Assembly: GCF_006345805.1 (NCBI RefSeq)
Contig: NC_043010.1
Location: forward strand, 372,001-436,000
Length of the DNA: 64,000 nt
DNA from: Octopus sinensis
Taxonomy: Eukaryota
Direction of reading: 5' to 3'
Shown here: positions 1 to 64,000 of the stretch, in pieces
Numbering within the stretch: position 1 is the stretch's first letter
Layout: the number at the start of each line of letters is the position of its first letter
Program-made: the position numbers and the translations under genes
Notes under the pieces: generated by a model
Database searches by the model: none
Told to the model about the DNA's origin: nothing
The model's input: only the letters and a program-made list of their open reading frames with translations

Positions 1-1441
1 GAGGCTATACTCATGAAGTAATGTAGATAATTAAGTAACATAAACAGATTTCTAAAGTTCATTAAAGTTCTTTAAAGATGATGTACAGTCTTATCACAGA
101 ATTTTAAAAAAGTTTTGATAGCATCACAGAGAAGGTGACCTAATCCATATGAATTTCCAGAGATATGATGAGGGATTATATACTCACAGAAGACAAATTT
201 ATCCATTGTTAATTACAACGAGGTGGGTCTCAATTCCTGCTTATTAGCATTACAGAGAGGGTGAATTAATCCTTTGTATAGATGCACAAATTCCAATGGT
301 GTAGATGTAAATTTCCAGAGAAATGGAGATGAATTTCATATTCACAGGCGATAAATTTTTCAATGGTTGAACACAATGAGGTAGGTATCAATTCTTGTTA
401 TATGATTAGGTGTTTGCCACATTAATCACATTACTGCTATTCACAAGAGGCTGTAGCTATTTAACTCTTAAAGGCTGAAGGGCTTACTAGAGCGGCCAAG
501 AATAGAGGAGGGAATAGAAGAAAAGAGAGAAAATAATGGAGGAGGGAGCAAAAAGGGGGGGGGGAAAGGGGGACTAAAAGAGAAGAGAAAAGGAAACAGA
601 GATAGAAGAAGAAAAAGAAAAAAGAGAAAAGAGAAAGATAGGGAAAGAAGGGAAAAAAGAAAAAGAAAAAAAGAGGTTCTAGTTATACAGAAGAGTTAGT
701 AGACTGCAAGTCTGGTTTTAAAACCAGACTTGCAGTCTACTAACTCTTCTTATAACTAGAACCCTCTTTTTTCTTTTCTTTTTTTCCCTTCTTTCCCTAT
801 TTCTTTCTCTTTCTCTTTTTCTTTTTCTTCTTCTTATTCTCTGTTTCCTTTTCTCTTCTCTTTTAGTCCCCCTTTCCCCCCCCCCCCCCTTTTTGCTCCC
901 TCCTCCATTATTTTCTCTCTTTTCTTCTATTCCCTCCTCTATTCTTGGCCGCTCTAGTAAGCCCTTCAGCCTTTAAAGTTAAATAGCTACAGCCTCTTGT
1001 GAATAGCAGTAATGTGATTAATGTGGCAAACACCTAATCATATAACAAGAATTGATACCTACCTCATTGTGTTCAACCATGAAAAATTTATCGCCTGTGA
1101 ATATGAAATTCATCTCCATTTCTCTGGAAATTTACATCTACACACCATTGGAATTTGTGCATCTATACAAAGGATTAATTCACCCTCCTGTAATGCTAAT
1201 AAGCAGGAATTGAGACCCACCTCGTTGTAATTAACAATGGATAAATTGTCTTCTGTGAGTATATAATCCCTCATCATATCTCTTGGAAATTCATATGGAT
1301 TAGGTCACCTTCTCTGTGATGCTATCAAAACTTTTTTAAAATTCTGTGATATAACTGTACATCATCTTTAAAGAACTTTAATGAACTTAGAAATCTGTTT
1401 ATGTTACTTAATTATCTACATTACTTCATGAGTATAGCCTC
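1..1441. repeat. About 720-bp-arm spacerless inverted repeat (left arm probably continues outside the window)
   Basis: 1-719 is the reverse complement of 720-1441 (gaggctatactcatgaag... / ...cttcatgagtatagcctc), centre ctggtttt|aaaaccag. Differences are mostly small indels. Confidence 0.95.
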
Positions 1442-1473
1442 AAACACTAGGATGTCTAGAGAACTCACATGTA

Positions 1474-1563
1474 TTTTAGCTGAGAGTACGGGACTCGTTT
1501 ATATGCTGTAATCTTTGCAACTTTTAATAAAACCTGTCCTTGTATGAAACGATCGTACTAAAA
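1474..1563 (+). ncRNA. Type I hammerhead ribozyme-like motif (1-nt deletion in core) at the 3' end of a Penelope-like element
   Basis: Stem I ttttag/ctaaaa; core ctga-ga; stem II gtacgggac/gtccttgtat with long loop; GAAA; palindromic stem III cgatcg; GUA cleavage triplet. (TA)n follows about 30 nt later. Confidence 0.7.
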
Positions 1564-1593
1564 ACCTATCCATTCTTGTTGCTTCTTTCTCGC

Positions 1594-1632
<39 letters not shown>

Positions 1633-1633
<1 letters not shown>

Positions 1634-1778
1634 CGTTAGGAAGGGCATCCAGCTGTAGAAACACTGCCAGATCTGACTGGCCTGGTGCAGCCTTCGGGCT
1701 CCCCAGACACCAGTTGAACCGTCCAACCCATGCTAGCATGGAAAGCGGACGTTAAATGATGATGATGATGATGATGAT
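1633..1778 (+). mobile_element. RTE-type 3' tail / RTE-tailed SINE fragment ending in (GAT)n
   Basis: gcgttaggaagggcatccagctgtagaaac...ggaaagcggacgttaaat(gat)n; more than 10 related copies in the window, some joined to RTE coding sequence. Confidence 0.75.
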
Positions 1779-2004
1779 ATAGTTAGAAATGGGAAGAAGA
1801 GGATTTAGATTATTCCCATGTGGTGAGTTGTAATGCAAAAAATATATCATAAAAGAAGGAAAATGCACACAGCTTACATAGTTTTAATATATTTTCAATG
1901 AATGAATATCGTGGTTGTCAACCGGTTTCACTTTCCCTAATCATGACATTGAAATTATTGTGATATTTTCTTAAGAAATGAATGAATCAGGCTGAACTTT
2001 CATA

Positions 2005-2058
<54 letters not shown>

Positions 2059-2079
2059 TCAACAGTCAGAAATTTAGAG

Positions 2080-4085
2080 ATTTCTAAATGAAATATTTGA
2101 CAAAACAGAAGAGAAGAAGGAGGTGCATATCATAGAGGACTACTAGAAGTTTCTCTGGGACAACCTACAGAGGGTTATAGACCAGTGCAAAGTTCTAGCC
2201 AGACTGAGGGTGACATGATTGTGCAACAGTGAGACAGCTAGGGCTATAAAACTAAAACACCAGTTCTTTCTAAGAGTGGAAAAATGGGGGTAGCAGAAAA
2301 CTATATCTGGTAGCTTGAAGAGAAGCTATGCAACAGGCTTACATAGCAAAAGGAGAATCAGAAAGTAGCATAAGAATTAGAGGCATTAGGTGCTTTGAAT
2401 TGTAAGATAAAGTATAAGAGAAAATCAAGATGTTTTGAGTAAGAAGTGTGTATGAGTAAATAACGGTACACATGCACTTAGTAATTCTAAAAAAAAAAAA
2501 AAAGGAGGCAAGAAAGTGCTTCCATGAAAAGTTATTAAACATGCAGAACAGGAGAAAGAGAATTTTCCCAATGTTGACCCAACAGAAGGACCAGCAGCCC
2601 TACGTTGGCAGCAGTATGATAGATAAGGCAATTAAAGATTTGACTGTAGGGAAAGCTCTTGGTCCAGCAGGAATCACCATTGATATGCTTAAACTATCTG
2701 GCAGTGTAGAATATAGCCTATTCATATGTATAGTTAATAAGGTATCACATCAAGTGTCTTGTGTAGATGATTTAGACAGAAGTAATTGTAGACATATTGT
2801 TGGACTAGGTCATGAAAGCTACAGAAAAAGTTATGGATTAACTGATTAGGAACAGAATTAGACTAGATGAGATGCGGTTTCGTTTTGTGCCAGGGAGAAA
2901 ATACTACAGATGCCCTCTTTCTAGTAAGACAACTGGAGGAAAAGTATTAAGATGAAAGTAACCCATCCAACTTGGCTTTGACAGAGTCTGTCACTATATA
3001 TGATCTGGTGGTCTCTGAGGAAGCTTGGGGAAGATGATTGACTTGTGAAAGCCATACAAGCCATGAACAGGGATGCTGTCAATAATGTGACGGTTTACCA
3101 CAAATACTGTGATGAATTTAGAGTACAAGTAGGAAATCATTAGGGTTCAGTTCTCGGTCTCTTCCTATTCATCATACTCTCCCTGGTTATATCAAGAACT
3201 TAAGACAAGCTGTCTTTGGGAACTACTAAAGGGCTAAATTAACTTAGCAAGGGCCAACATTCCTGTAAGCTGGAAAATAAGCAGGACTCTACTCATATCA
3301 GATAAATGGCCCTGTTTGATGAATAGGAAAGGTTTAAGCAGGAGTTCCACTTGGTGTGCCCAATGCGAGCTATGGGCACACAAGAAGTACAGTGGCATCA
3401 CAGGAATTATAAGAGAGATTTTTATGTGAAAGATTTGCAAGAGCAATAAATACTAAGGACACATGAGAAATGCTTTAAAGGCTTCCTAGAGATGGTAGTA
3501 GATAGATTCTGTTGCCTAGTTGACTTAAAGAGCAATGGAAGAGAATGTTTGGTAAGTATAGTTGCTACAATAAGAATAGGTTGGGGAAAGTTCAGAGAGC
3601 TATTATCACTGTTGGTGACAAAGTGTCTCTCAAAGAGAAAAGGAGATTGTATGATGCTTGTGTATGAGCAGCAATGCTGTATAGTTGTGAGACTGTGGGC
3701 CCTGAATGCAGAGAACATGCAAAGACTATAGAAGAATGAAGCTGGTATGGTCTGTTGAATGTGCAACATTAGTATGCATGTCTGACAAAGTGCACATATG
3801 TTGGGAGAAAAATTGAGCATAAAAGGAATCAGATATAGTGTACAAGAGAGAAGACTGCATTGGTATGGTTGTGTGATGCGTATGGATAAGGACTGGTATA
3901 TATAAGAAGTTCTGGTTGCTTAAAGTGGGTGGGACTTGTGGTTAAGGGAGACCAAGGAAGATTATAAGATGAAGTAGTGAAGGCTAATCTTAAGATGTTG
4001 AGCCTTATGGAAGAAATGACAAAAGACCGAAATGATTGACAATTTGCTGTGTTTGAGAAGACCTGTCCAGCACAGTAAGCATGAG
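2080..4085 (+). mobile_element. Decayed RTE-clade LINE (reverse transcriptase pseudogene)
   Basis: Frameshifted RT motifs: KALGPAGITIDMLK, MRFRFVPGR, TTDALFLVRQLEEKY, VDRFCCL, RIGWGKFRELLSLL, RRLHWYG. Many stops. Confidence 0.8.
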
Positions 4086-5138
4086 GTTCTAAAAATATTT
4101 TGTTTATGTCTGCACATGCTGAGCCCTACCCCTGCATCTTTTCTGCTCTTAGAAGTATTCCCCTTATCTTGTTCTAACACCCATCCTGCCATCATTTTTC
4201 TAGCAATGGAATTACTCAGCTTCTATAATCATTTAAGAGGAGATTTGTTACATATTTAATCCCCAATGTTTTTTTTTTTTCTATTGTTTACCTCCTTTTT
4301 TCCCCTTGGAGCCACTTCCAATCAGCATCTATCCTTTGTTCTCATTGTCATCCCTTCCAACACAATTTCACCAATTGGCCCCTTTCAAAGTCACCAGTTA
4401 TATCTTCCTCTTCCCTGAGCTATGTTTTAGGCCTGCCAGATCTCATCTTTATCACCTCTCTTATCTGCTTTCATTCTCAGTGTAAACACTGATATTCCTC
4501 CCTACCAACTACAGTTGTAGCCCCCACTCCCTATAATCACTCTTATATTCATTTGATCTCCATCACTACCTGCCTCCCTTACACATCTTTCCCTCCTTTC
4601 TGATCTGTCCTCCTTTGTGAGCCACTTCCATCTCTCACATTTTACCCCTTCCCTCCTAATATCCCCCCCCCCCAGTCAACCATACTTCCACCCTTGTTCA
4701 TCACTTACAATATATACCTTTACCCCTATCTCTGTATGTTGCTCTTCTCTCATACTCTTATGAAATGGCACCCCCTCTACCTCCTGATTCACTAGCCATA
4801 TCCTCACTTATACTCACCTTGTATCTTTAGGGATCACTCTGGCACCTCATCACCACCATCCTTATCTTCTTCCCAGCTATTTCCACCCAGCCTTAAACAA
4901 TGTTGATTTGCCATGTATTCAACTCGGGATCATAAGGTCATGAGTTTGATACCCTGGGGTTTACTCTGTCCTTGAGCAAGAAACTCGTTTCAATGTTGCT
5001 CCACTTCACTCAGCTGGCAAAAGTGAATTACTTCAAAGGGCCAGCCTTGTCACATTCTGTGTCATGTCCCTGAGAAATATGTTAAGGGTACATATGTCGC
5101 TGGAGAGTGTTCAGCCACTTGCATGTTTATTTCACATG

Positions 5139-5139
<1 letters not shown>

Positions 5140-5172
<33 letters not shown>

Positions 5173-5417
5173 AGTATATATATACATGTATGTGTGTGTA
5201 TATGTTTGTTTGTCTGTGTTTGTCCCCCCACAACATCACTTGACAACCGATGGTGTTGTGTTTACGTCCCTGAAACTTAACGGTTTGGCAAAAGACACCA
5301 ATAGAATAAGTACTAGGCTTACATAGAATAAGTCCTGGGGTCGATTTGCTTGACTAAAGGCGGTGCTCCAGCATGGTTGCTGTCAAATAACTGAAACAAG
5401 TAAAAGAGAGTAAAAGA
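5140..5417 (+). mobile_element. 3' half of the microsatellite-containing SINE family with CR1-like tail
   Basis: (TG)n, then tgtttgtcccccca...gaataagtcctggggtcgatttgcttgactaaaggcggtgctccagcatgg...ctgaaacaagtaaaaga; matches 14770, 50410 and 58640. Confidence 0.75.
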
Positions 5418-5706
5418 GGCTATTCTGTTGATCGGATCAGCTTGAACATTGTTTGTCATAACTGATGGAGTGCCTTCTATAGTAACACACACCTTGTCAC
5501 ATTCTGTGTCACACTGAATCTCCCTGAGAACTACATTAAGGGTAGGTGTCTGTGGAGTGCTCAGCCACTTGCACGTTAATTGATGGGCAGATCAACTGGA
5601 ACATTCATTGTAATAACTGATGGACTGCTGTCTATAGTAACATGCTCCTTGTCAGATTCTGTGTTACACGGAATCTCCCTGATAACTACGTTAAAGGTAT
5701 ACATGT

Positions 5707-5936
5707 CTGGCAGAAACTTTAGCATGCCAGGCGAAATGCTTAGGGGTATTTCGTCCGTCACTACGTTCTGAGTTTAAATTCCGCCGGGGTCGACTTTGCC
5801 TTTCATCCTTTCGGGGTCGATTAAATAAGTACCAGTTATGCACTGGGGTCAATGTAATCGACTTAATCCGTTTGTCTGTCCTTGTTTGTCCCCTCTGTGT
5901 TTAGCCCCTTGTGGGTAGTAAAGAAATAGGTATTTC
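5707..5936 (+). mobile_element. tRNA-derived SINE with probable TSD acatgtctg
   Basis: A-box-like tggcagaaac, B-box-like gagtttaaattcc, body ggtcgactttgcctttcatcctttcggggtcga; acatgtctg occurs on both sides. Confidence 0.75.
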
Positions 5937-6019
5937 ACATGTCTGCGGAGTGAGTGTTCAGCTACTTGTACATTAACTTCATGAGCAGACTGTTCCGTTG
6001 ATCAGATCAGCTGATGGAA

Positions 6020-6560
6020 GACTAAGTCAACCTCTGTGGAATTTGAACTCAGAATGTAAGGACAGATGAAACACCACTAAGCATTTTGTCTGGCAAAGTA
6101 ACAATTCTCCCAGACAAAATGCTTAGTGGTGTTTTATCTGTCTTTATGTTTTGAGTTCAAATGCTGCTGGGGTCAACTTTGCCTTTCATCCTCTCTGGGT
6201 TGATAAAATATTACCAGTTGATCATCATGGTCAATATAACCAACTTATCCTCTCCCTTGAAATAGCTGGCTTTGTACCAAAATTTGAAACTGTTATTATT
6301 ATTATCATTGTTGTTGTTGCTGCTGTTGCTGTTGTTGTTGTTGTTGTGAGCTGTCAGAATTGTTACCACTTTTGGATAAAATGCTTAGTGGTGTTTCATC
6401 TGTCCTTACATTCTGAGTTCAAATTCCACATAGGTTGACTTAGCCTTCCATCCTTTCAGGGTTGATAAAAATAAGTACCAGCTGAGTACTGGGCTCAATG
6501 TAACTGACTAACCCCATCCACCAAAACTTCAGACCTTGTACTTATAGTGGAAAAAATTAT
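6020..6560. mobile_element. Cluster of decayed copies of the same tRNA-derived SINE (one on -, two on +)
   Basis: ggaatttgaactcagaatgtaa (-) near 6040; gagttcaaat plus ctttgcctttcatcc (+) near 6155 and 6415. Confidence 0.65.
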
Positions 6561-7379
6561 TATTATTGTTGTAGCTGTTGTTCGTGTTGTTGATGCTGCT
6601 GTTGTCCTCTTGCTGAGTGTACATGACTCAGTGGTTATTGCTTTCCTTTCTTGCCTCTCTGTTGTGTGTACAAGTGTATACGTGTATCTGACCTTATGGG
6701 TATGAAAGGGCATGACATTGACCCTTCTTCTATTTACTATATCCTACTACCCTCTTGCCAAATGTTCCACCACTCCACTGATGTTGATAATTTGCAATAC
6801 GAGGATATATTTTGAGTAACTTAACAATATGTATTCTTTTACTGAACACCGATGAGGAAATTTTGTTAAGATTATGTAATTTTCATCAACTAATTGTGTA
6901 ATCCTGTCAGGTGATTTTATGCAATGCATGTATGCTTTATAAACTTAAAACACCAAATATATTTTCTTTATCTTATTAATGCTATCATGTAGTTGGAATT
7001 CTGCACACTAGTCTTTTCTGTGATTGGATGCCCTCATGTAGCTGCACTGGATATAACCTATTACTGAGTTCAAAAGTTTGATCACACATCATGCTATTGG
7101 TTGGATTCCAGGATCATTCAGCACATACACACACAAAAAAAATCATGTTGCTCCTATGGAGAACATTTGTTCTCAGTTCAGTTACTTGGATCACTACTCC
7201 CAATTGTGGCTTCCACACTAAAAGCAGAACTCAATTCAATGCTGCTACACCAAGAAGGTTGCCTTGATGCAGAAGATGAGCTATTGAGAGAGGCCAAAAA
7301 GACTATGGTTACTTCCTAGAGAGAAGATATGAAAGATATGCAGTGAGGAAAATATGGAAAATCCTAGAATGTGTAGCAT

Positions 7380-7765
7380 CTAACTTTGGGTTTGAAAGCT
7401 ATACCAATCACTAGGCTGGATGCTACTGCATTGTGTTAAAGATCCCACTGTTTCTATCCAGAGAAAGGAATCAATACTGTGATGACTTAGGGTTCAAGGG
7501 CCCATAAGCTTTCAATATTTAGCCTAAGTGCCTCAAATATCTATGAGGTGTAGATGTGGATGTGTTCAAAGAATATTTAGACAAATTTTTATCTGAGATA
7601 CTACATGAACCCATATTGTGGCAAGAAATGCAAAGAAGGGCAGCTTTGTCCAGCTCACTGCTCCATCAGGACTGATTTTGGAGATGAGATTGGGTAATGA
7701 GTTTAAAATAAACAAGTATTAACATTTATGGTAGTACCCCAGCATGGCCACAGCCTCTGGTTGAA
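7380..7765 (+). mobile_element. Decayed CR1-type LINE 3' end
   Basis: Similar to 29941-30403 (aaaatcctagaa..aactttgg..gggttcaagggccc..) and ends in the ccccagcatggccacag tail. Confidence 0.55.
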
Positions 7766-7844
7766 TGGTTGAAGTCAATAAAAGAATATATGTGTGAGTG
7801 TGTTTACTTCTGAATGCTGACTAAGATACTCTGATGGAATGTGA

Positions 7845-8623
7845 TCAAATGAGGTTTATTTTTCAACATAATCCCCCTTGCAGTCTACACACTTCTTCCA
7901 TTAGTGTTGCAGCATTTGGATCCCATTGATGAAAAAGCATTCATCCTGTTTGTCAAAAAAGTCATCAACAGCTGATATGAGATCATCATCACTGCAAAGC
8001 TGGTTCCCAGCCAAGTGTTTCTTCATATTTTTTCTGGGCATTTGGTCTTGATAGCCTTTCATAACTGCCTCAGCAAGTTGGCATAGTACTCTCCATTGAT
8101 GGAAAGGCCCTTTTGAAGATAGTCAACAAACACAATGCATGCATTTTGGAGTGCTCAGCAGAATATTCTTAACTCTCTCATGAGTTATGCTAATTGTATT
8201 GGCTATTTGATTTATAGTCAGCTGCCATGTAGTGAGCATGATCAATGTTTTCCTTGTTGGTAGCAGTTGTAGAACATCTAGATTTTGGGTCATATTCAAG
8301 GCTCTTCCTTCTTCTAAAATCAACTACCTACTTTTGCTCTGTTGATTAATGTAACAACTGTGTCAGCATGAATGTCCTTGGGGGCTAAACTCTTTTTCTG
8401 CAGGTGCTTGATAAACACCACAATGCCAAATTTTGCCCATTTTTGAGAGAAGTTACTACTAGTTATTTTTGAAGTCTTCTTTGAACAGTTGGATGTCTGT
8501 TTACCTGGAAAGAAACAGTGCAGTTATTATTAAGTGGAGGTGAAATTAAAGCATGCAAGATTTCAACAGCTCTAACATCACTCATTCATAGTCAGCCTAA
8601 GAACTTTTCTGCTCACCCTCATA
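7845..8623 (-). mobile_element. Internally deleted mariner (Tc1/mariner) transposon remnant
   Basis: Minus strand encodes the mariner C-terminus WKKCVDCKGDYVEK*, an N-terminal VIKHLQKKSLAPKDIHAD HTH-like segment, and a TA-flanked TIR-like end ta|tgagggtgagcagaaaagttc at 8623. Confidence 0.75.
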
Positions 8624-8624
8624 C

Positions 8625-8930
8625 ATATGAAAGATCCTAGAAGGACTGGCACTGAACTTTGGCATTGAGATTTTTATCAGCCCCTGAACAGGATACCACT
8701 GCACAGTGCCAAAGGTTCCAAACACTCCATCTAAAATAAGTTCCAGATACTGCAATAACTTGACTTTTGAGGGTCCATAGCTGTTTGATATCTGACCCAA
8801 AAAAACTGAGGTTGGAGTAGATATTTTCAAGAAACACATTGACTTTCTGCTGTTCAAGATCCTAGATGAGCCTATATCATGTTAAGAATCTCAAATGCCT
8901 GCAATAACAAATCTCTTCATTCATAATTGG
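8625..8930 (+). mobile_element. Decayed CR1-type LINE 3' fragment
   Basis: aagatcctagaagga..aactttggcattgaga..gagggtccatagctgtttgatatc..cctagatgagcct aligns by eye to 29970-30280. Confidence 0.55.
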
Positions 8931-9059
8931 TTATTGAAAAAGTGATGATGATGACAGGGCCTCACTAGTTATGTACTTTTCGTATGAGGTTTGTGAATAT
9001 TGTAAAGGTTGAATGTAGCGAATGGAATTTATGTTGTAGTAGATGAACATGCAGCTTAG

Positions 9060-9450
9060 TGACATTAAATATAAAGCTTTCTAGGACTTTTTGTGGATGT
9101 ATATAGCTACAAACTGTATGGACTTGAAACTAGAACCCTATTTAGGTTTATGGCCAAATTCTTTGATGACTGGTCTATTCAGATGCTTTGAATGACTTTC
9201 AATGCCAACTAGATGCAAAAATATGACTCTTGGTTGATTTTTCTCAGTTGACCAACAAGATAGCAAGAAGACAACCAGAGCTTGCTGGGCACTACTTGTG
9301 ACATCCAAGATTGCTTGTCAATCAAGTTGTCATCTAGGAACCAACCTATGGTGAGATTAGGGGTATCTTCCCAAGACCATGACCAAGATCCTGAAGGACT
9401 ACATTTAACTTAGGACAGTGACAATGGAACAAAATATGTGATGTGTCTGT
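9060..9450 (+). mobile_element. Highly decayed RTE-like LINE C-terminal fragment
   Basis: Residual IARRQPELAGHY / VVI.EPTYG-like C-terminal motifs in shifting frames. Confidence 0.35.
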
Positions 9451-10069
9451 TATCCATATCTAGAGTAAGTTTGAGTTATAGTTAATAGATGCTGATAGAA
9501 AGGTGTTGGGTTTGTGTGATGTTGCTTCAGTTAGCTTCTTAATAGGTTTGTAGTGTTATCAAGTCTGACAGCAGGGCAGCTCAGTAAACTATCTGGCACT
9601 TCTCTATTTCCACATAGTTGCACACAATTCTAACCCTATGTCAACCTCCTAAAAATCTGGCTCCAGACAAATACTCATATCAATGTTGCTGTTAGTAGTT
9701 GTTACTCTTTTCTGGTTCAGCTCTAGGCAAATTTTTAGTTGGTTAAATATTTAAGTATTTAAATAAACAGAATGGTTCTCTTTGCAGGGAATAATTTATA
9801 AAACTATTAACTCTCTCTGCATCATCACCATCCACACAACCGCCACCACAAACGTCAACGAGGTAGCCTTGTGTTCGATTGACTTGCTAGTAATGGCAAC
9901 CAAATCTTCTTCAAATCAAACAAAGCTTTGCTCGATTAAGTTTAACCCTGGGCTGAACAACAACAAAGGAGAAAGAACATATAAGCAAATGTAAAGGCAA
10001 AATAGGATATCTTCGATCATGAGTCTGAATCAAGGCCGGTCTGTGTCGGATAACAATATGAGAGAACTG

Positions 10070-10500
10070 GGATCTTTTCGATTTGAACGGCTGTTTTTAA
10101 CATAATTTCTAGGTAACTAAAAAATTTTAAACTTGTATACTGGTAGAATGTGTTTATAAAACATCTTTTTCTCTTGGCTTTATTGAGAAAATTCTATAGT
10201 TTGTAAGATATTTGTTGTTCTTTTCTTCAATTTCTGCAATTTCAACCAATCAATGACCGTCTATTGAGGTGAAAACATTCTGTGCTGTATGAATATGTCC
10301 CTCGTTTAAGAAACAGATTGGGTTTATTTACACTTGAGAAGAAAAAAAGATATCCTTCCCCCTACCCCTAACCCCAATCCTAACTAACCCTAACCCTAAA
10401 ACAGATTGAAATGCAATAGATCGATACTAGGGTCATAATTATGGATGACAATTTCATATGATACCACTAGAAAAAACTGCCGTTCAAACCGAAAAGATCC
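10070..10500. mobile_element. MITE / non-autonomous DNA transposon with about 29-bp TIRs and an 8-bp TSD
   Basis: TIRs ggatcttttcgatttgaacggctgttttt / aaaaactgccgttcaaaccgaaaagatcc; flanks gagaactg / aagaactg (7 of 8 match). Confidence 0.85.
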
Positions 10501-10674
10501 AAGAACTGAAATAATCCAAGACCATAAAGACAAAAGTATTAACTCTTGACGTTTAGCAACAATTCAAGAGAATTGAGAGCGAATATTGGCCGAGTCATTC
10601 GTCCGATGGAAGCTTAACCTGCCAGTTTTCTACCCTTCACCAAAACAACTAGAAACAAAGTCCTAGTATTATTA

Positions 10675-10945
10675 GGGCCTAGTGGTTGGGATGTTGCTCT
10701 CACGATCGTGAGATCGTAGTTTCAATTCCTAGACCGGGTGGTGCGTTGTGTTCTTGAGTAAAATACCTCATCTCACGTTGCTCTGCGACCACTTCGACAC
10801 TTGATGCATGGTACACATTACACCTGTTCAGGTAACGTCGGTTTGATGGAGAGAATGAGCTTAATGCGCGGCACGAACATTTGATCACTATAAACGAAGG
10901 ATTTGTGCAGGACGTTCGGCAAACGCTGAACGCTAACGTCATCTT
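10675..10945 (+). mobile_element. tRNA-derived SINE (second head family)
   Basis: ggcctagtggttggg A-box, gtttcaattcc B-box, gttgtgttcttgag..aaa..c.tcatctcacgttgctc body; relatives near 4935, 25990 (-) and 33910. Confidence 0.65.
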
Positions 10946-10972
10946 CGATGGGAGAGTCCATCATTATTTTTA

Positions 10973-11192
10973 GGCGGCGAGCTGGCAGAATCGTTAGCGC
11001 GCTGGACGAAATGCTTAGCAGTATTTCGTCCGTCTTTACGTTCTGAGTTCAAATTCCGCCGAGGTCGACTTTGCCTGTCATCTTTCGAAATTAAGTACCA
11101 GCCAAGTATTGGGGTCGATGTAATCGACTGTCCCCCTCCCCTCAAATTCCAGACCTTGTGCCTATACTAGAAGAGATTATTATTATTATTAT
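10973..11192 (+). mobile_element. tRNA-derived SINE, CpG-intact copy with (TTA)n tail
   Basis: ggcggcgagctggcagaatcgttagc...gagttcaaattccgccgaggtcgactttgcc... Confidence 0.85.
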
Positions 11193-12084
11193 TCAAAATA
11201 ATCAACTGTTCAAACTTCATTTTCATTAAAATCTGGCTCGCCTTAGTGTGCAAGGGAGGTAACTCTTACTGTATTTCCAATGGGTATCCTACCTTCTTCG
11301 TATGTTTAGAATACATCAGAGCGTAAACGAGTATTTTAGTAACATTTATATTTATTCGGGTAAAGTCGATAATCCATTTTGCAGCTACGCCTAATTTCAC
11401 CCTTGATAATATTGTGAGGCAGTGTATGAAGTTTGTGAATATTGTAAAGGTTGATGCAGGGATCGAAGTCAATTGGGGTTTTAGTTATTTGAGAACACAC
11501 ACACACATTTTCTATTGGTTTCAGTCATTGGACTGCGACCATGCTGGGGCACTACTTGACCTTAGCGGTTATTTGAAGTCTGGTTTTTATTCTATCGGTC
11601 ACTTTGACCGAATTGATAGTTTTCGGGGGACGTAAACAAACCTTCAGTAGTTGTTAAGTGGTGAAATGAGAGGTGGGTGGGTGGATGGGTAAAAACAAAC
11701 ACATGCACACGATGGGCTTCCACATAATTTCCGTCTACCCAATTTACTCATGGACTGAACCCAAAACCAAGTTGTTGCAAAGCGTGCTTCTTCACACACA
11801 CACAAAGCACGCATACACACACACAGCACGTATACATACGTGCGATTTGTTCTGGCTACCCGAGTCCAAATATTCTGGAGGTCGACTACCCCTTTTAGTA
11901 CCAGTACTAGAGGTTTTTGCTATCTCTCTGGACAAAAGCGACTTTGGTTAAACCTGGACAAGTATAGGTCCTGCCAGATTTAATCAACGCAAGATCTGTC
12001 ATACATCACAACAATAGTACCTCTCTACATTGATAGTTCAGGGCCCAACTTAAGGTGCAGGAATATATATATATAATAATAATA

Positions 12085-12475
12085 ATCATTATTTGAGGGA
12101 ATATTAATCCTAACTTACAGGGAAAAATTCAATTAAGAAATACTAAATCAAATTTCACACAATATAATATATGTATATTTAAAAATTAGAAAAAAACCAC
12201 CTTTTATCAATTCAAAATGAACAATTAAATTACACCATCTAGAAAATTACATAAATAGAAATATTAAAATTAAAATAACAATAATATACTGATGATTAAG
12301 TAAATTGCAAAAAAATAATAAAAACGTATTATACCAATTATATACGTTTTTATTATTTTTTTGCAATTTACTTAATCTTCAGTATATTATTGTTATTTTA
12401 ATGTTAATATTTCTATTATGTAGTTTTCTAGATGGTGTAATTTAATTGTTCATTTTGAATTGATAAAAGGTGGTT

Positions 12476-12484
<9 letters not shown>
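12085..12484. mobile_element. TA-flanked asymmetric inverted-repeat element (Penelope-like derived, no ribozyme seen)
   Basis: Arms 12185-12329 / 12342-12484; unpaired extension with aacttacagggaaaaat shared with 58363-58587. Confidence 0.7.
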
Positions 12485-12516
<32 letters not shown>

Positions 12517-12548
12517 TATATATACCGTATATATATATATATATATAT

Positions 12549-13027
12549 ATCAACAATCAAGGAACGGCCATAATAGGCCATTCACCCACTAGAAATAACA
12601 GCCAAAGCTTCAACCGCAAATAAAAATCAATTCCGTAAACCAGGAGAAAATTTAAAAAACATTTACCCTGTAATTTCTTATACGATGCACCGTTTCATCT
12701 GCTGTTTAATGGTAAACTAACCTGATTAAATTAAATCAAGAATTGATTTAATTTAATCAGGTTAGTTTACCATTAAACAGCAGATGAAATGGTGCATCGT
12801 ATAAGAAACTACAGGGTAAATGTTTTTTAAATTTTCTCCTGGTTTACGGAATTGATTTTTATTTGCGGTTGAAGCTTTGGCTGTTATTTCTAGTGGTGAA
12901 TGGCCTATTATGGCCGTTCCTTGATTGTTGATGTTGAACTTAAAAATGGTCTATGACTATTTAATTTTTCCCACTAGGCCGCTGGTGGCAAAAAAATTCT
13001 ACAAAATTTTTTGCCACCCTATATTGA

Positions 13028-13030
<3 letters not shown>
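12549..13030. mobile_element. TA-flanked asymmetric inverted-repeat element with the 3' half of a hammerhead in each arm
   Basis: Arms 12549-12739 / 12743-12932 nearly identical; gaaa[c/t]ggtgcatcgta in both; right extension to 13030 with hairpin ggtggcaaaaaaatt/aattttttgccacc. Confidence 0.75.
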
Positions 13031-13092
<62 letters not shown>

Positions 13093-13314
13093 CATATATA
13101 TATATATATATATATACCGTATATATATATATATATATATACAAAATAATAGTTATCGCCATACTAATATGGCATTCTTATAAAAATAAGAAAAAAGCTG
13201 TCCGCTTATTAGCTCCATGAGGCCATCGCCTTAAGTTAGCTATTTGATACACAAACTGTATCCATATAACCTTCGAACAAGGGAGGTCAGTCGCTCCACA
13301 CTACTTGACCGGCA

Positions 13315-13356
13315 GCTACGGACGCGTTTCGGAGTATTGCCCCTTTTCAATGCAGC
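13315..13356 (-). ncRNA. Minimal type I hammerhead, U3-A8 core variant (copy 1, first stem I pair mismatched)
   Basis: Minus strand gctgca-TTGAAAA-gggg caata ctcc-GAAA-cgcg-TC-cgtagc. Confidence 0.65.
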
Positions 13357-13675
13357 GTAGCCAGCCAGTAGGTGTCGCTTCCGACAATCTCTGTTCGATG
13401 GTTTTATTTACCTAGTTTCGGTGGAATACATCCACTTGTTTTCAATAATAGAAATATTAAAATAACTAAGTCTCTCTAAAAGAGAACAGCGGCAGCGTTC
13501 CCGGAAAATAATAGTTATCGCCATACTAATATGGCATTCTTATAAAAATAAGAAAAAAGCTGTCCGCTTATTAGCTCCATGAGGCCATCGCCTTAAGTTA
13601 GCTATTTGATACACAAACTGTATCCATATAACCTTCGAACAAGGGAGGTCAGTCGCTCCACACTACTTGACTGCA

Positions 13676-13717
13676 GCTACAGACGCGTTTCGGAGTATTG
13701 CCCCTTTTCAATGCAGC
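13676..13717 (-). ncRNA. Minimal type I hammerhead, U3-A8 core variant (copy 2, intact)
   Basis: Minus strand gctgca-TTGAAAA-gggg caata ctcc-GAAA-cgcg-TC-tgtagc; 6-bp stem I, palindromic stem III acgcgt, GUC triplet. Confidence 0.75.
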
Positions 13718-14162
13718 GTAGCCAGCCAGTAGGTGTCGCTTCCGACAATCTCTGTTCGATGGTTTTATTTACCTAGTTTCGGTGGAATACATCCACTTGT
13801 TTTCAATAATAGAAATATTAAAATAACTAAGTCTCTCTAAAAGAGAACAGCGGCAGCGTTCCCGGAAAATAATAGTTATCGCCATACTAATATGGCATTC
13901 TTATAAAAATAAGAAAAAAGCTGTCCGCTTATTAGCTGCCGGTCAAGTAGTGTGGAGCGACTGACCTCCCTTGTTCGAAGGTTATATGGATACAGTTTGT
14001 GTATCAAATAGCTAACTTAAGGCGATGGCCTCATGGAGCTAATAAGCGGACAGCTTTTTTCTTATTTTTATAAGAATGCCATATTAGTATGGCGATAACT
14101 ATTATTTTCCGGGAACGCTGCCGCTGTTCTCTTTTAGAGAGACTTAGTTATTTTAATATTTC

Positions 14163-14196
<34 letters not shown>

Positions 14197-14198
14197 CC

Positions 14199-14235
<37 letters not shown>

Positions 14236-14254
14236 ATATATATATATATATACC

Positions 14255-14292
<38 letters not shown>

Positions 14293-14302
14293 TGTATATA
14301 TA

Positions 14303-14337
<35 letters not shown>

Positions 14338-14340
14338 CCG

Positions 14341-14734
14341 TTCAGCAAAATTTAGATTCAAATGAATATGGTGCTTTAGTTAGATGCACCAGAATTTTGT
14401 ATGGTGTTATCCATATAAATCCATGGGATGATTATAATCAAATAAGCAACAAGAATAACTTCGGTAATTTGGTACGATTGTTTCACGCTACATCATTTTA
14501 TTAAATGTTGTAAGTATTACAACAGTTTTAAAATGTTGAGCAATCATCAGCCATTAATAGAGGTTTTCCATTACAATTGATATGAAAATTATGTATTAAT
14601 GGAAAATCTCTATTAATGGCTGATGATTGCTCAACATTTTAAAACTGTTGTAATACTTACAACATTTAATAAAATGATGTAGCGTGAAACGATCATACCA
14701 AATTACCGAAGTTATTCTTGTTGCTTATTTTGAT

Positions 14735-14738
<4 letters not shown>
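14341..14738. mobile_element. TA-flanked asymmetric inverted-repeat element with a hammerhead in each arm
   Basis: Arms about 14433-14573 / 14597-14738; left unpaired extension 14341-14432. Confidence 0.8.
14617..14700 (+). ncRNA. Type I hammerhead with long loop II (mirror copy on - at 14470-14553)
   Basis: tgg-CTGATGA-ttgct...agcgt-GAAA-cgatc[a/g]-TA-cca; the consensus of both arms restores cgatcg, each arm has one CpG-type transition. Confidence 0.7.
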
Positions 14739-14765
<27 letters not shown>

Positions 14766-14769
14766 GCTT

Positions 14770-14990
14770 ATGTGTCTTTGTGTCTGTATATGTCACCCTC
14801 CACCATTGTTTGACAAGCGATATTGGTGTGTTTACATCCCCGTAATTTAGTGGTTCAGCAAAAGAGGCCAGTAGAATAAGTACTAGGCTTACAATGAATA
14901 AGTCCTGGAGTCAATTTCTTCAACTAAAATCCCTTTAAGGCAGTGTTCCAGCATGGCTGCAGTCAAATGACTGAAACAAGGAAAGAATAT
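14770..14990 (+). mobile_element. 3' half of the microsatellite-containing SINE
   Basis: Same body and cagcatggctgcagtcaaatgactgaaacaag tail as 5140, 50410 and 58640. Confidence 0.75.
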
Positions 14991-15063
14991 GGTTTTTTTT
15001 TTTTTTTTTTCAGCTTAGAGCTGTGGCCATGCTGATGCACCGCTGTTTTGTGCTACACTGTTA

Positions 15064-17775
15064 TTACGTAGAACCTCCTCTAATATGTGGCACTTGGTGA
15101 AGAATGGAGTTTGATATAGCTACTCTCATTTGCACCTCTTGCCGTGAGGTAGGTTCATCTGGGACTCTCGACAAGAAGATGTCCAGCTTTTATTTAAAAA
15201 CCGCTACATCTACTTTGTGCAAGTTCCTCAGACTCTTTGGGAGAATATTAAAAAGCTGTGGGCCCTTGAAACCCAGGCTGTTGCAGAAGCTGGTCCTGAA
15301 GCGTGATGGCATTGCTGGGATCTTTGGCACTATGCAGTGTCGTCCCGTTCAAGCATTGGTGTAGCTTACAATGCCAAAATTTGGCACAATTCCTTCCAGG
15401 ATCTTCCAGACATATATTACTGCATACCTTTCCCGTCTTCTCTCCAGGGAGTAGAGTCTTAGCTGTTTCAACCTTTCCCAGTAGCTGAGCTGTTGCAAAG
15501 AGACGATCTTCTTTGTGAATCTTCTCTGGATTGCTTCAAGGTCCGCTGTTAATTTTACACTGGTGGGTGACCATAGCTGTGAGCAGTAATCCAGGCGACT
15601 GAGGACGAATGTCCGCCAGAGGACCATCATGGTTTCCTTATCTCTGGTTCTGAATGTTCTTAGGATCCACCCAGCCAGTCGTCTGCACTTTGTCGCCATC
15701 CTGGTAATGTGCACTTGGAAAGAGGTATCATCACTAATGTTGATACCCAGGTCCCTCACAGACTTAGGCTCTGGGATTGAAATTCCCTGTGGACCGGTGT
15801 ATCCTGTAAGTTTAATATTCAGCCTTGGATGCTGGTAGCGCAGGGCCTGGAATGTTTCAGCATTAAACTGCATATTATTATCCTCAGCCCATCTGTAGAT
15901 TGAGTCCAACTCCTGCTGCAGGTGTGCAACATCGCTGGGGTTCTGTATTTTCTGCGAGACTTTCGTATTGTCTGCTTAGCTTGCCAGAGTGGCTATCCGG
16001 GCATTTGAGGGCATATCTGAGAGGGCCACTATAAAAAGCAGTGGTCCCAAGACAGTGCCTTGTGGAACACTGCTCACTATTTGTGTGTTCATAGAGGTGG
16101 CTCCATTAACCACTACTGCCTGGCTCCTATCTTTCAGGAAGTCATGCAACCACACTCCAAGTTTTCCAGCTATGCCGAGGTCACGTAGTTTGTGGCATAT
16201 CATACCATGATCCACCTTGTCAAAAGCTTTTGCAAAATCAAGGTAGATTACATCCACATTTGATTTGTTGAGTAACTGCCTCAACATCCAGTCATAATGT
16301 TGTAAGAGCTGGGTCAGGCAGCTCCTACCTGGTCGAAAACCATGCTGGGTATCACTCAGCAAGTTATTTTCCTCAAGGAATGCGATTAGTTTCTTTCTGA
16401 CTATCCGTTCCATGACTTTGCTGATGTGTGAAGTCAGAGAGATAGGCCTATAGTTTTTGGCATCTGCTCTACTTCCCCCTTTATGTATTGGGCATATTAT
16501 TCCCTCCTTCAGGTTGCTTGGCAGTTTGCCATTCTCAAGAAAGCTCTGGAAGAGAATCTTGAGGAGTTTTGCCAGGGCATGCTCACACGCTTTGAGGAGG
16601 ATGGCTGGGAAACCATCTGGACCAGCAGCTGAGTTTGTGTCCACTTCATCTATGGTTAGTAGGACATCTTTTTCGCTAATGTCAATACATTCTATTGTAA
16701 CCGCCTCGCTGGTTATAGGTGAGGCGGCAAAGAAGTCCACTGGTTCGTTCACTTGTTTGTGTTCCAACGGGGTGGTAAAGACACTTTTGAATTGGTCATT
16801 CAGCATCTCACTGATCTTAGTTGGACTGTCTGTGAGGGAGCCATCCTTTTGGAGGAGGGGTCCTATCTTGTAGTGCACTGAGACTGTTTCTTTTGCGTAA
16901 TGAAAGAAGGCCTTTGGGTTTGTTTAATATTTTTTATAACCCAGGCTTCTTTGTCTGCTTTCTCCTTCACATAGGATTGTTGCAGCCTTTTTTCGATCTC
17001 CATCAGCGTTGTTTTTAGGCGGGACGTTTCGCTACTTTTAGGATGTTGGTTGAGGTGATTTGCAACCTTCGTCCTCTCATGAGGATCTTCCTGTCTCTTG
17101 GAATCTTGCTCCTATTTGTTTTGGCCTTGTGCTCTGGGACATATTTCTGGCATACAGCTTGCACAGAAGGCATGAAACATTCTAGTTTCATGTCAATGTC
17201 TGGTGTGGTGAGACATTCCGGCCAGTCCTCTCTGAGGATCTCTTTTTGGATCGATTTCGAATTTGCTTTGTGGAAGTTCAGATTGGAGAGATTTCGGGTG
17301 CTTCCTTTAGGCTGTATGTCTCTGGTTACTTTTGGCCCAAACATAGACAGCTCTATTATGTTGTGATCCGAAACTGATCTTCAAACTTGCCTATGTGATT
17401 TGGGGCATCCGGTGGGCAATATGTATTGCATATGACTATATTATGTTGTCTTATGTATACAATTAAAGTGTCACATACCGAATTTGAGTATGTCATCTAG
17501 ACCTGGGGTGTGAGGTCATCTCGGATGTATACAGCAACTCCACCATGGCTCCTTTCCCGTCTGTCTGTTCGCAGTATGGCATAGTTTGGTATGTGTACTT
17601 CTGCGTCCTCTATATCAGGGCTGAGGTGAGTTTCCACAAGTGCTATGCATAGGGCTTGATTGCATGCAGTAAGATCTCTCAGGAAAGAAATTTTGTTTCT
17701 ATTTTGATGCAACAGGCCCCCAATATTTAGTAAAAGTATTGGGGTGGCGGCTGTGCAGGCGTTAGGGGAGGCCAT
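15064..17775 (-). pseudogene. LINE ORF2 (APE endonuclease plus reverse transcriptase), disrupted
   Basis: LLLNIGGL, ALVETHL, RTDR..SHGGVAVY, YCPP, SDHNII (intervening endonuclease segment deleted); YRPISLTS, QHGFRPGRSCLTQLL, YLDFAKAFDKVDH, VPQGTVLGPLLF; catalytic YADD mutated to *ADN at about 15967-15978; frameshifts. Confidence 0.92.
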
Positions 17776-18674
17776 CCCGTGTCTGTTGACTGTGGTGGTC
17801 TTGCATAGTGGTGGGCAGGGTTCCTTCTCTGTGCTTGGTGTAGCCAGGTTAGCTGCCGGACAATTCTTTGCGCCATGCACAAAAAAGACTCTTGCTCAGC
17901 TGCTGAGTTGCGCAGAACATCTGAGGAGTGCACTTCGTTTTTGAAAGTTTTCCTGGGAGACATTTCTTGTGTTCCCTCAGTAAAGCTCTTCTCTTTGAGT
18001 CCCCTGAAGTTCTGGCGGGGTGTCGGGTGGGCGAACTGGCAGTTTTTGCCGTCCTCACCATGCCAACATTTGCCCCGCAGGTAGAACTTACAGGTTCTTC
18101 GGTGCCTTCCAGATTTCTTCTTTCCTGAAGTGTACTGGGGGGCATTGGATCCTCCAGGGGGTTCCCTGCTGTTTGTGTCGGGGGTTGGGGTTTCAGCTTT
18201 GGTTGTTTTGCCTTTTCCCTCCCTATTTTTGTTTTCGGTCCTTCCTTTTTTCTTCTGTTTTTCTAATTTCTCATTTCTTTGTAGGACTACTGGTACAGGG
18301 GGGCTTCCGGTTTCTGCTCCCTTGGCTCCCCTATCCTTCACTACCTGGTCGTTCACCTGGGTAGGTGATCCATTTTCCTGAGGAACCCCTGGATCACAGA
18401 GACTTCCAGCTTCCTTCTCTTTTTTGTCTTCTTCATCCTCATCAGCCTTGCCACAATAATTTTCAATTATGTTATCCAGTGTTTTGATGTGTGGTCTTAT
18501 AAGCATGTAAGACCGGATAAATTCACCTTTTTCCTGTTCTATCTAGTCAATGGTTCTATGAAATCCATTGTTCTTTAGCTCGACAGTGATGATGTTGTTT
18601 GGCGGATCGCCACTAGCAATCGTCCATGCTCTGAGCAGAAGATTTAACTCTTTCTTTTCCCACTTTGGTGCCAT
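17727..18674 (-). pseudogene. LINE ORF1 (about 315 aa; Myb/SANT-like N-terminus, CCCH zinc finger), one premature stop
   Basis: MAPKWEKKELNLLLRAW...GFHRTID*IEQEK continues in frame into the 259-aa ORF with CKFYLRGKCWHGEDGKNCQFAH; overlaps the ORF2 start. Confidence 0.75.
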
Positions 18675-19399
18675 CTTCGTTTTGAGGTCCAGAGGGGGAG
18701 TAGAGGCTACAGAGGTAATGAGGAATAGAGAGAGATAGAGACGGAGAAACACAGAGGGGGGAAATAGGGAAAGAGAGGAGGAGATAGGAAGGAAAGAGAG
18801 AGGTGCTATGAAAGAAATCGAGAGGGTGATAGGAGGAAAGCAAGGGGGTGTGGTGTTAAAGAGATAGAGGAAGGTAGGGGAGGGGAGAGGAGGGGAATAG
18901 AAGGAGAGACAGAGTGAAGGAAAAGAGGGGAAGAGAAAGAGAAACAGAGGGAGGGAGAGGATAGCAAGAGAAAGAGAGACAGGATGAAGGATGTGAGAGA
19001 GAGGGAGAGACGGAGTGAGAAGAATGGGCGAATGAGAAGTATATGAGAGAGAGGGTGAGGTGACGAGAGGAGAGGTAGATGTGAGATGGAAAGGAAAGAG
19101 AAATGAGAGAAGAGGAGGATATGAAAGGGAGGAGGAGAGATGAGAAAAAGAGTAAGATATGCAAGAGAGAGGGAAAGGGTAAGCATAAAGAGAGATAAAG
19201 GAAGGGAGAAAGGAGCTGGAAGTGGGGGAATATATGTAAGGGAGGAGAGAGGAGGTAGAAGAGGGTGAGGAAATGAAGGAATTATTTAATTCTAAACTAA
19301 TTACAGGAAAATAAACATATGAAAAGAATTTTTTAATATTAGTTTTATAGAAATGAAATTAAAGGTAGATTGAAAGCGAAACAGAATTCGAAAGAAAGT

Positions 19400-19900
19400 T
19401 ATTCTCAGAATGTAAACAAAGATGGCATCGTAAATCGTAACTGAGATGTTAGCTTATATTAAAGGAAAATAAAAGATTAATAATCAAACAACTGGAAGCG
19501 ATACTTATCGTAAAAGGTACAGTTCAAACCCTCGTGCTTGTACGAAGAAGTTTTCTTTCACAACAGAAAAGAAAACAATTCTTTTTCCTTCTTACATTTA
19601 GCTGGAGATAAATTAAAGACTTGCCACCACGTGCTTTTATGGCGAAGAATCTAGCATGCGTAACTAACTTTACCGTATTATATTTGGCTTCAAGCGAAAT
19701 ATATTACGTTTTTAATTAATGTATTTTTAATTAATGTATTTTAGTAGATTTTATGAGTTAACAAGTTCTACGTTTTGTTAGTTTTAGTAGATTATTTCAT
19801 TGATTTATGCAAACCTTTTTGTTTTTTTCACAGAGCAAAAGCAAACACGTCTTTCCTCTACAAAAACCGGAAGTATATATCGATTTTTGTTCCTCGGTTT
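19400..19900 (+). promoter_or_regulatory. Putative promoter / 5' region of the zinc-finger gene
   Basis: TE-free, CpG-retaining stretch with YY1-like aagatggc (19419), E-box cacgtg (19628), ETS ccggaagt (19867) and DRE-like tatcgat (19878). Confidence 0.45.
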
Positions 19901-20278
19901 TTGGAAAAACTGTGAAGAATTAGTGCCAAAATCAGATTAGGAACCACAGCTCTAGACTCATTTCATATATAAATGTCCCTTAGAATTATTGAAGTGTTAT
20001 GTTTCTGAAATTCTATTTGTACAATGGAATTCTGTAATGCAAAGACTCATTTTCTCATTGATTTCTGTCTGTTTTGAGTCATAGAATCCCATGTTCTGAT
20101 AAGATTTTCAGGAATACAGCACTTCCATAACATGGCAGATGCCTATATTGAATGAAACTCTTACTTACAGGAAATTTGGCAGGAACGGTTTAGTTCACTA
20201 CTGTTTTTTACTTTATCCTTATATTATCTGTGGAGCTGTATTTTAAAAATAAACCATTTTTCCCTTCTATCTTTTCAG

Positions 20279-20441
20279 ATTTTCAAAGAATTATTCTGTG
20301 ACATAGAGTATCATGACAGTTCTTATGAACTAAGGGAATAGCATCTGTCCTTCAACATGGAAATACTGATAACACCAACCTAAATATTTCATAGAAATAT
20401 TTCTTTTTTTTTGTTACATTCAAACACACACGTTACATGCA

Positions 20442-20472
<31 letters not shown>

Positions 20473-20555
20473 CTTCTGCTTTTCTCTATCTTTTGTATTC
20501 TTCTTCAATAACCATTCAGGCTGCCGTTTCACTGATAAAAGATATAGATTTTTAA
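20279..20555 (+). other. Possible non-coding 5' exon of the zinc-finger gene
   Basis: Polypyrimidine acceptor ttcccttctatcttttcag| and donor aa|gtaagt; downstream acceptor tgtttaactgcag| at 22116. Confidence 0.35.
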
Positions 20556-20697
20556 GTAAGTGAAATTAAATACACATTGCTGACTTGTCTTTATGTAAGT
20601 GTCTTAATATTTCATCAAATGTGTCTGAAAAATCAATAACTGCCCTTTATATATATCTCTTCTGTACACTCCCGCCTCTCTTTATTTACCCAATCTT

Positions 20698-20900
20698 TCT
20701 ATCTATCTATTTTTCTATGTACCTAATCTCACTCCTCTATCTATCTGTCTAGCTAACTAGCTAGTTAATCTACATTATCTATCTATCTATCTAATCTACA
20801 TTATCTATCTATCTATCTATCTATCTAATCTACATTATCTATCTATCTATCTATCTATATATCTATCTAATCTACATTATCTATCTACCTATTTATCTAT
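20698..20900. repeat. (TATC)n compound microsatellite
   Basis: Direct reading. Confidence 0.85.
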
Positions 20901-22139
20901 CCCTTTTCTCTTATATATTTATATATAGAAGATTATATCTCTGTATCAGTGCAGTTGGATATGTTGTGAATAGATTTATGCAAAAATAAAAGAATAAAAA
21001 AAATTCTCAAAACCAAGGAAAGCAAAAGGAAGGTTCTTTTATTCCATTAAAAAACAAAATCAAACAAAAAAAAACCTTTCCCTTAACAAATAACATTTAA
21101 ATCACAGTAGGGAATGGCTGCTGTCAAATTCACAAGCAATAATTTCTTGAGAGGAGATGCTTAAGATTAGGAGACATCCCAAAATGTAAAAAAAAGTAAA
21201 TGTAAATAAAAAAAAGAATAAGGAGAGGTAGAGCAAGAACTCTCTCCCTACTCTTTGAAAAAAAAAAAAGAAATATATACAAGGAGCAGAACATAAATGA
21301 AAATCAGAATAAAAGAGAAATATATAAAAACGGAAAGAACAAGAACAAAAACGCCAGAATCCTCTGCAGTTGGAAGGGAGACAATTCTGGCTTAACTTAA
21401 ACGTTTGAAAATTTTAAGTTTTTGTTGGCTTTTTGTTTTTTTTAAACGAAGAAATATCAAAAACGAAAAAATGTCTTCTATCATATTATATTGAATCAAA
21501 GGAAATTCATACATTTCTAATTCTCTTTTAGTTTCCTAAAAAAAGATACGAAAAGAAAAAAGTCTGCCTCTCTCTCACTCTCTCTTCTTCCAAATAATGA
21601 CTGAACAGTTGCTAAGTATATCCTTTAATGTATCTTAGCAAGTGTTTAGCCCATTGCTATGTACAAAGAAGGAAAAAAGTAAAATACAAAACAAACAGGG
21701 ACAAAAACCAAACCAAACCAAAGAAACCAACCCTGATAAATGATTCACGTTGTCTTTCCTACAACGTGTAATACCAACATGGATCAGACAAAAACCTTGC
21801 AATAGTGGCCTTTGTTTTTTTTTGTTTTTTTTCTTTTGGAGTAAGAAGAAAAAGTTTGAAATATTTTTTTAGAAACAAACTTCAATATATTCAGCTGTAA
21901 ACAAATTTATTTCTAAGAAGAAAAAAAAAGAAAGAAAAGTAAAATAAAAAAATAAAATAAAAAGGAATTTGAAGAGGAAAAAAATAATTTCTTATATATT
22001 TCTAATATAAAACTGAAATATATTGTTTCTGAATGAAATATTTGAAATATTTCTATTTTTGTTGAAAAGTACTTGAAATAAATTAGAAGAAAGAATATCA
22101 TCTTGTTTAACTGCAGAGTAAAAACAGTTTGATAACATA

Positions 22140-22144
22140 TACTG

Positions 22145-22193
<49 letters not shown>

Positions 22194-22218
22194 AACTACT
22201 ACTACTACTACTACTACA
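22140..22218. repeat. (ACT)n microsatellite immediately 5' of the start codon
   Basis: Direct reading; ends 3 nt before ATG 22222. Confidence 0.95.
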
Positions 22219-22221
22219 AAT

Positions 22222-24183
22222 ATGTTTCCTGTACAGCCAATCTACTCAATGGGGAAACAGTTTAATTTCGACTTCTATGGCAAACCTGCTTTCCCAGCAA
22301 ATGAACATTTGAAAAGCTATGAAAGTGTTTCCCATTTGTCTGATAAATCATTTGGTTTCGACCTTTGTTCGAAACCACCCAATCACAACAACAACTCTCT
22401 TGCCATGAAAAATCATGGCAAGAAATCTATGAACAACTCTTCTTCAGAGTCAATGTTAACTCATTCTGGCAACAGTGAGTTACCAAACAGGGAGGGCTGT
22501 AACCATATCGGTAATAGCAATGTTGGAAACAAACCCTTTAACTGCACTGTTTGCTGCAAGAGTTTCAGCCAGCGGGCAAATCTCAACAATCATGAACGTG
22601 TGCACACTGGGGAACGGCCGTTCAGTTGCAGTTTCTGTCAAAAGTCATTCAGCCAGAAGGCTAACTTGAAAAACCATGAACGTGTTCACACTGGTGAAAA
22701 GCCTTTCAGGTGTCCATTTTGTGAAAAAACCTTTAGCCAGCGAGCTAACCTAAGTAACCATGAACGCATTCATACTGGCGAGAAGCCGTTTGTATGTCAT
22801 GTGTGTCAAAAAGCATTCAGCCAGAAGGCAAACTTGAATAATCATGAACGTGTTCACAGTGGCGAGAAACCATTTAGCTGTACCTTTTGTGGTAAGGGCT
22901 TCTCTCAACGCGCTAACCTTATTTCTCACGAGCGAATTCATACAGGCGAGAAACCATTTGTGTGTGTTGTGTGTCGGAAAGCTTTCAGTCAAAAAGCAAA
23001 CTTGCATAATCACGAACGTATTCACACTGGTGAGAAACCCTTTAATTGTCCATTCTGTGGCAAAGCTTTCAGTCAAAAGGCGAACCTTGTCAACCATGAA
23101 CGCATCCACACTGGCGAGAAACCATATCATTGCGAGACGTGTCACAAAGCTTTCAGTCAAAAGGCCAATTTACATAACCATCAACGTATTCACACTGGAG
23201 AGAAACCATTTCATTGCGATGTGTGCCAAAAATCTTTCAGTCAGCAAGTCAATTTGAATAACCACGAGCGTATACACACAGGGGAAAGGCCTTTCAAATG
23301 TAAGATATGTGAGAAAACATTCTCTCAAAAAGCCAATCTGCACAATCATGAACGCATTCACACTGGTGAGAAACATGCTAGCTGTGATTCATGTCCAAAA
23401 CTGTATGGTCCTCATGGGAAACATAAGGATCCCTGTTCCTCTCATGGACCAGGAAAGCCATTTGATTGTTCATACTGCGACAAGGACATGACTGCAAGAA
23501 ACAGTATGAACCCTCACCAACCCCTATCACCAAATGTAAAACCATTTGTCTGTCCATACTGTGGCAAAGGATTTTGTGAAAAATCTAATTTGAATATCCA
23601 TGAGAATTATTGTCCTCAGAAGAGACTTTCTCTCAAGCATGCCTTAAACAACAGTAGCAGCAGTACCATGACTACCACCACCACTACCAACAACAACAAC
23701 AACAATACCGGTGGTAGTAGCAACGGTAACAACAACAGCAACAATAACAGGAATGGTGAGAATTTCCATGGACAACAAGGCCACAACAATGATGCGACGC
23801 CACATCATACAGATAAACAGATGAGTTGTGATGGATACAAAGCGAAGAATTACTCACCTCGAACAGGCACCATGAAAGATGGTGGTAAAGACACGGTGTC
23901 AGCCCAGAACCCATCTGTTGGCAGGAGCGATGGAGGTTCCTCCCTCAGTCAGTCACAAATGGGAAGAATTCCGCCATTGAACATACCATCGTCCAGAATA
24001 GGTTCCTCGTCGTGTTTCCCCCAGATGACAGCCGGATGGGAAAACAACTACAGCTGGTCCAGAACATTCCCTATGGCGCCACCACGTTGGGGCCAGAACT
24101 GGGCAAATGCAGCCGGTATGCCTCCATTGCAGGCACCGTTAACTTCTGGAATCCGATCACACAAGCCTCGTGAACAGAACTAG
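22222..24183 (+). CDS. C2H2 zinc-finger protein, 653 aa, uninterrupted ORF: 10 tandem canonical fingers, 2 degenerate fingers, 1 C2HC finger, Asn/Thr-rich C-terminus
   Basis: F-x-C-x2-C-x3-F-x5-L-x2-H-x3-H repeats with TGEKP linkers at 22537-23361; first in-frame ATG at 22222 (the track start at 22129 is TTG). Confidence 0.95.
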   Translation: MFPVQPIYSMGKQFNFDFYGKPAFPANEHLKSYESVSHLSDKSFGFDLCSKPPNHNNNSLAMKNHGKKSMNNSSSESMLTHSGNSELPNREGCNHIGNSNVGNKPFNCTVCCKSFSQRANLNNHERVHTGERPFSCSFCQKSFSQKANLKNHERVHTGEKPFRCPFCEKTFSQRANLSNHERIHTGEKPFVCHVCQKAFSQKANLNNHERVHSGEKPFSCTFCGKGFSQRANLISHERIHTGEKPFVCVVCRKAFSQKANLHNHERIHTGEKPFNCPFCGKAFSQKANLVNHERIHTGEKPYHCETCHKAFSQKANLHNHQRIHTGEKPFHCDVCQKSFSQQVNLNNHERIHTGERPFKCKICEKTFSQKANLHNHERIHTGEKHASCDSCPKLYGPHGKHKDPCSSHGPGKPFDCSYCDKDMTARNSMNPHQPLSPNVKPFVCPYCGKGFCEKSNLNIHENYCPQKRLSLKHALNNSSSSTMTTTTTTNNNNNNTGGSSNGNNNSNNNRNGENFHGQQGHNNDATPHHTDKQMSCDGYKAKNYSPRTGTMKDGGKDTVSAQNPSVGRSDGGSSLSQSQMGRIPPLNIPSSRIGSSSCFPQMTAGWENNYSWSRTFPMAPPRWGQNWANAAGMPPLQAPLTSGIRSHKPREQN

Positions 24184-25749
24184 CTCCTCCAAGATTGTAT
24201 ATACCTGTAGACATTTTACAAACAAACACGTGATTGAACGAACAAGGAAAGACAGACAGACAGATAGCTAGAAAGAAACATGACTATGAGGTATGGCAAT
24301 GCTCCAGCATGGCCACTGCCGACTGGCTGGAACCAGTATAAAGAGTATTTTATTTATAAAGTACCTAGTTAACTCTCTCTCTTAAAAACCACCCTGAAGA
24401 ACAACAGCAGCAACAACAATTATTATAATAGCAGCAGCAGCAAGGAAAAGCAGTGATGTGGGTCGAGCAGCAGACTAGATTCTTCACAGTATTTAGTTTG
24501 TTGACATTACTTTTACACTCCTCGTGAAGATGAGGATGGGGGAAGGGTAAATGGGGAAAGAAACGGGAGGGGGGGTTGATAAAAGAAGTACCAATAATAT
24601 ATATTATATCATTATGCGATATGGTGGAGTGGAAGAGGTGAGTCGGGTCATTTCAGTATACAACAAACCACACCCGCTCTTTCTTCTCACCTCTCACAAA
24701 AAATGGTTTTCACTTGTGCCAAAGGCAGAAACCAGTAACAACTGTTACAGCAGCAACTGTGACAACAACAACAACTACAATATACATCATTGAGACAATT
24801 TATTTTGCTTTTATTTTATATTTATATATTAAAAAAAAAACACGGAAACCCTAATGATTTCTTACATAGATGTGACATCAGATTTGTAAAGAGGGAGGGG
24901 GGAAAAGGACTTAGGGAGAAGGGGCTTAGGGACAGTGGGGAATGGAGATGACAAGTGGTGACATTGATGCATTTTCTCTTGAGATACCAACCATGGAATA
25001 ATTTGTTGCATAGATTTATAAGAAAACAAAAGCCTAATATTTGTTAAATTGCTTAAGGTTCTCAAGAAAGGCTCAAATGTCTCCTAAATTCATTGAAGGG
25101 AAAGCAAATGGTGTAGAGAGGAGGAAAATATTTTACAAGGCAAGTCCCTTTCCTTATTATACTGCTGACGATGCTTTTGTTTTGAGAGAAGCATAAATGA
25201 ATGTCTCATAATTTCATTTAATTGTATTAATATAACGCCTAAATTATCAATATGCAAAAAAACAAAGAGTTTTTTTTTCAGCTTACTTAATAAGTCTGGA
25301 ATATTTATGAGTTAAGAAAAACAAACAAAAAAAAAACCCAAAATATAATTTTTCAGACATATCATAGCAATGTGGATAGCATTTTGGATTAGTTTTGATA
25401 TTGTCAGAAATCAACAATAGCGAACACCTTGATGGGTTATCTAAAAACTCATTCAAAATTCATTCATTTTGGGAGCAATTTTTCAAGTACAATCTGTGAA
25501 GAATGCTGTGCTACTACTGATAAAACTTTAATGAATGTAATTGGCATCGAATATTTAATATTTGCAGCACAGTAGCAAAGTTGTAACAGTTTAAAAAAAA
25601 ATTTTCCATGAAGATAATCAATCCTGCTTCATTCATACATACACACATACATACATACATACATACATACATACATACATACATACACATGCATACATAC
25701 ATACATACATACATACATACATACATACGTACGTACGTACATACATATG

Positions 25750-25990
25750 TTAAGTGAAATGACAAATAACTGAGAGTTTCTTACAAAAAAGGGGAGTTTA
25801 GTACTCTTTACATATTTTAGCCACAAATGTCCAAAATCAAAAGTGGAAGCAGCAAAGAAATCTTTTCTAACATGGTCAGATCTTCATAGTGAACATTTTT
25901 TTTTTTTTTACTCTGTTTATGTCTGATGATGGGCTTTTGTGCCTGAAACATATAAAGGTTTTTTTAAACTGTCCCCCCTTTTTCACATTC
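25750..25990. mobile_element. Old diverged inverted-repeat element with a degenerate hammerhead
   Basis: CTGATGA-tgggc ttttgt gcct-GAAAC at 25923-25949; diverged reverse complement at about 25786-25833. Confidence 0.5.
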
Positions 25991-26107
25991 ACGTGGAGCT
26001 TTAGGTGTTTTCGCTCAATAAACACTCACAACGCTCGGTCTGGGAATCGAAACCGCGATCCTACAACCGCGAGTAAGCTACCCTAACCACTGGGCCATTG
26101 TGCCTCC
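25990..26107 (-). mobile_element. tRNA-derived SINE 5' part
   Basis: Minus strand ggaggcacaatggcccagtggttagggtagc...gatcgcggtttcgattcccagaccgagcgttgtgagtg. Confidence 0.75.
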
Positions 26108-26277
26108 ATATATATATATATGTATATATATATGTATATGTATATATATATATTATATATGTATATGTATATATATATGTATATGTATGTATATGTATAT
26201 ATATATGTATATGTAATATATATATATATGTATATATATATAATGTATATATTATATATGTATATGTAATATATATA

Positions 26278-26318
<41 letters not shown>

Positions 26319-26348
26319 GTATATATATATATGTATGTATATGTATAT

Positions 26349-26382
<34 letters not shown>

Positions 26383-26502
26383 GTATATGTGTGTGTATAT
26401 ATATATATAGTATATATATATATATATGTGTGTATATATATATATGTGTATATATATATATGTATATGTGTATATATATATATATATGTATATGTGTATA
26501 TA

Positions 26503-26535
<33 letters not shown>

Positions 26536-26573
26536 GCATGTATATGTATATGTAATATATATATATGTATATG
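26108..26573. repeat. (TA)n/(TATG)n microsatellite
   Basis: Direct reading. Confidence 0.95.
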
Positions 26574-28016
26574 TAAATTATTGAAACGTCAATAATTTTG
26601 CTCCACAGCCACCATTTCTTATAGTTGCTTGCATGCCATGCAAATAATGTTGTTGAACCATAAAGAATCCAATGAGATCGTCAAAGCTTTTAATTTTGTT
26701 GTTTTCTTCAAATAAGAATGCAGTAATTATTTGGAATGCCAAGAATTATTAACAGTAGCCATTATAGAGTTAAGACAAGCAAGTGGTTTTGAGTGGAGGT
26801 GGGCATTTAATCAGGAAAGTCCCTCCACTAGTAATAATGCTGCACCAGTAGTATTGTTATTTGAGAAATGCATGAACATCTCATAATCTTATTTAACCCT
26901 TTTGTTACCATATCTTTGTTGAACTACTTTGCCATTTTTTGAGATTTTGAAAATAATAAAGAATTTAGTTAATTAGCTTTCTTATAATTAAGCAGGTGTT
27001 TGGAACATAAATTAATTAAGATGGAGTTTTGATGGAAGGTTTTAATTTAGATCATTTTTGGAAATGGAGAATTCGTAATGTAGAACCAGGGTCAGTTTCA
27101 GACAGGCTGGTAGCAAAAGGGTTGAGGGAGAGAGAGAGAGAGAGAGAGGACAACTCTGGAGCAAAGGCAAGCATTTAATGAGCCAAGTCCAGGAACTGTT
27201 ACTCTTCCCAATTGCAGACATTCTCTTTTCACTTCTACTGCTGTTAATTTTGGAGTGGCAGAATTGGTAGAGCATCAGACAAACAACATCATCGCAATTG
27301 GTTATGTTCCTTTATATTCCGAGTTCAATCCTGCCTACACCTGCCCTATTCCAAGGTCAATAAAATATGAGAAAAGTCAACTGGAATGAATATAACTGAT
27401 TAAATGTTTTGAAGTGCTCCAGCATAGCTTCTGTCCACTGACTGGAAATTCATAAAAGAAGCATTAAAAACTATTATGCTTTTGCTCATTACCACCTCCA
27501 TCTTGTAAATCTGACACCTTGTGCCTGTGTAAGAAATCAATATTTCCTATGTATTGATCATTAATTTTGTAATCATGAAAATGTGTGTATTATACATACT
27601 TGTGTAAGTGTGTGAGTGTGTGCACGCATGCACATGTGTGCACATATGTGTGTATGCATGTGTACATTCACTTAATGTATGTTGAACAATTTGTGTCTCT
27701 TTTAACAATGCAGACTTTGTTGACAGATGCATATGCTCAACCACATACACACACACACATACATACCATATATATATACATTTGCACACACATGCACATA
27801 TATACATAGGTACACACACATGCACATATATATGTAGATGCACACACACATACACAGATACATACACATACACACATGCACATAAATACTTAAGTATACA
27901 ACCACCTCTCTCTGTCATATACACACACACACACACACCTATAGAAGATGTGTATGGCCACCACCACAAAAGGAGAGTCAGTGAGTTCTCTGGTAGCTCA
28001 GTCTTCAGCTTGGTTT

Positions 28017-28123
28017 CATTTAACCACTGCTACCATTTAACCACTGCTACCATTTAACCACTGCTACCATTTAACCACTGCTACCATTTAACCACTGCTA
28101 CCATTTAACCACTGCTACCATTT
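28017..28123. repeat. 17-bp minisatellite (catttaaccactgctac) x6.3
   Basis: Identical units, no spacers. Confidence 0.95.
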
Positions 28124-28264
28124 CAGAATGTCATCAATGCCACAAAGCCCTATTCACCTTTACTCATTCACACAGCCAGGATAAGTTACTGTAAAACTCT
28201 GCTTCTGTCATAATTTCTTACTCTGGTATTGCTGATTAAGTTGATTCTAGCATATTACCTGGTA

Positions 28265-28425
28265 GGTGTTGGCATGTAGGCAAGAAGCTTGCTTCTCAAC
28301 CACGAGGTTTTGGGTTCAGTTCCACCATGTGACACATTGGACAAGTGTCTTCTACTATAGCTCCAGGCTGACCAAAGCCTTGTGAGTGGATTTGGTAGGC
28401 AGAATCTGAAAGAAGCCCATCATAT
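28265..28425 (+). mobile_element. 5' half of the microsatellite-containing tRNA-derived SINE
   Basis: aagaagcttgcttctcaaccac..gggttcagttccac..gtgtcttctactatagc..gtggatttggtag..gaaagaagccc, then (TA)n. Confidence 0.75.
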
Positions 28426-28435
28426 ATACATATAC

Positions 28436-28508
<73 letters not shown>

Positions 28509-28521
28509 GTATGTATATATA

Positions 28522-28563
<42 letters not shown>

Positions 28564-28567
28564 TATA

Positions 28568-28848
28568 AGGGAGAAAAGAGAAAATTGGAATACAATGTGG
28601 AAAGTTTCACAAACTTTTCCACATTGTCAGATTACACCTACATTTGAAGAGTGGCTGCTACTGCTAGCAAAACACTGAGGGATTTGAATGGATTAATGGG
28701 ACCTGTATAACTTGACATTATCTAGACTATTTACCTCCTGAAAATGGGCCTTTGTGCCTGAAATATAAAGATTTTGTAAAACTTTCCTATTTTTTCTCTT
28801 TTTTCCATTCTTTGATATTACAATGCTTCAAGCGAACTACAATGTTCA
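28568..28848 (+). mobile_element. TA-flanked element with degenerate hammerhead and partial terminal inverted repeat
   Basis: ctgaaaa-tgggcctttgtgcct-gaaatata (28738-28767) related to 25923; hairpin acaatgtggaaagttt/aaacttttccacattgt. Confidence 0.45.
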
Positions 28849-28868
28849 TATATATACATATACATATA

Positions 28869-28908
<40 letters not shown>

Positions 28909-28909
<1 letters not shown>

Positions 28910-29092
28910 CATCATCATCATTGTTTAACGTCCGTTTTCCGTGCTAGCATGGGTTGCACGGTTTGACCGGGGTCTGGGAAGCCAGGAGGCTGCACCAGGC
29001 TCCAGTCTGATCTGGCTGTGTTTCTACAGCTGGATGCCCTTCCTAATGCCAACCACTCCGTGAGTGTAGTAGGTGCTTTTTACATGCCACCG
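28909..29092 (-). mobile_element. RTE-type 3' tail element
   Basis: Reverse complement of the (GAT)n-tailed family. Confidence 0.75.
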
Positions 29093-29330
29093 ATATATAT
29101 ATATATCATGTTGGTAGTCGGGCAAATCCTCACTGCTTTCTTTTGAAGCACATCTGCTTATTCCATTTATACAATCCAATATGTAGTCTCAGTTGCTGCT
29201 GTATGTTAGTTCAAAATACACATTGAGACTTGAGAATTATAGAAATGTTAATTGCAGGGTTATATATGTCTTGCAAACACCTTGCACATGCAAGTGCTAC
29301 CAGTCAAAAACTCTGTATACCGTATATGTG

Positions 29331-29700
29331 TGGGCATGTAAGAAACACCATCCGATCGTGGCCGTTCGTCAGCCTCGTCTGGCACCTGTGTCGGTGGCAC
29401 ATAAAAACACCATTCGAACGTGGCCGTTCGCCAGCCTCGTCTGGCACTTGTGTCGGTGGCACATAAAAACACCATCCGAGCGTGGCCGTTCGCCAGCCTC
29501 GTCTAGCACCTGTGTCGGTGGCACATAAAATCACCCACTACACTCTCGGAGTGGTTGGCGTTAGGAAGGGCATCCAGCTGCAGAAACACTGCCAGATCTG
29601 ACTGGCCTGGTGCAGCCTTCGGGCTCCCCAGACCCCAGTTGAACCGTCCAACCCATGCTAGCATGGAAAGCGGACGTTAAATGATGATGATGATGATGAT
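29331..29700 (+). mobile_element. RTE-type 3' tail element with three internal 62-bp tandem units
   Basis: ggcacataaaaacacca... recurs at 29396, 29458 and 29520; ends ggacgttaaat(gat)n. Confidence 0.8.
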
Positions 29701-29940
29701 ATATGTATATATTTGTATGTATATGTATATATATATATTTGTATGTATATATGTATATATATATATTTGTATGTATATATGTATATATATATATTTGTAT
29801 GTTTATATGTATATATATATATTTGTATGTATATATGTATATATGTGTATGTATATATGTATGTATATATATTTGTATGTATATATGTATATATATATAT
29901 TTGTATGTATATATGTATATATATATTTGTATATATATAT

Positions 29941-30403
29941 GCCGGGAAAGATATGCCATAATATACATCTGGAAGATCCTGGAGGGAAGTGTCCTGAACT
30001 TTGGCATCGAGAGTTACGCAAATGCCAGAACTGGGCGCCACTGCGTGGTGCCTAGGACTCCAAACTTGCCATCAAGATGTAGGACAAGATTCTGTGATAG
30101 CCTGGGCTTCCGAGGCCCACAGCTCTTCAATATCCTCCCGAAGAACCTGAGAGACCTACATGGGGTGGATACAGATGTCTTTAAAATGGAGCTGGATCTC
30201 TTCCTGTCAGGTGTCCCAGATGAACCAACTTCACGGCAGGAGGGGCAGATGAGGGCAGCTGCATCGAATTCTCTCATGCACCAAATAGCAGTTGCTAGAA
30301 AGCCTCCATGAAGTGAAACCAAGTAGCAACACCAAATGGCGGTGCCCCAGCATGGCCACAGCTCATAAGCTGAAACTAGAATCAATCAATCAATCAATCA
30401 ATC
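29941..30403 (+). mobile_element. 5'-truncated CR1-clade LINE 3' end with (ATCA)n tail, inside a TA-rich minisatellite
   Basis: [34 protein letters not shown]... homologous to the ORF2 C-terminus at 15064-15440. Confidence 0.85.
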
Positions 30404-30682
30404 ATATATATATGTATATATGTATATATATATTTGTATGTATATATGTGTATATATATGTATATATATATATATATATTTGTATATATATGTGTATATA
30501 TATGTATATATATATGTGTATATATATATATATGTATATATATGTGTGTGTATATATATGTATATATTTGTATGTATATATGTATATATATATATTTGTA
30601 TGTATATATGTATATATATATTGTATGTATATATGTAATATATATTTGTATATATATATTTGCATATATATATTTGTATATA

Positions 30683-30714
<32 letters not shown>

Positions 30715-30904
30715 GTCGGTCCCGGGTTGAGTCGGGGTAACCACAGTAAATAAGGTACTCAATACATAGCAGAGTAAATTAATTTATTTTATAGAAGGAG
30801 CTTCTACAGGACTAGAACTGTTTCATTCAAAAGAAATCATCAGGAAGCTCCTGATGATTTCTTTTGAATGAAACAATTCTAGTCCTGTAGAAGCTCCTAT
30901 AAAA

Positions 30905-30910
<6 letters not shown>
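30715..30910. mobile_element. TA-flanked palindromic element made of two head-to-head hammerheads
   Basis: Arms about 30782-30845 / 30849-30911; left unpaired extension from 30715. Confidence 0.8.
30798..30850 (-). ncRNA. Type I hammerhead, canonical core (mirror copy on + at about 30844-30897)
   Basis: gagcttc-CTGATGA-tttc tttt gaat-GAAA-cag ttctagtc ctg-TA-gaagctc; 7-bp stem I, GUA triplet. Confidence 0.8.
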
Positions 30911-30950
<40 letters not shown>

Positions 30951-30981
30951 GTATATATATTTGTATGTATATATGTGTATA

Positions 30982-31030
<49 letters not shown>

Positions 31031-31109
31031 ATATATATGTGTATATATATGTGTATATATATGTATATATATATGTGTATATATATATATGTATATATAT
31101 GTGTGTGTA

Positions 31110-31600
31110 TCTCTTATTATAAAAGCAGATTTTATCTGCCTCCCTTTGGGAGTTATACAAATCTACAATATACGATTTCTTCAATTACAATTTACCGTGC
31201 ATTTTTAAGAGTACAATGCATCGCGTCATGCCAGGTCCAGTTTTTTAAATTTAAACTCCAATTAAGCAAAATTTACAGAAAACTCACATTCTGGTGTGTG
31301 TGTCAAATGCTTTTCTTAGTCTGGTTTACACCACACGCAAACGCACACACACAGTGGGCAATGAATAAATGAAAGTAATTCACTTACTGTAGTGAGTGAT
31401 GCTTTCACTCTGCCTCCCACTTCCTCTTTCCACACATAGACACGCAAATATATAAATAAAATTGTAAGCTAACGTGCGTGTGTGTGAGTGTGTGTGTGTG
31501 TGTGCGTGTTGTGGTGTTGTGAGGGTGCGTGTGTGTGTGGTGTGTGCGTGTGCGTGAGTGTGTGACAGGAAAGTTTTTTACGACGAATATAAGACCTATA
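31110..31600 (+). mobile_element. Probable Helitron 5' portion (3' end not found)
   Basis: a|TCtcttattataaaagcag start resembles the 5' end of the complete Helitron at 32663; no CTAG/hairpin terminus seen. Confidence 0.4.
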
Positions 31601-31616
31601 TCCAAGTAGCAGAAAG

Positions 31617-31880
31617 ATAAGACAGTAAGGTGTGATTTGAGGGAGATTTGGCTGCTATTTCTACCATGTCTAGCTGCCATGTAGGGGTCTCCCTCATAGG
31701 CTCATACATACATATATACATAGATAAGACAGTAAGGTGTGATTTGGGGGAAATTTGGCTGCTATTTCTACCAGGTCTAGCTACCATGTAGAGGTCCCCC
31801 TCATTGGCTCATATATATATACATACATAAGACAGTAAGGTGTGATTTGGGGGAGATTTGGCTGCTGTTTCTACCAGGTC
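31617..31880 (+). repeat. 2.5 tandem copies of an about 105-bp interspersed-repeat unit
   Basis: ataagacagtaaggtgtgatttg.ggga.atttggctgct.tttctacca at about 31617, 31723 and 31827; single copy near 46628. Confidence 0.85.
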
Positions 31881-32242
31881 TGTTAGGCCTTCTCATGTAA
31901 ACTCAAGCTTTCTCATGCCTTGAACATAAGACCAAAGCAGAGAATGTATTCTTTTATTCTTCTGCTTTTTCCAGCCATTGGTCTGTGGCCATGCTGGGGC
32001 AATGCCTTGAAGAATTGTAGTTTAATGAATCAACTCCATTTTATTTTTTGTAACATTGTACTTATTCTATCTGTTTCCTTTGTCAAACCACTAGGTGACA
32101 GGGATGAAAACAAACCAACATTCGTTGTCAAGCAGTGGTGGAGGACAATCACAAGCACAGACACGCACACACACACACATACATGCATACATAACACACA
32201 TACATACATACATACATATATATATATGTGTGTATATATATA

Positions 32243-32563
32243 TTGCAGCGTGGAAGGTGTTTGTAAGCCTTTAAGAAACACACAAACCCGTTACATTCAC
32301 TTCAACATTTAAATTTAATTTGCCAAAATATTTTCGTCGCTTTCAGACCGCGACCTGTTCACTGACAAAAATATCGTGCTAACAGGTCGCGGTCTCAAAG
32401 CGCCGAAAATTTTTTACAAATTAAATTTAAATGTTGAAGTGAATCTAACGGTTTTTGTGTGTTTCTTAAATGGCTTATAAACACCTTCAACGTTGCAACT
32501 GTTTTTCGTTCCAGCACACGATCTCAGATCAAGTCACTTGCTATGCAAGTACATCTCTGTAAC
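32243..32563. mobile_element. TA-flanked asymmetric inverted-repeat element with a variant hammerhead
   Basis: Arms 32243-32359 / 32381-32498 (several substitutions); right extension to 32563. Confidence 0.8.
32319..32369 (-). ncRNA. Hammerhead-like fold, G3-C8 core variant
   Basis: tttgtca-GTGAACA-g-gtcgc ggtctgaaa gcgac-GAAA-atat-TT-tggcaaa; palindromic stem III aatatt. Confidence 0.6.
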
Positions 32564-32662
32564 TATATATATATTTATATATATATATATATTGTATATT
32601 GGTAAAAACAGTAAGATAACAAAAGAAAGAAAGAGACCTCAATATTATGTAAATAGAGGAAA

Positions 32663-33054
32663 TCTTTATATATAAAAGTGAGGTTGTGTGTCTGTCTCCT
32701 ACGATTTAGATTCCTAACTACTCCCACATTTTGCGGTGCAGTTTAACCAAAACCGGGTATCTTATAGTCGTGATTCATATCGAGACCGTTTGGGTATTAG
32801 TGCGCGTCTACGATGAGTCTACGATTTAAAAAAAAATTTACCATCAATTTTTCCCATTTTTAATCCATTTTTGACATATATAAGGGAAGTAACTCTCTAA
32901 AATTTATTATTAAATCTCAGAACGTAAAAAGCTACAGTAACACCCCTCCCCTTTTGTGGTTAGCATATTGAATGGCTATTATACTTTACATCTCTAAAAA
33001 TGCTTATATATTATTTCCCTTACAAACCCGAGCAACGCCGGCGCATACTGCTAG
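32663..33054 (+). mobile_element. Non-autonomous Helitron
   Basis: A|TC 5' end, subterminal GC hairpin ccg agcaacgc cgg, CTAG|T 3' end, no TSD. Confidence 0.85.
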
Positions 33055-33539
33055 TATATATATATATGTGTGTGTATATATATATATATATGTGTATATA
33101 TATATATATGTGTGTGTGTATATATATATATGTATATAAATGTACACCAGTCTGATCTGGCTGTGTTTCTACAGCTGGATGCCCTTCCTAACGCCAACCA
33201 CACCACAGAATGTACTGGGTGTTTCTTACATGTTACTGGTACAGATGCCTTTTATGTGTCACCAGCATGTATGTGAGTGTGTGTGTGGTGTACATGCATG
33301 TCTTGTTTTTGTGTTTATTCCCCACACTTGCCCAAGGTGCTGTGCAGTAAGACTGAACCTGAAGCCACATGGTTAGGAAGTAATCCTTAAAATTTTGATA
33401 AATGAATGCATAAATATAAATTAATACAAAGAATATAAAAATCAAAGTAAATCAGAGCAATGTGAAACTAAGAAAGGATTTGTCTGAGAGTCTTTCCTGA
33501 CTCAGGCTTCCCTAACTCTCTCCTGACTCTGAGTCTCAT

Positions 33540-33870
33540 GGAGGCGATGAGAAGTGACTGAGACTTTTGGAGATTTGCTGTGCTTGAGAAGACAAGCTTA
33601 GTGAAATTGTAGTCATGGCTAATGACATATGAGAGGCACCTGTGTCAGTGACATTTAAAATGCACCTGTGCTGGTGACACGTAAAAGGCACCTGTACCAG
33701 TAACATGGAAGAGACACTCAGTACACTCAATGTAGTGGTTGGCATTGGGAAGGGCATCCATCCACTGAAACCAAGCAAAAATAGACAGGTGTCTGGTGCT
33801 GCTCTCAAACCATTCAATCCATGCCAGATGGAAAATGGATGCTAAATGATGATGATGATGATGATGATGA
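33540..33870 (+). mobile_element. RTE LINE 3' end (last codons plus 3' UTR plus (GAT)n)
   Basis: ttttggagatttgctgtgcttgagaagac (WRFAVLEK) followed by the tail family. Confidence 0.7.
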
Positions 33871-35152
33871 GAATCAATTCCTTTCCTTATACTGGAATCT
33901 GTTATGTGTGGAGGTGCATGGCTTATTGGTTAGAGTATTGGACTGGGTGATTGTAAGACTGTGGTTTCAATTCTTGGACTGGGTGACGTGTTGTGTTCTT
34001 GAGCAAAACACTTTGTTTCATGTTGCTCCAGTCCTCTCTGCTGGCAAAAGTCAGTAATCTTGCAACAGACCTGTGTTCTATTCAGGTGCAGAATATATAT
34101 GCCATGAAACCGGGAAACTGGCCCTTGTGGTCAGCATGACTGAAGAAAGTAACTTTACCTAACCTGTTATGTGCAAAAGTACTTGTGAACATCCTCTTGT
34201 GTTGGAAGAGGCAAGAAATATCCCATATCATTAGGCTTTGCTTGTTTCATGAGATGATAGTTTGTCTGTGTCTGTTTTCAATATTAGTCTATCATTGGAG
34301 TGTCCTTCACATTCTTGATCAATTTTTACTCCTCATTTGACACATTGTCTTCTTTACTTTCCTTCAGGCTTTTCATTAGATCTATCAGGAGCTTGTCGGT
34401 ACTTCAAAGCAACTGTGAAAAATCATGTCATTCTGGAGGAGTGTGTGCTTCTCTTCAAAGCATCTAACACACTTTATGTTCTGGGCTTATTTCTTTTCAT
34501 TGGTGCCTTTCTACTTCCTCTTGATTTCCACAGCAATTTGCCACAGTCTTCTAGTGTCCATTTGCTTCGCATTGTTACAAGACAGTGGGATGGCACTACT
34601 GGACAGGGGGAGTCCTTTGGTTTTCTAGTCATTGGCTCCTGGCACTGAGGATGAAACAGTTTTTTTCAGCTATCCACAAAGTCAACCAAATGGTGTGCTG
34701 GAAATAGCAGTTTATGTGACCAGTTCTTGTTGCCTCTAATGTAGCCTGCTACCTTTCTTTTTTTCCCCTCTACTTCTCTCACTTCTCTGGGCAGAAACTT
34801 CTCATGTGTCTTTTACTAATTCCTCTGGTTGCCTTGTCCTCTGTCTTTAAAACTAAATACGTTTCCATATACTCTACTCTGATCAATAGAAGAAGCATCA
34901 TCCCACACACTGGCTTGAGCTTCTTTCAGCTGTTCTCTTGCTGTTTTTTAAGTGCAGTTTTGCTAATTTCCTTCTTGCCTGTTTCTCGTTGCATTCTGCA
35001 GGCAAGATGACACTGTTGTTTGTAAAATACCTCTCTCATGAATTTTTTTCCTTCCTTGAGCTGGCCCGTGTCCAGCTATTTTTTCTGGCTTGCTATGTTA
35101 AAGCTGTTATTAATGGGCTCTTTCAAATGCCATTTGTGTGTGTCTATATATA

Positions 35153-35166
35153 TCATCATCATCATC

Positions 35167-35200
<34 letters not shown>

Positions 35201-35542
35201 ACATTTAACATCTGTTTTCCATGCTAGCATGGGTTGGATGATTTGACTCAGGACTGGCAAACCAGATGGCTGCACCAGGCTCCAATCTGATCTGGCTGAG
35301 TTTCTACAGCTGGATGCCCTTTCTAATGCTAATCACTCTGAGAGTGTAGTGGGTGCTTTTATGTGCCACCAGCATGAGGGCCAGTCAGGTGGTACTGGCA
35401 ACAGTCACACTCAAATGGTGTTTTTTACGTGCCACCTGCACAGGAGCCAGTCCAGTGGCACTGGCAACGACCTTGCTTGAATGTTTTTCATGTGCCACTG
35501 GCGCAAGTGCCAGTAAGGTGACACTGGTAATGATCACGCTCT
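35153..35542 (-). mobile_element. RTE-type 3' tail element
   Basis: (CAT)n then tttaacatctgttttccatgctagcatgggttgg.. with internal about 55-bp units; close to 41105-41600. Confidence 0.75.
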
Positions 35543-36437
35543 GCAAAAGGTGGGTCTATATACATTGCAGATACCTTTGTGCAACCCTTACTCTCCTATG
35601 ATCATTGTAGCTGATGGCATGATTATAAGTATTTTTCGAAAACTGTATAAGGCAAAAATTTCTGCTTCAAAGCATGAAGTCTTTTCCTTCCTGTTCAGAG
35701 GAAGGGAAAAAACACACGAAAAGTCTCTCCATCTTTCTCTTAATGTAAAGAATCCACATAAGCATGACAGAAAAAGAAGCCCAGTTTTGGAAAGTAAACT
35801 GATATTCTCCAGATATACATGAACTTGTGAAAAAAAGTTCACTTATAACTAGCAACTCTAAAAATAATAAAAATTTCTAATTTGGGGCAAAAAGCCAGCG
35901 ATTTGAGAAGGGGGTGGGGGTGAGGGCGATGATGTTAATTGATAGTATCAACCTGAGTACCTGGCTGGTACTCTAGTTTATCAACTCTGAAAGGTAAAAA
36001 AAGCTGAGTTGGCATCAGTGGGGTTTGAACTAAGAAAATAAAGGGCTTTACCCAATTACTACAAGGCATTTTCTTTGACACTCTAACAATTATTCCAATC
36101 CATTATCTTTATACTACTACTACTACCACCACCACCACCACCACTACCACTACTGTTTTCTTTGTTGGTCACAAGAGCTGAACACAACAAATAGGGACTC
36201 TACAACACAATGGTTAAGTGGGATTTGGCACATTATTGTGTATAAAATAAATAATAACAATTAGCAACAAAATTAAACCATAAAAATCTCCCATAAGCAG
36301 GGAGTTCCTCTCTGAGACAACCGAGGATCCTTACACATCCTGGTTACCCTGACTCCTCCGGTTTATGAGTGAATGTTCAGAGTAAGCCCATTCACATGGT
36401 CCATCCTCACAACAACAACAACAACAATAATAATAAT

Positions 36438-36782
36438 GGAAGAAATTTAAAAAATAGTGCTCATGGGAACTGCTCATATCCTAAGAGAGATATTGTCTCT
36501 GTGATTCTAAAAATATTTAAATCTAGGAACATTATCAAAAGTACTTTTAAATATAGATAATAGGAAACACCCTTTTACTGTCATCTAAAGATCACACTAT
36601 CATCTTACCATCAAATTATCTTTAAAACAAACTTTTAATTTTCTTATGTCTCAAGAACAATACTGTGCAAAACCAAAAATATGGTACCCTAGTCATAATA
36701 CCAACTTGAACTTCTAACTTGTCTCTTGAAGACTCTGGGTGAGACCTGGAGTCAACTTGTGCAAACACAAAGCAAAAGCCAA
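36438..36782 (+). mobile_element. Dong/R4-like non-LTR retrotransposon 3' end next to (AAC/AAT)n
   Basis: KIVLMGTAHILREILSL* C-terminus directly after aacaataataataat. Confidence 0.55.
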
Positions 36783-37072
36783 CATCATCATCATCATTGT
36801 TTAACGTCCGTTTTCCGTGCTAGCACGGGTTGGATGGTTCAACCGGGGTCTGGGAAGCCATGAGGCTGCACCAGGCTCCAGTCTGATCTGGCAGTGTTTC
36901 TACAGCTGGATGCCCTTCCTAATGCCAACCTCTCTGTGAGTGTAGTGGGTGCTTTTTACGTGCCACCGGCACAGGTGCCAGGGGAGACTGGCAGTGGTCA
37001 TGATCGGTTGGTGCTTTTTATGTGCCACCGGCACAGAAGCCAGTCAAGGCAGCGCTGGCATCGGCGCTGGCA
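36783..37072 (-). mobile_element. RTE-type 3' tail element
   Basis: Near-identical to 28909-29092. Confidence 0.75.
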
Positions 37073-39142
37073 ACATACAATAATAATAATAATAACAAAT
37101 TCTTTTGATATTCATTCTTTAAAAGAGTCCTCAAAGTTTGAACCAATAGTAACCATGTTATCAGGGAACATATTGTTGTTACTGTTATTGTTGTTGTTAT
37201 TTAATTCGAGGTTAGTCTTGGTTCAGTAAACCAATGATTAGGGATATTCTGAAGTCGAGTGACCAATGCTTTTGTACGTCCAGGACTGTTACATTATCCA
37301 ACATCTTATCATTTTTATGTTTTTAAGACAGTAGGACACGATTGGGCATTCCTCCTCTGCTTGTGGCCATTAAAAAATATACATGTATATATCTATATCT
37401 ACACACACACACTGTTTATATATATTGTTATATAACTTATACTGCTAATGCTAAATGAATGACTATTTGTCATCACTGTCATCATCATCAGTTTGGTATT
37501 CACTTTTTCATGTTAGCATGAGTTGAATGGATTTAATTGAGGCACAGTTACTGCAGTTGGCTGCCCTTTCCTCTCACCCACCCTCACTTATTTCCATGCA
37601 AGGCAATATTTCCCCATGACCAAGCATGTTTATAACTACCACATGATATCAAGACAAGAAGACACAAAAACATGCACACCTACACACATGCACATGCATA
37701 CGTGTGTGTGTATACACACATACACACACGCATGTATTTATATATATACATACACACACATATATGCATGCTGGGCTTTCAGTTTCCATCTACCAAATCC
37801 AATGCATTAGTCTTTGGTCAGCCTGTGGCTATAATAGAAAACAATTGCCCAAGGTGCCATGTAGTGGGACTTGAACCCAGAACCATGTGGCTGAGAAGCA
37901 AATTTCTTAACCACACAGCCACACCTGCCATGTGGAAGAGAGAAATAACATAGTTAAAATAAAATAACTGAAAAATAAATTTAAATACTTAATTTGGGTG
38001 ACCCAGATGAAAGGAAGGTATATGTGATATAGTCAGATACAAGGCCAGTAAGTTATAGATATAGATATAGATATAGATATAGATAGTTCAAATCTTGTTG
38101 GTTGGCTTGTTACTCTTTTCTGCCTCAAAATTAGTGTTTATAATTAGTGTTTATACCAAGTATTCAAAGTATTAAAACATTAAAGCCAAATATTATTTTA
38201 CATGTAAAAAAATGTAAAACAATAATTTGTTTTTGCTATATTTGTCAATATTCTGGAGGATAATAATTCTGCTCCTAAATTCCACAGTAGTAGAACTCCT
38301 CTGAAAATTCTGTTACAAATAAAAGTTTTGAGTTCAAATCTAACCAAAGTGTGTGTGTATACTTTATATGTATGTGTGCATGCATGAATGCATGTATGTA
38401 GATGTGTATGTATGCATGTATATATGTGTGTGTATGTATAGGTGTGTGTTTGTATGTATAGGGTGTGTGTGTATATATATATATATATATATGAATGTAT
38501 ATATTCATATGTTGTTAGCCATAGACAATCAGAAGAAATACTAAAATGCTTTAGAAGAAAAAAGCAAAAAAAGCAAAAAAAAAACCCAATCAAAGAAAAA
38601 TGTTAAAAATATTTTGGAAATGAAATATTGGTAAGGTAAATATTACCTTTGATCCTTAACAGTGTTGATAGAAATAAAGGACCACTCGAGTACAAGTACT
38701 AGTCTTGGTGTAATTCATACTGTTAGCCAGCCACCATTAAAATTTGTGGTCTTGTGCATATTGTAAGAAATCACTATAAATTTGTGAAACTAGGAACTAT
38801 TCTTGACAGCATTTTTAAACGTAGAAGAAAAATGGTAAGTAGTTCTTTGTTCTAATTTAATCATTTAAAAAAAAAACTAAACCATCAAAGCTTACTGATA
38901 TAATAGTCATCATCTTCACTGTTGTCATTGTGTTAACATCCACTTTTCCATGCTTGCATGAGTTGGGCTGAATTTGTCTACGACCGCATGCCCTTCCTGT
39001 CACCAACCCTCACCTCTTTTCAAGCAGGGTAATATTTCCCCCATGGTCAGATATGTTTCCATGGAAGGCTGGAGATGAACAACATTGCGCATATGAAGAT
39101 AACTCATATAAAACTATTACATGATGGTCAAGATAAGGATGT

Positions 39143-39183
<41 letters not shown>

Positions 39184-41104
39184 TATACAGGTTACAGGTT
39201 TAGTGATGCAAAGGGAAAAATAGAATTCAAAGCATGAGTGTGTGTATATATATATATATATATTATTATTATTATTAATATTTAGCAGAAGCAACAAAGT
39301 GACTCAAGGGCCAAACCCAAGGCTATACAGGAAGACACATGCCCAAGGTACCATGCAGTGGGACTGGACCTAGGACCATGTGGTTGGGAAGTAAGCTTTT
39401 TACCACACAGCTACACCTATGTTCATATTTATATTAAAATTTCAATTCACATCTCAAAAGTGTGACATGACTGCCAGTAAGTGAGTGTAATTATGTATGC
39501 AATTGTGTGCGTGTGTGTGTGTGTACACCTAACAGATGTAGATACAGAGTTTGCTTTGTTACCATGTGGTTTGAACTTTTATCTCATCGGTACCTTGAGC
39601 AAATATCTTCTATAAGACAGTTTCCATCTATGAATTTCTTTCATGAAATACTGTGAGTGAAATTGGTAGGTGGAAACTTTTTTGAAGTCTGCTGTATATG
39701 TATATATTGTGAGGACCTCTTAGTCTTGTGAAAAGTATGAAATCTCTCTCATGTTGGAGCCACAAAAACATCCACTACCCTCTCCAAGATGGTTGGTGAT
39801 AGGAAATGGAAAGCAAATGAGGCAAGGGCCCCAAACCCATCTAAGTGAGCTGTATCCCCACTGAATATGGACTGACTCATTCGTGATGACCTGTCCAGTC
39901 CATGTCGGCATAGAAAGCAGATGTATGATGATGATGATGATGTCAGTATGTGTATGAGAATGCTTGCATTTCTCAATTTGTATGGATAGTGCCGATCTAT
40001 AAATGGTGATGTTTGTTGACATTACTGTGACCACAGTTATTCTTTGTGCTTGAAAACTGTAGGATAGAAAAAAAATCAGGTTTGTGAGAAGTAATCAATG
40101 CCTCAGTACTATGTTTTTATTCATCCCATACTAATATGGGGGGAAAATGAATTAATGAATGAACATTTATAAACTCTAATGTAGGACAAAAAACAGAACA
40201 GCCTCTCTCACATGTATTTCAACTACATACCTGTTGTAGATATGAGGTCCAAGTCTTGTGGGAGAGTTTGTATATGCATCATCATGCATATGTATATAAA
40301 TGTTAACATATGTTTATTATTTTAATGAGAGGGAGGATAAGTTAAAAAGATAGAGAAAGTGAAAATTACTAGGAATAGAAGCAGTAAATAAAGAAGAGAT
40401 GGAAAGAGACATCACCAACTTGCTATCTCACAGAGCAAGATTAAAAATATCAATTACTTTGCAGTGAATTAAAACTAGTTCTCTGATTGAATTGTGCCGT
40501 TGAATTCTGCATTGATAAAATTTAAAAACCACATTTTGATAAAAATATATTAAAATTTGAATTTTCAAGAATTTTCTAGGCAGTGTAGACTTTAATAATT
40601 GCTTTCTTTTAGTAAAAGTTATATACTTATAACTAATTAATAAGCAGCTTTCTTTATTATAGTATAGATATAAGCCAGTTCCAGAATAGCAACAGAACAC
40701 TTACTAATGGACTGACTCAATACTGAGAACAGAATCAAATTTATTCATAAAGTTGACTGGGACTTCAAGTTTCATCTATCAGTTTGTTCAGCATGGTTGA
40801 ACAAGCCAACAATGATTCTTGAAGTCCTAGTTAACTTGATCTTCACAGGTAATATGTATGTATATGTATGTTTGCAAACATATTTTGTGTATGTATGTAT
40901 ATATGTATGTATAACAGCTTAATGTATCATGAAATAAAAGTTAATATTATTTTATTAATATCTCCAGATTTTTAATATTTAAAAAAATGTACCATTAATT
41001 AATTGAAAGACTTAAAGAATTTCTTGTCTAAAATAAAACGTTTAACAAAACATTATTACAGAATAAATCACACAGAACATATGTTATAATTATGATGTTA
41101 TGTT

Positions 41105-41600
41105 CATCATCATCATTTAACGTCTGCTTTCCATGCTAGCATGGGTTTGGACGATTTGACTGAGGTCTGGCAAACCAGACTCCAATCTGATCTGGCAGAG
41201 TTTCTACAGCTGGATGCCCTTCCTAACACCAACCACTCCAAGAGTGTAGTGGGTGCCTTTACGTGCCACTGGCACGAGGGCCAGTTAGGTGGTACTGGCA
41301 ATGGCCACGCTCAAATAGTGCTTTTTATGTTCCACCTGCACAGGAGCCAGTCCAGCGGTACTAGTAAAGATCTCGCTCGAATGTTTTTTTTCACGTGCCA
41401 CTAGCACAAATGCTAGTAAGGCAACACAGGTAATGATCACACTCGAATGGTGTTTTTAACGTGCCATCGGCACGAAGGCCAGCTTGTTGCTCTGGCAACA
41501 ATCTCACTCGTATGGTCCTCTTAGCACTCCACTAGCAGCGAATGCCAGTCACCAAGTTTGATTTTGATTTCGATTTCACTTGCCTCAATAGATCTTCGCA
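41105..41600 (-). mobile_element. RTE-type 3' tail element with internal tandem units
   Basis: Family match plus about 4 diverged 55-60-bp units. Confidence 0.75.
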
Positions 41601-42632
41601 ATCGAGTTTGACTTATGTAAGCTATTATATGATATGACTGTGTGTGTGTGTAAAAAGGAAACTACCGTAACTTGCAAGCGAATATGATCTGGTAGCATTT
41701 TTCGTTTCTTGTAAACATCTGAGGTTCCAACAAGGAGTCATTGGATGTAATTGTTAAATTTTTATTGATCAAAGGCATTCCAGCCATGACAATCCAGTCT
41801 TTTTTAATCAGGCATAATGTTATCCAGTCTGTCTTTGTTATTGTTTAGTCCCAAGTCAGTCCTTATTAGCAGATATGATGAAAAATATTCTAATCACGAT
41901 CATCCACTGATTCTTTTCGGACTTAATGTAGCTGGGACTGCTTTGGCTAATGTGTCATTCCTTGTGGTTGCTGTTATTGTTTAGCTGCAGGTCATCCTTC
42001 ATGCAGCAGAGCCATGACCAGTGGCCCTCCAGTTGTGGCATGGATACACCACACACACACACACACACACACACAGGGGGACACATACAAATGTACTGTA
42101 TTTCACACACATGTGCAAATACACACAGATATATATGCAATTATGCTGTATCTTAAATTTTCTCTCTCTCTTTCTCTCTCTCTCACACACACACACATAC
42201 CGCAATCACAGATTAAAATCAACCAGGCAGAAGATGACCCTTTAAAAAAGAGCTTTTCACTATGGATAAAGATTGCAAAGATAAGAAATAAGTGAGATGG
42301 AAAAATAAATAGTGCATCTTGCATTGCAGGCTGGGGTTGCTAGGATCCAGTAATACTAGAAGCATCACTCTCCTGTATTCCCATTCTTGACACATGGCTA
42401 TAATATAAATTCAGTGACCACTGCTCAAAGTAGCATTTATGTTTATACAATCATAGGTCAACATACACAGACATAACTTACAAGAATACATACACAAACA
42501 CGCATCATAAGATATATGTATATATATATATATGTATATATAGGGAGAGTTTACGAAAAAAACAAAAGACGAAGACAGGTGGTGTACAAAACAAACAGAT
42601 GTATTAGTATAACACTCAGGAATAGAAAAAGT

Positions 42633-42668
42633 CTTTTACGTTTCGAGCCTACGCTCTTCTACAGAAAG
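42633..42668 (-). ncRNA. Minimal hammerhead-like motif (A6U variant) within TA-flanked element 42542-42718
   Basis: cttt-CTGTAGA-a-gagc gtag gctc-GAAA-cg-TA-aaag. Confidence 0.5.
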
Positions 42669-42739
42669 GGACAGAGAAAAATGTGTGTAGTGGTTAATGA
42701 TCTATCATGGCAACTTGATATATATATATATATATATCA

Positions 42740-43210
42740 ACATCATTATCAGAAGCATTTAATATCTGTTTCCCATGCTGGTATGGGTTGGATGGCTTGA
42801 CAGAAAATGGTAAGGCGAGGAGCCACACCAGGTTCCATAGTCTGTTTTGGCTTGGTTTCTGCAGCTGGATGCCCTTCCTAATGCTAACCAATTCACAGAA
42901 TGTACCAAGTGCTCTGTGCATGGCACCATCACCAGTGCTTTTTACATGCATGGCACTAGCACCAGCGCTTTTTATGTGGCACCAGCACTCACACCAGTGT
43001 TTTTTCACACAACACCTTGGTTTTAGGATATAAATTGTGTTGTGGTGGGAAGGTCTTCTTGAATACAGCAATGTGCCACATATCTTGGTCCTCTGTTACC
43101 TCCTTTGTTAGGCTCAACATTTTGAGATTGGCCTTCAGTACTTCATCCCATGTCTTTATGGGTTTCCTTCTTCCACCACTTCCCCCCACTTTAAGTGATC
43201 ACCACTTCTT
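42740..43210 (-). mobile_element. RTE LINE 3' end
   Basis: GGRRKPIKTWDEVLKANLKMLSLTKEVTEDQDMWHIAVFKKT followed by the tail family. Confidence 0.75.
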
Positions 43211-43214
43211 TATC

Positions 43215-43690
43215 CAAGTGATCTAATATCTATAGCTTCTTGTCTAAGTAGTCTAATATCAACAGCTTATATTCTTTCTAAGTAATATAACAACCATAGT
43301 TTACAATCTGTCTAAGTGGTTTCACACCCACAGCTTGTAGTCTGTTTATCTCATAAGTTTAACAGCTATCGCTTCTTGTCTAAGTAATCTAACATCCACA
43401 ACTTCTTGTCTATCTAGCTTTTAGTGGTCTAACACCTACAGGTTATTTGTGTAGGTGGTCTGATATCTACAACTTATTTGTTTAAGAAGTCTAACATACA
43501 TTGTAATCCGTCTAAGTAGTCTCACATCTGTAGCTTCTTGCCTGCATTAGTCAATATGTTCAGCTTGTAGTCAATCCATCTAAGTAGTCTAACATCTGCA
43601 ATTTATAATCTGCCTAAGTAATCTAACAGTCACCACTTATAGTCTATCTATCTGTATTGTCTAATATCCTTCGCTTATAATCTGTATGTC
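43215..43690. repeat. Degenerate 30-35-bp minisatellite (tctaagtagtctaacatc.acagctt...)
   Basis: Motif recurs about a dozen times. Confidence 0.7.
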
Positions 43691-44159
43691 AAACATTAAA
43701 CTATAAGTCAACGAGGGAGACTTCCTATGGTCACTCGACTTGCTTGAAATAACAGTAGTTTCTCTTTCAAAAATTGCCCCAAAATCTTCAAACATGAAAA
43801 AAATGATCCATTAGACAATATAGTCCTAGATACCCTTATGCGGACATGATGGTCATGGGCAGAACAACTTTGATCAATGATCTGCTCAGTCAGGGTTCAC
43901 CTGGGCTAAACAAGAACAATAGCAGTAATGACAATGTTGATTATAGTAGAAAGCATAATTTAAAAAGAAAGTGTATAAACAAACAAGAAGTAGTCGTGAA
44001 TGTTAGCTTTAATTATATTTCTGCTGTTGGTTTTTCTTTTGGTTGTTGTTGTTGTTTACAATATCATGTCAAGTTTTGTGAATTTGTAAGCATAAATTGT
44101 TTATTTTAGTTTGAGGGAAAATTAGCACAATTTTCAATTTTTATTTGTTCATTTATTCA

Positions 44160-44223
<64 letters not shown>

Positions 44224-45384
44224 CTGTCACTACCATCATCATCATCACTATTACTTTCAGTTATTATCATTACCATCACCTTAAAAATAAACACCACCAC
44301 CACCACCACCACCTGCATCATCGTTGTTATCATCGCAGTAGTATTATTTTTATTGCATGTTTCAGCTGCATAACTGAGTGCAGCTATGGATGCTTTGGCT
44401 ATGTGCACTGTGTGCAGTGTTTTTGTTTTGTTTTGTTTAATTTTTTTTTGTTGCAGTTTTTCTCTTTTTATCCTCATCATTATTGTTATTCTGCCCACAT
44501 CCTCATCACTCCCAAACCCATTGATTTATAGCTCTTAAAATATTGGTAATGTAATTCACAATAATTTGTAATTTCCAATTTCCAAATGAATCCATATTAC
44601 AGCATCTAACATTAAGCAAAGGTATCAATTAGTAGAGAAAAAATATTCATTGTTAACGGACCGTTGAGTATTTGAAAATAAATCCATATTTTGTATTTGT
44701 TTTTCTCTTTTTTTTTGTAAAGTTTTTGTTGTTTTTAATGTCCACATGGTAACATGCTTGTTTGGTTGGTGTCAAGTGGCTTAATTTTTAAACAATATTT
44801 TATTTTATAATATTGCTTAGGAGAGATCACAGCTGGCAAAGTATGCCATGCTAGACTTAGGCAAGTTAAGGTTTGCTCTGTAATTCTGAGGTCTCTTGTT
44901 TGATATCAGTGTGTGGTGTTTTGAGCAAGTGTTGTTTACCATGAATAAGCCCAGGGTTGACTAAAGATTTCCAGGATTGAGCCAAGAGTTCCAGGATTGA
45001 CTTGGTGTGAAATTGGGTCAACAGAAACTATGGAAGCCTACTGGATGGATTCATTTATTATTCGGAGGTCTGTCTTGTCAGAGCGCCATTATAATTCAAA
45101 CTGAGAATTACATCATCATCATCATCATCATTCTACTGACCACTTTTCCATGCTTGCATGGGTCAAATAAAATCTGTTCAGGCAGGTTTTCTAGGGCCAA
45201 GTGCCTTTCCTGTTGCCTACCCTTACCTCTTTCCAAGCAAGGTAATATTTTCCCCATAACCTCTAGAAATAAACAACATTACTCATATGATGATGATGTT
45301 TATTTACAGCCATCGTGTGATGTCTAGACAATCACTCACACACACACACACACACACACCCACCACCACCAACAACAACAACGA

Positions 45385-45539
45385 GCTTCTTTTCCATTTC
45401 CATCTACCAAATCTACTCACAAGGCTTTGGTCGGCCTGAGGCTATAGTATAAGACATTTGCTCAAGGTTCCATGCAGTGGGACTGAACCCAGAACCATGT
45501 GGTTGGGATGCAAGCTCCTTACCACACAGCCACACCTGC

Positions 45540-45581
<42 letters not shown>

Positions 45582-45589
45582 TTATCTAT

Positions 45590-45633
<44 letters not shown>

Positions 45634-45640
45634 ATATACA

Positions 45641-45727
<87 letters not shown>

Positions 45728-45746
45728 TTATCTATCTATCTATTTA

Positions 45747-45809
<63 letters not shown>

Positions 45810-45950
45810 GCCTGTCTGCCTGTCTGTATATATATAGGGCAGGCTTCCTTAAGTTTCTGTCTGCCAAATCCACTCACTTGACTTTGGTTGGCCTGGGACT
45901 GTAGTAGAAGACACTTACTCAAGGTATCACACAGTAGGACTGAACCACAC
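45385..45950 (-). mobile_element. Two SINE 5' halves separated by a (TCTA)n(TCTG)n microsatellite (45540-45830)
   Basis: tttccatctaccaaatctactcacaaggctttggtcggcc..ggactgaacccagaaccatgtggttgg. Confidence 0.7.
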
Positions 45951-46261
45951 CCACAGCTGTAAAACTTAATTTAATGAGTCAGTAGTTGACAACCACAAGG
46001 TCTTGGTTTCAAACCACCTGTGTGCTAGCTCAAGTAATCATCTGATGATGTATCACCGATGAAATATTTTAAATGTAGAATTGTTATTGTATTAGAGCCA
46101 AATCAAATCTGATCAAGCAAATCCATGATCAAACCCAGAATCATATTACTTAACCTGTTCTTTTTTTTTTTACCCCTTATTATTTAAACCAGCCAAAGTA
46201 TTCCCCCTGTTTTATGTTCAAACTGGCCAGATCTGGCCTCTCACACCGACCCTACAATATC

Positions 46262-46495
46262 TATTTCTTTACTACCCACAAGGGGCTCAACACAGAGAGG
46301 ACAAACAAGGACAAACAAACAGATTAAGCCGATTTTATTGACCCCAGTGCGTAACTGGTACTTATTTAATCGACCCTGAAAGGATGAAAGGCAAAGTTGA
46401 CCTCGGTGGAATTTGAACTCAGAACGTAGTGGCAGACGAAATACCTCTAAGCATTTCGCCCAGCGGGCTAACAATTCTGACAAGCTTGCTGCCCA
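46262..46495 (-). mobile_element. tRNA-derived SINE
   Basis: Reverse complement of the 5707 / 49981 subfamily. Confidence 0.8.
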
Positions 46496-48087
46496 ACCCT
46501 ACAATATTTTAAAAATTATTACTTACCTCATCAAAATTTGATTAATTCAATGCTTGATTAATTCAAAGCAATATGAATAAATAAATAAGCTTTACATTTG
46601 ACAGGGTAATCTGAATGCTAAAGGTTTAAGACAGTAGGGTGTAATTTGAGGGAAATTTGGCTGCTATTTCTAGTATATTGAACAACTTTGTAGAGACTCC
46701 CTCATTAGCTGATTGTTGTTGGGAGATGAAGTTAATTAATGATGTAAATGTAATTAGTGTTGATGGTGTTGATGGCCATTGAGGCCAATCGACTGTTAAC
46801 TCTGGACATGATGTGTTACCTTCAACTTGTTTCAGTCAGTGAACTGTGGCCATGCTGGGGCATTGAACCCTTGTGCTTATTTTAAAGCCTGGTGCTTATT
46901 CTGTCGGTTTTGTGGTTGAACTGCTAAGTCATGGAGACATAAACAACTAATATCAGTTGTCAAGTGTTGGTGGTGGGACACACACACACACACACACAAC
47001 ACACACACACACACACACGTGATTGGCTTCTATACAATTTCCATCTCCTTAATTTAGCCACAAAACATTGGTTAGTCTGGGGCTATATTAGAAGACAGTT
47101 ACCCATGGTAATGCACAGTGGGATTGAACCTGAACCACGTGGTTGCAAAGCAAGCTTCTTAACCACTCTGCCGTATCCTAGAGTCATATTAAAGCCTATA
47201 AGTACATATTCTCTCTCTCTCTCTCACACACACACCAATTGTGATTTCCCTTCTTGTTTTTGGTTGCATTTCCAGAAATTATTGTTACACTTTTCCTTTA
47301 ACCTTCTGGATGAAGTGGAGAATTTAAACTCATTGAGTGTGGGTGATGGAGCCATGTAAAAAGCACTGGTATGGTGCTATTTCAAAAGCACCCAGTACAC
47401 TCTGTAAAGAGGTTGGCATTAGGAAGGGCATCCTGCTGTAGAAACCAGGCCAAAACTAACTGTGGCCCTGGCCTTGCCAGTTCCTGTTAAGCCATCCAAC
47501 CCATGCCAACATGGGAAATGAATGTTAAATGTTGATGATGATGGCTGATGATGAGAAGGTCAAGCAAAAAAACGTGATGAAAATTTTGGAGAATCTAATC
47601 AAAAACAAGAAGTAAATTGTAACTGGTGAGTGTTTTGAGGATTAAATTATATGTTGCTTCCAAAATATAACAATATTGGTTCTAACACACAATTTCGGAT
47701 CAAAATTCTTGCAAAACAAATTTAGAAGCATTTATTTTTTTAAGTAATTGTTGAGTTTAACTAAATATGCGTCCGCGCACACACACACACACACATGAAC
47801 TTACACACACATATACACACTCTCATATACATATATGTACACATTTCCTCATACATGCAAACATCATCTCCCTGTGATACATACGCATACATCTTTTCAT
47901 TGCAGCACATACGTACATGTCTTCTCACTACAACACATTTACACATATATTTGACTGTTAAACACACTCACACACACGTCTTACTGATACACATACACAC
48001 ATCTTCTCTCTATCACACACATACATCTCTCTCACACATATACATGCACTCATATCTTCCCATTACGACACACTCACACACACACAC

Positions 48088-48500
48088 ACACATTTTCACT
48101 GTCACTCCTTCACACAGACACACACTCACATTTTCACTGTCACTCCTTCACACAGACACACACTCACACACACACACACACATTTTCACTGTCACTCCTT
48201 CACACAGCACACACTCACACACACACACACACATTTTCACTGTCACTCCTTCACACAGACACACACTCACACACACACACACACATTTTCACTGTCACTC
48301 CTTCACACAGACACACACTCACACACACACCACACACATTTTCACTGTCACTCCTTCACACAGACACACACTCACACACACACACACACACATTTTCACT
48401 GTCACTCCTTCACACAGACACACACTCACACACACACACACACACATTTTCACTGTCACTCCTTCACACAGACACACACTCACACACACACACACATTTT
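48088..48500. repeat. About 55-bp minisatellite (cacattttcactgtcactccttcacacag plus (CA)n), about 7 copies
   Basis: Direct reading. Confidence 0.9.
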
Positions 48501-48762
48501 CTTGCACATATCTAGGTGCTTGTGTGTATATGTGTGCTTGTTTGTGTATGCATGTGTGTGTTTGTATGTGGATGCATGATTGTGTGTGTGTGCTTGTGTA
48601 TGGGCATCCATCTGCATATCTCTGAGTGTATGCACACACACATACACACATGCATACAACCTTATGCTTTCTCTCTGAAAAGGGATGTCATGACAGAGCA
48701 CCAGTGACTCCATTTGGAGTTGAGGGTCCTGCCTCACCACTAAAGATATATGTGTGTGTGTG

Positions 48763-48798
<36 letters not shown>

Positions 48799-49329
48799 AT
48801 TCCACTATCCATTAAACCTTGTATAGAAAAAATACCTATATAAAACTAGTTTTAAAAGATGATTTTGAGATGATGTTTATGATGATGATGATGACAAAGA
48901 TGACGAAGATGACGAAGATGATGATGATGCTGATAGCAATGATGAAAATAGGCAATGATGATGCTGATAGCAATGAAAAATGATGATGACTATGACAATG
49001 ATGATGACAAACTTAGTAGTCTGATGATGATAATTTTTCTATTTGCTTAAGCCAGCAATTATTGTGGAGGCCATGCTAGAGCACTGACCTAATATTCATT
49101 TTACACACACAATAATTATATTGACTTCTAATATAGGCTCAAGGCATTAAATATCTTAAGGGAAAGACGTTTAGTAGATTATATTGACCCCCCTTCGCCC
49201 CCAGTACATGACTGGTACTTTTATTTTTATGAGCCTAGAATGATGAAAGGAAAATTGACATCAAAGTGATTTAAACTCAGAAAGATACGTGACAACCTGC
49301 AATAATTATTGTTGTTATTTTTTTTTTCC

Positions 49330-49699
49330 TTCTTTCTTCAGATTTTCTTCCATTTCTCGCTGAGTGTTTTCCATACACTTAGGGCAGAGAAGCTCATTGT
49401 ATGCATTCCCAGATTACACATGCAAATTCATAGGTAAAATATATATTTAAAAAAATTAATAAATAAATAAATTCATGAATGGATGTTGTTTTCACAGCGA
49501 TAATGCTCTTCTCAGTACATGACTCATTCCAGATTTTTTGCACTTCCTGTAGGGATGGTAAGCCTGGTATCATTTTCAAATAGGTTTCAGTACCTTTTTT
49601 TTTATCATTCCTAGAGATCCTACAATCACTGGTACTGTAGTCGCCTTGAGATGCCACATTTTTTCAATTTCTATTAGCAAGTCTTTATATTTAGTGATA
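49330..49699 (-). mobile_element. Dong/R4-like retrotransposon 3' end (RLE endonuclease C-terminus) next to (TAA)n
   Basis: ITKYKDLLIEIEKMWHLKATTVPVIVGSLGMIKK / YLKMIPGLPSLQEVQKI; truncated at (tta)n 49700-49725. Confidence 0.65.
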
Positions 49700-49952
49700 T
49701 TATTATTATTATTATTATTATTATTAAGATAGCGAGCTAGCAGAATCGTTAGCACACCAGGCAAATTGCTTAATGGCATTTCATCTGTTTTTGTTCAAAT
49801 TTTGCTGAGGTTGACTTCGCCTCTCATCACATTTGGAATTGATAAGATAAGTACCTGTTGAGCACTGGGGTTGATTTAACTGACTTACTCAACTCCCCCA
49901 AAATTGCTGGCCTTGTGCAAAAATTTGAAATTGTCATTATTTTTATTATTAT

Positions 49953-50356
49953 AGGTGCAGGAGTGGCTGTGTGGTAAGAAGGCGGCAAGCTGGCAGAAAC
50001 ATTAGCATGCTGGGTGAAATGCTTAGTGGTATTTCATCTGCCATTACATTCTGAGTTCAAATTCTGCCAAGGTCGACTTTGCCTTTCATCCTTTCGGGGT
50101 CGATTAAATAAGTACCAGTTATGCACTGGGGTCAATGTAATCGACTTAATCCGTTTGTCTGTCCTTGTTTGTCCCCTCTATGTTTAGCCCCTTGTGGGCA
50201 ATAAAGAAAAAAAAAGCTTGCTTCCCAACCACATGTTTCTGGGTTCAGTCCCACTGCATGGCCCCTTGGGCAATTGTCTTCTGCTATAGCCTTGGCTGAC
50301 CAAAGCCTTGTGATGAATTTGGTCAACGGAAACAGGAAGAAGCCTGTCATATATAT

Positions 50357-50387
<31 letters not shown>

Positions 50388-50607
50388 TTATGTATATATA
50401 TTTATATTTGTGTGTCTGTCTTTGTCCCCCCTCCATCGCTTGACAAGTGATGTTGGTGTGCTTAGGTCCCCATAACTTAGTGGTTCAGCAAAAGAAACTG
50501 ACAGAATAAGTACTAGGCTTACAAAGAATAAGTCCTAGGTTGATTTGTTTGACTAAAGGCGGTGCTCCAGCATGGCCGCACTCAAATGACTGAAACAAGT
50601 GAAAGAA
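49953..50607 (+). mobile_element. Full microsatellite-containing SINE with a second SINE (49981-50214) nested in its head
   Basis: ggtgcaggagtggctgtgtggtaagaa|insert|gcttgcttcccaaccac... (TA)n ... ctgaaacaag. Confidence 0.8.
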
Positions 50608-50852
50608 TATTATTTTTATATTAGGTGGCAAATTGGCAGAGTTTTTGGATGCCAGGCAAAATGCTTAGCAGCATTTCATCCGTCTTCCCATCCTGAGTTC
50701 AAATACTGCCAATGTTGACTTTGCCTTTCATACTTTCGGGGTCGATAAAATAAGTACCAGTTGAACACTGGTGTCGATGTAATTGACTCATCCCCTCCTA
50801 CAAGATTGTTACTCTTGTTGAAAAATTTGAAACCATTATTATTATTATTATT

Positions 50853-51407
50853 GAGTGAGAGAGCAGTTCATGCCATCAAAGTGACACTGGGGTAAAATAT
50901 ACGAAGCCCAATATACCCATCATGACTACCCGTCTGATAAAGGTACACCAGGCACATGCATCACAACCATATGTGCGCGACATGGTGATCTCATATCAAG
51001 ATAACAGCACATGACCTTACAGGTGGGGCCCAGTTAGAATTTTCTCTTCAGGTTGAGTAGCCCATCCCGCTCAAACGGTCCCTGAATAGGGTTGTTTAAG
51101 GATGTTGAAAGAACCAACCCATGTTTCCAGAGGTGAACTATTCAAACCCCAAAGAATCCCTCTCAACACATGGCTATGATGCTCCCCCACTACTTCTGCT
51201 CGTGATCAGAGATGCACATATCTTCAGCCACTAAGGGACATGCTCAACTGGTTAAGGTCAAACAACTGACAAGCAAATCTGTGGTATTGAGCAGAATATT
51301 TGCTGTAGCCCATCTTTTATACCAAGACAAAACAATGTACATGATAACACTTCCAATCAGTTAAGATCAGAAGCCATGAGAGCCACTGCCTGGTACTGCA
51401 TCAGGGC

Positions 51408-51409
<2 letters not shown>
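50853..51409. mobile_element. About 560-bp non-coding element inserted in (TTA)n
   Basis: Complex, higher-GC sequence bounded on both sides by (tta)n; no ORF, no TIR. Confidence 0.5.
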
Positions 51410-51451
<42 letters not shown>

Positions 51452-51779
51452 TATTATTATTATTATTATTATTTTATTATACAGTGAGTACATCTACAGT
51501 ATATACTATACATGTGGAATACAGTAACTAACTCCTAGGAAACACTGTATTTCTGGAGCTAAGCAAGTACTCTTGAAATGTCGCATAGCACATACCAAAG
51601 AAATAAAATAGGGCATTACTGACATATGTACGTGTGTGTGTGTGTGTGCATGTGTGTGTGTGTGTGTGTGTGTTTGTGTTTGTCTGTGTGTGTGCTTGCC
51701 ATCTATCCCACTTGATAACCGGTGTTGGTTTTTATTATGTATCCTGTAACTTAGTGGTCTGGCAAAAGACACCAATATG

Positions 51780-51991
51780 ATGGCAGCAAGCTGGCAGAAC
51801 CCTTAGCATGCTGGGCGAAATGTTTAGCAGCATTTTGTCTGTCATTATGTTTTGAGTTCAAATTCTGCCGAGGTCAGCTTTGCCTTTCAGCCTTTTGGGA
51901 TCAATAAAGTAAGTACCAGTTGAGTATTGGGGTTAATGTAATTGACTTAGCCCTCCTCCAAAATTCAGGCCTTGTGCCTATAGCAGAAAGA

Positions 51992-52024
<33 letters not shown>

Positions 52025-52025
52025 C
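51780..52025 (+). mobile_element. tRNA-derived SINE with (TTA)n tail
   Basis: Family match to 10973. Confidence 0.75.
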
Positions 52026-52154
52026 ATAAAATGATGGGATGGTCATGGCTGGAATGCCTTTGTTCTTAGATCTGTTCAATGATCGAAAGCTAAATAAAAA
52101 TCCCTGACAACAGCATCACTGGTAGAAGCTGTAAGATTTGTAGTAATAACATCT

Positions 52155-52173
52155 TTGATAACAACACCACCAC

Positions 52174-52231
<58 letters not shown>

Positions 52232-52276
52232 CCACCACCAAGCACCAACCACCACCAAGCACCAATCACCACCACC

Positions 52277-52308
<32 letters not shown>

Positions 52309-54496
52309 CAACACCACCACCACCACCACCAACCAACCACCACCAACCAAACAATCACCACCACCACCACCACCACCACCACCACCACCACCACCACACC
52401 ACACAACAACAACAACCACCACCACCAAGCACCAACCACCACCAACCACCAATCACCACCACCACCACCACCACACACCACCACCAACCACTAACCACAC
52501 CACACCACCACCACCACCAACCAACCAACCACCACAACTCACCAAACCACCACCACCAACACCCCAACCACCACCACCACCAACCCCACAACCACCAACC
52601 ACCACCACCACCAAGCACCAACCACCAACCACCACCAACCACCAATCACCACCACCACCACCACCACCACCACCACCAACCACCAACCACTAACCACCAC
52701 CACCAACCACTAACCACCACCAACCACCACCACCACCAACCACTAACCACCACCAACCACCACCCACCACCACCACCACCACACCACCAACCACCAACAA
52801 CCACCACCACCACCACCAACCAACCACCCACCACCACCACCACCACCACCAACCACTAACCACCAATAACCACCACCACCACCACCACCACCAAGCACCA
52901 ACCACCAACCACCAATCACCACCACCACCACCACCACCATCACCAAGCACCAACCACTAACCACCACCAACCACCACCACCACCAACCACTAACCACTAA
53001 CCACCACCACCACCACCAACCACCAACAACCACCACCACCACCACCAACCACTAACAACCACCACCACCACCAACCACAAACCACCACCAACCACCACCA
53101 CCACCACCACCCACCACCAACACCACCACCACCACCACCAACCCCACTACCACCAACCACCACCACCACCACCACCAACCACCAACTCCACCCACCACCA
53201 CCACCAACAACCACCACACCACCACCCCACCCACCCCCCACCAACCACCAACAACCACCACCAACCAACCACTACCACCACCAACCACCACCACCACCAC
53301 CACCAACCACCAACAACCAACCACCACCACCAACCACTAACCACCACCACCACCACCCACCACCACCACCACCACCACCACCAACAACCACCACCACCAC
53401 CAACCACTAACCACCACCACCACCACCACCACCACCACCAACCACCAACAACCACCAACCACCACCACCACTAACCACCACCACCACCACCACCACCACC
53501 ACCACCAACCACCAACAACCACCACCACCACCAACCACTAACCACCACCAACCACCACCACCACCACCACACACCACCACCACCACTAACCCCCCACCCC
53601 ACCACCACCACCACCACCAACCACCAACAACCACCACCACCACCAACCACCAACCACCACCAACCACCACCACCACCACCACCACCACCAACCACCACAA
53701 CCACCACCACCACCAACCACTAACCAACCACCCCAACCACCACCACACCACCACCACAACCACCCCAACCACCACCACCACACCACCACCACCACCACCA
53801 AGCACCAAGCACCAACCACCAATCACCACACCACCACCACCACCACCAACCCCAACAACCACCACACCACCACCACCACCACACCACCACCAACCACCAA
53901 CAACACCAACCACCAACCACACCACCACCACCAACCACTACCACCAATCACCACCACCACCCCACCCCACCACCACCACCACAACACCACCCACCACCAC
54001 CACCACCACCCACCAACCACCACCACCACCACCACCACACACCACCACCAACCACTAACCCACCACCCACCACCACCCACCACCAACCACCACAACCACC
54101 ACCACCACCAACCACTAACCACCACCAACCACCACCACACCACCACCACCACCCACCACCAACCACCAACCAACCACCACCACCAACCACTACCACCACC
54201 ACCACCACCACCACCACACCACCACCACCCCCCACCACCACCACCACCAGCACCAACCACTAACCACCACCACCAACCACCACCACCACCACACCACCAC
54301 CACCACCACCACCCACCACCACCAACAAGCACCAACCACTAACCACCACCACCACCACCACACCACCACCAACCACCACCACCACCACCACCACCACCAC
54401 CAAGCACACCAACCACTAACCACCACCAACCACCACCACCACCAACCACTAACCACTAACCACCACCAACCACCACCAACACCACCACTAACCACC

Positions 54497-54528
<32 letters not shown>

Positions 54529-54535
54529 CAACACT
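52155..54535. repeat. 2.4-kb (CCA/CAA)n compound low-complexity tract
   Basis: Direct reading; recurring variants aaccact, caagcac and caatcac. Confidence 0.97.
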
Positions 54536-55330
54536 ACTTGTAAGAACAACACCAGAGCCAAAGATACTTCAGCAACAATATTAACAACATGAATAACACC
54601 ATCAGCAGCAACCTCACAAAGTTTACAAAACCAACAACTACAACAAAAATGAAGACCCCAAAACAACAAGAACCATAGCAACAAGTACAAATGCAACAAT
54701 ATCTACAAAAATAGGCAATAGTTATAGTAATAGCAGTAGTAGTAATAGTAGTAGTAGTGGTAGCAGCAGTAGTAGTAGTAGTATTTGTATTAATAGTAGT
54801 AACAATAGTTGTAGTAAGAGTTGTAGGGATATTAACAGTAGTAGTAGTAGTAGTAGCAGCAAACATAACTACAAAAAATTAAAATAAAAATTAATTGAAT
54901 TGACCAAAAAGTCATTAATAACAAGCTGAAATTATGTAAATCATCTTAGTTTTTTTGTGTTTTTGTTTATTCACACACACACATACAAATACACACGCAC
55001 ACACACATACAAATACACATGAATTTATTTTATAATTTTCTCCCCTTTATTTTATATATTTTGTATATTTTGTTTTTCTAGTTCTTTTCCTCTTGCCATA
55101 TTTTATGCTTTGAAAAATTATTTTCAAATATATTTATTGGTTATTACAAATTTTAATTAATGTTTAAAACATGTATATGTATGTTTAAAGCGTGTATATA
55201 TGTGTGTGTTTAAGAGAGAAAGAGAGGTGCATACACACACATGAATAATGTATGCTTTGTGTATACTTATATATTTGTTTGTATGTATATCTGCATAGTT
55301 CTTTTTTTATAAGAATGTGCGTGTATATAT

Positions 55331-55368
<38 letters not shown>

Positions 55369-56898
55369 CATTTGTGTGGCTTTGTGTGTGCATACGCATA
55401 TATCTACATGTATATATATTTGTGCAGTGTGCATATGTGTGAGACAATTTCAAAATGAATGAAAATATATATATATAATTCAAACACAAATCATAAGTGG
55501 ATTTTATACAGTACTTAGGATACAGAAGTGGCTACTTAAGTTTCTTGGAGATGCATACCAACAATACTTTATGAGAGTACATTTTTTGTACTTCAATAAA
55601 TTATCAGTCTGAGAAGCAACATGCAGTAACAAATTGTAGACTCCTACACATGGATTTATGCTAGATTCAAATGAATGCTTAAATCACAAAATTTATGGCT
55701 AACACTATAAAGTTAAGTGCGTTACACATTTAATTAGTATTATCATGGGTGCGTAACATATTGGTTACTCAGTTAAAAAAGCATAATCATTTTTTCCGAC
55801 AAATGCTGCAAAAAGCTTTTAATTGAGAAAGAGGAGGATGCAACGAGTTGTATGCATTGGAAAGCTCTGTCTTTTGATACTGAGATGGTAAATTCTGCTG
55901 CTCTGTTTTGTGATAACTTCTCAGTTAATGCATTGCTTCTCCGTATGATGATTTCTTGAGGTAGCCAAAATCTGGATTCTTCTTAGGTGCAATTGGAATG
56001 CATTTTTATGTATTGCTATCCATCATCTTCTCATCCCACACCCATTACTATTTTCCTTAAATTTCTCCACACTGAGATTTACCATTACCCATGCTTGCAC
56101 ATGTGTTCGCCATTCACTGCACTTACCTCTCTCCTCAACTCTTTTCACGAACCTACCTTGATTCTCTGTCCTTATTCTCTCTTTATCCAGCTTGTACCTC
56201 ATCTCTACTGTCTTTTCTCCTATTCCAACCAGGGTAGCTATATGTCTCTGCCACTGTAAGACACTTGTTCCCATCCTTCTATCATAATTTAGTCTCCCAC
56301 ACCTGATACAAAGCCACCTCCCTCAATACTCTTCCCCCACTCTAGAAGTTTAGTCTTGTGAGTTTCTCCTCTCCTAGCATAAGGCTTCTCCCTTGGGGTT
56401 CATACTCCTACAAACTGCATGGTGACCTCACTTGTGCTGGTGCCATGAAAAAAAAGCACCAAGTACACTTTGTAAAGGGGTTAGGGTTAGGAAGGCATCC
56501 AGCCATAGAAATCATGCCAAAAACAGACAATTGGAGCTCAACACAGTCCTCTGGCTTGTCAGATCCTCTCAAACAGTCCAACCCATGACAGCATGGAACA
56601 TGGAAATTAAATGATGATGACGACATGATTTGAATATAATTATGTTTAGCTCTGTGGCATTTTCATATGTTATTTGTCAGCTGAAGTAAATAAAAGATGA
56701 ATATATTAACAATAATGACAAAAAAAAAAACCCCAGAAAGAAAAGGAACCAACAAGTAAACCTTCTATTTTACCCCTAATGTGATCCATGGAATCTTTAA
56801 ACCTAATGCAAGGGCCAAAATGGACCAAATCATATGAAACCAGCAAAAAGAAAAAAAAGAAAAACGAAAAAAACTGGACCAAATAGACTTTTTTGCAT

Positions 56899-56935
<37 letters not shown>

Positions 56936-56937
56936 TG

Positions 56938-57008
<71 letters not shown>

Positions 57009-58211
57009 ATATATACAAATGCACACATAAATATGTTCTTTCAAGTATTTATTAGAAAAGTTGCTTTAGTTATTTTGTCATTCTTAGATTTAATATATAT
57101 ATATATAAACACACACACACACACACATATACATACTTATATGTGTGTATGTAAAAATATACACAACCTCTTCCACACACACACACACACACATTCCCAC
57201 AGATTGTCTAGAGTCTCCAGCCCCATGATGGAGATGTACATTGAACACAAATTAGTAATAAATTTTGAATATCTGAATGTTACCATTACACTGGAACTGT
57301 CTGTGAACCATATTTAAACTACTATACTATGTATGTGAATGTGTTGTGTCAGCTTTATTGTATGGCAAATGTGTTGAACTGTTGAACTTTAGAGATCTGA
57401 CTGTTTTAAACCAAAAATGAAGGAGCAAATCTATGTAAAGTAAACTACACTTAAGCAAAAGTAAACCAAACCAGAACAAACCATATCAAGCTAAACCAAA
57501 CCAAACCAAACCAGTCCAAATGAAGCCAAATTGAAATGGAACCAAAACAAACCGTATCAAACTATAGCAATCTAAATCAAACTACATCAAACCAGACCAA
57601 ATCAAGCCAAATTGAAGCCAAACCAAAGCAAGCCCAACCCAAATTATTTTCTGGTGATTAAAATAACTCATTTCTTTTTGTCCCTGAAGTGAAAATAAAA
57701 ATAATAAAAAAAAAAACAATAAATGAACAAAAAAAAAATCAACAAACTACACACGGTTCTAATAAAAATTTATTGTTTTATGACATCATGCATTTAAAAA
57801 TTTTCAATTTTACTTATTTGCATTTTTTTTTTTTTAAATTGTTTATATTTATGCTTGTCTCAGAGGTCAGAAATGTTAGAGTTTCAAACAAGATGGTTTG
57901 TGGTATTTACCATATTTGATGGCATAAAAGATGCATGAGCTCATTAAGTGTTGCCCAATTTCAGGAGAACATATTCAAGAAAAATGTTTTTAACACATTA
58001 ACCCTTTTGTTACCATATTTCTGTCAAAATATGCTGCCTTTGTTTCAGCTAGTTCTTAAAATAATGAAGAATTTAGTAAAATACCTTTCTCATTATTAAA
58101 CAGGGGTCTGGAACAAATTAGCGTAAAGTTTTGATGGAAGATTATAATTTAGACCTCTTTAAAACTGTAGGTTGCAATAATATTTAACCGTTTAGTATTC
58201 AGATTACTCAG

Positions 58212-58582
58212 AAGTGGCTGTGTGGTAAGTAGTTCCAGGTTCAGTCCCACTGCGTGGTACCTTGGACAAGTGTCTTCTACTATAGCCTCGGGCCAACCAA
58301 AGCCTTGTGAGTGGATTTGGTAGATGGAAACTGAAAGAAGCCCATTGTATATATATATATATATATTATATTAAATTAGAGACTTAAGCCAATACATATG
58401 ATTAATTTATATTATTTAAATGATATAAATTAATCATATGTATTGGCTTAAGTCTTTCATTGTTTGATTTGCCTAATAGTGGTTTTGTCTCTAATTTAAT
58501 ATAATATAATATTTTACTATAAAATTGGATTCAATCCTAAATCTGATTTTTCCCTGTAAGTTTGGATTTATTCCCTAATATT

Positions 58583-58618
<36 letters not shown>

Positions 58619-58839
58619 GTATGTGTTTGGCATATGTTTGTGTGTCTGTGTTTGTCCCCCCAACATCGCTTGACAACCGATGCCGGTGTGTTTATGTCCC
58701 CGTAACTTAGCAGTTTGGCAAAAGAGATTGATAGAATAAGTACTAGGCGTACAAAGAATAAGTCCTGGGGTTGATTTGCTAGACTAAAAGTGGTGCTCCA
58801 GCATGGCCACAGTCAAATGACTGAAACAAGTAAAAGACT

Positions 58840-58842
<3 letters not shown>
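58212..58842 (+). mobile_element. Full microsatellite-containing SINE hosting a palindromic insertion in its (TA)n tract; followed by (GA)n
   Basis: Head 58212-58347, body 58620-58842. Confidence 0.8.
58363..58587. mobile_element. TA-embedded asymmetric palindrome, same family as 12085-12484
   Basis: Centre near 58417; left arm lacks about 33 bp (agac microhomology); tail tttttccctgtaagtttggatttattccc. Confidence 0.7.
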
Positions 58843-58896
<54 letters not shown>

Positions 58897-59639
58897 TCAA
58901 GTCTAATGATTATTTATTCAAATTGTCTTGAATTAAGAATACATTATCTCATAACTTTGAGACTTCAATGATGTGATTGTTTCTTTTACTATGACATTGT
59001 AGACTAGGTGTGAAATGTTGGATCTGGCCAATTTAAATATAAAAGACACAGAATATTTTGGCCAGATATGGTTGGTTTGAATACTATAGGGTAATGCCAA
59101 TTTTGCATGCAGGATCTTTTTGAGATATTTTTTCTGGAAAAAAGTGCATCTTTTATATGCCATCAAATATGGGAGTTACAATCCTTTTCATACTGGTTTC
59201 AAATCCCACCAAGGTCCACTTTGTCTGTGATCCTTCCAGGGTTGATAAAATAAACACCAGTTAAGTAGAGTCAATTTAAAGAAATATATAACTGATGTAC
59301 TAATGAAGGAAATCCTAATTTACATCTAACTTGGTTTGGTCATCAAACTAGTTGTTTTTAATTAAGGTACAAGACCAACAATTTTGAGGCAAGAGGGTTA
59401 ATCAATACCGTCAACCTAGTACTTGTTTTAGTACCTTATTTGATCAACTCACAAAAGGATGTAAAGTGAAGTTGACTTTAGCATGATTTGACTTGATTCT
59501 GACCCCAAAAGTAAAGAAATTGAAGAAATACGCTAGGCATTTTCCACCAACACTTAATTGATTTTGACAATTAACCACCTTTCCAGAAATAGTAATTAAA
59601 ATCACTTTTTGATTATCTGATAAACCCCCCCCCCCTCAA

Positions 59640-60380
59640 GTGCTGAAATCACTTCAGTATAGCTGCCTTGAATATGTTATTGATCAATGCTATTGCAGAG
59701 ACAGTAACTTAACCACTTCTGCTGTGCCTGGGCTGTTTCCAGAAGGAAGTGCCTAGCCTCACCTACACTAATCATCTCTCCACTCATAGATATACCACAA
59801 AAGTCAAGACATTCATAGCATCTATGGAGGTGCAGAGGGTGCCAGATATTGGTTAAGTATAACTGTACATATTTGTCTTAGGGCCCATTCTTTCAGATTT
59901 TCTGTAAGGGTTTAAATAGCCTAAAAATGCATCCTTCTTATATCATAGCCAAACCATTTCATTCTGTTCCTTCTGATTCCCTCATAATAGTAAATTTATG
60001 TGGGAGAATTTTTTTAATGGAAGTATTTCTATGTTTCATAACCAATGGCCCTTGTCATGTGTTATAAACAGTTTCAAATAGCTATACCCCAAAGTATATA
60101 CCTAGAGAAGCATTTTGTTTTATGGAAGGCCACCAATGTCATTGATCACGAGTTCATGTCTAGCCTGCTCCACTTCTCTTTGTTACTGATGTTGTTTAAA
60201 AGGAAGGCAAGGCTAATATAGTTTGTCAGGAGGTCAAGCCAAAGCAGAAACTGCAAAGTATCTTTCCATCACCATCTGATACTAACAATTCCACCAGTCC
60301 ACCACTCTGGAATGGTACTCATTTGATAATCTTAGTATAGATCAGAAAATAACTGCGTTTCAAAATATTTCCCAAACCCT
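59640..60380 (-). mobile_element. Possible highly decayed non-LTR RT remnant
   Basis: Only weak motif remnants (GKILCS, GGLP); clade not assignable. Confidence 0.25.
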
Positions 60381-60899
60381 AGGCCTTGTAGTAAGAAGAA
60401 GACCTCCATTACTCGTATGTTACATTCGCAACAGCACAAAGCATGACATCCAATTAAAGAGAGTGTCTCATTGGCAAGAGACAAAATCAGAGGCATCAGA
60501 AGACGGAACAACTAAATCAAGTTAAAAAATGTTGCATTAATTGTATTTCATTACAGCTGTTTCTGAGATAGGCGATTACCTGCATTAATTGTATATGCAT
60601 CACTTCTCCTAGTGGATAGAAGCATATTTATCTTTAGTTTAGAGTTGAACATACTATGAACATATCAAGGATTATAATACATCTTGATGATGAGTGGGTC
60701 AAATGAATCAAAAACATGTTGATATAAATACTGTGAGACAAAATTAAATTTAGATGCAGGCATTTGGTTGGGAAATGACAATTTATTTTTAATTTTGTAA
60801 TTTAATTCAAAATGTAAAGAGGTTTTTCAGAGCAATTACATTATTTATATTTGTATTTTAACCTGTCATCTTGTTAAATGCCACTAACTGGCCTATGGG

Positions 60900-61960
60900 T
60901 AACTTTTGTAGAGTCTACTCTGTTGTAAGTGTTTATACCAGGGTACTGATCTGAGGCTGACTTCCTCTGTCAGTGTCTGCTGCATGTGCTGACAAAGCTC
61001 TTTCTGCTTCACTCTAAATCAAGGGTTTCGTTCTACCCTTTACTCTCTTTTATACATCAATGATCTTCTTGCTACTATATTCAACAACACCTACTCTTAT
61101 AATTCTTCAATCCTCCCTAACCATGCATTGTCCATATGCAACCTAGACACCATACACCAAACCTGTGTTGATTCCACAAACATAAACCTTGAGAACATCC
61201 ACCTTTGTGGCTATGACAACCATATCTCTTTTGACTATGAAAAATTTCATGCACTACTTATATGAAAACACTATTGCATCACACCTGCTCTACACACTCA
61301 GCTAGAGCCCTCACAATCACTCCAAATGTTGAGCCTTACTCTCAAGGATCTCTCCTGGAGAGAAAACACCCTCAGCAAGGCTAGGACTGCATCCCAGAGA
61401 CTAGCCCTTCTCTTTAGGACCAGAAGATTTTTCAACCCCCAACAGCTGCTGACACTCTATAAGGCCTAAACACGGTCTACAGGAGAGTACTATTCCCACA
61501 TTTGGGCAGGTGCTGAAGTTACACATTCTGACATCCTAGATTGTATCTAGAGAAAGACCACTTGGCTGATTGGCACCCCATCACTAACAGACACACCCCA
61601 TCCTCTGGTCCACAAATGTGCTATTTCCTTTCATTCTATTTTTGAGTGCTACTGTTTTAGTGCTCAAAACTACTGAAGTGCAACTAGAGCTTTTCTTTCA
61701 AGTGCTTCTTTTCTCCTTGGAGTTGGTTGGTTTTGAACCTCCATAGCTCAGGCATCCTTGATGCACTCATCTCCCCACTTTTCATCAACGTTGGTGTATC
61801 AACCTCCTTTCTCTGCACTAGCAACTATTTTAAATCCTTTCACAAAACATAGGCCCTCTGGAATCTCCTCCTTGCTCACGTCTTTCTTGTAGGTGTTTTA
61901 AAGAACATTGACATATTAACAACATCAATCTCACTCATTGTAAAAGGTCTGCGAGAGGGT
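60900..61960 (+). mobile_element. Decayed L2/CR1-group LINE RT remnant
   Basis: QG.VL.P.LF.LYINDL-like at 61020-61070; LLTLYKA...EYYSHIWAGA-like at 61445-61515. Confidence 0.6.
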
Positions 61961-62199
61961 GAGGGTCATAGTCTGTGTACATTTTCCCAAACTCAGCAAG
62001 TAATAAAAAAGAAAGAAAGGATGCTGCTCTCTGCAGACATTCATATCATTTCCAATGACATCGTAATCTTGTAATACAAAATAGAATCAATAGTAATGTA
62101 AATATACATGAAAAAAAAAAAGTCTTCCTTAAAAGCTTGTCTAATTAAATGTACAACCATTTACAGGATAACATTGGTGAGTACATCTTTGATTTATCT

Positions 62200-62617
62200 A
62201 CTTAAAGTGGAGGGAAGATGTGTAAGAAGGAAACCGAGGAAGACATGGGATGAAGTATTGGAAGCCAATCTCAAAATGCTGGACCTGATGAAGGAGATGA
62301 GAGAGGACTGAGATTTGTGGTGCTGTACTTGAGAGTACCTGCCCACCACAACAGAATTTAGATCCTAACACCAAGGTGCTACATAAAAAATGTTGGTTTG
62401 GGTGCTGGTGCCTTGTAAAAAGCACTGGTGATAATACCACATAAAAAGCACCCAGTACACTCTCTGGAGTGGTTGGCATTAAGAAGGGCATCCAGCTGTA
62501 TAAATCAAGTCTATGGAACCTGGTGCAGTCTCTGGTCTTACCAGTTCCTGTCAATCTGTCCAACGCATGCCAGCATGGAAAACACATTAAATTATGATGA
62601 TGATGATGATGATGATA
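62200..62617 (+). mobile_element. RTE LINE 3' end with (GAT)n tail
   Basis: LKVEGRCVRRKPRKTWDEVLEANLKMLDL followed by the tail family. Confidence 0.75.
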
Positions 62618-64000
62618 AGTGAACATTTTTATTAGTCTCTTTGAGTCTATTCTGTTTGCCAGAGAAACTCAGTATGGTTTGTGTAAAGCCACAAAAATGT
62701 TTTTTTTTTATGTCACACACAAATCTTTGGAAACTTTGGGGAAAGCAATATTGTGCTGCTTTGCATTTTCAAATATCCTCTACCGAGTCCTGGGTCCCCT
62801 TGTTCCTATCTACTTCGTATCTTGAAGGGCCATCCTGATGCCTCACTACTACCATTTTTATATCTTTCCAGCTCGATCTGATCCCTCCCATTCAAAGTAG
62901 CTCCTCTTCAACAAGAAACCTCTTCTGTTCTGATCACCTCTCTCCTACTTTTATCCATCTTTTTCCCACCTCATTTCCTAGCATTAAGTCACCCATTTGA
63001 AGTTTGTAGTCTTGCAAGCTGCATGACGGCCTCACTTGTGCTGATAGCACAAAAAGGCACCCAAGAAAGTGAGGCAAAATGGAGTGTGGTGCATGATGCA
63101 GTTCTGGGACCCATTGGATCTTGTTGAGCTGTACTATCCAAGCCAAGCCAATGGAATATGGATATTCAATAATAATGATGAAGATTATATGAGTGAAGAC
63201 TAACTGTGTTTGGTACAAAAAAACAAACAAAACGTCTGCAAGCTTCACTGAATATTGGTCTCCATCCTTTCTAGTCAACATAAGTTGTTCATTCAGTCAA
63301 CTTTGGGTTGGACTGTTTGATTTTTCTCACTCTTATCCTTTTCATATTTATTTAAAATTTTGACAAAAGGTTAGCAATTTTGGGGGAGAGGGTAAGTTGA
63401 TTCCATTGACCTCCACTGATCAAATGGTGCTTATTTTATTGCATTCCCACCTTCGAATTGATGAATGGCAAAGTTGGCTTCATTGGAATTTGAACTCAGA
63501 ACATAAATGTCCAATGTGCTAATACTTCTACTAGCTTGCCACCTTAACTTGTTTTTTCTATATTGGTTTCAAATTTTGGCACAAGGTCATCAATATTGGG
63601 GTTGATTACATTGACCCTACTGATCAACTAGTACCTATCTTATTGCTTCAGACTCAAGCAATCTCTTCAGACTCAAATACACATGGTTGGACTTTTGAAA
63701 AATAGGATGCTAGTCTATGAGAAAGCATAACAAAAAATTGTTAAAATTTACCTGAGTTTAAGTAAGGGTGGAATTAAAGAATGTATACCTTGAATTAGTG
63801 TGGTTATACTTTATAATTTCCATAATTAAAGAAATGTGTAATGAGTTTCTGGAGCATGAGCTGTGCCTGTTTATATGTGTGTATGATGAATGTGTACATC
63901 TGTCTACATGTATATATAATCAATCTGTGTGTGTATGTGTACACACACACACAAATATACATATCAGTAAACGTCCATATATCTAACCAGCTGATGGTAT

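Follow-up and report, generated by a model that had tools for sequence, protein, structure and literature searches.

The window analyzed here, the whole stretch of 64,000 nt, contained 11 non-coding inserts (A to K), all of which were found by sequence inspection at the places given in the initial annotation. Clear inverted repeats were present in 8 of the 11 inserts (A, B, C, D, E, H, I, and K), with arms 92 to 100% identical over aligned columns and one-sided extensions of 55 to 155 nt. Insert A (1..1594) had arms of ~720 bp, a perfect hairpin center at 720/721, a 154-nt right extension, and (TA)19 at 1595; its left end is the window edge, and its asymmetry and left flank lie outside what the window can show. 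Insert B (12075..12482) had ~144-bp arms (98% identity) and a left extension of ~110 nt between TA tracts, and insert C (12551..13030) had ~188-bp arms (99%) with a 100-nt right extension. Insert D (13143..14162) consisted of a tandem arm on the minus strand (13143..13937) and an inverted arm on the plus strand (13933..14162), which were 100% identical in the arm alignment. Insert E (14341..14734) had ~137-bp arms (98%), a 23-nt spacer, and a 99-nt left extension. The 56-bp arms (98%) of insert H (30715..30904) were accompanied by a 72-nt left extension, with the center at the 5' strand of stem I of its ribozyme, and the ~116-bp arms (92%) of insert I (32243..32563) by a 66-nt right extension. 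Insert K (58363..58587), with TA tracts on both sides, had 44-bp arms (93%) and a right extension of ~125 nt. The three remaining inserts were an old one with diverged arms (F, 25750..25995; 81% over 53 nt), bordered by (CATA)n and a SINE-like fragment instead of (TA)n; one with a short left arm, a 16-nt arm pair by alignment, and interrupted TA tracts on both sides (G, 28568..28847); and a single, non-inverted arm on the minus strand between TA tracts (J, 42542..42716). The description of most inserts as asymmetric inverted repeats was largely confirmed. A was related to E (74% over 87 nt), the outer end of B to K (73% over 143 nt), and F to G (83% over 52 nt), and the 11 inserts thus represent approximately eight families; the inserts had been called mostly unrelated, which holds for these families but not for the three pairs of kin.

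The palindromes could have arisen as fold-back artifacts of sequencing or assembly, as the 16 small gaps between the arms of A, in a pattern typical of read errors, and the complete identity of the D arms might suggest. This is highly improbable, since the arms differed by substitutions in seven elements (25 in total), both ends lay in TA with target duplications, opposite-strand joints of the D family were present in an independent sequencing run (X1), and the same shape was found in contigs of other animals. If transcribed, the hairpins may be ADAR or siRNA substrates, as suggested in the initial annotation; the 25 substitutions showed no A-to-G bias, which is a weak test of A-to-I editing.

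Next, we examined the insertion targets. Of the 21 checkable insert ends, 18 were no more than 15 nt from a (TA)5+ tract, compared with 4.9% of window positions, although this count is circular because the insert boundaries were set partly by the TA tracts. In a separate inverted-repeat survey after simple-repeat masking (21 rows at 11 places, with one TA-variant array of 7 rows left out), an arm end lay within 8 nt of a TA tract at 7 of 10 places; 5.9% of random intervals had an end within 15 nt. The arm ends away from TA tracts were those of A (154 nt away) and of the repeats at 5704-6452 and 40747-40840. The (TA)n targeting proposed earlier is supported, with the exception of F, which had a TA tract at neither end. 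The interrupted TA tracts to the left of D (13093..13144, plus strand, with CA, CCG, and CAA markers) and to its right (14173..14234, plus strand) are probably a target-site duplication of ~50 to 60 bp, and the interrupted tracts flanking G also shared a pattern, with duplicated target markers as at D. The output of a direct-repeat search of the window was dominated by microsatellites. Palindromic, non-coding, TA-flanked inserts would also be expected of MITEs of TA-targeting Tc1/mariner-type DNA transposons. Such an origin is very unlikely for inserts with unequal arms and internal rather than terminal repeats, which include hammerheads, a tandem unit, the non-inverted J, and target duplications of tens of bp instead of a 2-bp TA.

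Hammerhead folds were searched with a scored type I descriptor that accepts any Watson-Crick 3:8 pair and was written and tuned after the elements had been read by eye. Complete folds were found in 6 of the 11 inserts (A, D, E, H, I, and J). The fold of A (1474..1563, plus strand) had a 6-bp stem I, a core one nucleotide short, a long stem II, and a palindromic stem III. Both folds of D were on the minus strand and had a U3-A8 core: copy 1 (13315..13356) had a predicted cleavage site between 13321 and 13320 and a private base at +1, and copy 2 (13676..13717) had a 6-bp stem I, a 4-bp stem II with a 5-nt loop, and a palindromic stem III. E carried one outward-pointing fold with a long stem II in each arm (14469-14553, minus strand, and ~14617-14701, plus strand). 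The other three were on the minus strand: a complete hammerhead with a stem III hairpin in H (30796-30852), a swapped G3-C8 core with a 7-bp stem I and a 5-bp stem II in I (32319-32369), and a minimal hammerhead with U in place of A6 in J (42633-42668). Scores were matched in 0 of 40 shuffles for A and for D, 0 of 100 for H, I, and J, and 3 of 100 for E. The window had five matches scoring at least 9.5, all within inserts, whereas 30 shuffles had 0 to 2 (mean, 0.4). With a canonical-core descriptor, three matches were found compared with 0 to 3 in 12 shuffles; two other strict descriptors gave one and five matches in the window. The comparison of a relaxed descriptor with shuffled sequence, proposed as a check, thus gave an excess with the post hoc scored version and no enrichment with the canonical core. 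Minimum-energy folding gave parts of the shape, with the full hammerhead in none of eight segments, and no hammerhead family was present among the 150 of 168 Rfam matches listed (E ≤ 5), which were only hairpin and microsatellite matches below gathering scores.

By eye only, partial hammerheads were recognized in C (12786-12801; the 3' half, with GAAA, a near-palindrome, and UA, the insert center lying within stem II), F (from 25923, plus strand), and G (degenerate; from 28738, plus strand). In F and G, the core, stem II, and GAAA were present, but stem I or the cleavage triplet was defective. The nine whole or partial hammerheads reported earlier are therefore reached on a generous count of six complete and three partial folds. 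No hammerhead in B or K passed the descriptor, and the best match in B was equaled in 19 of 100 shuffles; B carried a look-alike with a core and AAAA instead of GAAA, which failed the descriptor. At the level of titles and abstract starts, the literature searched contained no natural G3-C8 hammerhead, with the variant catalogue of Lunse et al. 2017 outside the comparison, and no description of a cephalopod hammerhead, Craig 2021 being the sole item on the topic. In the Craig 2021 supplement, four of five short window motifs were absent, and one 9-mer had three matches, of which the two listed were in unrelated context. In the hammerhead of PAc, a lizard Penelope-like element (PLE; Poseidon PAc of Anolis), the C3G/G8C change retains partial activity (Frangieh et al. 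2024, PMC11167929). Standard descriptors overlook the G3-C8 and U3-A8 cores, which occur here as natural variants; the cephalopod families, if the predicted activity is true, would supply natural active cores with three 3:8 pairs (C-G, U-A, and G-C).

The ribozyme strand pointed outward in all five inverted-repeat inserts with a complete fold and, by eye, in C, F, and G; only the look-alike in B faced inward. In addition, metagenome contigs of other animals contained 118 loci (104 distinct) with a J-type hammerhead, and in the 30 loci where an inverted repeat overlapped the ribozyme, the arrangement was tail-out in 30 of 30. These results support the outward orientation reported earlier. A looser earlier count of the loci had given 42 outward, 5 "inward," and 71 without a repeat; the repeats of the five "inward" cases were centered 115 to 490 nt downstream, and none was left after duplicate removal and a rule of arm-ribozyme overlap.

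PLE-type coding sequence (RT/endonuclease) was present a short distance upstream on the same strand in 4 of the 118 loci (L006, L026, L077, and L090), 65 of which have at least 500 nt upstream. In L026, this upstream sequence matched Pfam RVT_1 and encoded a GIY-YIG-type domain that contains a Cys linker. Within the window, 64 PLE proteins gave a best E value of 0.22 (tblastn), and 25 short insert frames had no significant Pfam match. Exact-pattern scans gave no match for A/E, D, or the J-type motif in viral contigs and none for F/G in metagenome contigs. The proposed adjacency of the families to reverse transcriptase (RT) and GIY-YIG open reading frames (ORFs) was thus absent from the window and present for the J-type motif in other animals; on sequence grounds, the link of the window's families to such ORFs would consist only of a motif shared with those animals.

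The inserts were compared with endonuclease-positive (EN+) PLEs (Neptune, Naiad, Hydra, and Penelope/Poseidon), which form head-to-head inverted 5'-truncated copies with a one-sided tail and a (TA)n bias (PMC8557442, PMC3846280). The two share head-to-head copies, the one-sided tail, the TA bias, a 3'-end hammerhead, and a junction palindrome or microhomology, but the window inserts have no ORF and their tails are longer (55 to 155 nt, compared with 30 to 40 bp). B and K are without a hammerhead, as are Naiads (PMC8557442). The minimal type I hammerheads found in PLEs of metazoans occur as opposite-strand pairs 100 to 700 bp apart, with many families per genome, a pattern that Cervera and De la Pena 2014 (PMC4209133) attributed to ends of autonomous PLEs after 5' truncation. 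These hammerheads resemble those of the window in the palindromic stem III, large stem II, U3-A8 variant, opposite-strand pairs, and an extra base after A9, which is found in F, G, I, and J; the G3-C8 core of I, the A core one base short, and the 60-nt stem II regions of A and E are unmatched in the descriptions available in that source. Inverted copies, a one-sided tail, a 3'-end type I hammerhead, and a TA target were all present in the window. For the D family, TA junctions in sequencing-run contigs marked two 3' end positions ~60 nt apart, the second in one contig.

Altogether, the inserts are likely PLE retrotransposition products of approximately eight families, mostly 5'-truncated ends of autonomous PLEs, with D as a retrozyme mobilized in trans and the palindromes as by-products. 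Most inserts probably represent pLTR/3'-UTR ends left by 5' truncation, and their parent PLEs likely belong to TA-targeting clades. The PLE connection and shared integration mode suggested in the initial annotation agree with the head-to-head arms of unequal length, the TA targets, and the duplicated markers at D and G. As a whole, the inserts are known PLE debris whose anatomy is already described (PMC8557442, PMC3846280, PMC4209133), and they do not constitute a new system; they are useful for annotating a probable cephalopod (octopod) genome. It is unlikely that most or all families instead consist of non-autonomous ribozyme elements in their own right, resembling retrozymes or SINEs and lacking an ORF-bearing parent. 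D behaves in this way and no insert has a coding trace, including the 875-nt sense arm of A, but D is the only tandem insert, the distance between center and ribozyme varies, which 5' truncation predicts, the same motif class lies downstream of PLE ORFs in the four metagenome loci, and most such motifs were seen as lone PLE remnants by Cervera (PMC4209133). The earlier suggestion of several non-autonomous families is supported only for D, with its self-closing tandem unit; for the others, truncated autonomous PLEs account for the observations equally well or better.

The PLE products may have formed from two short cDNAs, one primed at either nick in the (TA)n target; both would halt early and be joined at their 3' ends by microhomology or a small palindrome. 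Two cDNAs primed and joined in this manner necessarily have their RNA-sense strands outward. On this reading, the palindromes would arise as by-products of insertion rather than have a function of their own. In vitro, the RT/GIY-YIG protein of PAc nicks and extends both strands of AT-rich DNA, and reverse transcription from two internal RNA sites gives a one-sided tail (PMC11167929). Self-priming by fold-back of a single cDNA or antisense template, as proposed in Arkhipova 2013 (PMC3846280), would also be compatible with a PLE origin and with the perfect or near-perfect hairpin centers of A, C, and H. We consider this route possible but doubtful, because contiguous copying of the long arm cannot yield I or D and because the lizard enzyme extends both target strands. 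In I, a 5' stretch of ~22 nt that comprises stem I and the core is present in the short arm but missing from the long arm, and the inverted arm of D has the variant of tandem copy 1 and extends ~55 nt farther than the tandem arm as a tail; together these indicate two separate cDNAs, not one fold-back. Central deletions after insertion could mimic the arm asymmetry of I.

The tandem arm of D comprised 2.2 copies of a 361-nt non-coding unit with 41% GC, a circular fold z score of -5.0, which is compatible with a circular RNA, and a hammerhead of canonical architecture in each unit. This agrees with non-LTR retrozymes, defined by a tandem non-coding unit of 150 to 450 nt with a type I hammerhead in each. 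The D family was found at very high copy in 20 sequencing runs of 10 studies, and the unit joined back on itself in all four runs examined, in one of them as a single 392-nt contig. Among the 18 D-family loose ends listed (a further 140 were unlisted), no ORF-like sequence was present, and contigs break at branches. Loose ends running into TA were seen at 13445 in 29 and 12 contigs and at 13144 in a single contig; on the circular unit, these positions are separated by ~60 nt. D resembles metazoan non-LTR retrozymes in its non-coding tandem unit (361 nt, compared with 350 to 390 in mussel), GC below 50%, and hammerhead per unit (PMC7229834), and also in the strongly self-paired circle, very high copy, and long target duplication (PMC7229834; 10.64898/2026.07.22.740005; PMC7761336). 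D differs from them in its U3-A8 core and in its insertion with an inverted arm and tail of PLE type. The word "inverted" is absent from the main text of PMC7229834 and, in the available text of Li et al. 2026 (bioRxiv 10.64898/2026.07.22.740005) and PMC7761336, occurs only in the reference lists. From its sequence, D is probably a non-autonomous non-LTR retrozyme with a self-closing 361-nt tandem unit, and it seems to have been inserted by PLE-type machinery, as indicated by the inverted arm, tail, and long target duplication.

The inverted arm of D started 3 to 8 nt past the predicted cleavage site, with 5-nt microhomology at 13933-13937, and the tandem copies differed from each other at three positions only, +1, +9, and +11 after that site; the inversion point and copy differences all within 11 nt of the site come from one insertion only. 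PAc does not need ribozyme cleavage and gave no reads ending at the cleavage site (PMC11167929), whereas the junction and copy differences of D lie there. D was probably copied in trans from ribozyme-cleaved or circular RNA. We tentatively propose that D may be a canonical-hammerhead retrozyme with a full PLE integration signature that records its ribozyme-cleaved or ligated circular RNA template. If so, D would provide direct genomic evidence that PLE enzymes in vivo use ribozyme-cleaved RNAs or ligated circular RNAs as templates and make errors where the ends were ligated, and genome-wide counts of D-like junctions would bear on who mobilizes animal retrozymes and on the role of the hammerhead. 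The case for PLEs as mobilizers of animal retrozymes has been built on co-occurrence and phylogeny; a retrozyme such as D, at very high copy and with junctions of PLE type, allows the idea to be tested in genome sequence. The D-family runs include no RNA run on record, which says nothing on expression, and the family's contigs showed no A-to-I editing signature in a weak test. The A>G differences in two probable RNA runs (X14 and X17, whose RNA status is guessed) were also present in DNA runs.

All 11 inserts proposed in the initial annotation were located in the window: A (1-1594), B (12075-12482), C (12551-13030), D (13143-14162), E (14341-14734), F (25750-25995), G (28568-28847), H (30715-30904), I (32243-32563), J (42542-42716), and K (58363-58587). 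Eight of them showed the predicted inverted-repeat form, with clear arms of 92 to 100% identity, but F was diverged, the arm of G was very short, and J had no arms. The differences between the arms showed no A-to-G bias. The DNA is animal, and microsatellites are abundant throughout the window. Contact with (TA)n was supported by a tract of (TA)5 or longer at 18 of the 21 checkable ends, compared with 4.9% of positions, a count affected by the placement of insert boundaries partly by the TA tracts themselves. In an independent survey of 10 inverted-repeat places, one TA-variant array being left out, an arm end lay within 8 nt of a TA tract at 7 places, whereas 5.9% of random intervals had an end within 15 nt of one. 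The inserts had been described as mostly unrelated; because A and E, B and K, and F and G are related, they represent about eight families.

Several local features accompany these inserts. B, C, D, and E are crowded in one TA region (12483-14340), whose CCG interruption recurs five times. This recurrence could reflect a target duplicated by successive insertions, footprints left by excised elements, or E-type ends truncated to an extreme degree. Insert A contains a diverged internal direct duplication (152-244 and 310-401, 76% over 93 nt), which is mirrored in its right arm. H is flanked by an interrupted TA pattern of about 150 bp at 30404-30560 and 30905-31100, the left copy not directly adjoining it. 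Diverged inverted repeats lacking TA flanks were also seen at 40747-40840 and 5704-6452, the latter apparently composed of a short dispersed repeat in opposing orientations.

The Rfam search gave no hammerhead for the window among the best 150 of 168 matches, and hits of a canonical-core descriptor across the window were not above those in shuffled sequence. Cores read by eye had a U3-A8 pair in D and a G3-C8 pair in I. A descriptor accepting any Watson-Crick 3:8 pair, which was tuned post hoc once the elements had been inspected, returned complete folds in A, D (twice), E, H, I, and J. Shuffled sequences equaled the element score in 0/40 cases for A and D, 3/100 for E, and 0/100 for H, I, and J. 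Five hits in the window scored at least 9.5, all within inserts, compared with a shuffle mean of 0.4 (n = 30). Thus, of the nine whole or partial hammerheads claimed, those of A, D, E, H, I, and J were complete, but those of C, F, and G were partial and recognized by eye only; B and K showed no hammerhead. All five complete folds within inverted repeats pointed outward, as had been claimed. Both arms of B carry an inward-facing hammerhead look-alike (12288-12330) with AAAA instead of GAAA, and its variable core position 7 differs between the arms.

In metagenome contigs of other animals, a pattern for minimal hammerheads like that of J matched at least 118 loci, 104 after duplicates were removed. 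Among the matches listed, an inverted repeat overlapped the ribozyme in 30 of the 104 loci, and all 30 were tail-out, with RNA-sense 3' ends facing away from the center. The center lay between -15 and +10 from the core start in 22 of these 30 listed loci; the pattern demands an intact core, which biases the center positions and leaves orientation unbiased. PLE-type coding sequence was present upstream on the same strand at 4 of the 118 loci among the matches listed, and at one of them (L026) it included RT and a GIY-YIG-type domain. In one metagenome hammerhead family (L010, L018, L019, L020, L029, L033, L072, and others), many copies begin 3 to 9 nt upstream of the core, and many share one 3' end position. 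Within the 64-kb window, 64 PLE proteins gave no match (best E, 0.22), and no ORF was tied to its own insert families. Therefore, the PLE link of these families rests on anatomy and motif class.

In published accounts, Naiad, Neptune, and Hydra PLEs carry a 5'-truncated inverted copy at the 5' end and a tail of 30 to 40 bp at one end, and they target (TA)n (Craig et al. 2021, PMC8557442). The tails of the window inserts exceed this length. Likewise, head-to-head is given as the commonest arrangement of PLE copies, with palindromes noted at the junction (Arkhipova et al. 2013, PMC3846280), and minimal hammerhead pairs on opposite strands, 100 to 700 bp apart, are interpreted as truncated PLEs in a text that also reports a U3-A8 core (Cervera and De la Pena 2014, PMC4209133). 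The initial annotation was largely correct, including its PLE reading, but the architecture was already known, and the inserts add members to described element types.

A PLE protein has been shown to nick AT-rich DNA on both strands, to extend both, and to start at two internal RNA sites (Frangieh et al. 2024, PMC11167929). We infer that nicks on both strands of a TA tract each prime a short cDNA and that the two cDNAs join at microhomology; such joining would leave the sense strands facing outward, the arms of different length, and the target in two copies. Around both D (about 50 to 60 bp) and G, interrupted TA tracts occur in duplicate. Simple fold-back could also generate palindromes, and A, C, and H are compatible with it as well as with double priming. 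However, I and D argue against fold-back: the short arm of I contains about 22 nt of 5' sequence missing from its long arm, an asymmetry that a later central deletion could mimic, and the inverted arm of D is not a contiguous copy of its tandem arm.

Insert D consists of tandem copies of a 361-nt unit and an inverted arm. The unit was found in 20 runs from 10 studies under 7 organism labels. Among four runs examined, it closed back on itself in all four, reached summed contig depths of about 0.04 to 1.8 million in two large runs, had TA loose ends at two positions separated by about 60 nt, and showed strand switches in one; one run, which we guess to be RNA, gave a single self-closing 392-nt contig. 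The majority bases of those runs at 13320 and 13333 give better stem I and stem II pairing of the D ribozyme. With canonical ribozyme dimensions, a GC content of 41%, and a circular fold z of -5.0, the unit fits non-LTR retrozymes. The inverted arm starts 3 to 8 nt past the predicted cleavage site, and the tandem copies differ at three sites, +1, +9, and +11 from it, the +1 base being private to this copy relative to the runs examined. The junction and copy differences, seen post hoc in one insertion, hint at a cleaved or ligated template; assembly error or ordinary stem I variation could also be the cause. D is the single lead meriting genome-wide follow-up.

Elsewhere in the window, a single long frame at 22111-24183 encodes a C2H2 zinc-finger tandem, whose C-terminal part best matched an Octopus vulgaris protein (38% identity over 29% of the query); the DNA therefore probably comes from an octopod. 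A LINE-type element on the minus strand (15349-18542) carries RVT_1 (RT, 15976-16923) and an upstream CCCH-finger frame, and a 3' fragment of similar type (29941-30311) is flanked by two TA-variant arrays. Two elements with TC-rich starts, at about 31108 and 32660, resemble Helitron-derived repeats. A degenerate (CAC)n array of 2.3 kb (52165-54512) showed extreme strand skew.

What the first reader, a model, noticed from the sequence alone, without database searches (positions are those of the whole stretch)
13143..13937. 361-nt tandem monomers, each with a U3-A8 hammerhead: candidate circular-RNA retrozyme
Seen: 2.2 near-identical non-coding units; predicted minus-strand cleavage sites (13682/13681 and 13321/13320) are exactly 361 nt apart; the core TTGAAAA preserves the 3-8 pair. 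Established: animal non-LTR retrozymes are tandem hammerhead repeats of a few hundred nt that give linear and circular monomers, and palindromic stem III allows dimeric folding of adjacent ribozymes. Inference: a cephalopod retrozyme family with a non-canonical core that canonical searches would miss.
Basis: partly seen in the sequence, partly recalled or inferred. Interest (0 to 1): 0.82.

Follow-up and report, generated by a model that had tools for sequence, protein, structure and literature searches.

The report
Hammerhead retrozyme inserted Penelope-style
This is a young copy of a very abundant non-coding repeat that carries a predicted self-cutting RNA motif with a rare but already described core swap, and its back-to-back arms in a TA microsatellite suggest it was pasted in by a Penelope-type retrotransposon enzyme; the kind is known, and neither cutting nor RNA circles are shown.

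Summary
Public runs show a very high-copy family in head-to-tail form, U3/A8 without a listed variant, and a recurrent end joined to TA-rich DNA. The unit also appears in three probable RNA runs, which cannot show circles. The anatomy (head-to-head arms, uneven ends, TA target) is that of Penelope-like element (PLE) insertions. Best reading: a non-LTR retrozyme mobilised by a PLE enzyme. U3-A8 cores are published (Schistosoma PLEs; Perreault 2011), as are mollusc retrozyme circles of 350-390 nt and the retrozyme-PLE link (2026 preprint). This scan noted similar octopus families before, on other DNA and including U3-A8 ones. One extra clue: the inverted arm and both private changes sit at the cut site, hinting that cleaved RNA was copied. 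New member of a known kind; interest 0.3.

The parts
13088..13144 (.). Left copy of target-site duplication, (TA)n-CCG-(TA)n tract (57 nt)
   Evidence: same as 14168-14234 except for five TA units
13143..13504 (-). Unit 1 (362 nt); its 3' end abuts (TA)n at 13143
13315..13356 (-). Type I hammerhead, unit 1; U3-A8 core; cut 13321^13320; A.C mismatch at pair 2.1-1.1 (private or rare change)
   Evidence: no such variant at >=5%
13505..13865 (-). Unit 2 (361 nt)
13676..13717 (-). Type I hammerhead, unit 2, intact: stem I 6 bp, U3 13711, A8 13706, stem II 4 bp, GAAA, palindromic stem III, cut 13682^13681
13771..13832 (-). Three-way junction with a second UUGAAAA...GAAA look-alike (no stem I; A15.1 varies in the family). 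The family's preferred 3' end lies at 13806-13809 inside it (same motif at 13410-13471)
13866..13937 (-). Partial third unit (72 nt), inner end of the long arm
13933..14165 (+). Inverted arm (233 nt). It starts 2-7 nt after the cut site (5-nt TAGCT overlap with the long arm) and ends in (TA)n, 57 nt beyond the end used by the long arm
14168..14234 (.). Right copy of target-site duplication (67 nt)

Best explanation
The locus is one young insertion of a high-copy, protein-free repeat whose 361-362-nt unit carries a type I hammerhead motif with a U3-A8 core, and it was likely pasted into a TA microsatellite by the enzyme of a Penelope-like retrotransposon, i.e. it is most likely a non-LTR retrozyme. 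Shown: tandem units, head-to-head inverted arm, uneven outer ends, TA target with long duplication, family abundance and head-to-tail junction. Inferred: multimeric transcripts fold two palindromic stem III halves into a double hammerhead, cut to unit length and are ligated by a host ligase (as shown for mussel and axolotl retrozymes). Also inferred: a PLE endonuclease nicks both strands of (TA)n, and its RT primes two cDNAs from internal start sites on the RNA. One cDNA reads 2.2 times round the unit (circle, or jumps between cleaved ends), the other stops at the cut site, and the two join through a 5-nt microhomology. This particular copy would cut well at one site only.
For: Anatomy. Family: 4125, 2351, 1727 and 1096 contigs laid in four deep runs; one 392-nt looped contig in a skim run; unit junction bridged in 8 of 8 runs. 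An end at 13445-13448 (=13806-13809) next to TA or AT-rich DNA is listed in 5 of 8 runs (34 contigs in X1, 14 in X2; lists cut at the best-supported rows). Of 22 variant places listed, 2 fall in the ribozyme and both keep pairing (13694 G.U to G-C, majority; 13714 G.U to A-U). No U3 or A8 variant is listed in 8 runs. A subfamily swaps the stem III palindrome CGCG for CATG (X1, X5, X10). Both units share the minority 13694 letter (<=10% of depth), so they come from one template. Monomer fold z = -5.9 linear, -5.6 circular. The MFE of a 471-nt precursor is the double hammerhead. PLE signature (inverted 5'-truncated copy, tail at one end, TA bias): PMC8557442, PMC3846280. Both-strand cleavage and two internal RT starts: PMC11167929. 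TA-targeting PLEs are listed for Octopus.
Against: No cleavage assay, and none of the 20 holder runs is on record as RNA. The three RNA-guess runs are contigs of modest depth and cannot show strand, ends or circles. The double hammerhead vanishes (P about 0) when the whole 795-nt array or the 1023-nt insertion is folded. The plus strand folds as well as the minus (z -5.5). Only 1 of 9 predicted Xenopus retrozyme dimers cleaved in vitro. One contig in X17 has a broken core. CATG can arise from CGCG by CpG decay. The second outer end (13143/13505) is not among the listed loose ends (nearest: one contig at 13512). No partner PLE was identified and no genome was available.
Confidence: 0.8

Rival explanations
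1. The unit is the pseudo-LTR of an autonomous Penelope-like element, and this locus is a 5'-truncated insertion of it.
For: Same insertion anatomy. U3-A8 minimal hammerheads were first reported in Schistosoma Cercyon PLEs. In the RNA-guess runs 19-48% of what was laid runs on into unlike sequence, including one 1898-nt contig leaving at 13725.
Against: Two cut sites lie 361 nt apart with no ORF between them. The skim run gives a closed loop of unit length, and the share running on unlike is 0 in the five DNA-type or unlabelled runs. The listed loose ends are variants of the unit or AT-rich flanks. Contigs in repeats are short, so a rare ORF-linked form cannot be excluded.
Confidence: 0.11
2. 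A solo copy was inserted and then duplicated locally at the DNA level (satellite-like growth), with the ribozyme a passenger and no RNA monomer or circle involved.
For: Both units share one minority letter, which local duplication also explains. Li et al. 2026 propose local amplification. HHR cleavage was dispensable for PLE insertion in vitro.
Against: The array, the inverted arm and one target duplication form a single event. The inverted arm's inner end and both private changes sit within 11 nt of the cut site (post hoc). The stems are kept across the family.
Confidence: 0.07
3. The fold-back is an assembly or library artefact at a TA tract.
For: The inverted arm is 100% identical to unit 1 over 176 nt, and four fold-backs crowd one TA tract.
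Against: There is a target-site duplication. Neighbouring fold-backs have arms 93-98% alike. Opposite-strand joints appear in other runs. The structure is typical of PLEs.
Confidence: 0.02

Closest known systems
Metazoan non-LTR retrozymes (Cervera & de la Pena 2020, PMC7229834, parts 2-4 of 6 read, supplement unreadable; Li, Clavereau & Pollet 2026, 10.64898/2026.07.22.740005, parts 1-3 of 5 read, supplements closed)
   Same: ORF-less tandem units of a few hundred nt (mussel 350-390 nt), one type I hammerhead per unit, GC under 50%, self-paired monomer, weak palindromic helix III suited to dimer cleavage (axolotl), long TSD, proposed PLE mobilisation.
   Different: U3-A8 core (missed by Rfam). 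The inverted head-to-head arm and TA targeting are not described for retrozymes in the parts I read. No cephalopod family was found in print. Cleavage and circles are untested here.
Insertions and pLTR hammerheads of EN+ Penelope-like elements (PMC4209133 parts 1-2 of 4 and supplement passages; PMC8557442 passages and supplement rows; PMC3846280 passages; PMC11167929 parts 1-2 of 4)
   Same: Inverted 5'-truncated arm, one-sided tail, TA preference, palindrome at the inverted junction, type I hammerhead with palindromic helix III; U3-A8 variant with about 1,300 hits in Schistosoma mansoni.
   Different: No ORF. The tail is 57 nt, against 30-40. The hammerhead has canonical 6-bp stem I and 4-bp stem II without the bulged base of PLE min-HHRs, which is the retrozyme-type architecture.
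Natural U3-A8 hammerheads (Perreault et al. 2011, PMC3088659, passages)
   Same: C3-G8 covaried to U3-A8, seen in several natural ribozymes and reported active in vitro.
   Different: Here it is the majority form of a very high-copy animal repeat.

Membership tests
non-LTR retrozyme | Head-to-tail units of about 150-450 nt without ORF, LTR, PBS or PPT | tested here: met
   361-362 nt, longest frame 59 aa; junction bridged in 8 of 8 runs; PBS/PPT not searched
non-LTR retrozyme | A type I hammerhead in each unit | tested here: met
   Both full units carry it; unit 1 has a mismatch beside the cut, absent from the family majority. By the strict 'two complete motifs' rule of Li et al. this single locus is borderline.
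non-LTR retrozyme | Multi-copy, dispersed family | tested here: met
   Thousands of contigs per deep run, assembles in a 4-Mb skim, several distinct flanks; no copy number obtained
non-LTR retrozyme | Highly self-paired monomer | tested here: met
   z -5.9 linear, -5.6 circular; the opposite strand gives -5.5
non-LTR retrozyme | Transcribed | tested here: inconclusive
   Present in three runs guessed to be RNA, as contigs only
non-LTR retrozyme | Self-cleavage to monomers and circular RNA | not testable with these tools
   Only folding predictions, which depend on precursor ends
PLE-type insertion | Inverted 5'-truncated arm joined head-to-head | tested here: met
   13933-14165
PLE-type insertion | One-sided tail from two RT start sites | tested here: inconclusive
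   Ends differ by 57 nt here; one end recurs in 5 of 8 runs, the other is not among the listed rows
PLE-type insertion | AT-rich or (TA)n target | tested here: met
autonomous PLE | RT plus GIY-YIG ORF between pLTRs | tested here: not met
   No ORF in the insertion; elsewhere in the genome not testable
hammerhead ribozyme | Core 3-9 with 3-8 pair, GAAA, NUH, three stems with closing pairs | tested here: met
   Unit 2; stem III is 2 bp as monomer, 6 bp as dimer; Rfam gives no match

The most novel reading that the evidence does not exclude
The insertion records hammerhead cutting in vivo. The inverted arm stops 2-7 nt from the cut site, and the only two private changes in the array lie at +1 and +9 to +11 after it, as expected if a Penelope RT ran off, or jumped across, ribozyme-cut or ligated RNA ends. 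If this holds across copies, a U3-A8 hammerhead defines the template that PLE enzymes copy, whereas the one in vitro PLE study found cleavage dispensable.
Probability: 0.3. Interest if true: 0.58.

Novelty: new member of a known kind. Interest (0 to 1): 0.3.

Why it matters
It adds a young, very abundant retrozyme family whose core escapes Rfam, so ribozyme counts in such genomes are underestimates. Its insertion shape supports the still mostly inferred idea that PLE enzymes move animal retrozymes. Mapping arm junctions against the cut site across many copies would directly test whether cleaved or circular RNA is the template. The class, the core variant and the PLE link are all published, so this is a good test system rather than a new phenomenon.

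Tried and rejected
No genome is held, so no copy number, flank census or partner search was possible. Rfam gave no hammerhead hit at E<=10 on 12500-14600 or 13290-13830, and nothing at gathering score in the window; the miRNA hits are generic hairpins of the neighbouring fold-back. The metagenome scan for the ribozyme motif found 0. No RNA holder was listed on record, which is no evidence either way. Zinc-finger searches to place the host gave nothing for residues 1-110 and only generic animal zinc fingers for 100-500. The second UUGAAAA...GAAA motif was rejected as a ribozyme: by eye it has no stem I, stem II lacks its closing pair, and A15.1 varies in about 13-32% of depth. A scrambled (SGC) hammerhead built from the two motifs was rejected by eye; that paper was not read. 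The depth profile was not used as evidence, because contig depth is flat per contig. A likeness of 13770-13790 to an snRNA-type promoter element is recalled only and untested (searches gave nothing useful). Lunse et al. (PMC5785218) is not held. The supplement of PMC7229834 was unreadable, file 1 of PMC4209133 was not searched, and the preprint's supplements are closed; any of these may list a cephalopod or U3-A8 retrozyme.

Full report
Observation. The array at 13143-13937 is real: period 361, 2.2 copies, 99%, made of 362-, 361- and 72-nt pieces with three differences. On the minus strand each full unit holds a type I hammerhead. In unit 2 it is complete: 6-bp stem I, UUGAAAA core (U3 at 13711, A8 at 13706), 4-bp stem II, GAAA, palindromic ACGCGU and a GUC cut at 13682^13681. 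A strict descriptor finds this one hit in the window and none in 100 resampled windows. Unit 1 has C for U just after the cut (13320), so its first stem I pair is A.C. Rfam finds no hammerhead. The longest open frame is 59 aa.

The element continues as a 233-nt inverted arm, 13933-14165, 100% identical to unit 1 over 176 nt. Read as RNA, the two arms are joined 5' end to 5' end through a 5-nt TAGCT overlap, and both 3' ends point outward into (TA)n. The outer ends differ by 57 nt on the unit. The flanks 13088-13144 and 14168-14234 are the same tract apart from five TA units, a long target-site duplication. Three unrelated fold-back elements share the same TA tract. An inverted truncated copy, a one-sided tail and TA bias are the described marks of endonuclease-bearing Penelope-like elements (PMC8557442; PMC3846280). 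A purified PLE protein cuts both strands of AT-rich DNA and starts cDNA at two internal RNA sites, which makes the tail (PMC11167929).

The family. No genome is held. Twenty runs from 10 studies hold at least half of the sampled words. I laid 8 of the 24 listed runs. Four deep runs gave 4125, 2351, 1727 and 1096 contigs, and a 4-Mb skim gave one 392-nt contig looping on itself. The head-to-tail junction is bridged in 8 of 8 runs. An end at 13445-13448 (=13806-13809) beside TA or AT-rich DNA is listed in 5 of 8 runs, the same end as the inverted arm. The other end (13143/13505) is not among the listed rows, which were cut (269 and 82 rows not shown). Of 22 variant places, two lie in the ribozyme, and both keep pairing. 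At 13694 the majority (90-100% of depth) makes stem II fully Watson-Crick; both window units carry the minority letter and so share one template. No U3 or A8 variant is listed in any run, though depth is uneven there and one contig in X17 has a broken core. A subfamily has CATG for CGCG in the palindrome, which CpG decay could also produce. Three runs guessed to be RNA hold the unit at modest depth (20, 12 and 31 contigs); as contigs they cannot show strand, ends or circles.

Folding. The cut-to-cut monomer folds far better than shuffles (z -5.9 linear; -5.6 circular), but so does the opposite strand (-5.5). The unconstrained MFE of a 471-nt precursor spanning both ribozymes is the double hammerhead, with a shared 6-bp stem III (P 0.83-0.99). 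This depends on the ends. It reached P>=0.9 in 10 of 25 precursor windows, and at most 0.03 in the 10 windows starting at 13865 or beyond. It is absent when the whole array or insertion is folded. In the circle, stem I has P about 0.2, so the active fold is disfavoured. Dimer cleavage is therefore plausible for short or nascent transcripts only, and this locus would cut well only at 13682.

Mechanism. Shown: anatomy, abundance, conservation. Inferred from mussel and axolotl retrozymes (PMC7229834): multimer transcription, dimer cleavage, host ligation, circles. Inferred from PLE biochemistry: a PLE protein nicks (TA)n on both strands and primes two cDNAs, one running 2.2 times round the unit and one stopping early, joined by microhomology. 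An alternative for head-to-head joints is self-priming on an antisense template. A post hoc clue: the short arm starts 2-7 nt after the cut site (about 2% by chance), and the two private changes in the array lie at +1 and +9 to +11 (arithmetic; both under about 2-5% in the family). This fits copying of cleaved or ligated RNA but rests on one locus. Against: cleavage was dispensable for PLE insertion in vitro, and 8 of 9 predicted Xenopus dimers did not cleave.

Comparison and novelty. Non-LTR retrozymes are defined as such tandem units, with circles shown in a mollusc at 350-390 nt. A 2026 preprint links them to PLE pLTRs. U3-A8 is reported from Schistosoma PLEs, about 1,300 hits, and from other natural ribozymes. 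I found no cephalopod retrozyme in print (searches; 235 hammerheads were counted in the giant squid genome), but unseen supplements may hold one. This scan noted many similar families in this and other genomes, including two-armed and U3-A8 ones; none matched this sequence. These notes are unchecked and are not independent support. The host is an animal; octopus rests on those notes. Verdict: new member of a known kind, retrozyme moved by PLE machinery (0.8), interest 0.3.

Noticed in passing
window 12186-12483, 12549-13030, 14433-14738: Three further unrelated fold-back elements nest in the same TA tract (arms 94%, 98% and 93% alike). The second has a one-sided extension of about 98 nt. The tract looks like a repeated target for PLE-type insertion.
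   Followed up: partly
window about 14605-14700 (+): The right arm of the last fold-back holds CUGAUGA, a long stem II, GAAA and a near-palindromic stem III with only a 2-bp stem I; a hammerhead-like PLE end that failed my descriptor. A 74%-alike piece lies at 1504-1588.
   Followed up: partly
window 12254-12270 and 12401-12419: 17-19 nt shared with the retrozyme's preferred 3' end (13445-13463); possibly a shared signal or chance in AT-rich DNA (E 0.005-0.02).
   Followed up: no
window 13771-13832 and 13410-13471 (-): Second hammerhead look-alike in each unit, decayed, coinciding with the preferred 3' end; may be a relic or an RT-binding structure.
   Followed up: partly
run X17, record 22: A 1898-nt contig follows the unit over 13630-13725 and then runs on into about 1.8 kb of unlike sequence upstream of the ribozyme; it could be host RNA, an inserted element or a coding partner. 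Sequence not visible.
   Followed up: no
window 15349-18542 (-): Broken LINE with RT-like frames next to the cluster.
   Followed up: no
window 22111-24183 (+): Open frame of 690 aa with a run of C2H2 zinc fingers; best listed hits about 50% identical, no close relative listed.
   Followed up: partly
window 55-1388: Nested inverted repeats (96-100% arms), another fold-back structure.
   Followed up: no

Follow-up and report, generated by a model that had tools for sequence, protein, structure and literature searches.

The window, a stretch of 64,000 nucleotides from Octopus sinensis, carries at 13143-14165 two arms of a single 362-nt repeat, joined head to head and both running outward into (AT)n. 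Numbering of the unit here takes the base after the GTC of its hammerhead motif as +1. The long arm (13143..13937, minus strand) comprises 2.2 tandem units and runs from unit +107 to an end termed A (+178), while the short inverted arm (13933..14165, plus strand) runs from unit +3 to a second end, B (+235), and is 100% identical to the commonest natural monomer. Each arm is followed by (AT)n, the target tract occupying 13031..13142 on the end A side and 14166..14337 on the end B side. Where they meet, the arms have 5 nt of microhomology in common (13933..13937), corresponding to unit +3..+7 in one and +107..+111 in the other.

The locus is a retrozyme insertion into (AT)n with Penelope-type architecture. 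As in retrozymes, whose non-coding tandem units of ~170-400 nt each hold a hammerhead, the repeat is non-coding, 362 nt long and tandem, with two motifs in the window arm and multimers elsewhere; as in elements mobilized by Penelope-like elements (PLEs), it has partial tandems, an inverted 5'-truncated copy, a one-sided tail and a microsatellite target. The element is a new retrozyme family, of which the core variant and the PLE architecture were both known already. The family is large, with 826 candidates in the 2.7-Gb genome, of which the best 40 were scored, and young, the best matches being 97-100% identical; the load of rare variants makes a poor clock for its copies and includes assembly errors. 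No PLE open reading frame was recognized beside the fetched copies examined, the loci to which that search extended. Among the contigs of four runs guessed to be RNA, one closed 392-letter contig in X1 fits a circle and a tandem equally; contigs are unable to separate the two or to show RNA ends.

Foreign sequence beside some copies, considered as a possible parent element, proved to be an L1-like LINE (ORF1 with a CCHC knuckle; RT, zf-RVT), putatively of the Tx1 group, which recurs at a single position within the retrozyme unit. The left flank ends at +317 and the right flank resumes at ~+301, an apparent 17-nt duplication. Its 3' part was found in L070, L111, L121, L131, L182, L235, L251 and L278, its 5' part in L012, L139, L190, L221 and L284, and none of these copies showed the two junctions together. 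It looks like a sequence-specific element targeting the focal retrozyme.

Further near-perfect inverted repeats lie beside or inside (AT)n at 12549-13020, 14433-14738, 32243-32498 and 58374-58461, the tail of some being longer on one of the two sides. They are likely insertions of the head-to-head kind from other PLE-type families, and within 2.6 kb around the focal locus there are four insertions of this sort. The window also holds an inverted repeat of 1.4 kb at 96% identity (1-1441, from the window edge), a broken LINE reverse transcriptase frame (RVT_1; 15352-16923, minus) and a frame encoding a C2H2 zinc-finger array (22111-24180, plus).

A Predicted Hammerhead in Each Unit

Each 362-nt unit contains a predicted type I hammerhead ribozyme. 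In the long arm the first copy (13315..13356, minus) has its predicted cut at 13321|13320 and C at +1; the second (13676..13717, minus) has its predicted cut at 13682|13681 and the majority allele at +1. The layout comprises helix I of 6 bp, the core UUGAAAA (U3-A8), helix II of 4 bp, GAAA, a palindromic helix III of 2 bp and GUC. Selected copies have the three helices of type I, with helix I open. Set against the canonical core, C3 U4 G5 A6 N7 G8 A9...NUH, the motif agrees only as the U3-A8 covariant, with A or C at position 7; this covariant is known from schistosome PLEs (PMC4209133, partial text).

Among seven copies hand-picked for their differences, a small and related set, 139 of 140 helix cells are paired vs 24-52% in slid controls. 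The one mispaired cell is that of the C at +1 in the window copy, a rare variant that breaks the closing pair of stem I. Two pairs are altered on both sides and three on one; helix III does not vary and is shorter than the energy model can handle. With T at +1, the majority motif was matched 194 times in the first 150 loci, which partly overlap, and 1136 sites genome-wide match C-then-T across the predicted cut. Rfam hammerhead models returned no match in the window at gathering score and, with E allowed up to 1, none in either L002 or L319; L319 includes a canonical-core motif, which also escaped detection.

A second hammerhead-like motif (13402-13443 and 13763-13804, minus; unit ~+239-281) begins right after end B. 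It has the same UUGAAAA and a hairpin before GAAAC-UAG-GUA, in a spacing that is non-canonical.

The Window Junction

The first motif ends in GTC at 13323-13321 (minus strand), and 13933 thus corresponds to +3. An earlier note on this DNA had described a plus-strand copy beginning at 13933 with letters that it quoted, and a 5-nt microhomology at the junction; both are present, the arms overlapping at 13933-13937. The same note placed the junction 2 nt from the cut, which is correct for the start at +3 but is a minimum, as the overlap puts the switch anywhere from +3 to +8. The cleavage product was said to start with cg, true of the window copy but a rare variant in a family that has tg.

The inference drawn there, that this single junction is evidence of cutting in vivo, fails. 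The junction lies on a self-complementary AGCT common to unit +107, where the other arm starts, far from the predicted cut, and the AGCT palindromes (+79, +107 and +122) rank with the sites at which arms start most often. The identical +107/+3 junction has moreover arisen independently at two other loci, L253 and L254, whose arms differ in length and in their ends, so the window junction is favored by microhomology. Given the overlap and the recurrence, one junction cannot show cleavage. The background chance that one pre-chosen arm reaching +3 starts in +1..+3 is ~0.9%, a figure to be read in the knowledge that the locus was singled out post hoc, in a family numbering hundreds of insertions. 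By itself, the junction as first reported is ordinary. Run-off joined at AGCT and ordinary truncation at AGCT are about evenly matched as explanations of it, with at most a slight lean toward run-off because starts at +3 are ~3x background.

Start Sites Across the Family

The distribution of 5' ends was measured on arms sampled from 190 loci picked solely by their 3' ends: 90 for end A, from the first 100 listed of 291 matches; 70 for end B, from the first 100 listed of 244; and 30 for an end-A variant, from 185 matches. L001-L030 were omitted from the hazard because they had been selected for holding the full unit, and arms were dropped if below 90% identity, duplicated, cut at the 3' edge or carrying other ends, reducing 355 arms to 312 without duplicates and 298 used. 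These yield 293 ends over 96,013 bases at risk, or 0.305% per base. The bin +1..+20 holds 29 ends vs 16.3 expected, and the 20 bases upstream of the cut hold 4 vs 15.2 expected; bins +201-220 (2.25x) and +261-280 (2.14x) are as high as +1..+20, and three others are as low as the upstream bin. Read-through is the norm, 190 of the 192 arms that reach +1 going past it.

At finer scale the background is lumpy. Hot spots at +39, +212, +265-271 and +11 are as strong as or stronger than +1..+3, and the strongest, +39, accounts for 8 of 298 passes. Unit +39-52 (window ~13269-13282, minus) forms a mini-hairpin at which cDNA could fold back and self-prime. An apparent peak at +12 was an artefact of taking as yardstick a window copy with a private deletion and a 1-nt offset, and the commonest natural monomer is the yardstick used here. 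The second hammerhead-like motif was also considered as the cause of the +261-280 excess and finds no support in that role, most starts of this excess lying upstream of its would-be cut.

An exact-pattern search extended the count to the whole genome, each match being read by locus and substitutions, indels and duplicates removed. The base before the cut, C, is present at 1136 of 1159 sites and absent at 23, such that ~98% read through. True starts number 13 among 23 matches at +1 (12 independent), 8 independent among 17 matches at +2, and 12 among 15 at +3 including the window (11 without it). At -1 all three matches are starts, and in each of them the C belongs to the stretch that overlaps the partner arm. 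Starts make up 7 of 10 matches at -2..-6 and 11 of 21 at +4..+8; with these patterns estimated to catch about half, the corrected rates are ~3 and ~3.5 per base, respectively, vs a background of 3.5. There is accordingly no excess at -1..-6 in the genome-wide patterns, and +4..+8 is likewise at background.

The histogram of truncation points that the earlier note had proposed as a check, with uniform truncation as the outcome that would count against it, leaves its idea standing: with the window excluded, +1..+3 contains 31 independent starts vs 10.7 expected (Poisson p 3e-7), a peak width fixed at 3 nt after the counts were known. A negative-binomial test with overdispersion fitted on the sample gives p 0.029 when all junctions are counted and 0.035 when those of low overlap are taken alone. 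Two of the 31 starts (L250 and L274) fall upstream of the cut by gapped BLAST. The excess amounts to ~20 starts in ~1170 passes, or 1.7%.

Could such a peak arise with no cleavage at all, every 5' end being a reverse transcriptase stall joined at microhomology or a cDNA hairpin, and the ribozyme inert or irrelevant in the focal family? The AGCT at +4..+7 is a palindrome of the kind found at the +79, +107 and +122 hot spots, the same junctions turn up more than once, and 4% of the 3-nt windows in the sample are equally, that is three-fold, enriched. Overlap of at least 4 nt is indeed seen in 7 of 8 starts at +2. Against this, the first base of the peak is precisely +1, and none of the starts at -1 is unambiguous; 10 of 12 junctions at +1 have an overlap of 2 nt or less (p 0.05); and 17-19 of the 31 starts, flank joins and insertions included, have little or no overlap where 6 are expected. 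These features, together with the edge that a second family shows at its own predicted cut, make an explanation by stalling alone unlikely, and we consider that the +1..+3 peak probably reflects cut templates. Run-off from a ribozyme-made 5' end followed by a microhomology join, which the earlier note had inferred, is likely a route in the focal family yet a minor one and not the rule, the peak being small against its lumpy background.

A Second Family With a Sharper Edge

A head-to-head insertion of a second family lies nearby at 12190..12479, its right arm starting at 12327 (+3 of its own predicted cut) and its left arm at +18. Longer copies carry a canonical CUGAUGA-core hammerhead with a long helix II. 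The family yielded 1460 candidates, of which the best 40 were scored; the arms, from the window and L310-L350, are these best matches and no random draw, and alignment overruns in L325 and L339 were corrected by eye. The second family and the focal unit's end B have a 16-nt stretch in common.

With the window's own arms excluded, 29 of 39 second-family arms start in +1..+20, none at -22..-1 and 10 further upstream, a distribution drawn with a query that itself began at +18 of the cut, so that matches were chosen for reaching about there. The focal family has 29 of 280 for the same +1..+20 span. Because an AT-like stretch at +12..+20 of the second family can anneal to the target, the count in +1..+9 is cleaner: among the 25 arms extending beyond +10, 15 end in this interval, vs 0.7 expected from the upstream rate. 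The edge in the second family gives strong support for cleavage-defined ends, and the peak in the focal family modest support; the pile-up just after the cut likely records the ribozyme cutting in the cell.

Genomic ends cannot tell the origin of an RNA 5' end, however, and the edge might be real but mark a transcription start or a cut by a protein nuclease. A transcription start at the position of the second family's edge is possible, and pLTRs have been proposed to hold promoters (PMC11167929; PMC3846280, partial text). That such processes should place an edge at the predicted GUC cut in two unrelated families, whose stems show compensatory or wobble-keeping changes, seems quite improbable, and ribozyme cleavage is retained as the preferred source of the edge.

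Near-Obligate Pairing of Two Ends and Shared Alleles

The most robust new observation is the pairing of ends A and B with alleles in common. The family has two fixed 3' ends, ~+175 (A) and ~+238 (B), and 298 of 301 such ends run into AT repeats. Among 135 head-to-head pairs, 122 are A/B, 2 A/A and 1 B/B, and 10 involve another end; A/B thus makes up 122 of the 125 classifiable pairs. Overlap of at least 2 nt, peaking at 2-5 nt, is found in 89 of 121 A/B pairs vs ~17% for random joins.

The two arms of one insertion agree in 560 of 566 polymorphic comparisons, where shuffled pairs are 28% discordant. At site 350, whose two alleles lie on haplotypes with the same load of rare variants, the arms match in 52 of 52 ungapped pairs; of 201 rare substitutions, 13 occur in both arms, and units inside one arm are uniform at 582 of 586. 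Such sharing suggests that a single template was copied from the two strands of the target, and could also come about through one source locus active at a time.

Shared alleles are compatible, too, with an inverted arm made by fold-back self-priming of one cDNA, or from an antisense template, as proposed for rotifer Penelope. Self-priming is favored in PMC3846280 (partial text), and some junctions are centered on palindromes (+39-44, +79, +102, +4). This origin is nonetheless very unlikely for the focal family. The start of one arm shows no clear clustering about that of its partner: 17 pairs of 121 have starts no more than 15 nt apart, where shuffling gives a mean of 11 and a maximum of 24. 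In 72 of 121 pairs the A arm is too long to have been templated by the B arm; the arms also have fixed and different 3' ends, and those in the window start at +3 and +107. Copying of one template from both target strands accordingly remains the reading that we carry forward.

A Model for Insertion

On balance we find it probable that a PLE-like enzyme copies one RNA source from both nicked strands of the target, with a microhomology join, most templates being uncut or re-ligated and ~2% ribozyme-ended. A Penelope-like enzyme would start from the two nicked strands of (AT)n in two priming events on opposite target strands, and at the window locus the two cDNA ends would anneal at the 5-nt microhomology. 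At the ribozyme site most templates would have been left uncut or been joined again, and the few that end at a ribozyme-made 5' end would account for ~2% of passes. The enzyme is presumably a PLE RT/GIY-YIG protein, both strands may well be primed at once, and the template would be a circle or a homogeneous multimer. More tentatively, a Penelope-type dimer may copy a single ribozyme-processed circular RNA on both nicked strands at once, its active sites starting at A and B; rolling round a circular template would give uniform multi-unit arms.

Comparison With Known Systems

Retrozyme expression yields both linear and circular RNAs (PMC7229834, partial text), and retrozymes have been proposed to be non-autonomous PLE derivatives (10.64898/2026.07.22.740005, partial text). 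The focal family resembles the metazoan non-LTR retrozymes of those two sources, so far as their available parts describe them, in its non-coding tandem unit, its one type I hammerhead with a weak palindromic helix III and, as proposed there, mobilization by PLEs with passage through circles. It differs in its U3-A8 core. Insertion ends are not mapped in the available parts of those papers, whereas two fixed 3' ends, head-to-head pairing and the statistics of 5' ends have been measured here. Frog retrozyme dimers cleaved in vitro in one case of nine and did not in eight (10.64898/2026.07.22.740005, partial text).

The hammerhead is close to the variant of the Schistosoma Cercyon PLEs (PMC4209133, as far as the partial text goes), with U3-A8 for C3-G8, G10.1-C11.1, and palindromic 15.2-16.2 and loop 3. 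Unlike in Cercyon, the focal helices are canonical in size (I 6 bp, II 4 bp), with no extra base before helix II, and the motifs are tandem rather than mostly single. The accessible portion of that paper also proposes circular templates for copies of more than unit length.

An inverted 5'-truncated copy, a one-sided tail and a bias to microsatellites are standard PLE features (partial texts of PMC8557442 and PMC3846280). EN+ PLEs, especially Poseidon PAc of Anolis, offer another close parallel (PMC11167929; PMC8557442 and PMC3846280, partial text), with AT-rich or (TA)n targets, partial tandems, an inverted 5'-truncated copy, a tail on one side, two internal RT starts and extension of both strands. 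The focal element departs from the descriptions available there in having no ORF, a tail of ~60 nt vs 30-40, near-obligate A/B pairing and allele sharing. PAc extends both strands in vitro from two adjacent internal RT starts (PMC11167929); it can also transpose in vitro when the ribozyme is absent, and RNA-seq yielded no reads ending at the cut (PMC11167929), unlike the focal family with its genomic run-off peak at the hammerhead. For R2, with its HDV-like ribozyme, the partial text of PMC4370867 describes a ribozyme cut that shapes 5' junctions. The likeness lies in a ribozyme cut defining the template 5' end and shaping genomic 5' junctions; the ribozyme and element class are different, and the cut end is the normal template in R2 vs ~2% of passes in the focal family.

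In the literature covered, namely titles and the starts of abstracts, with supplements and most subscription papers aside, genomic 5'-end peaks at PLE or retrozyme hammerheads are unreported, as is obligate A/B pairing; the novelty of both could be affected by supplementary material, namely the end-coverage plots of PMC11167929 and the supplements to the retrozyme papers.

Implications

Young genomic copies offer a direct test of whether ribozyme-cut RNA serves as template, and those studied here suggest that cut templates are rare in one family and common in another. Near-obligate A/B pairing with shared alleles constrains the origin of the inverted and tailed structures of PLEs, whose formation is listed as unexplained in the part of PMC8557442 available. 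If true, the model of a dimer on a circle would account by a single mechanism for the tandems, the inverted copies and the tails of PLEs. Likewise, if the pile-up does record cleavage, the share of arms that stop at the cut, ~2% in the focal family vs more than half in its neighbor, would be a fossil read-out of RNA processing in the germ line.
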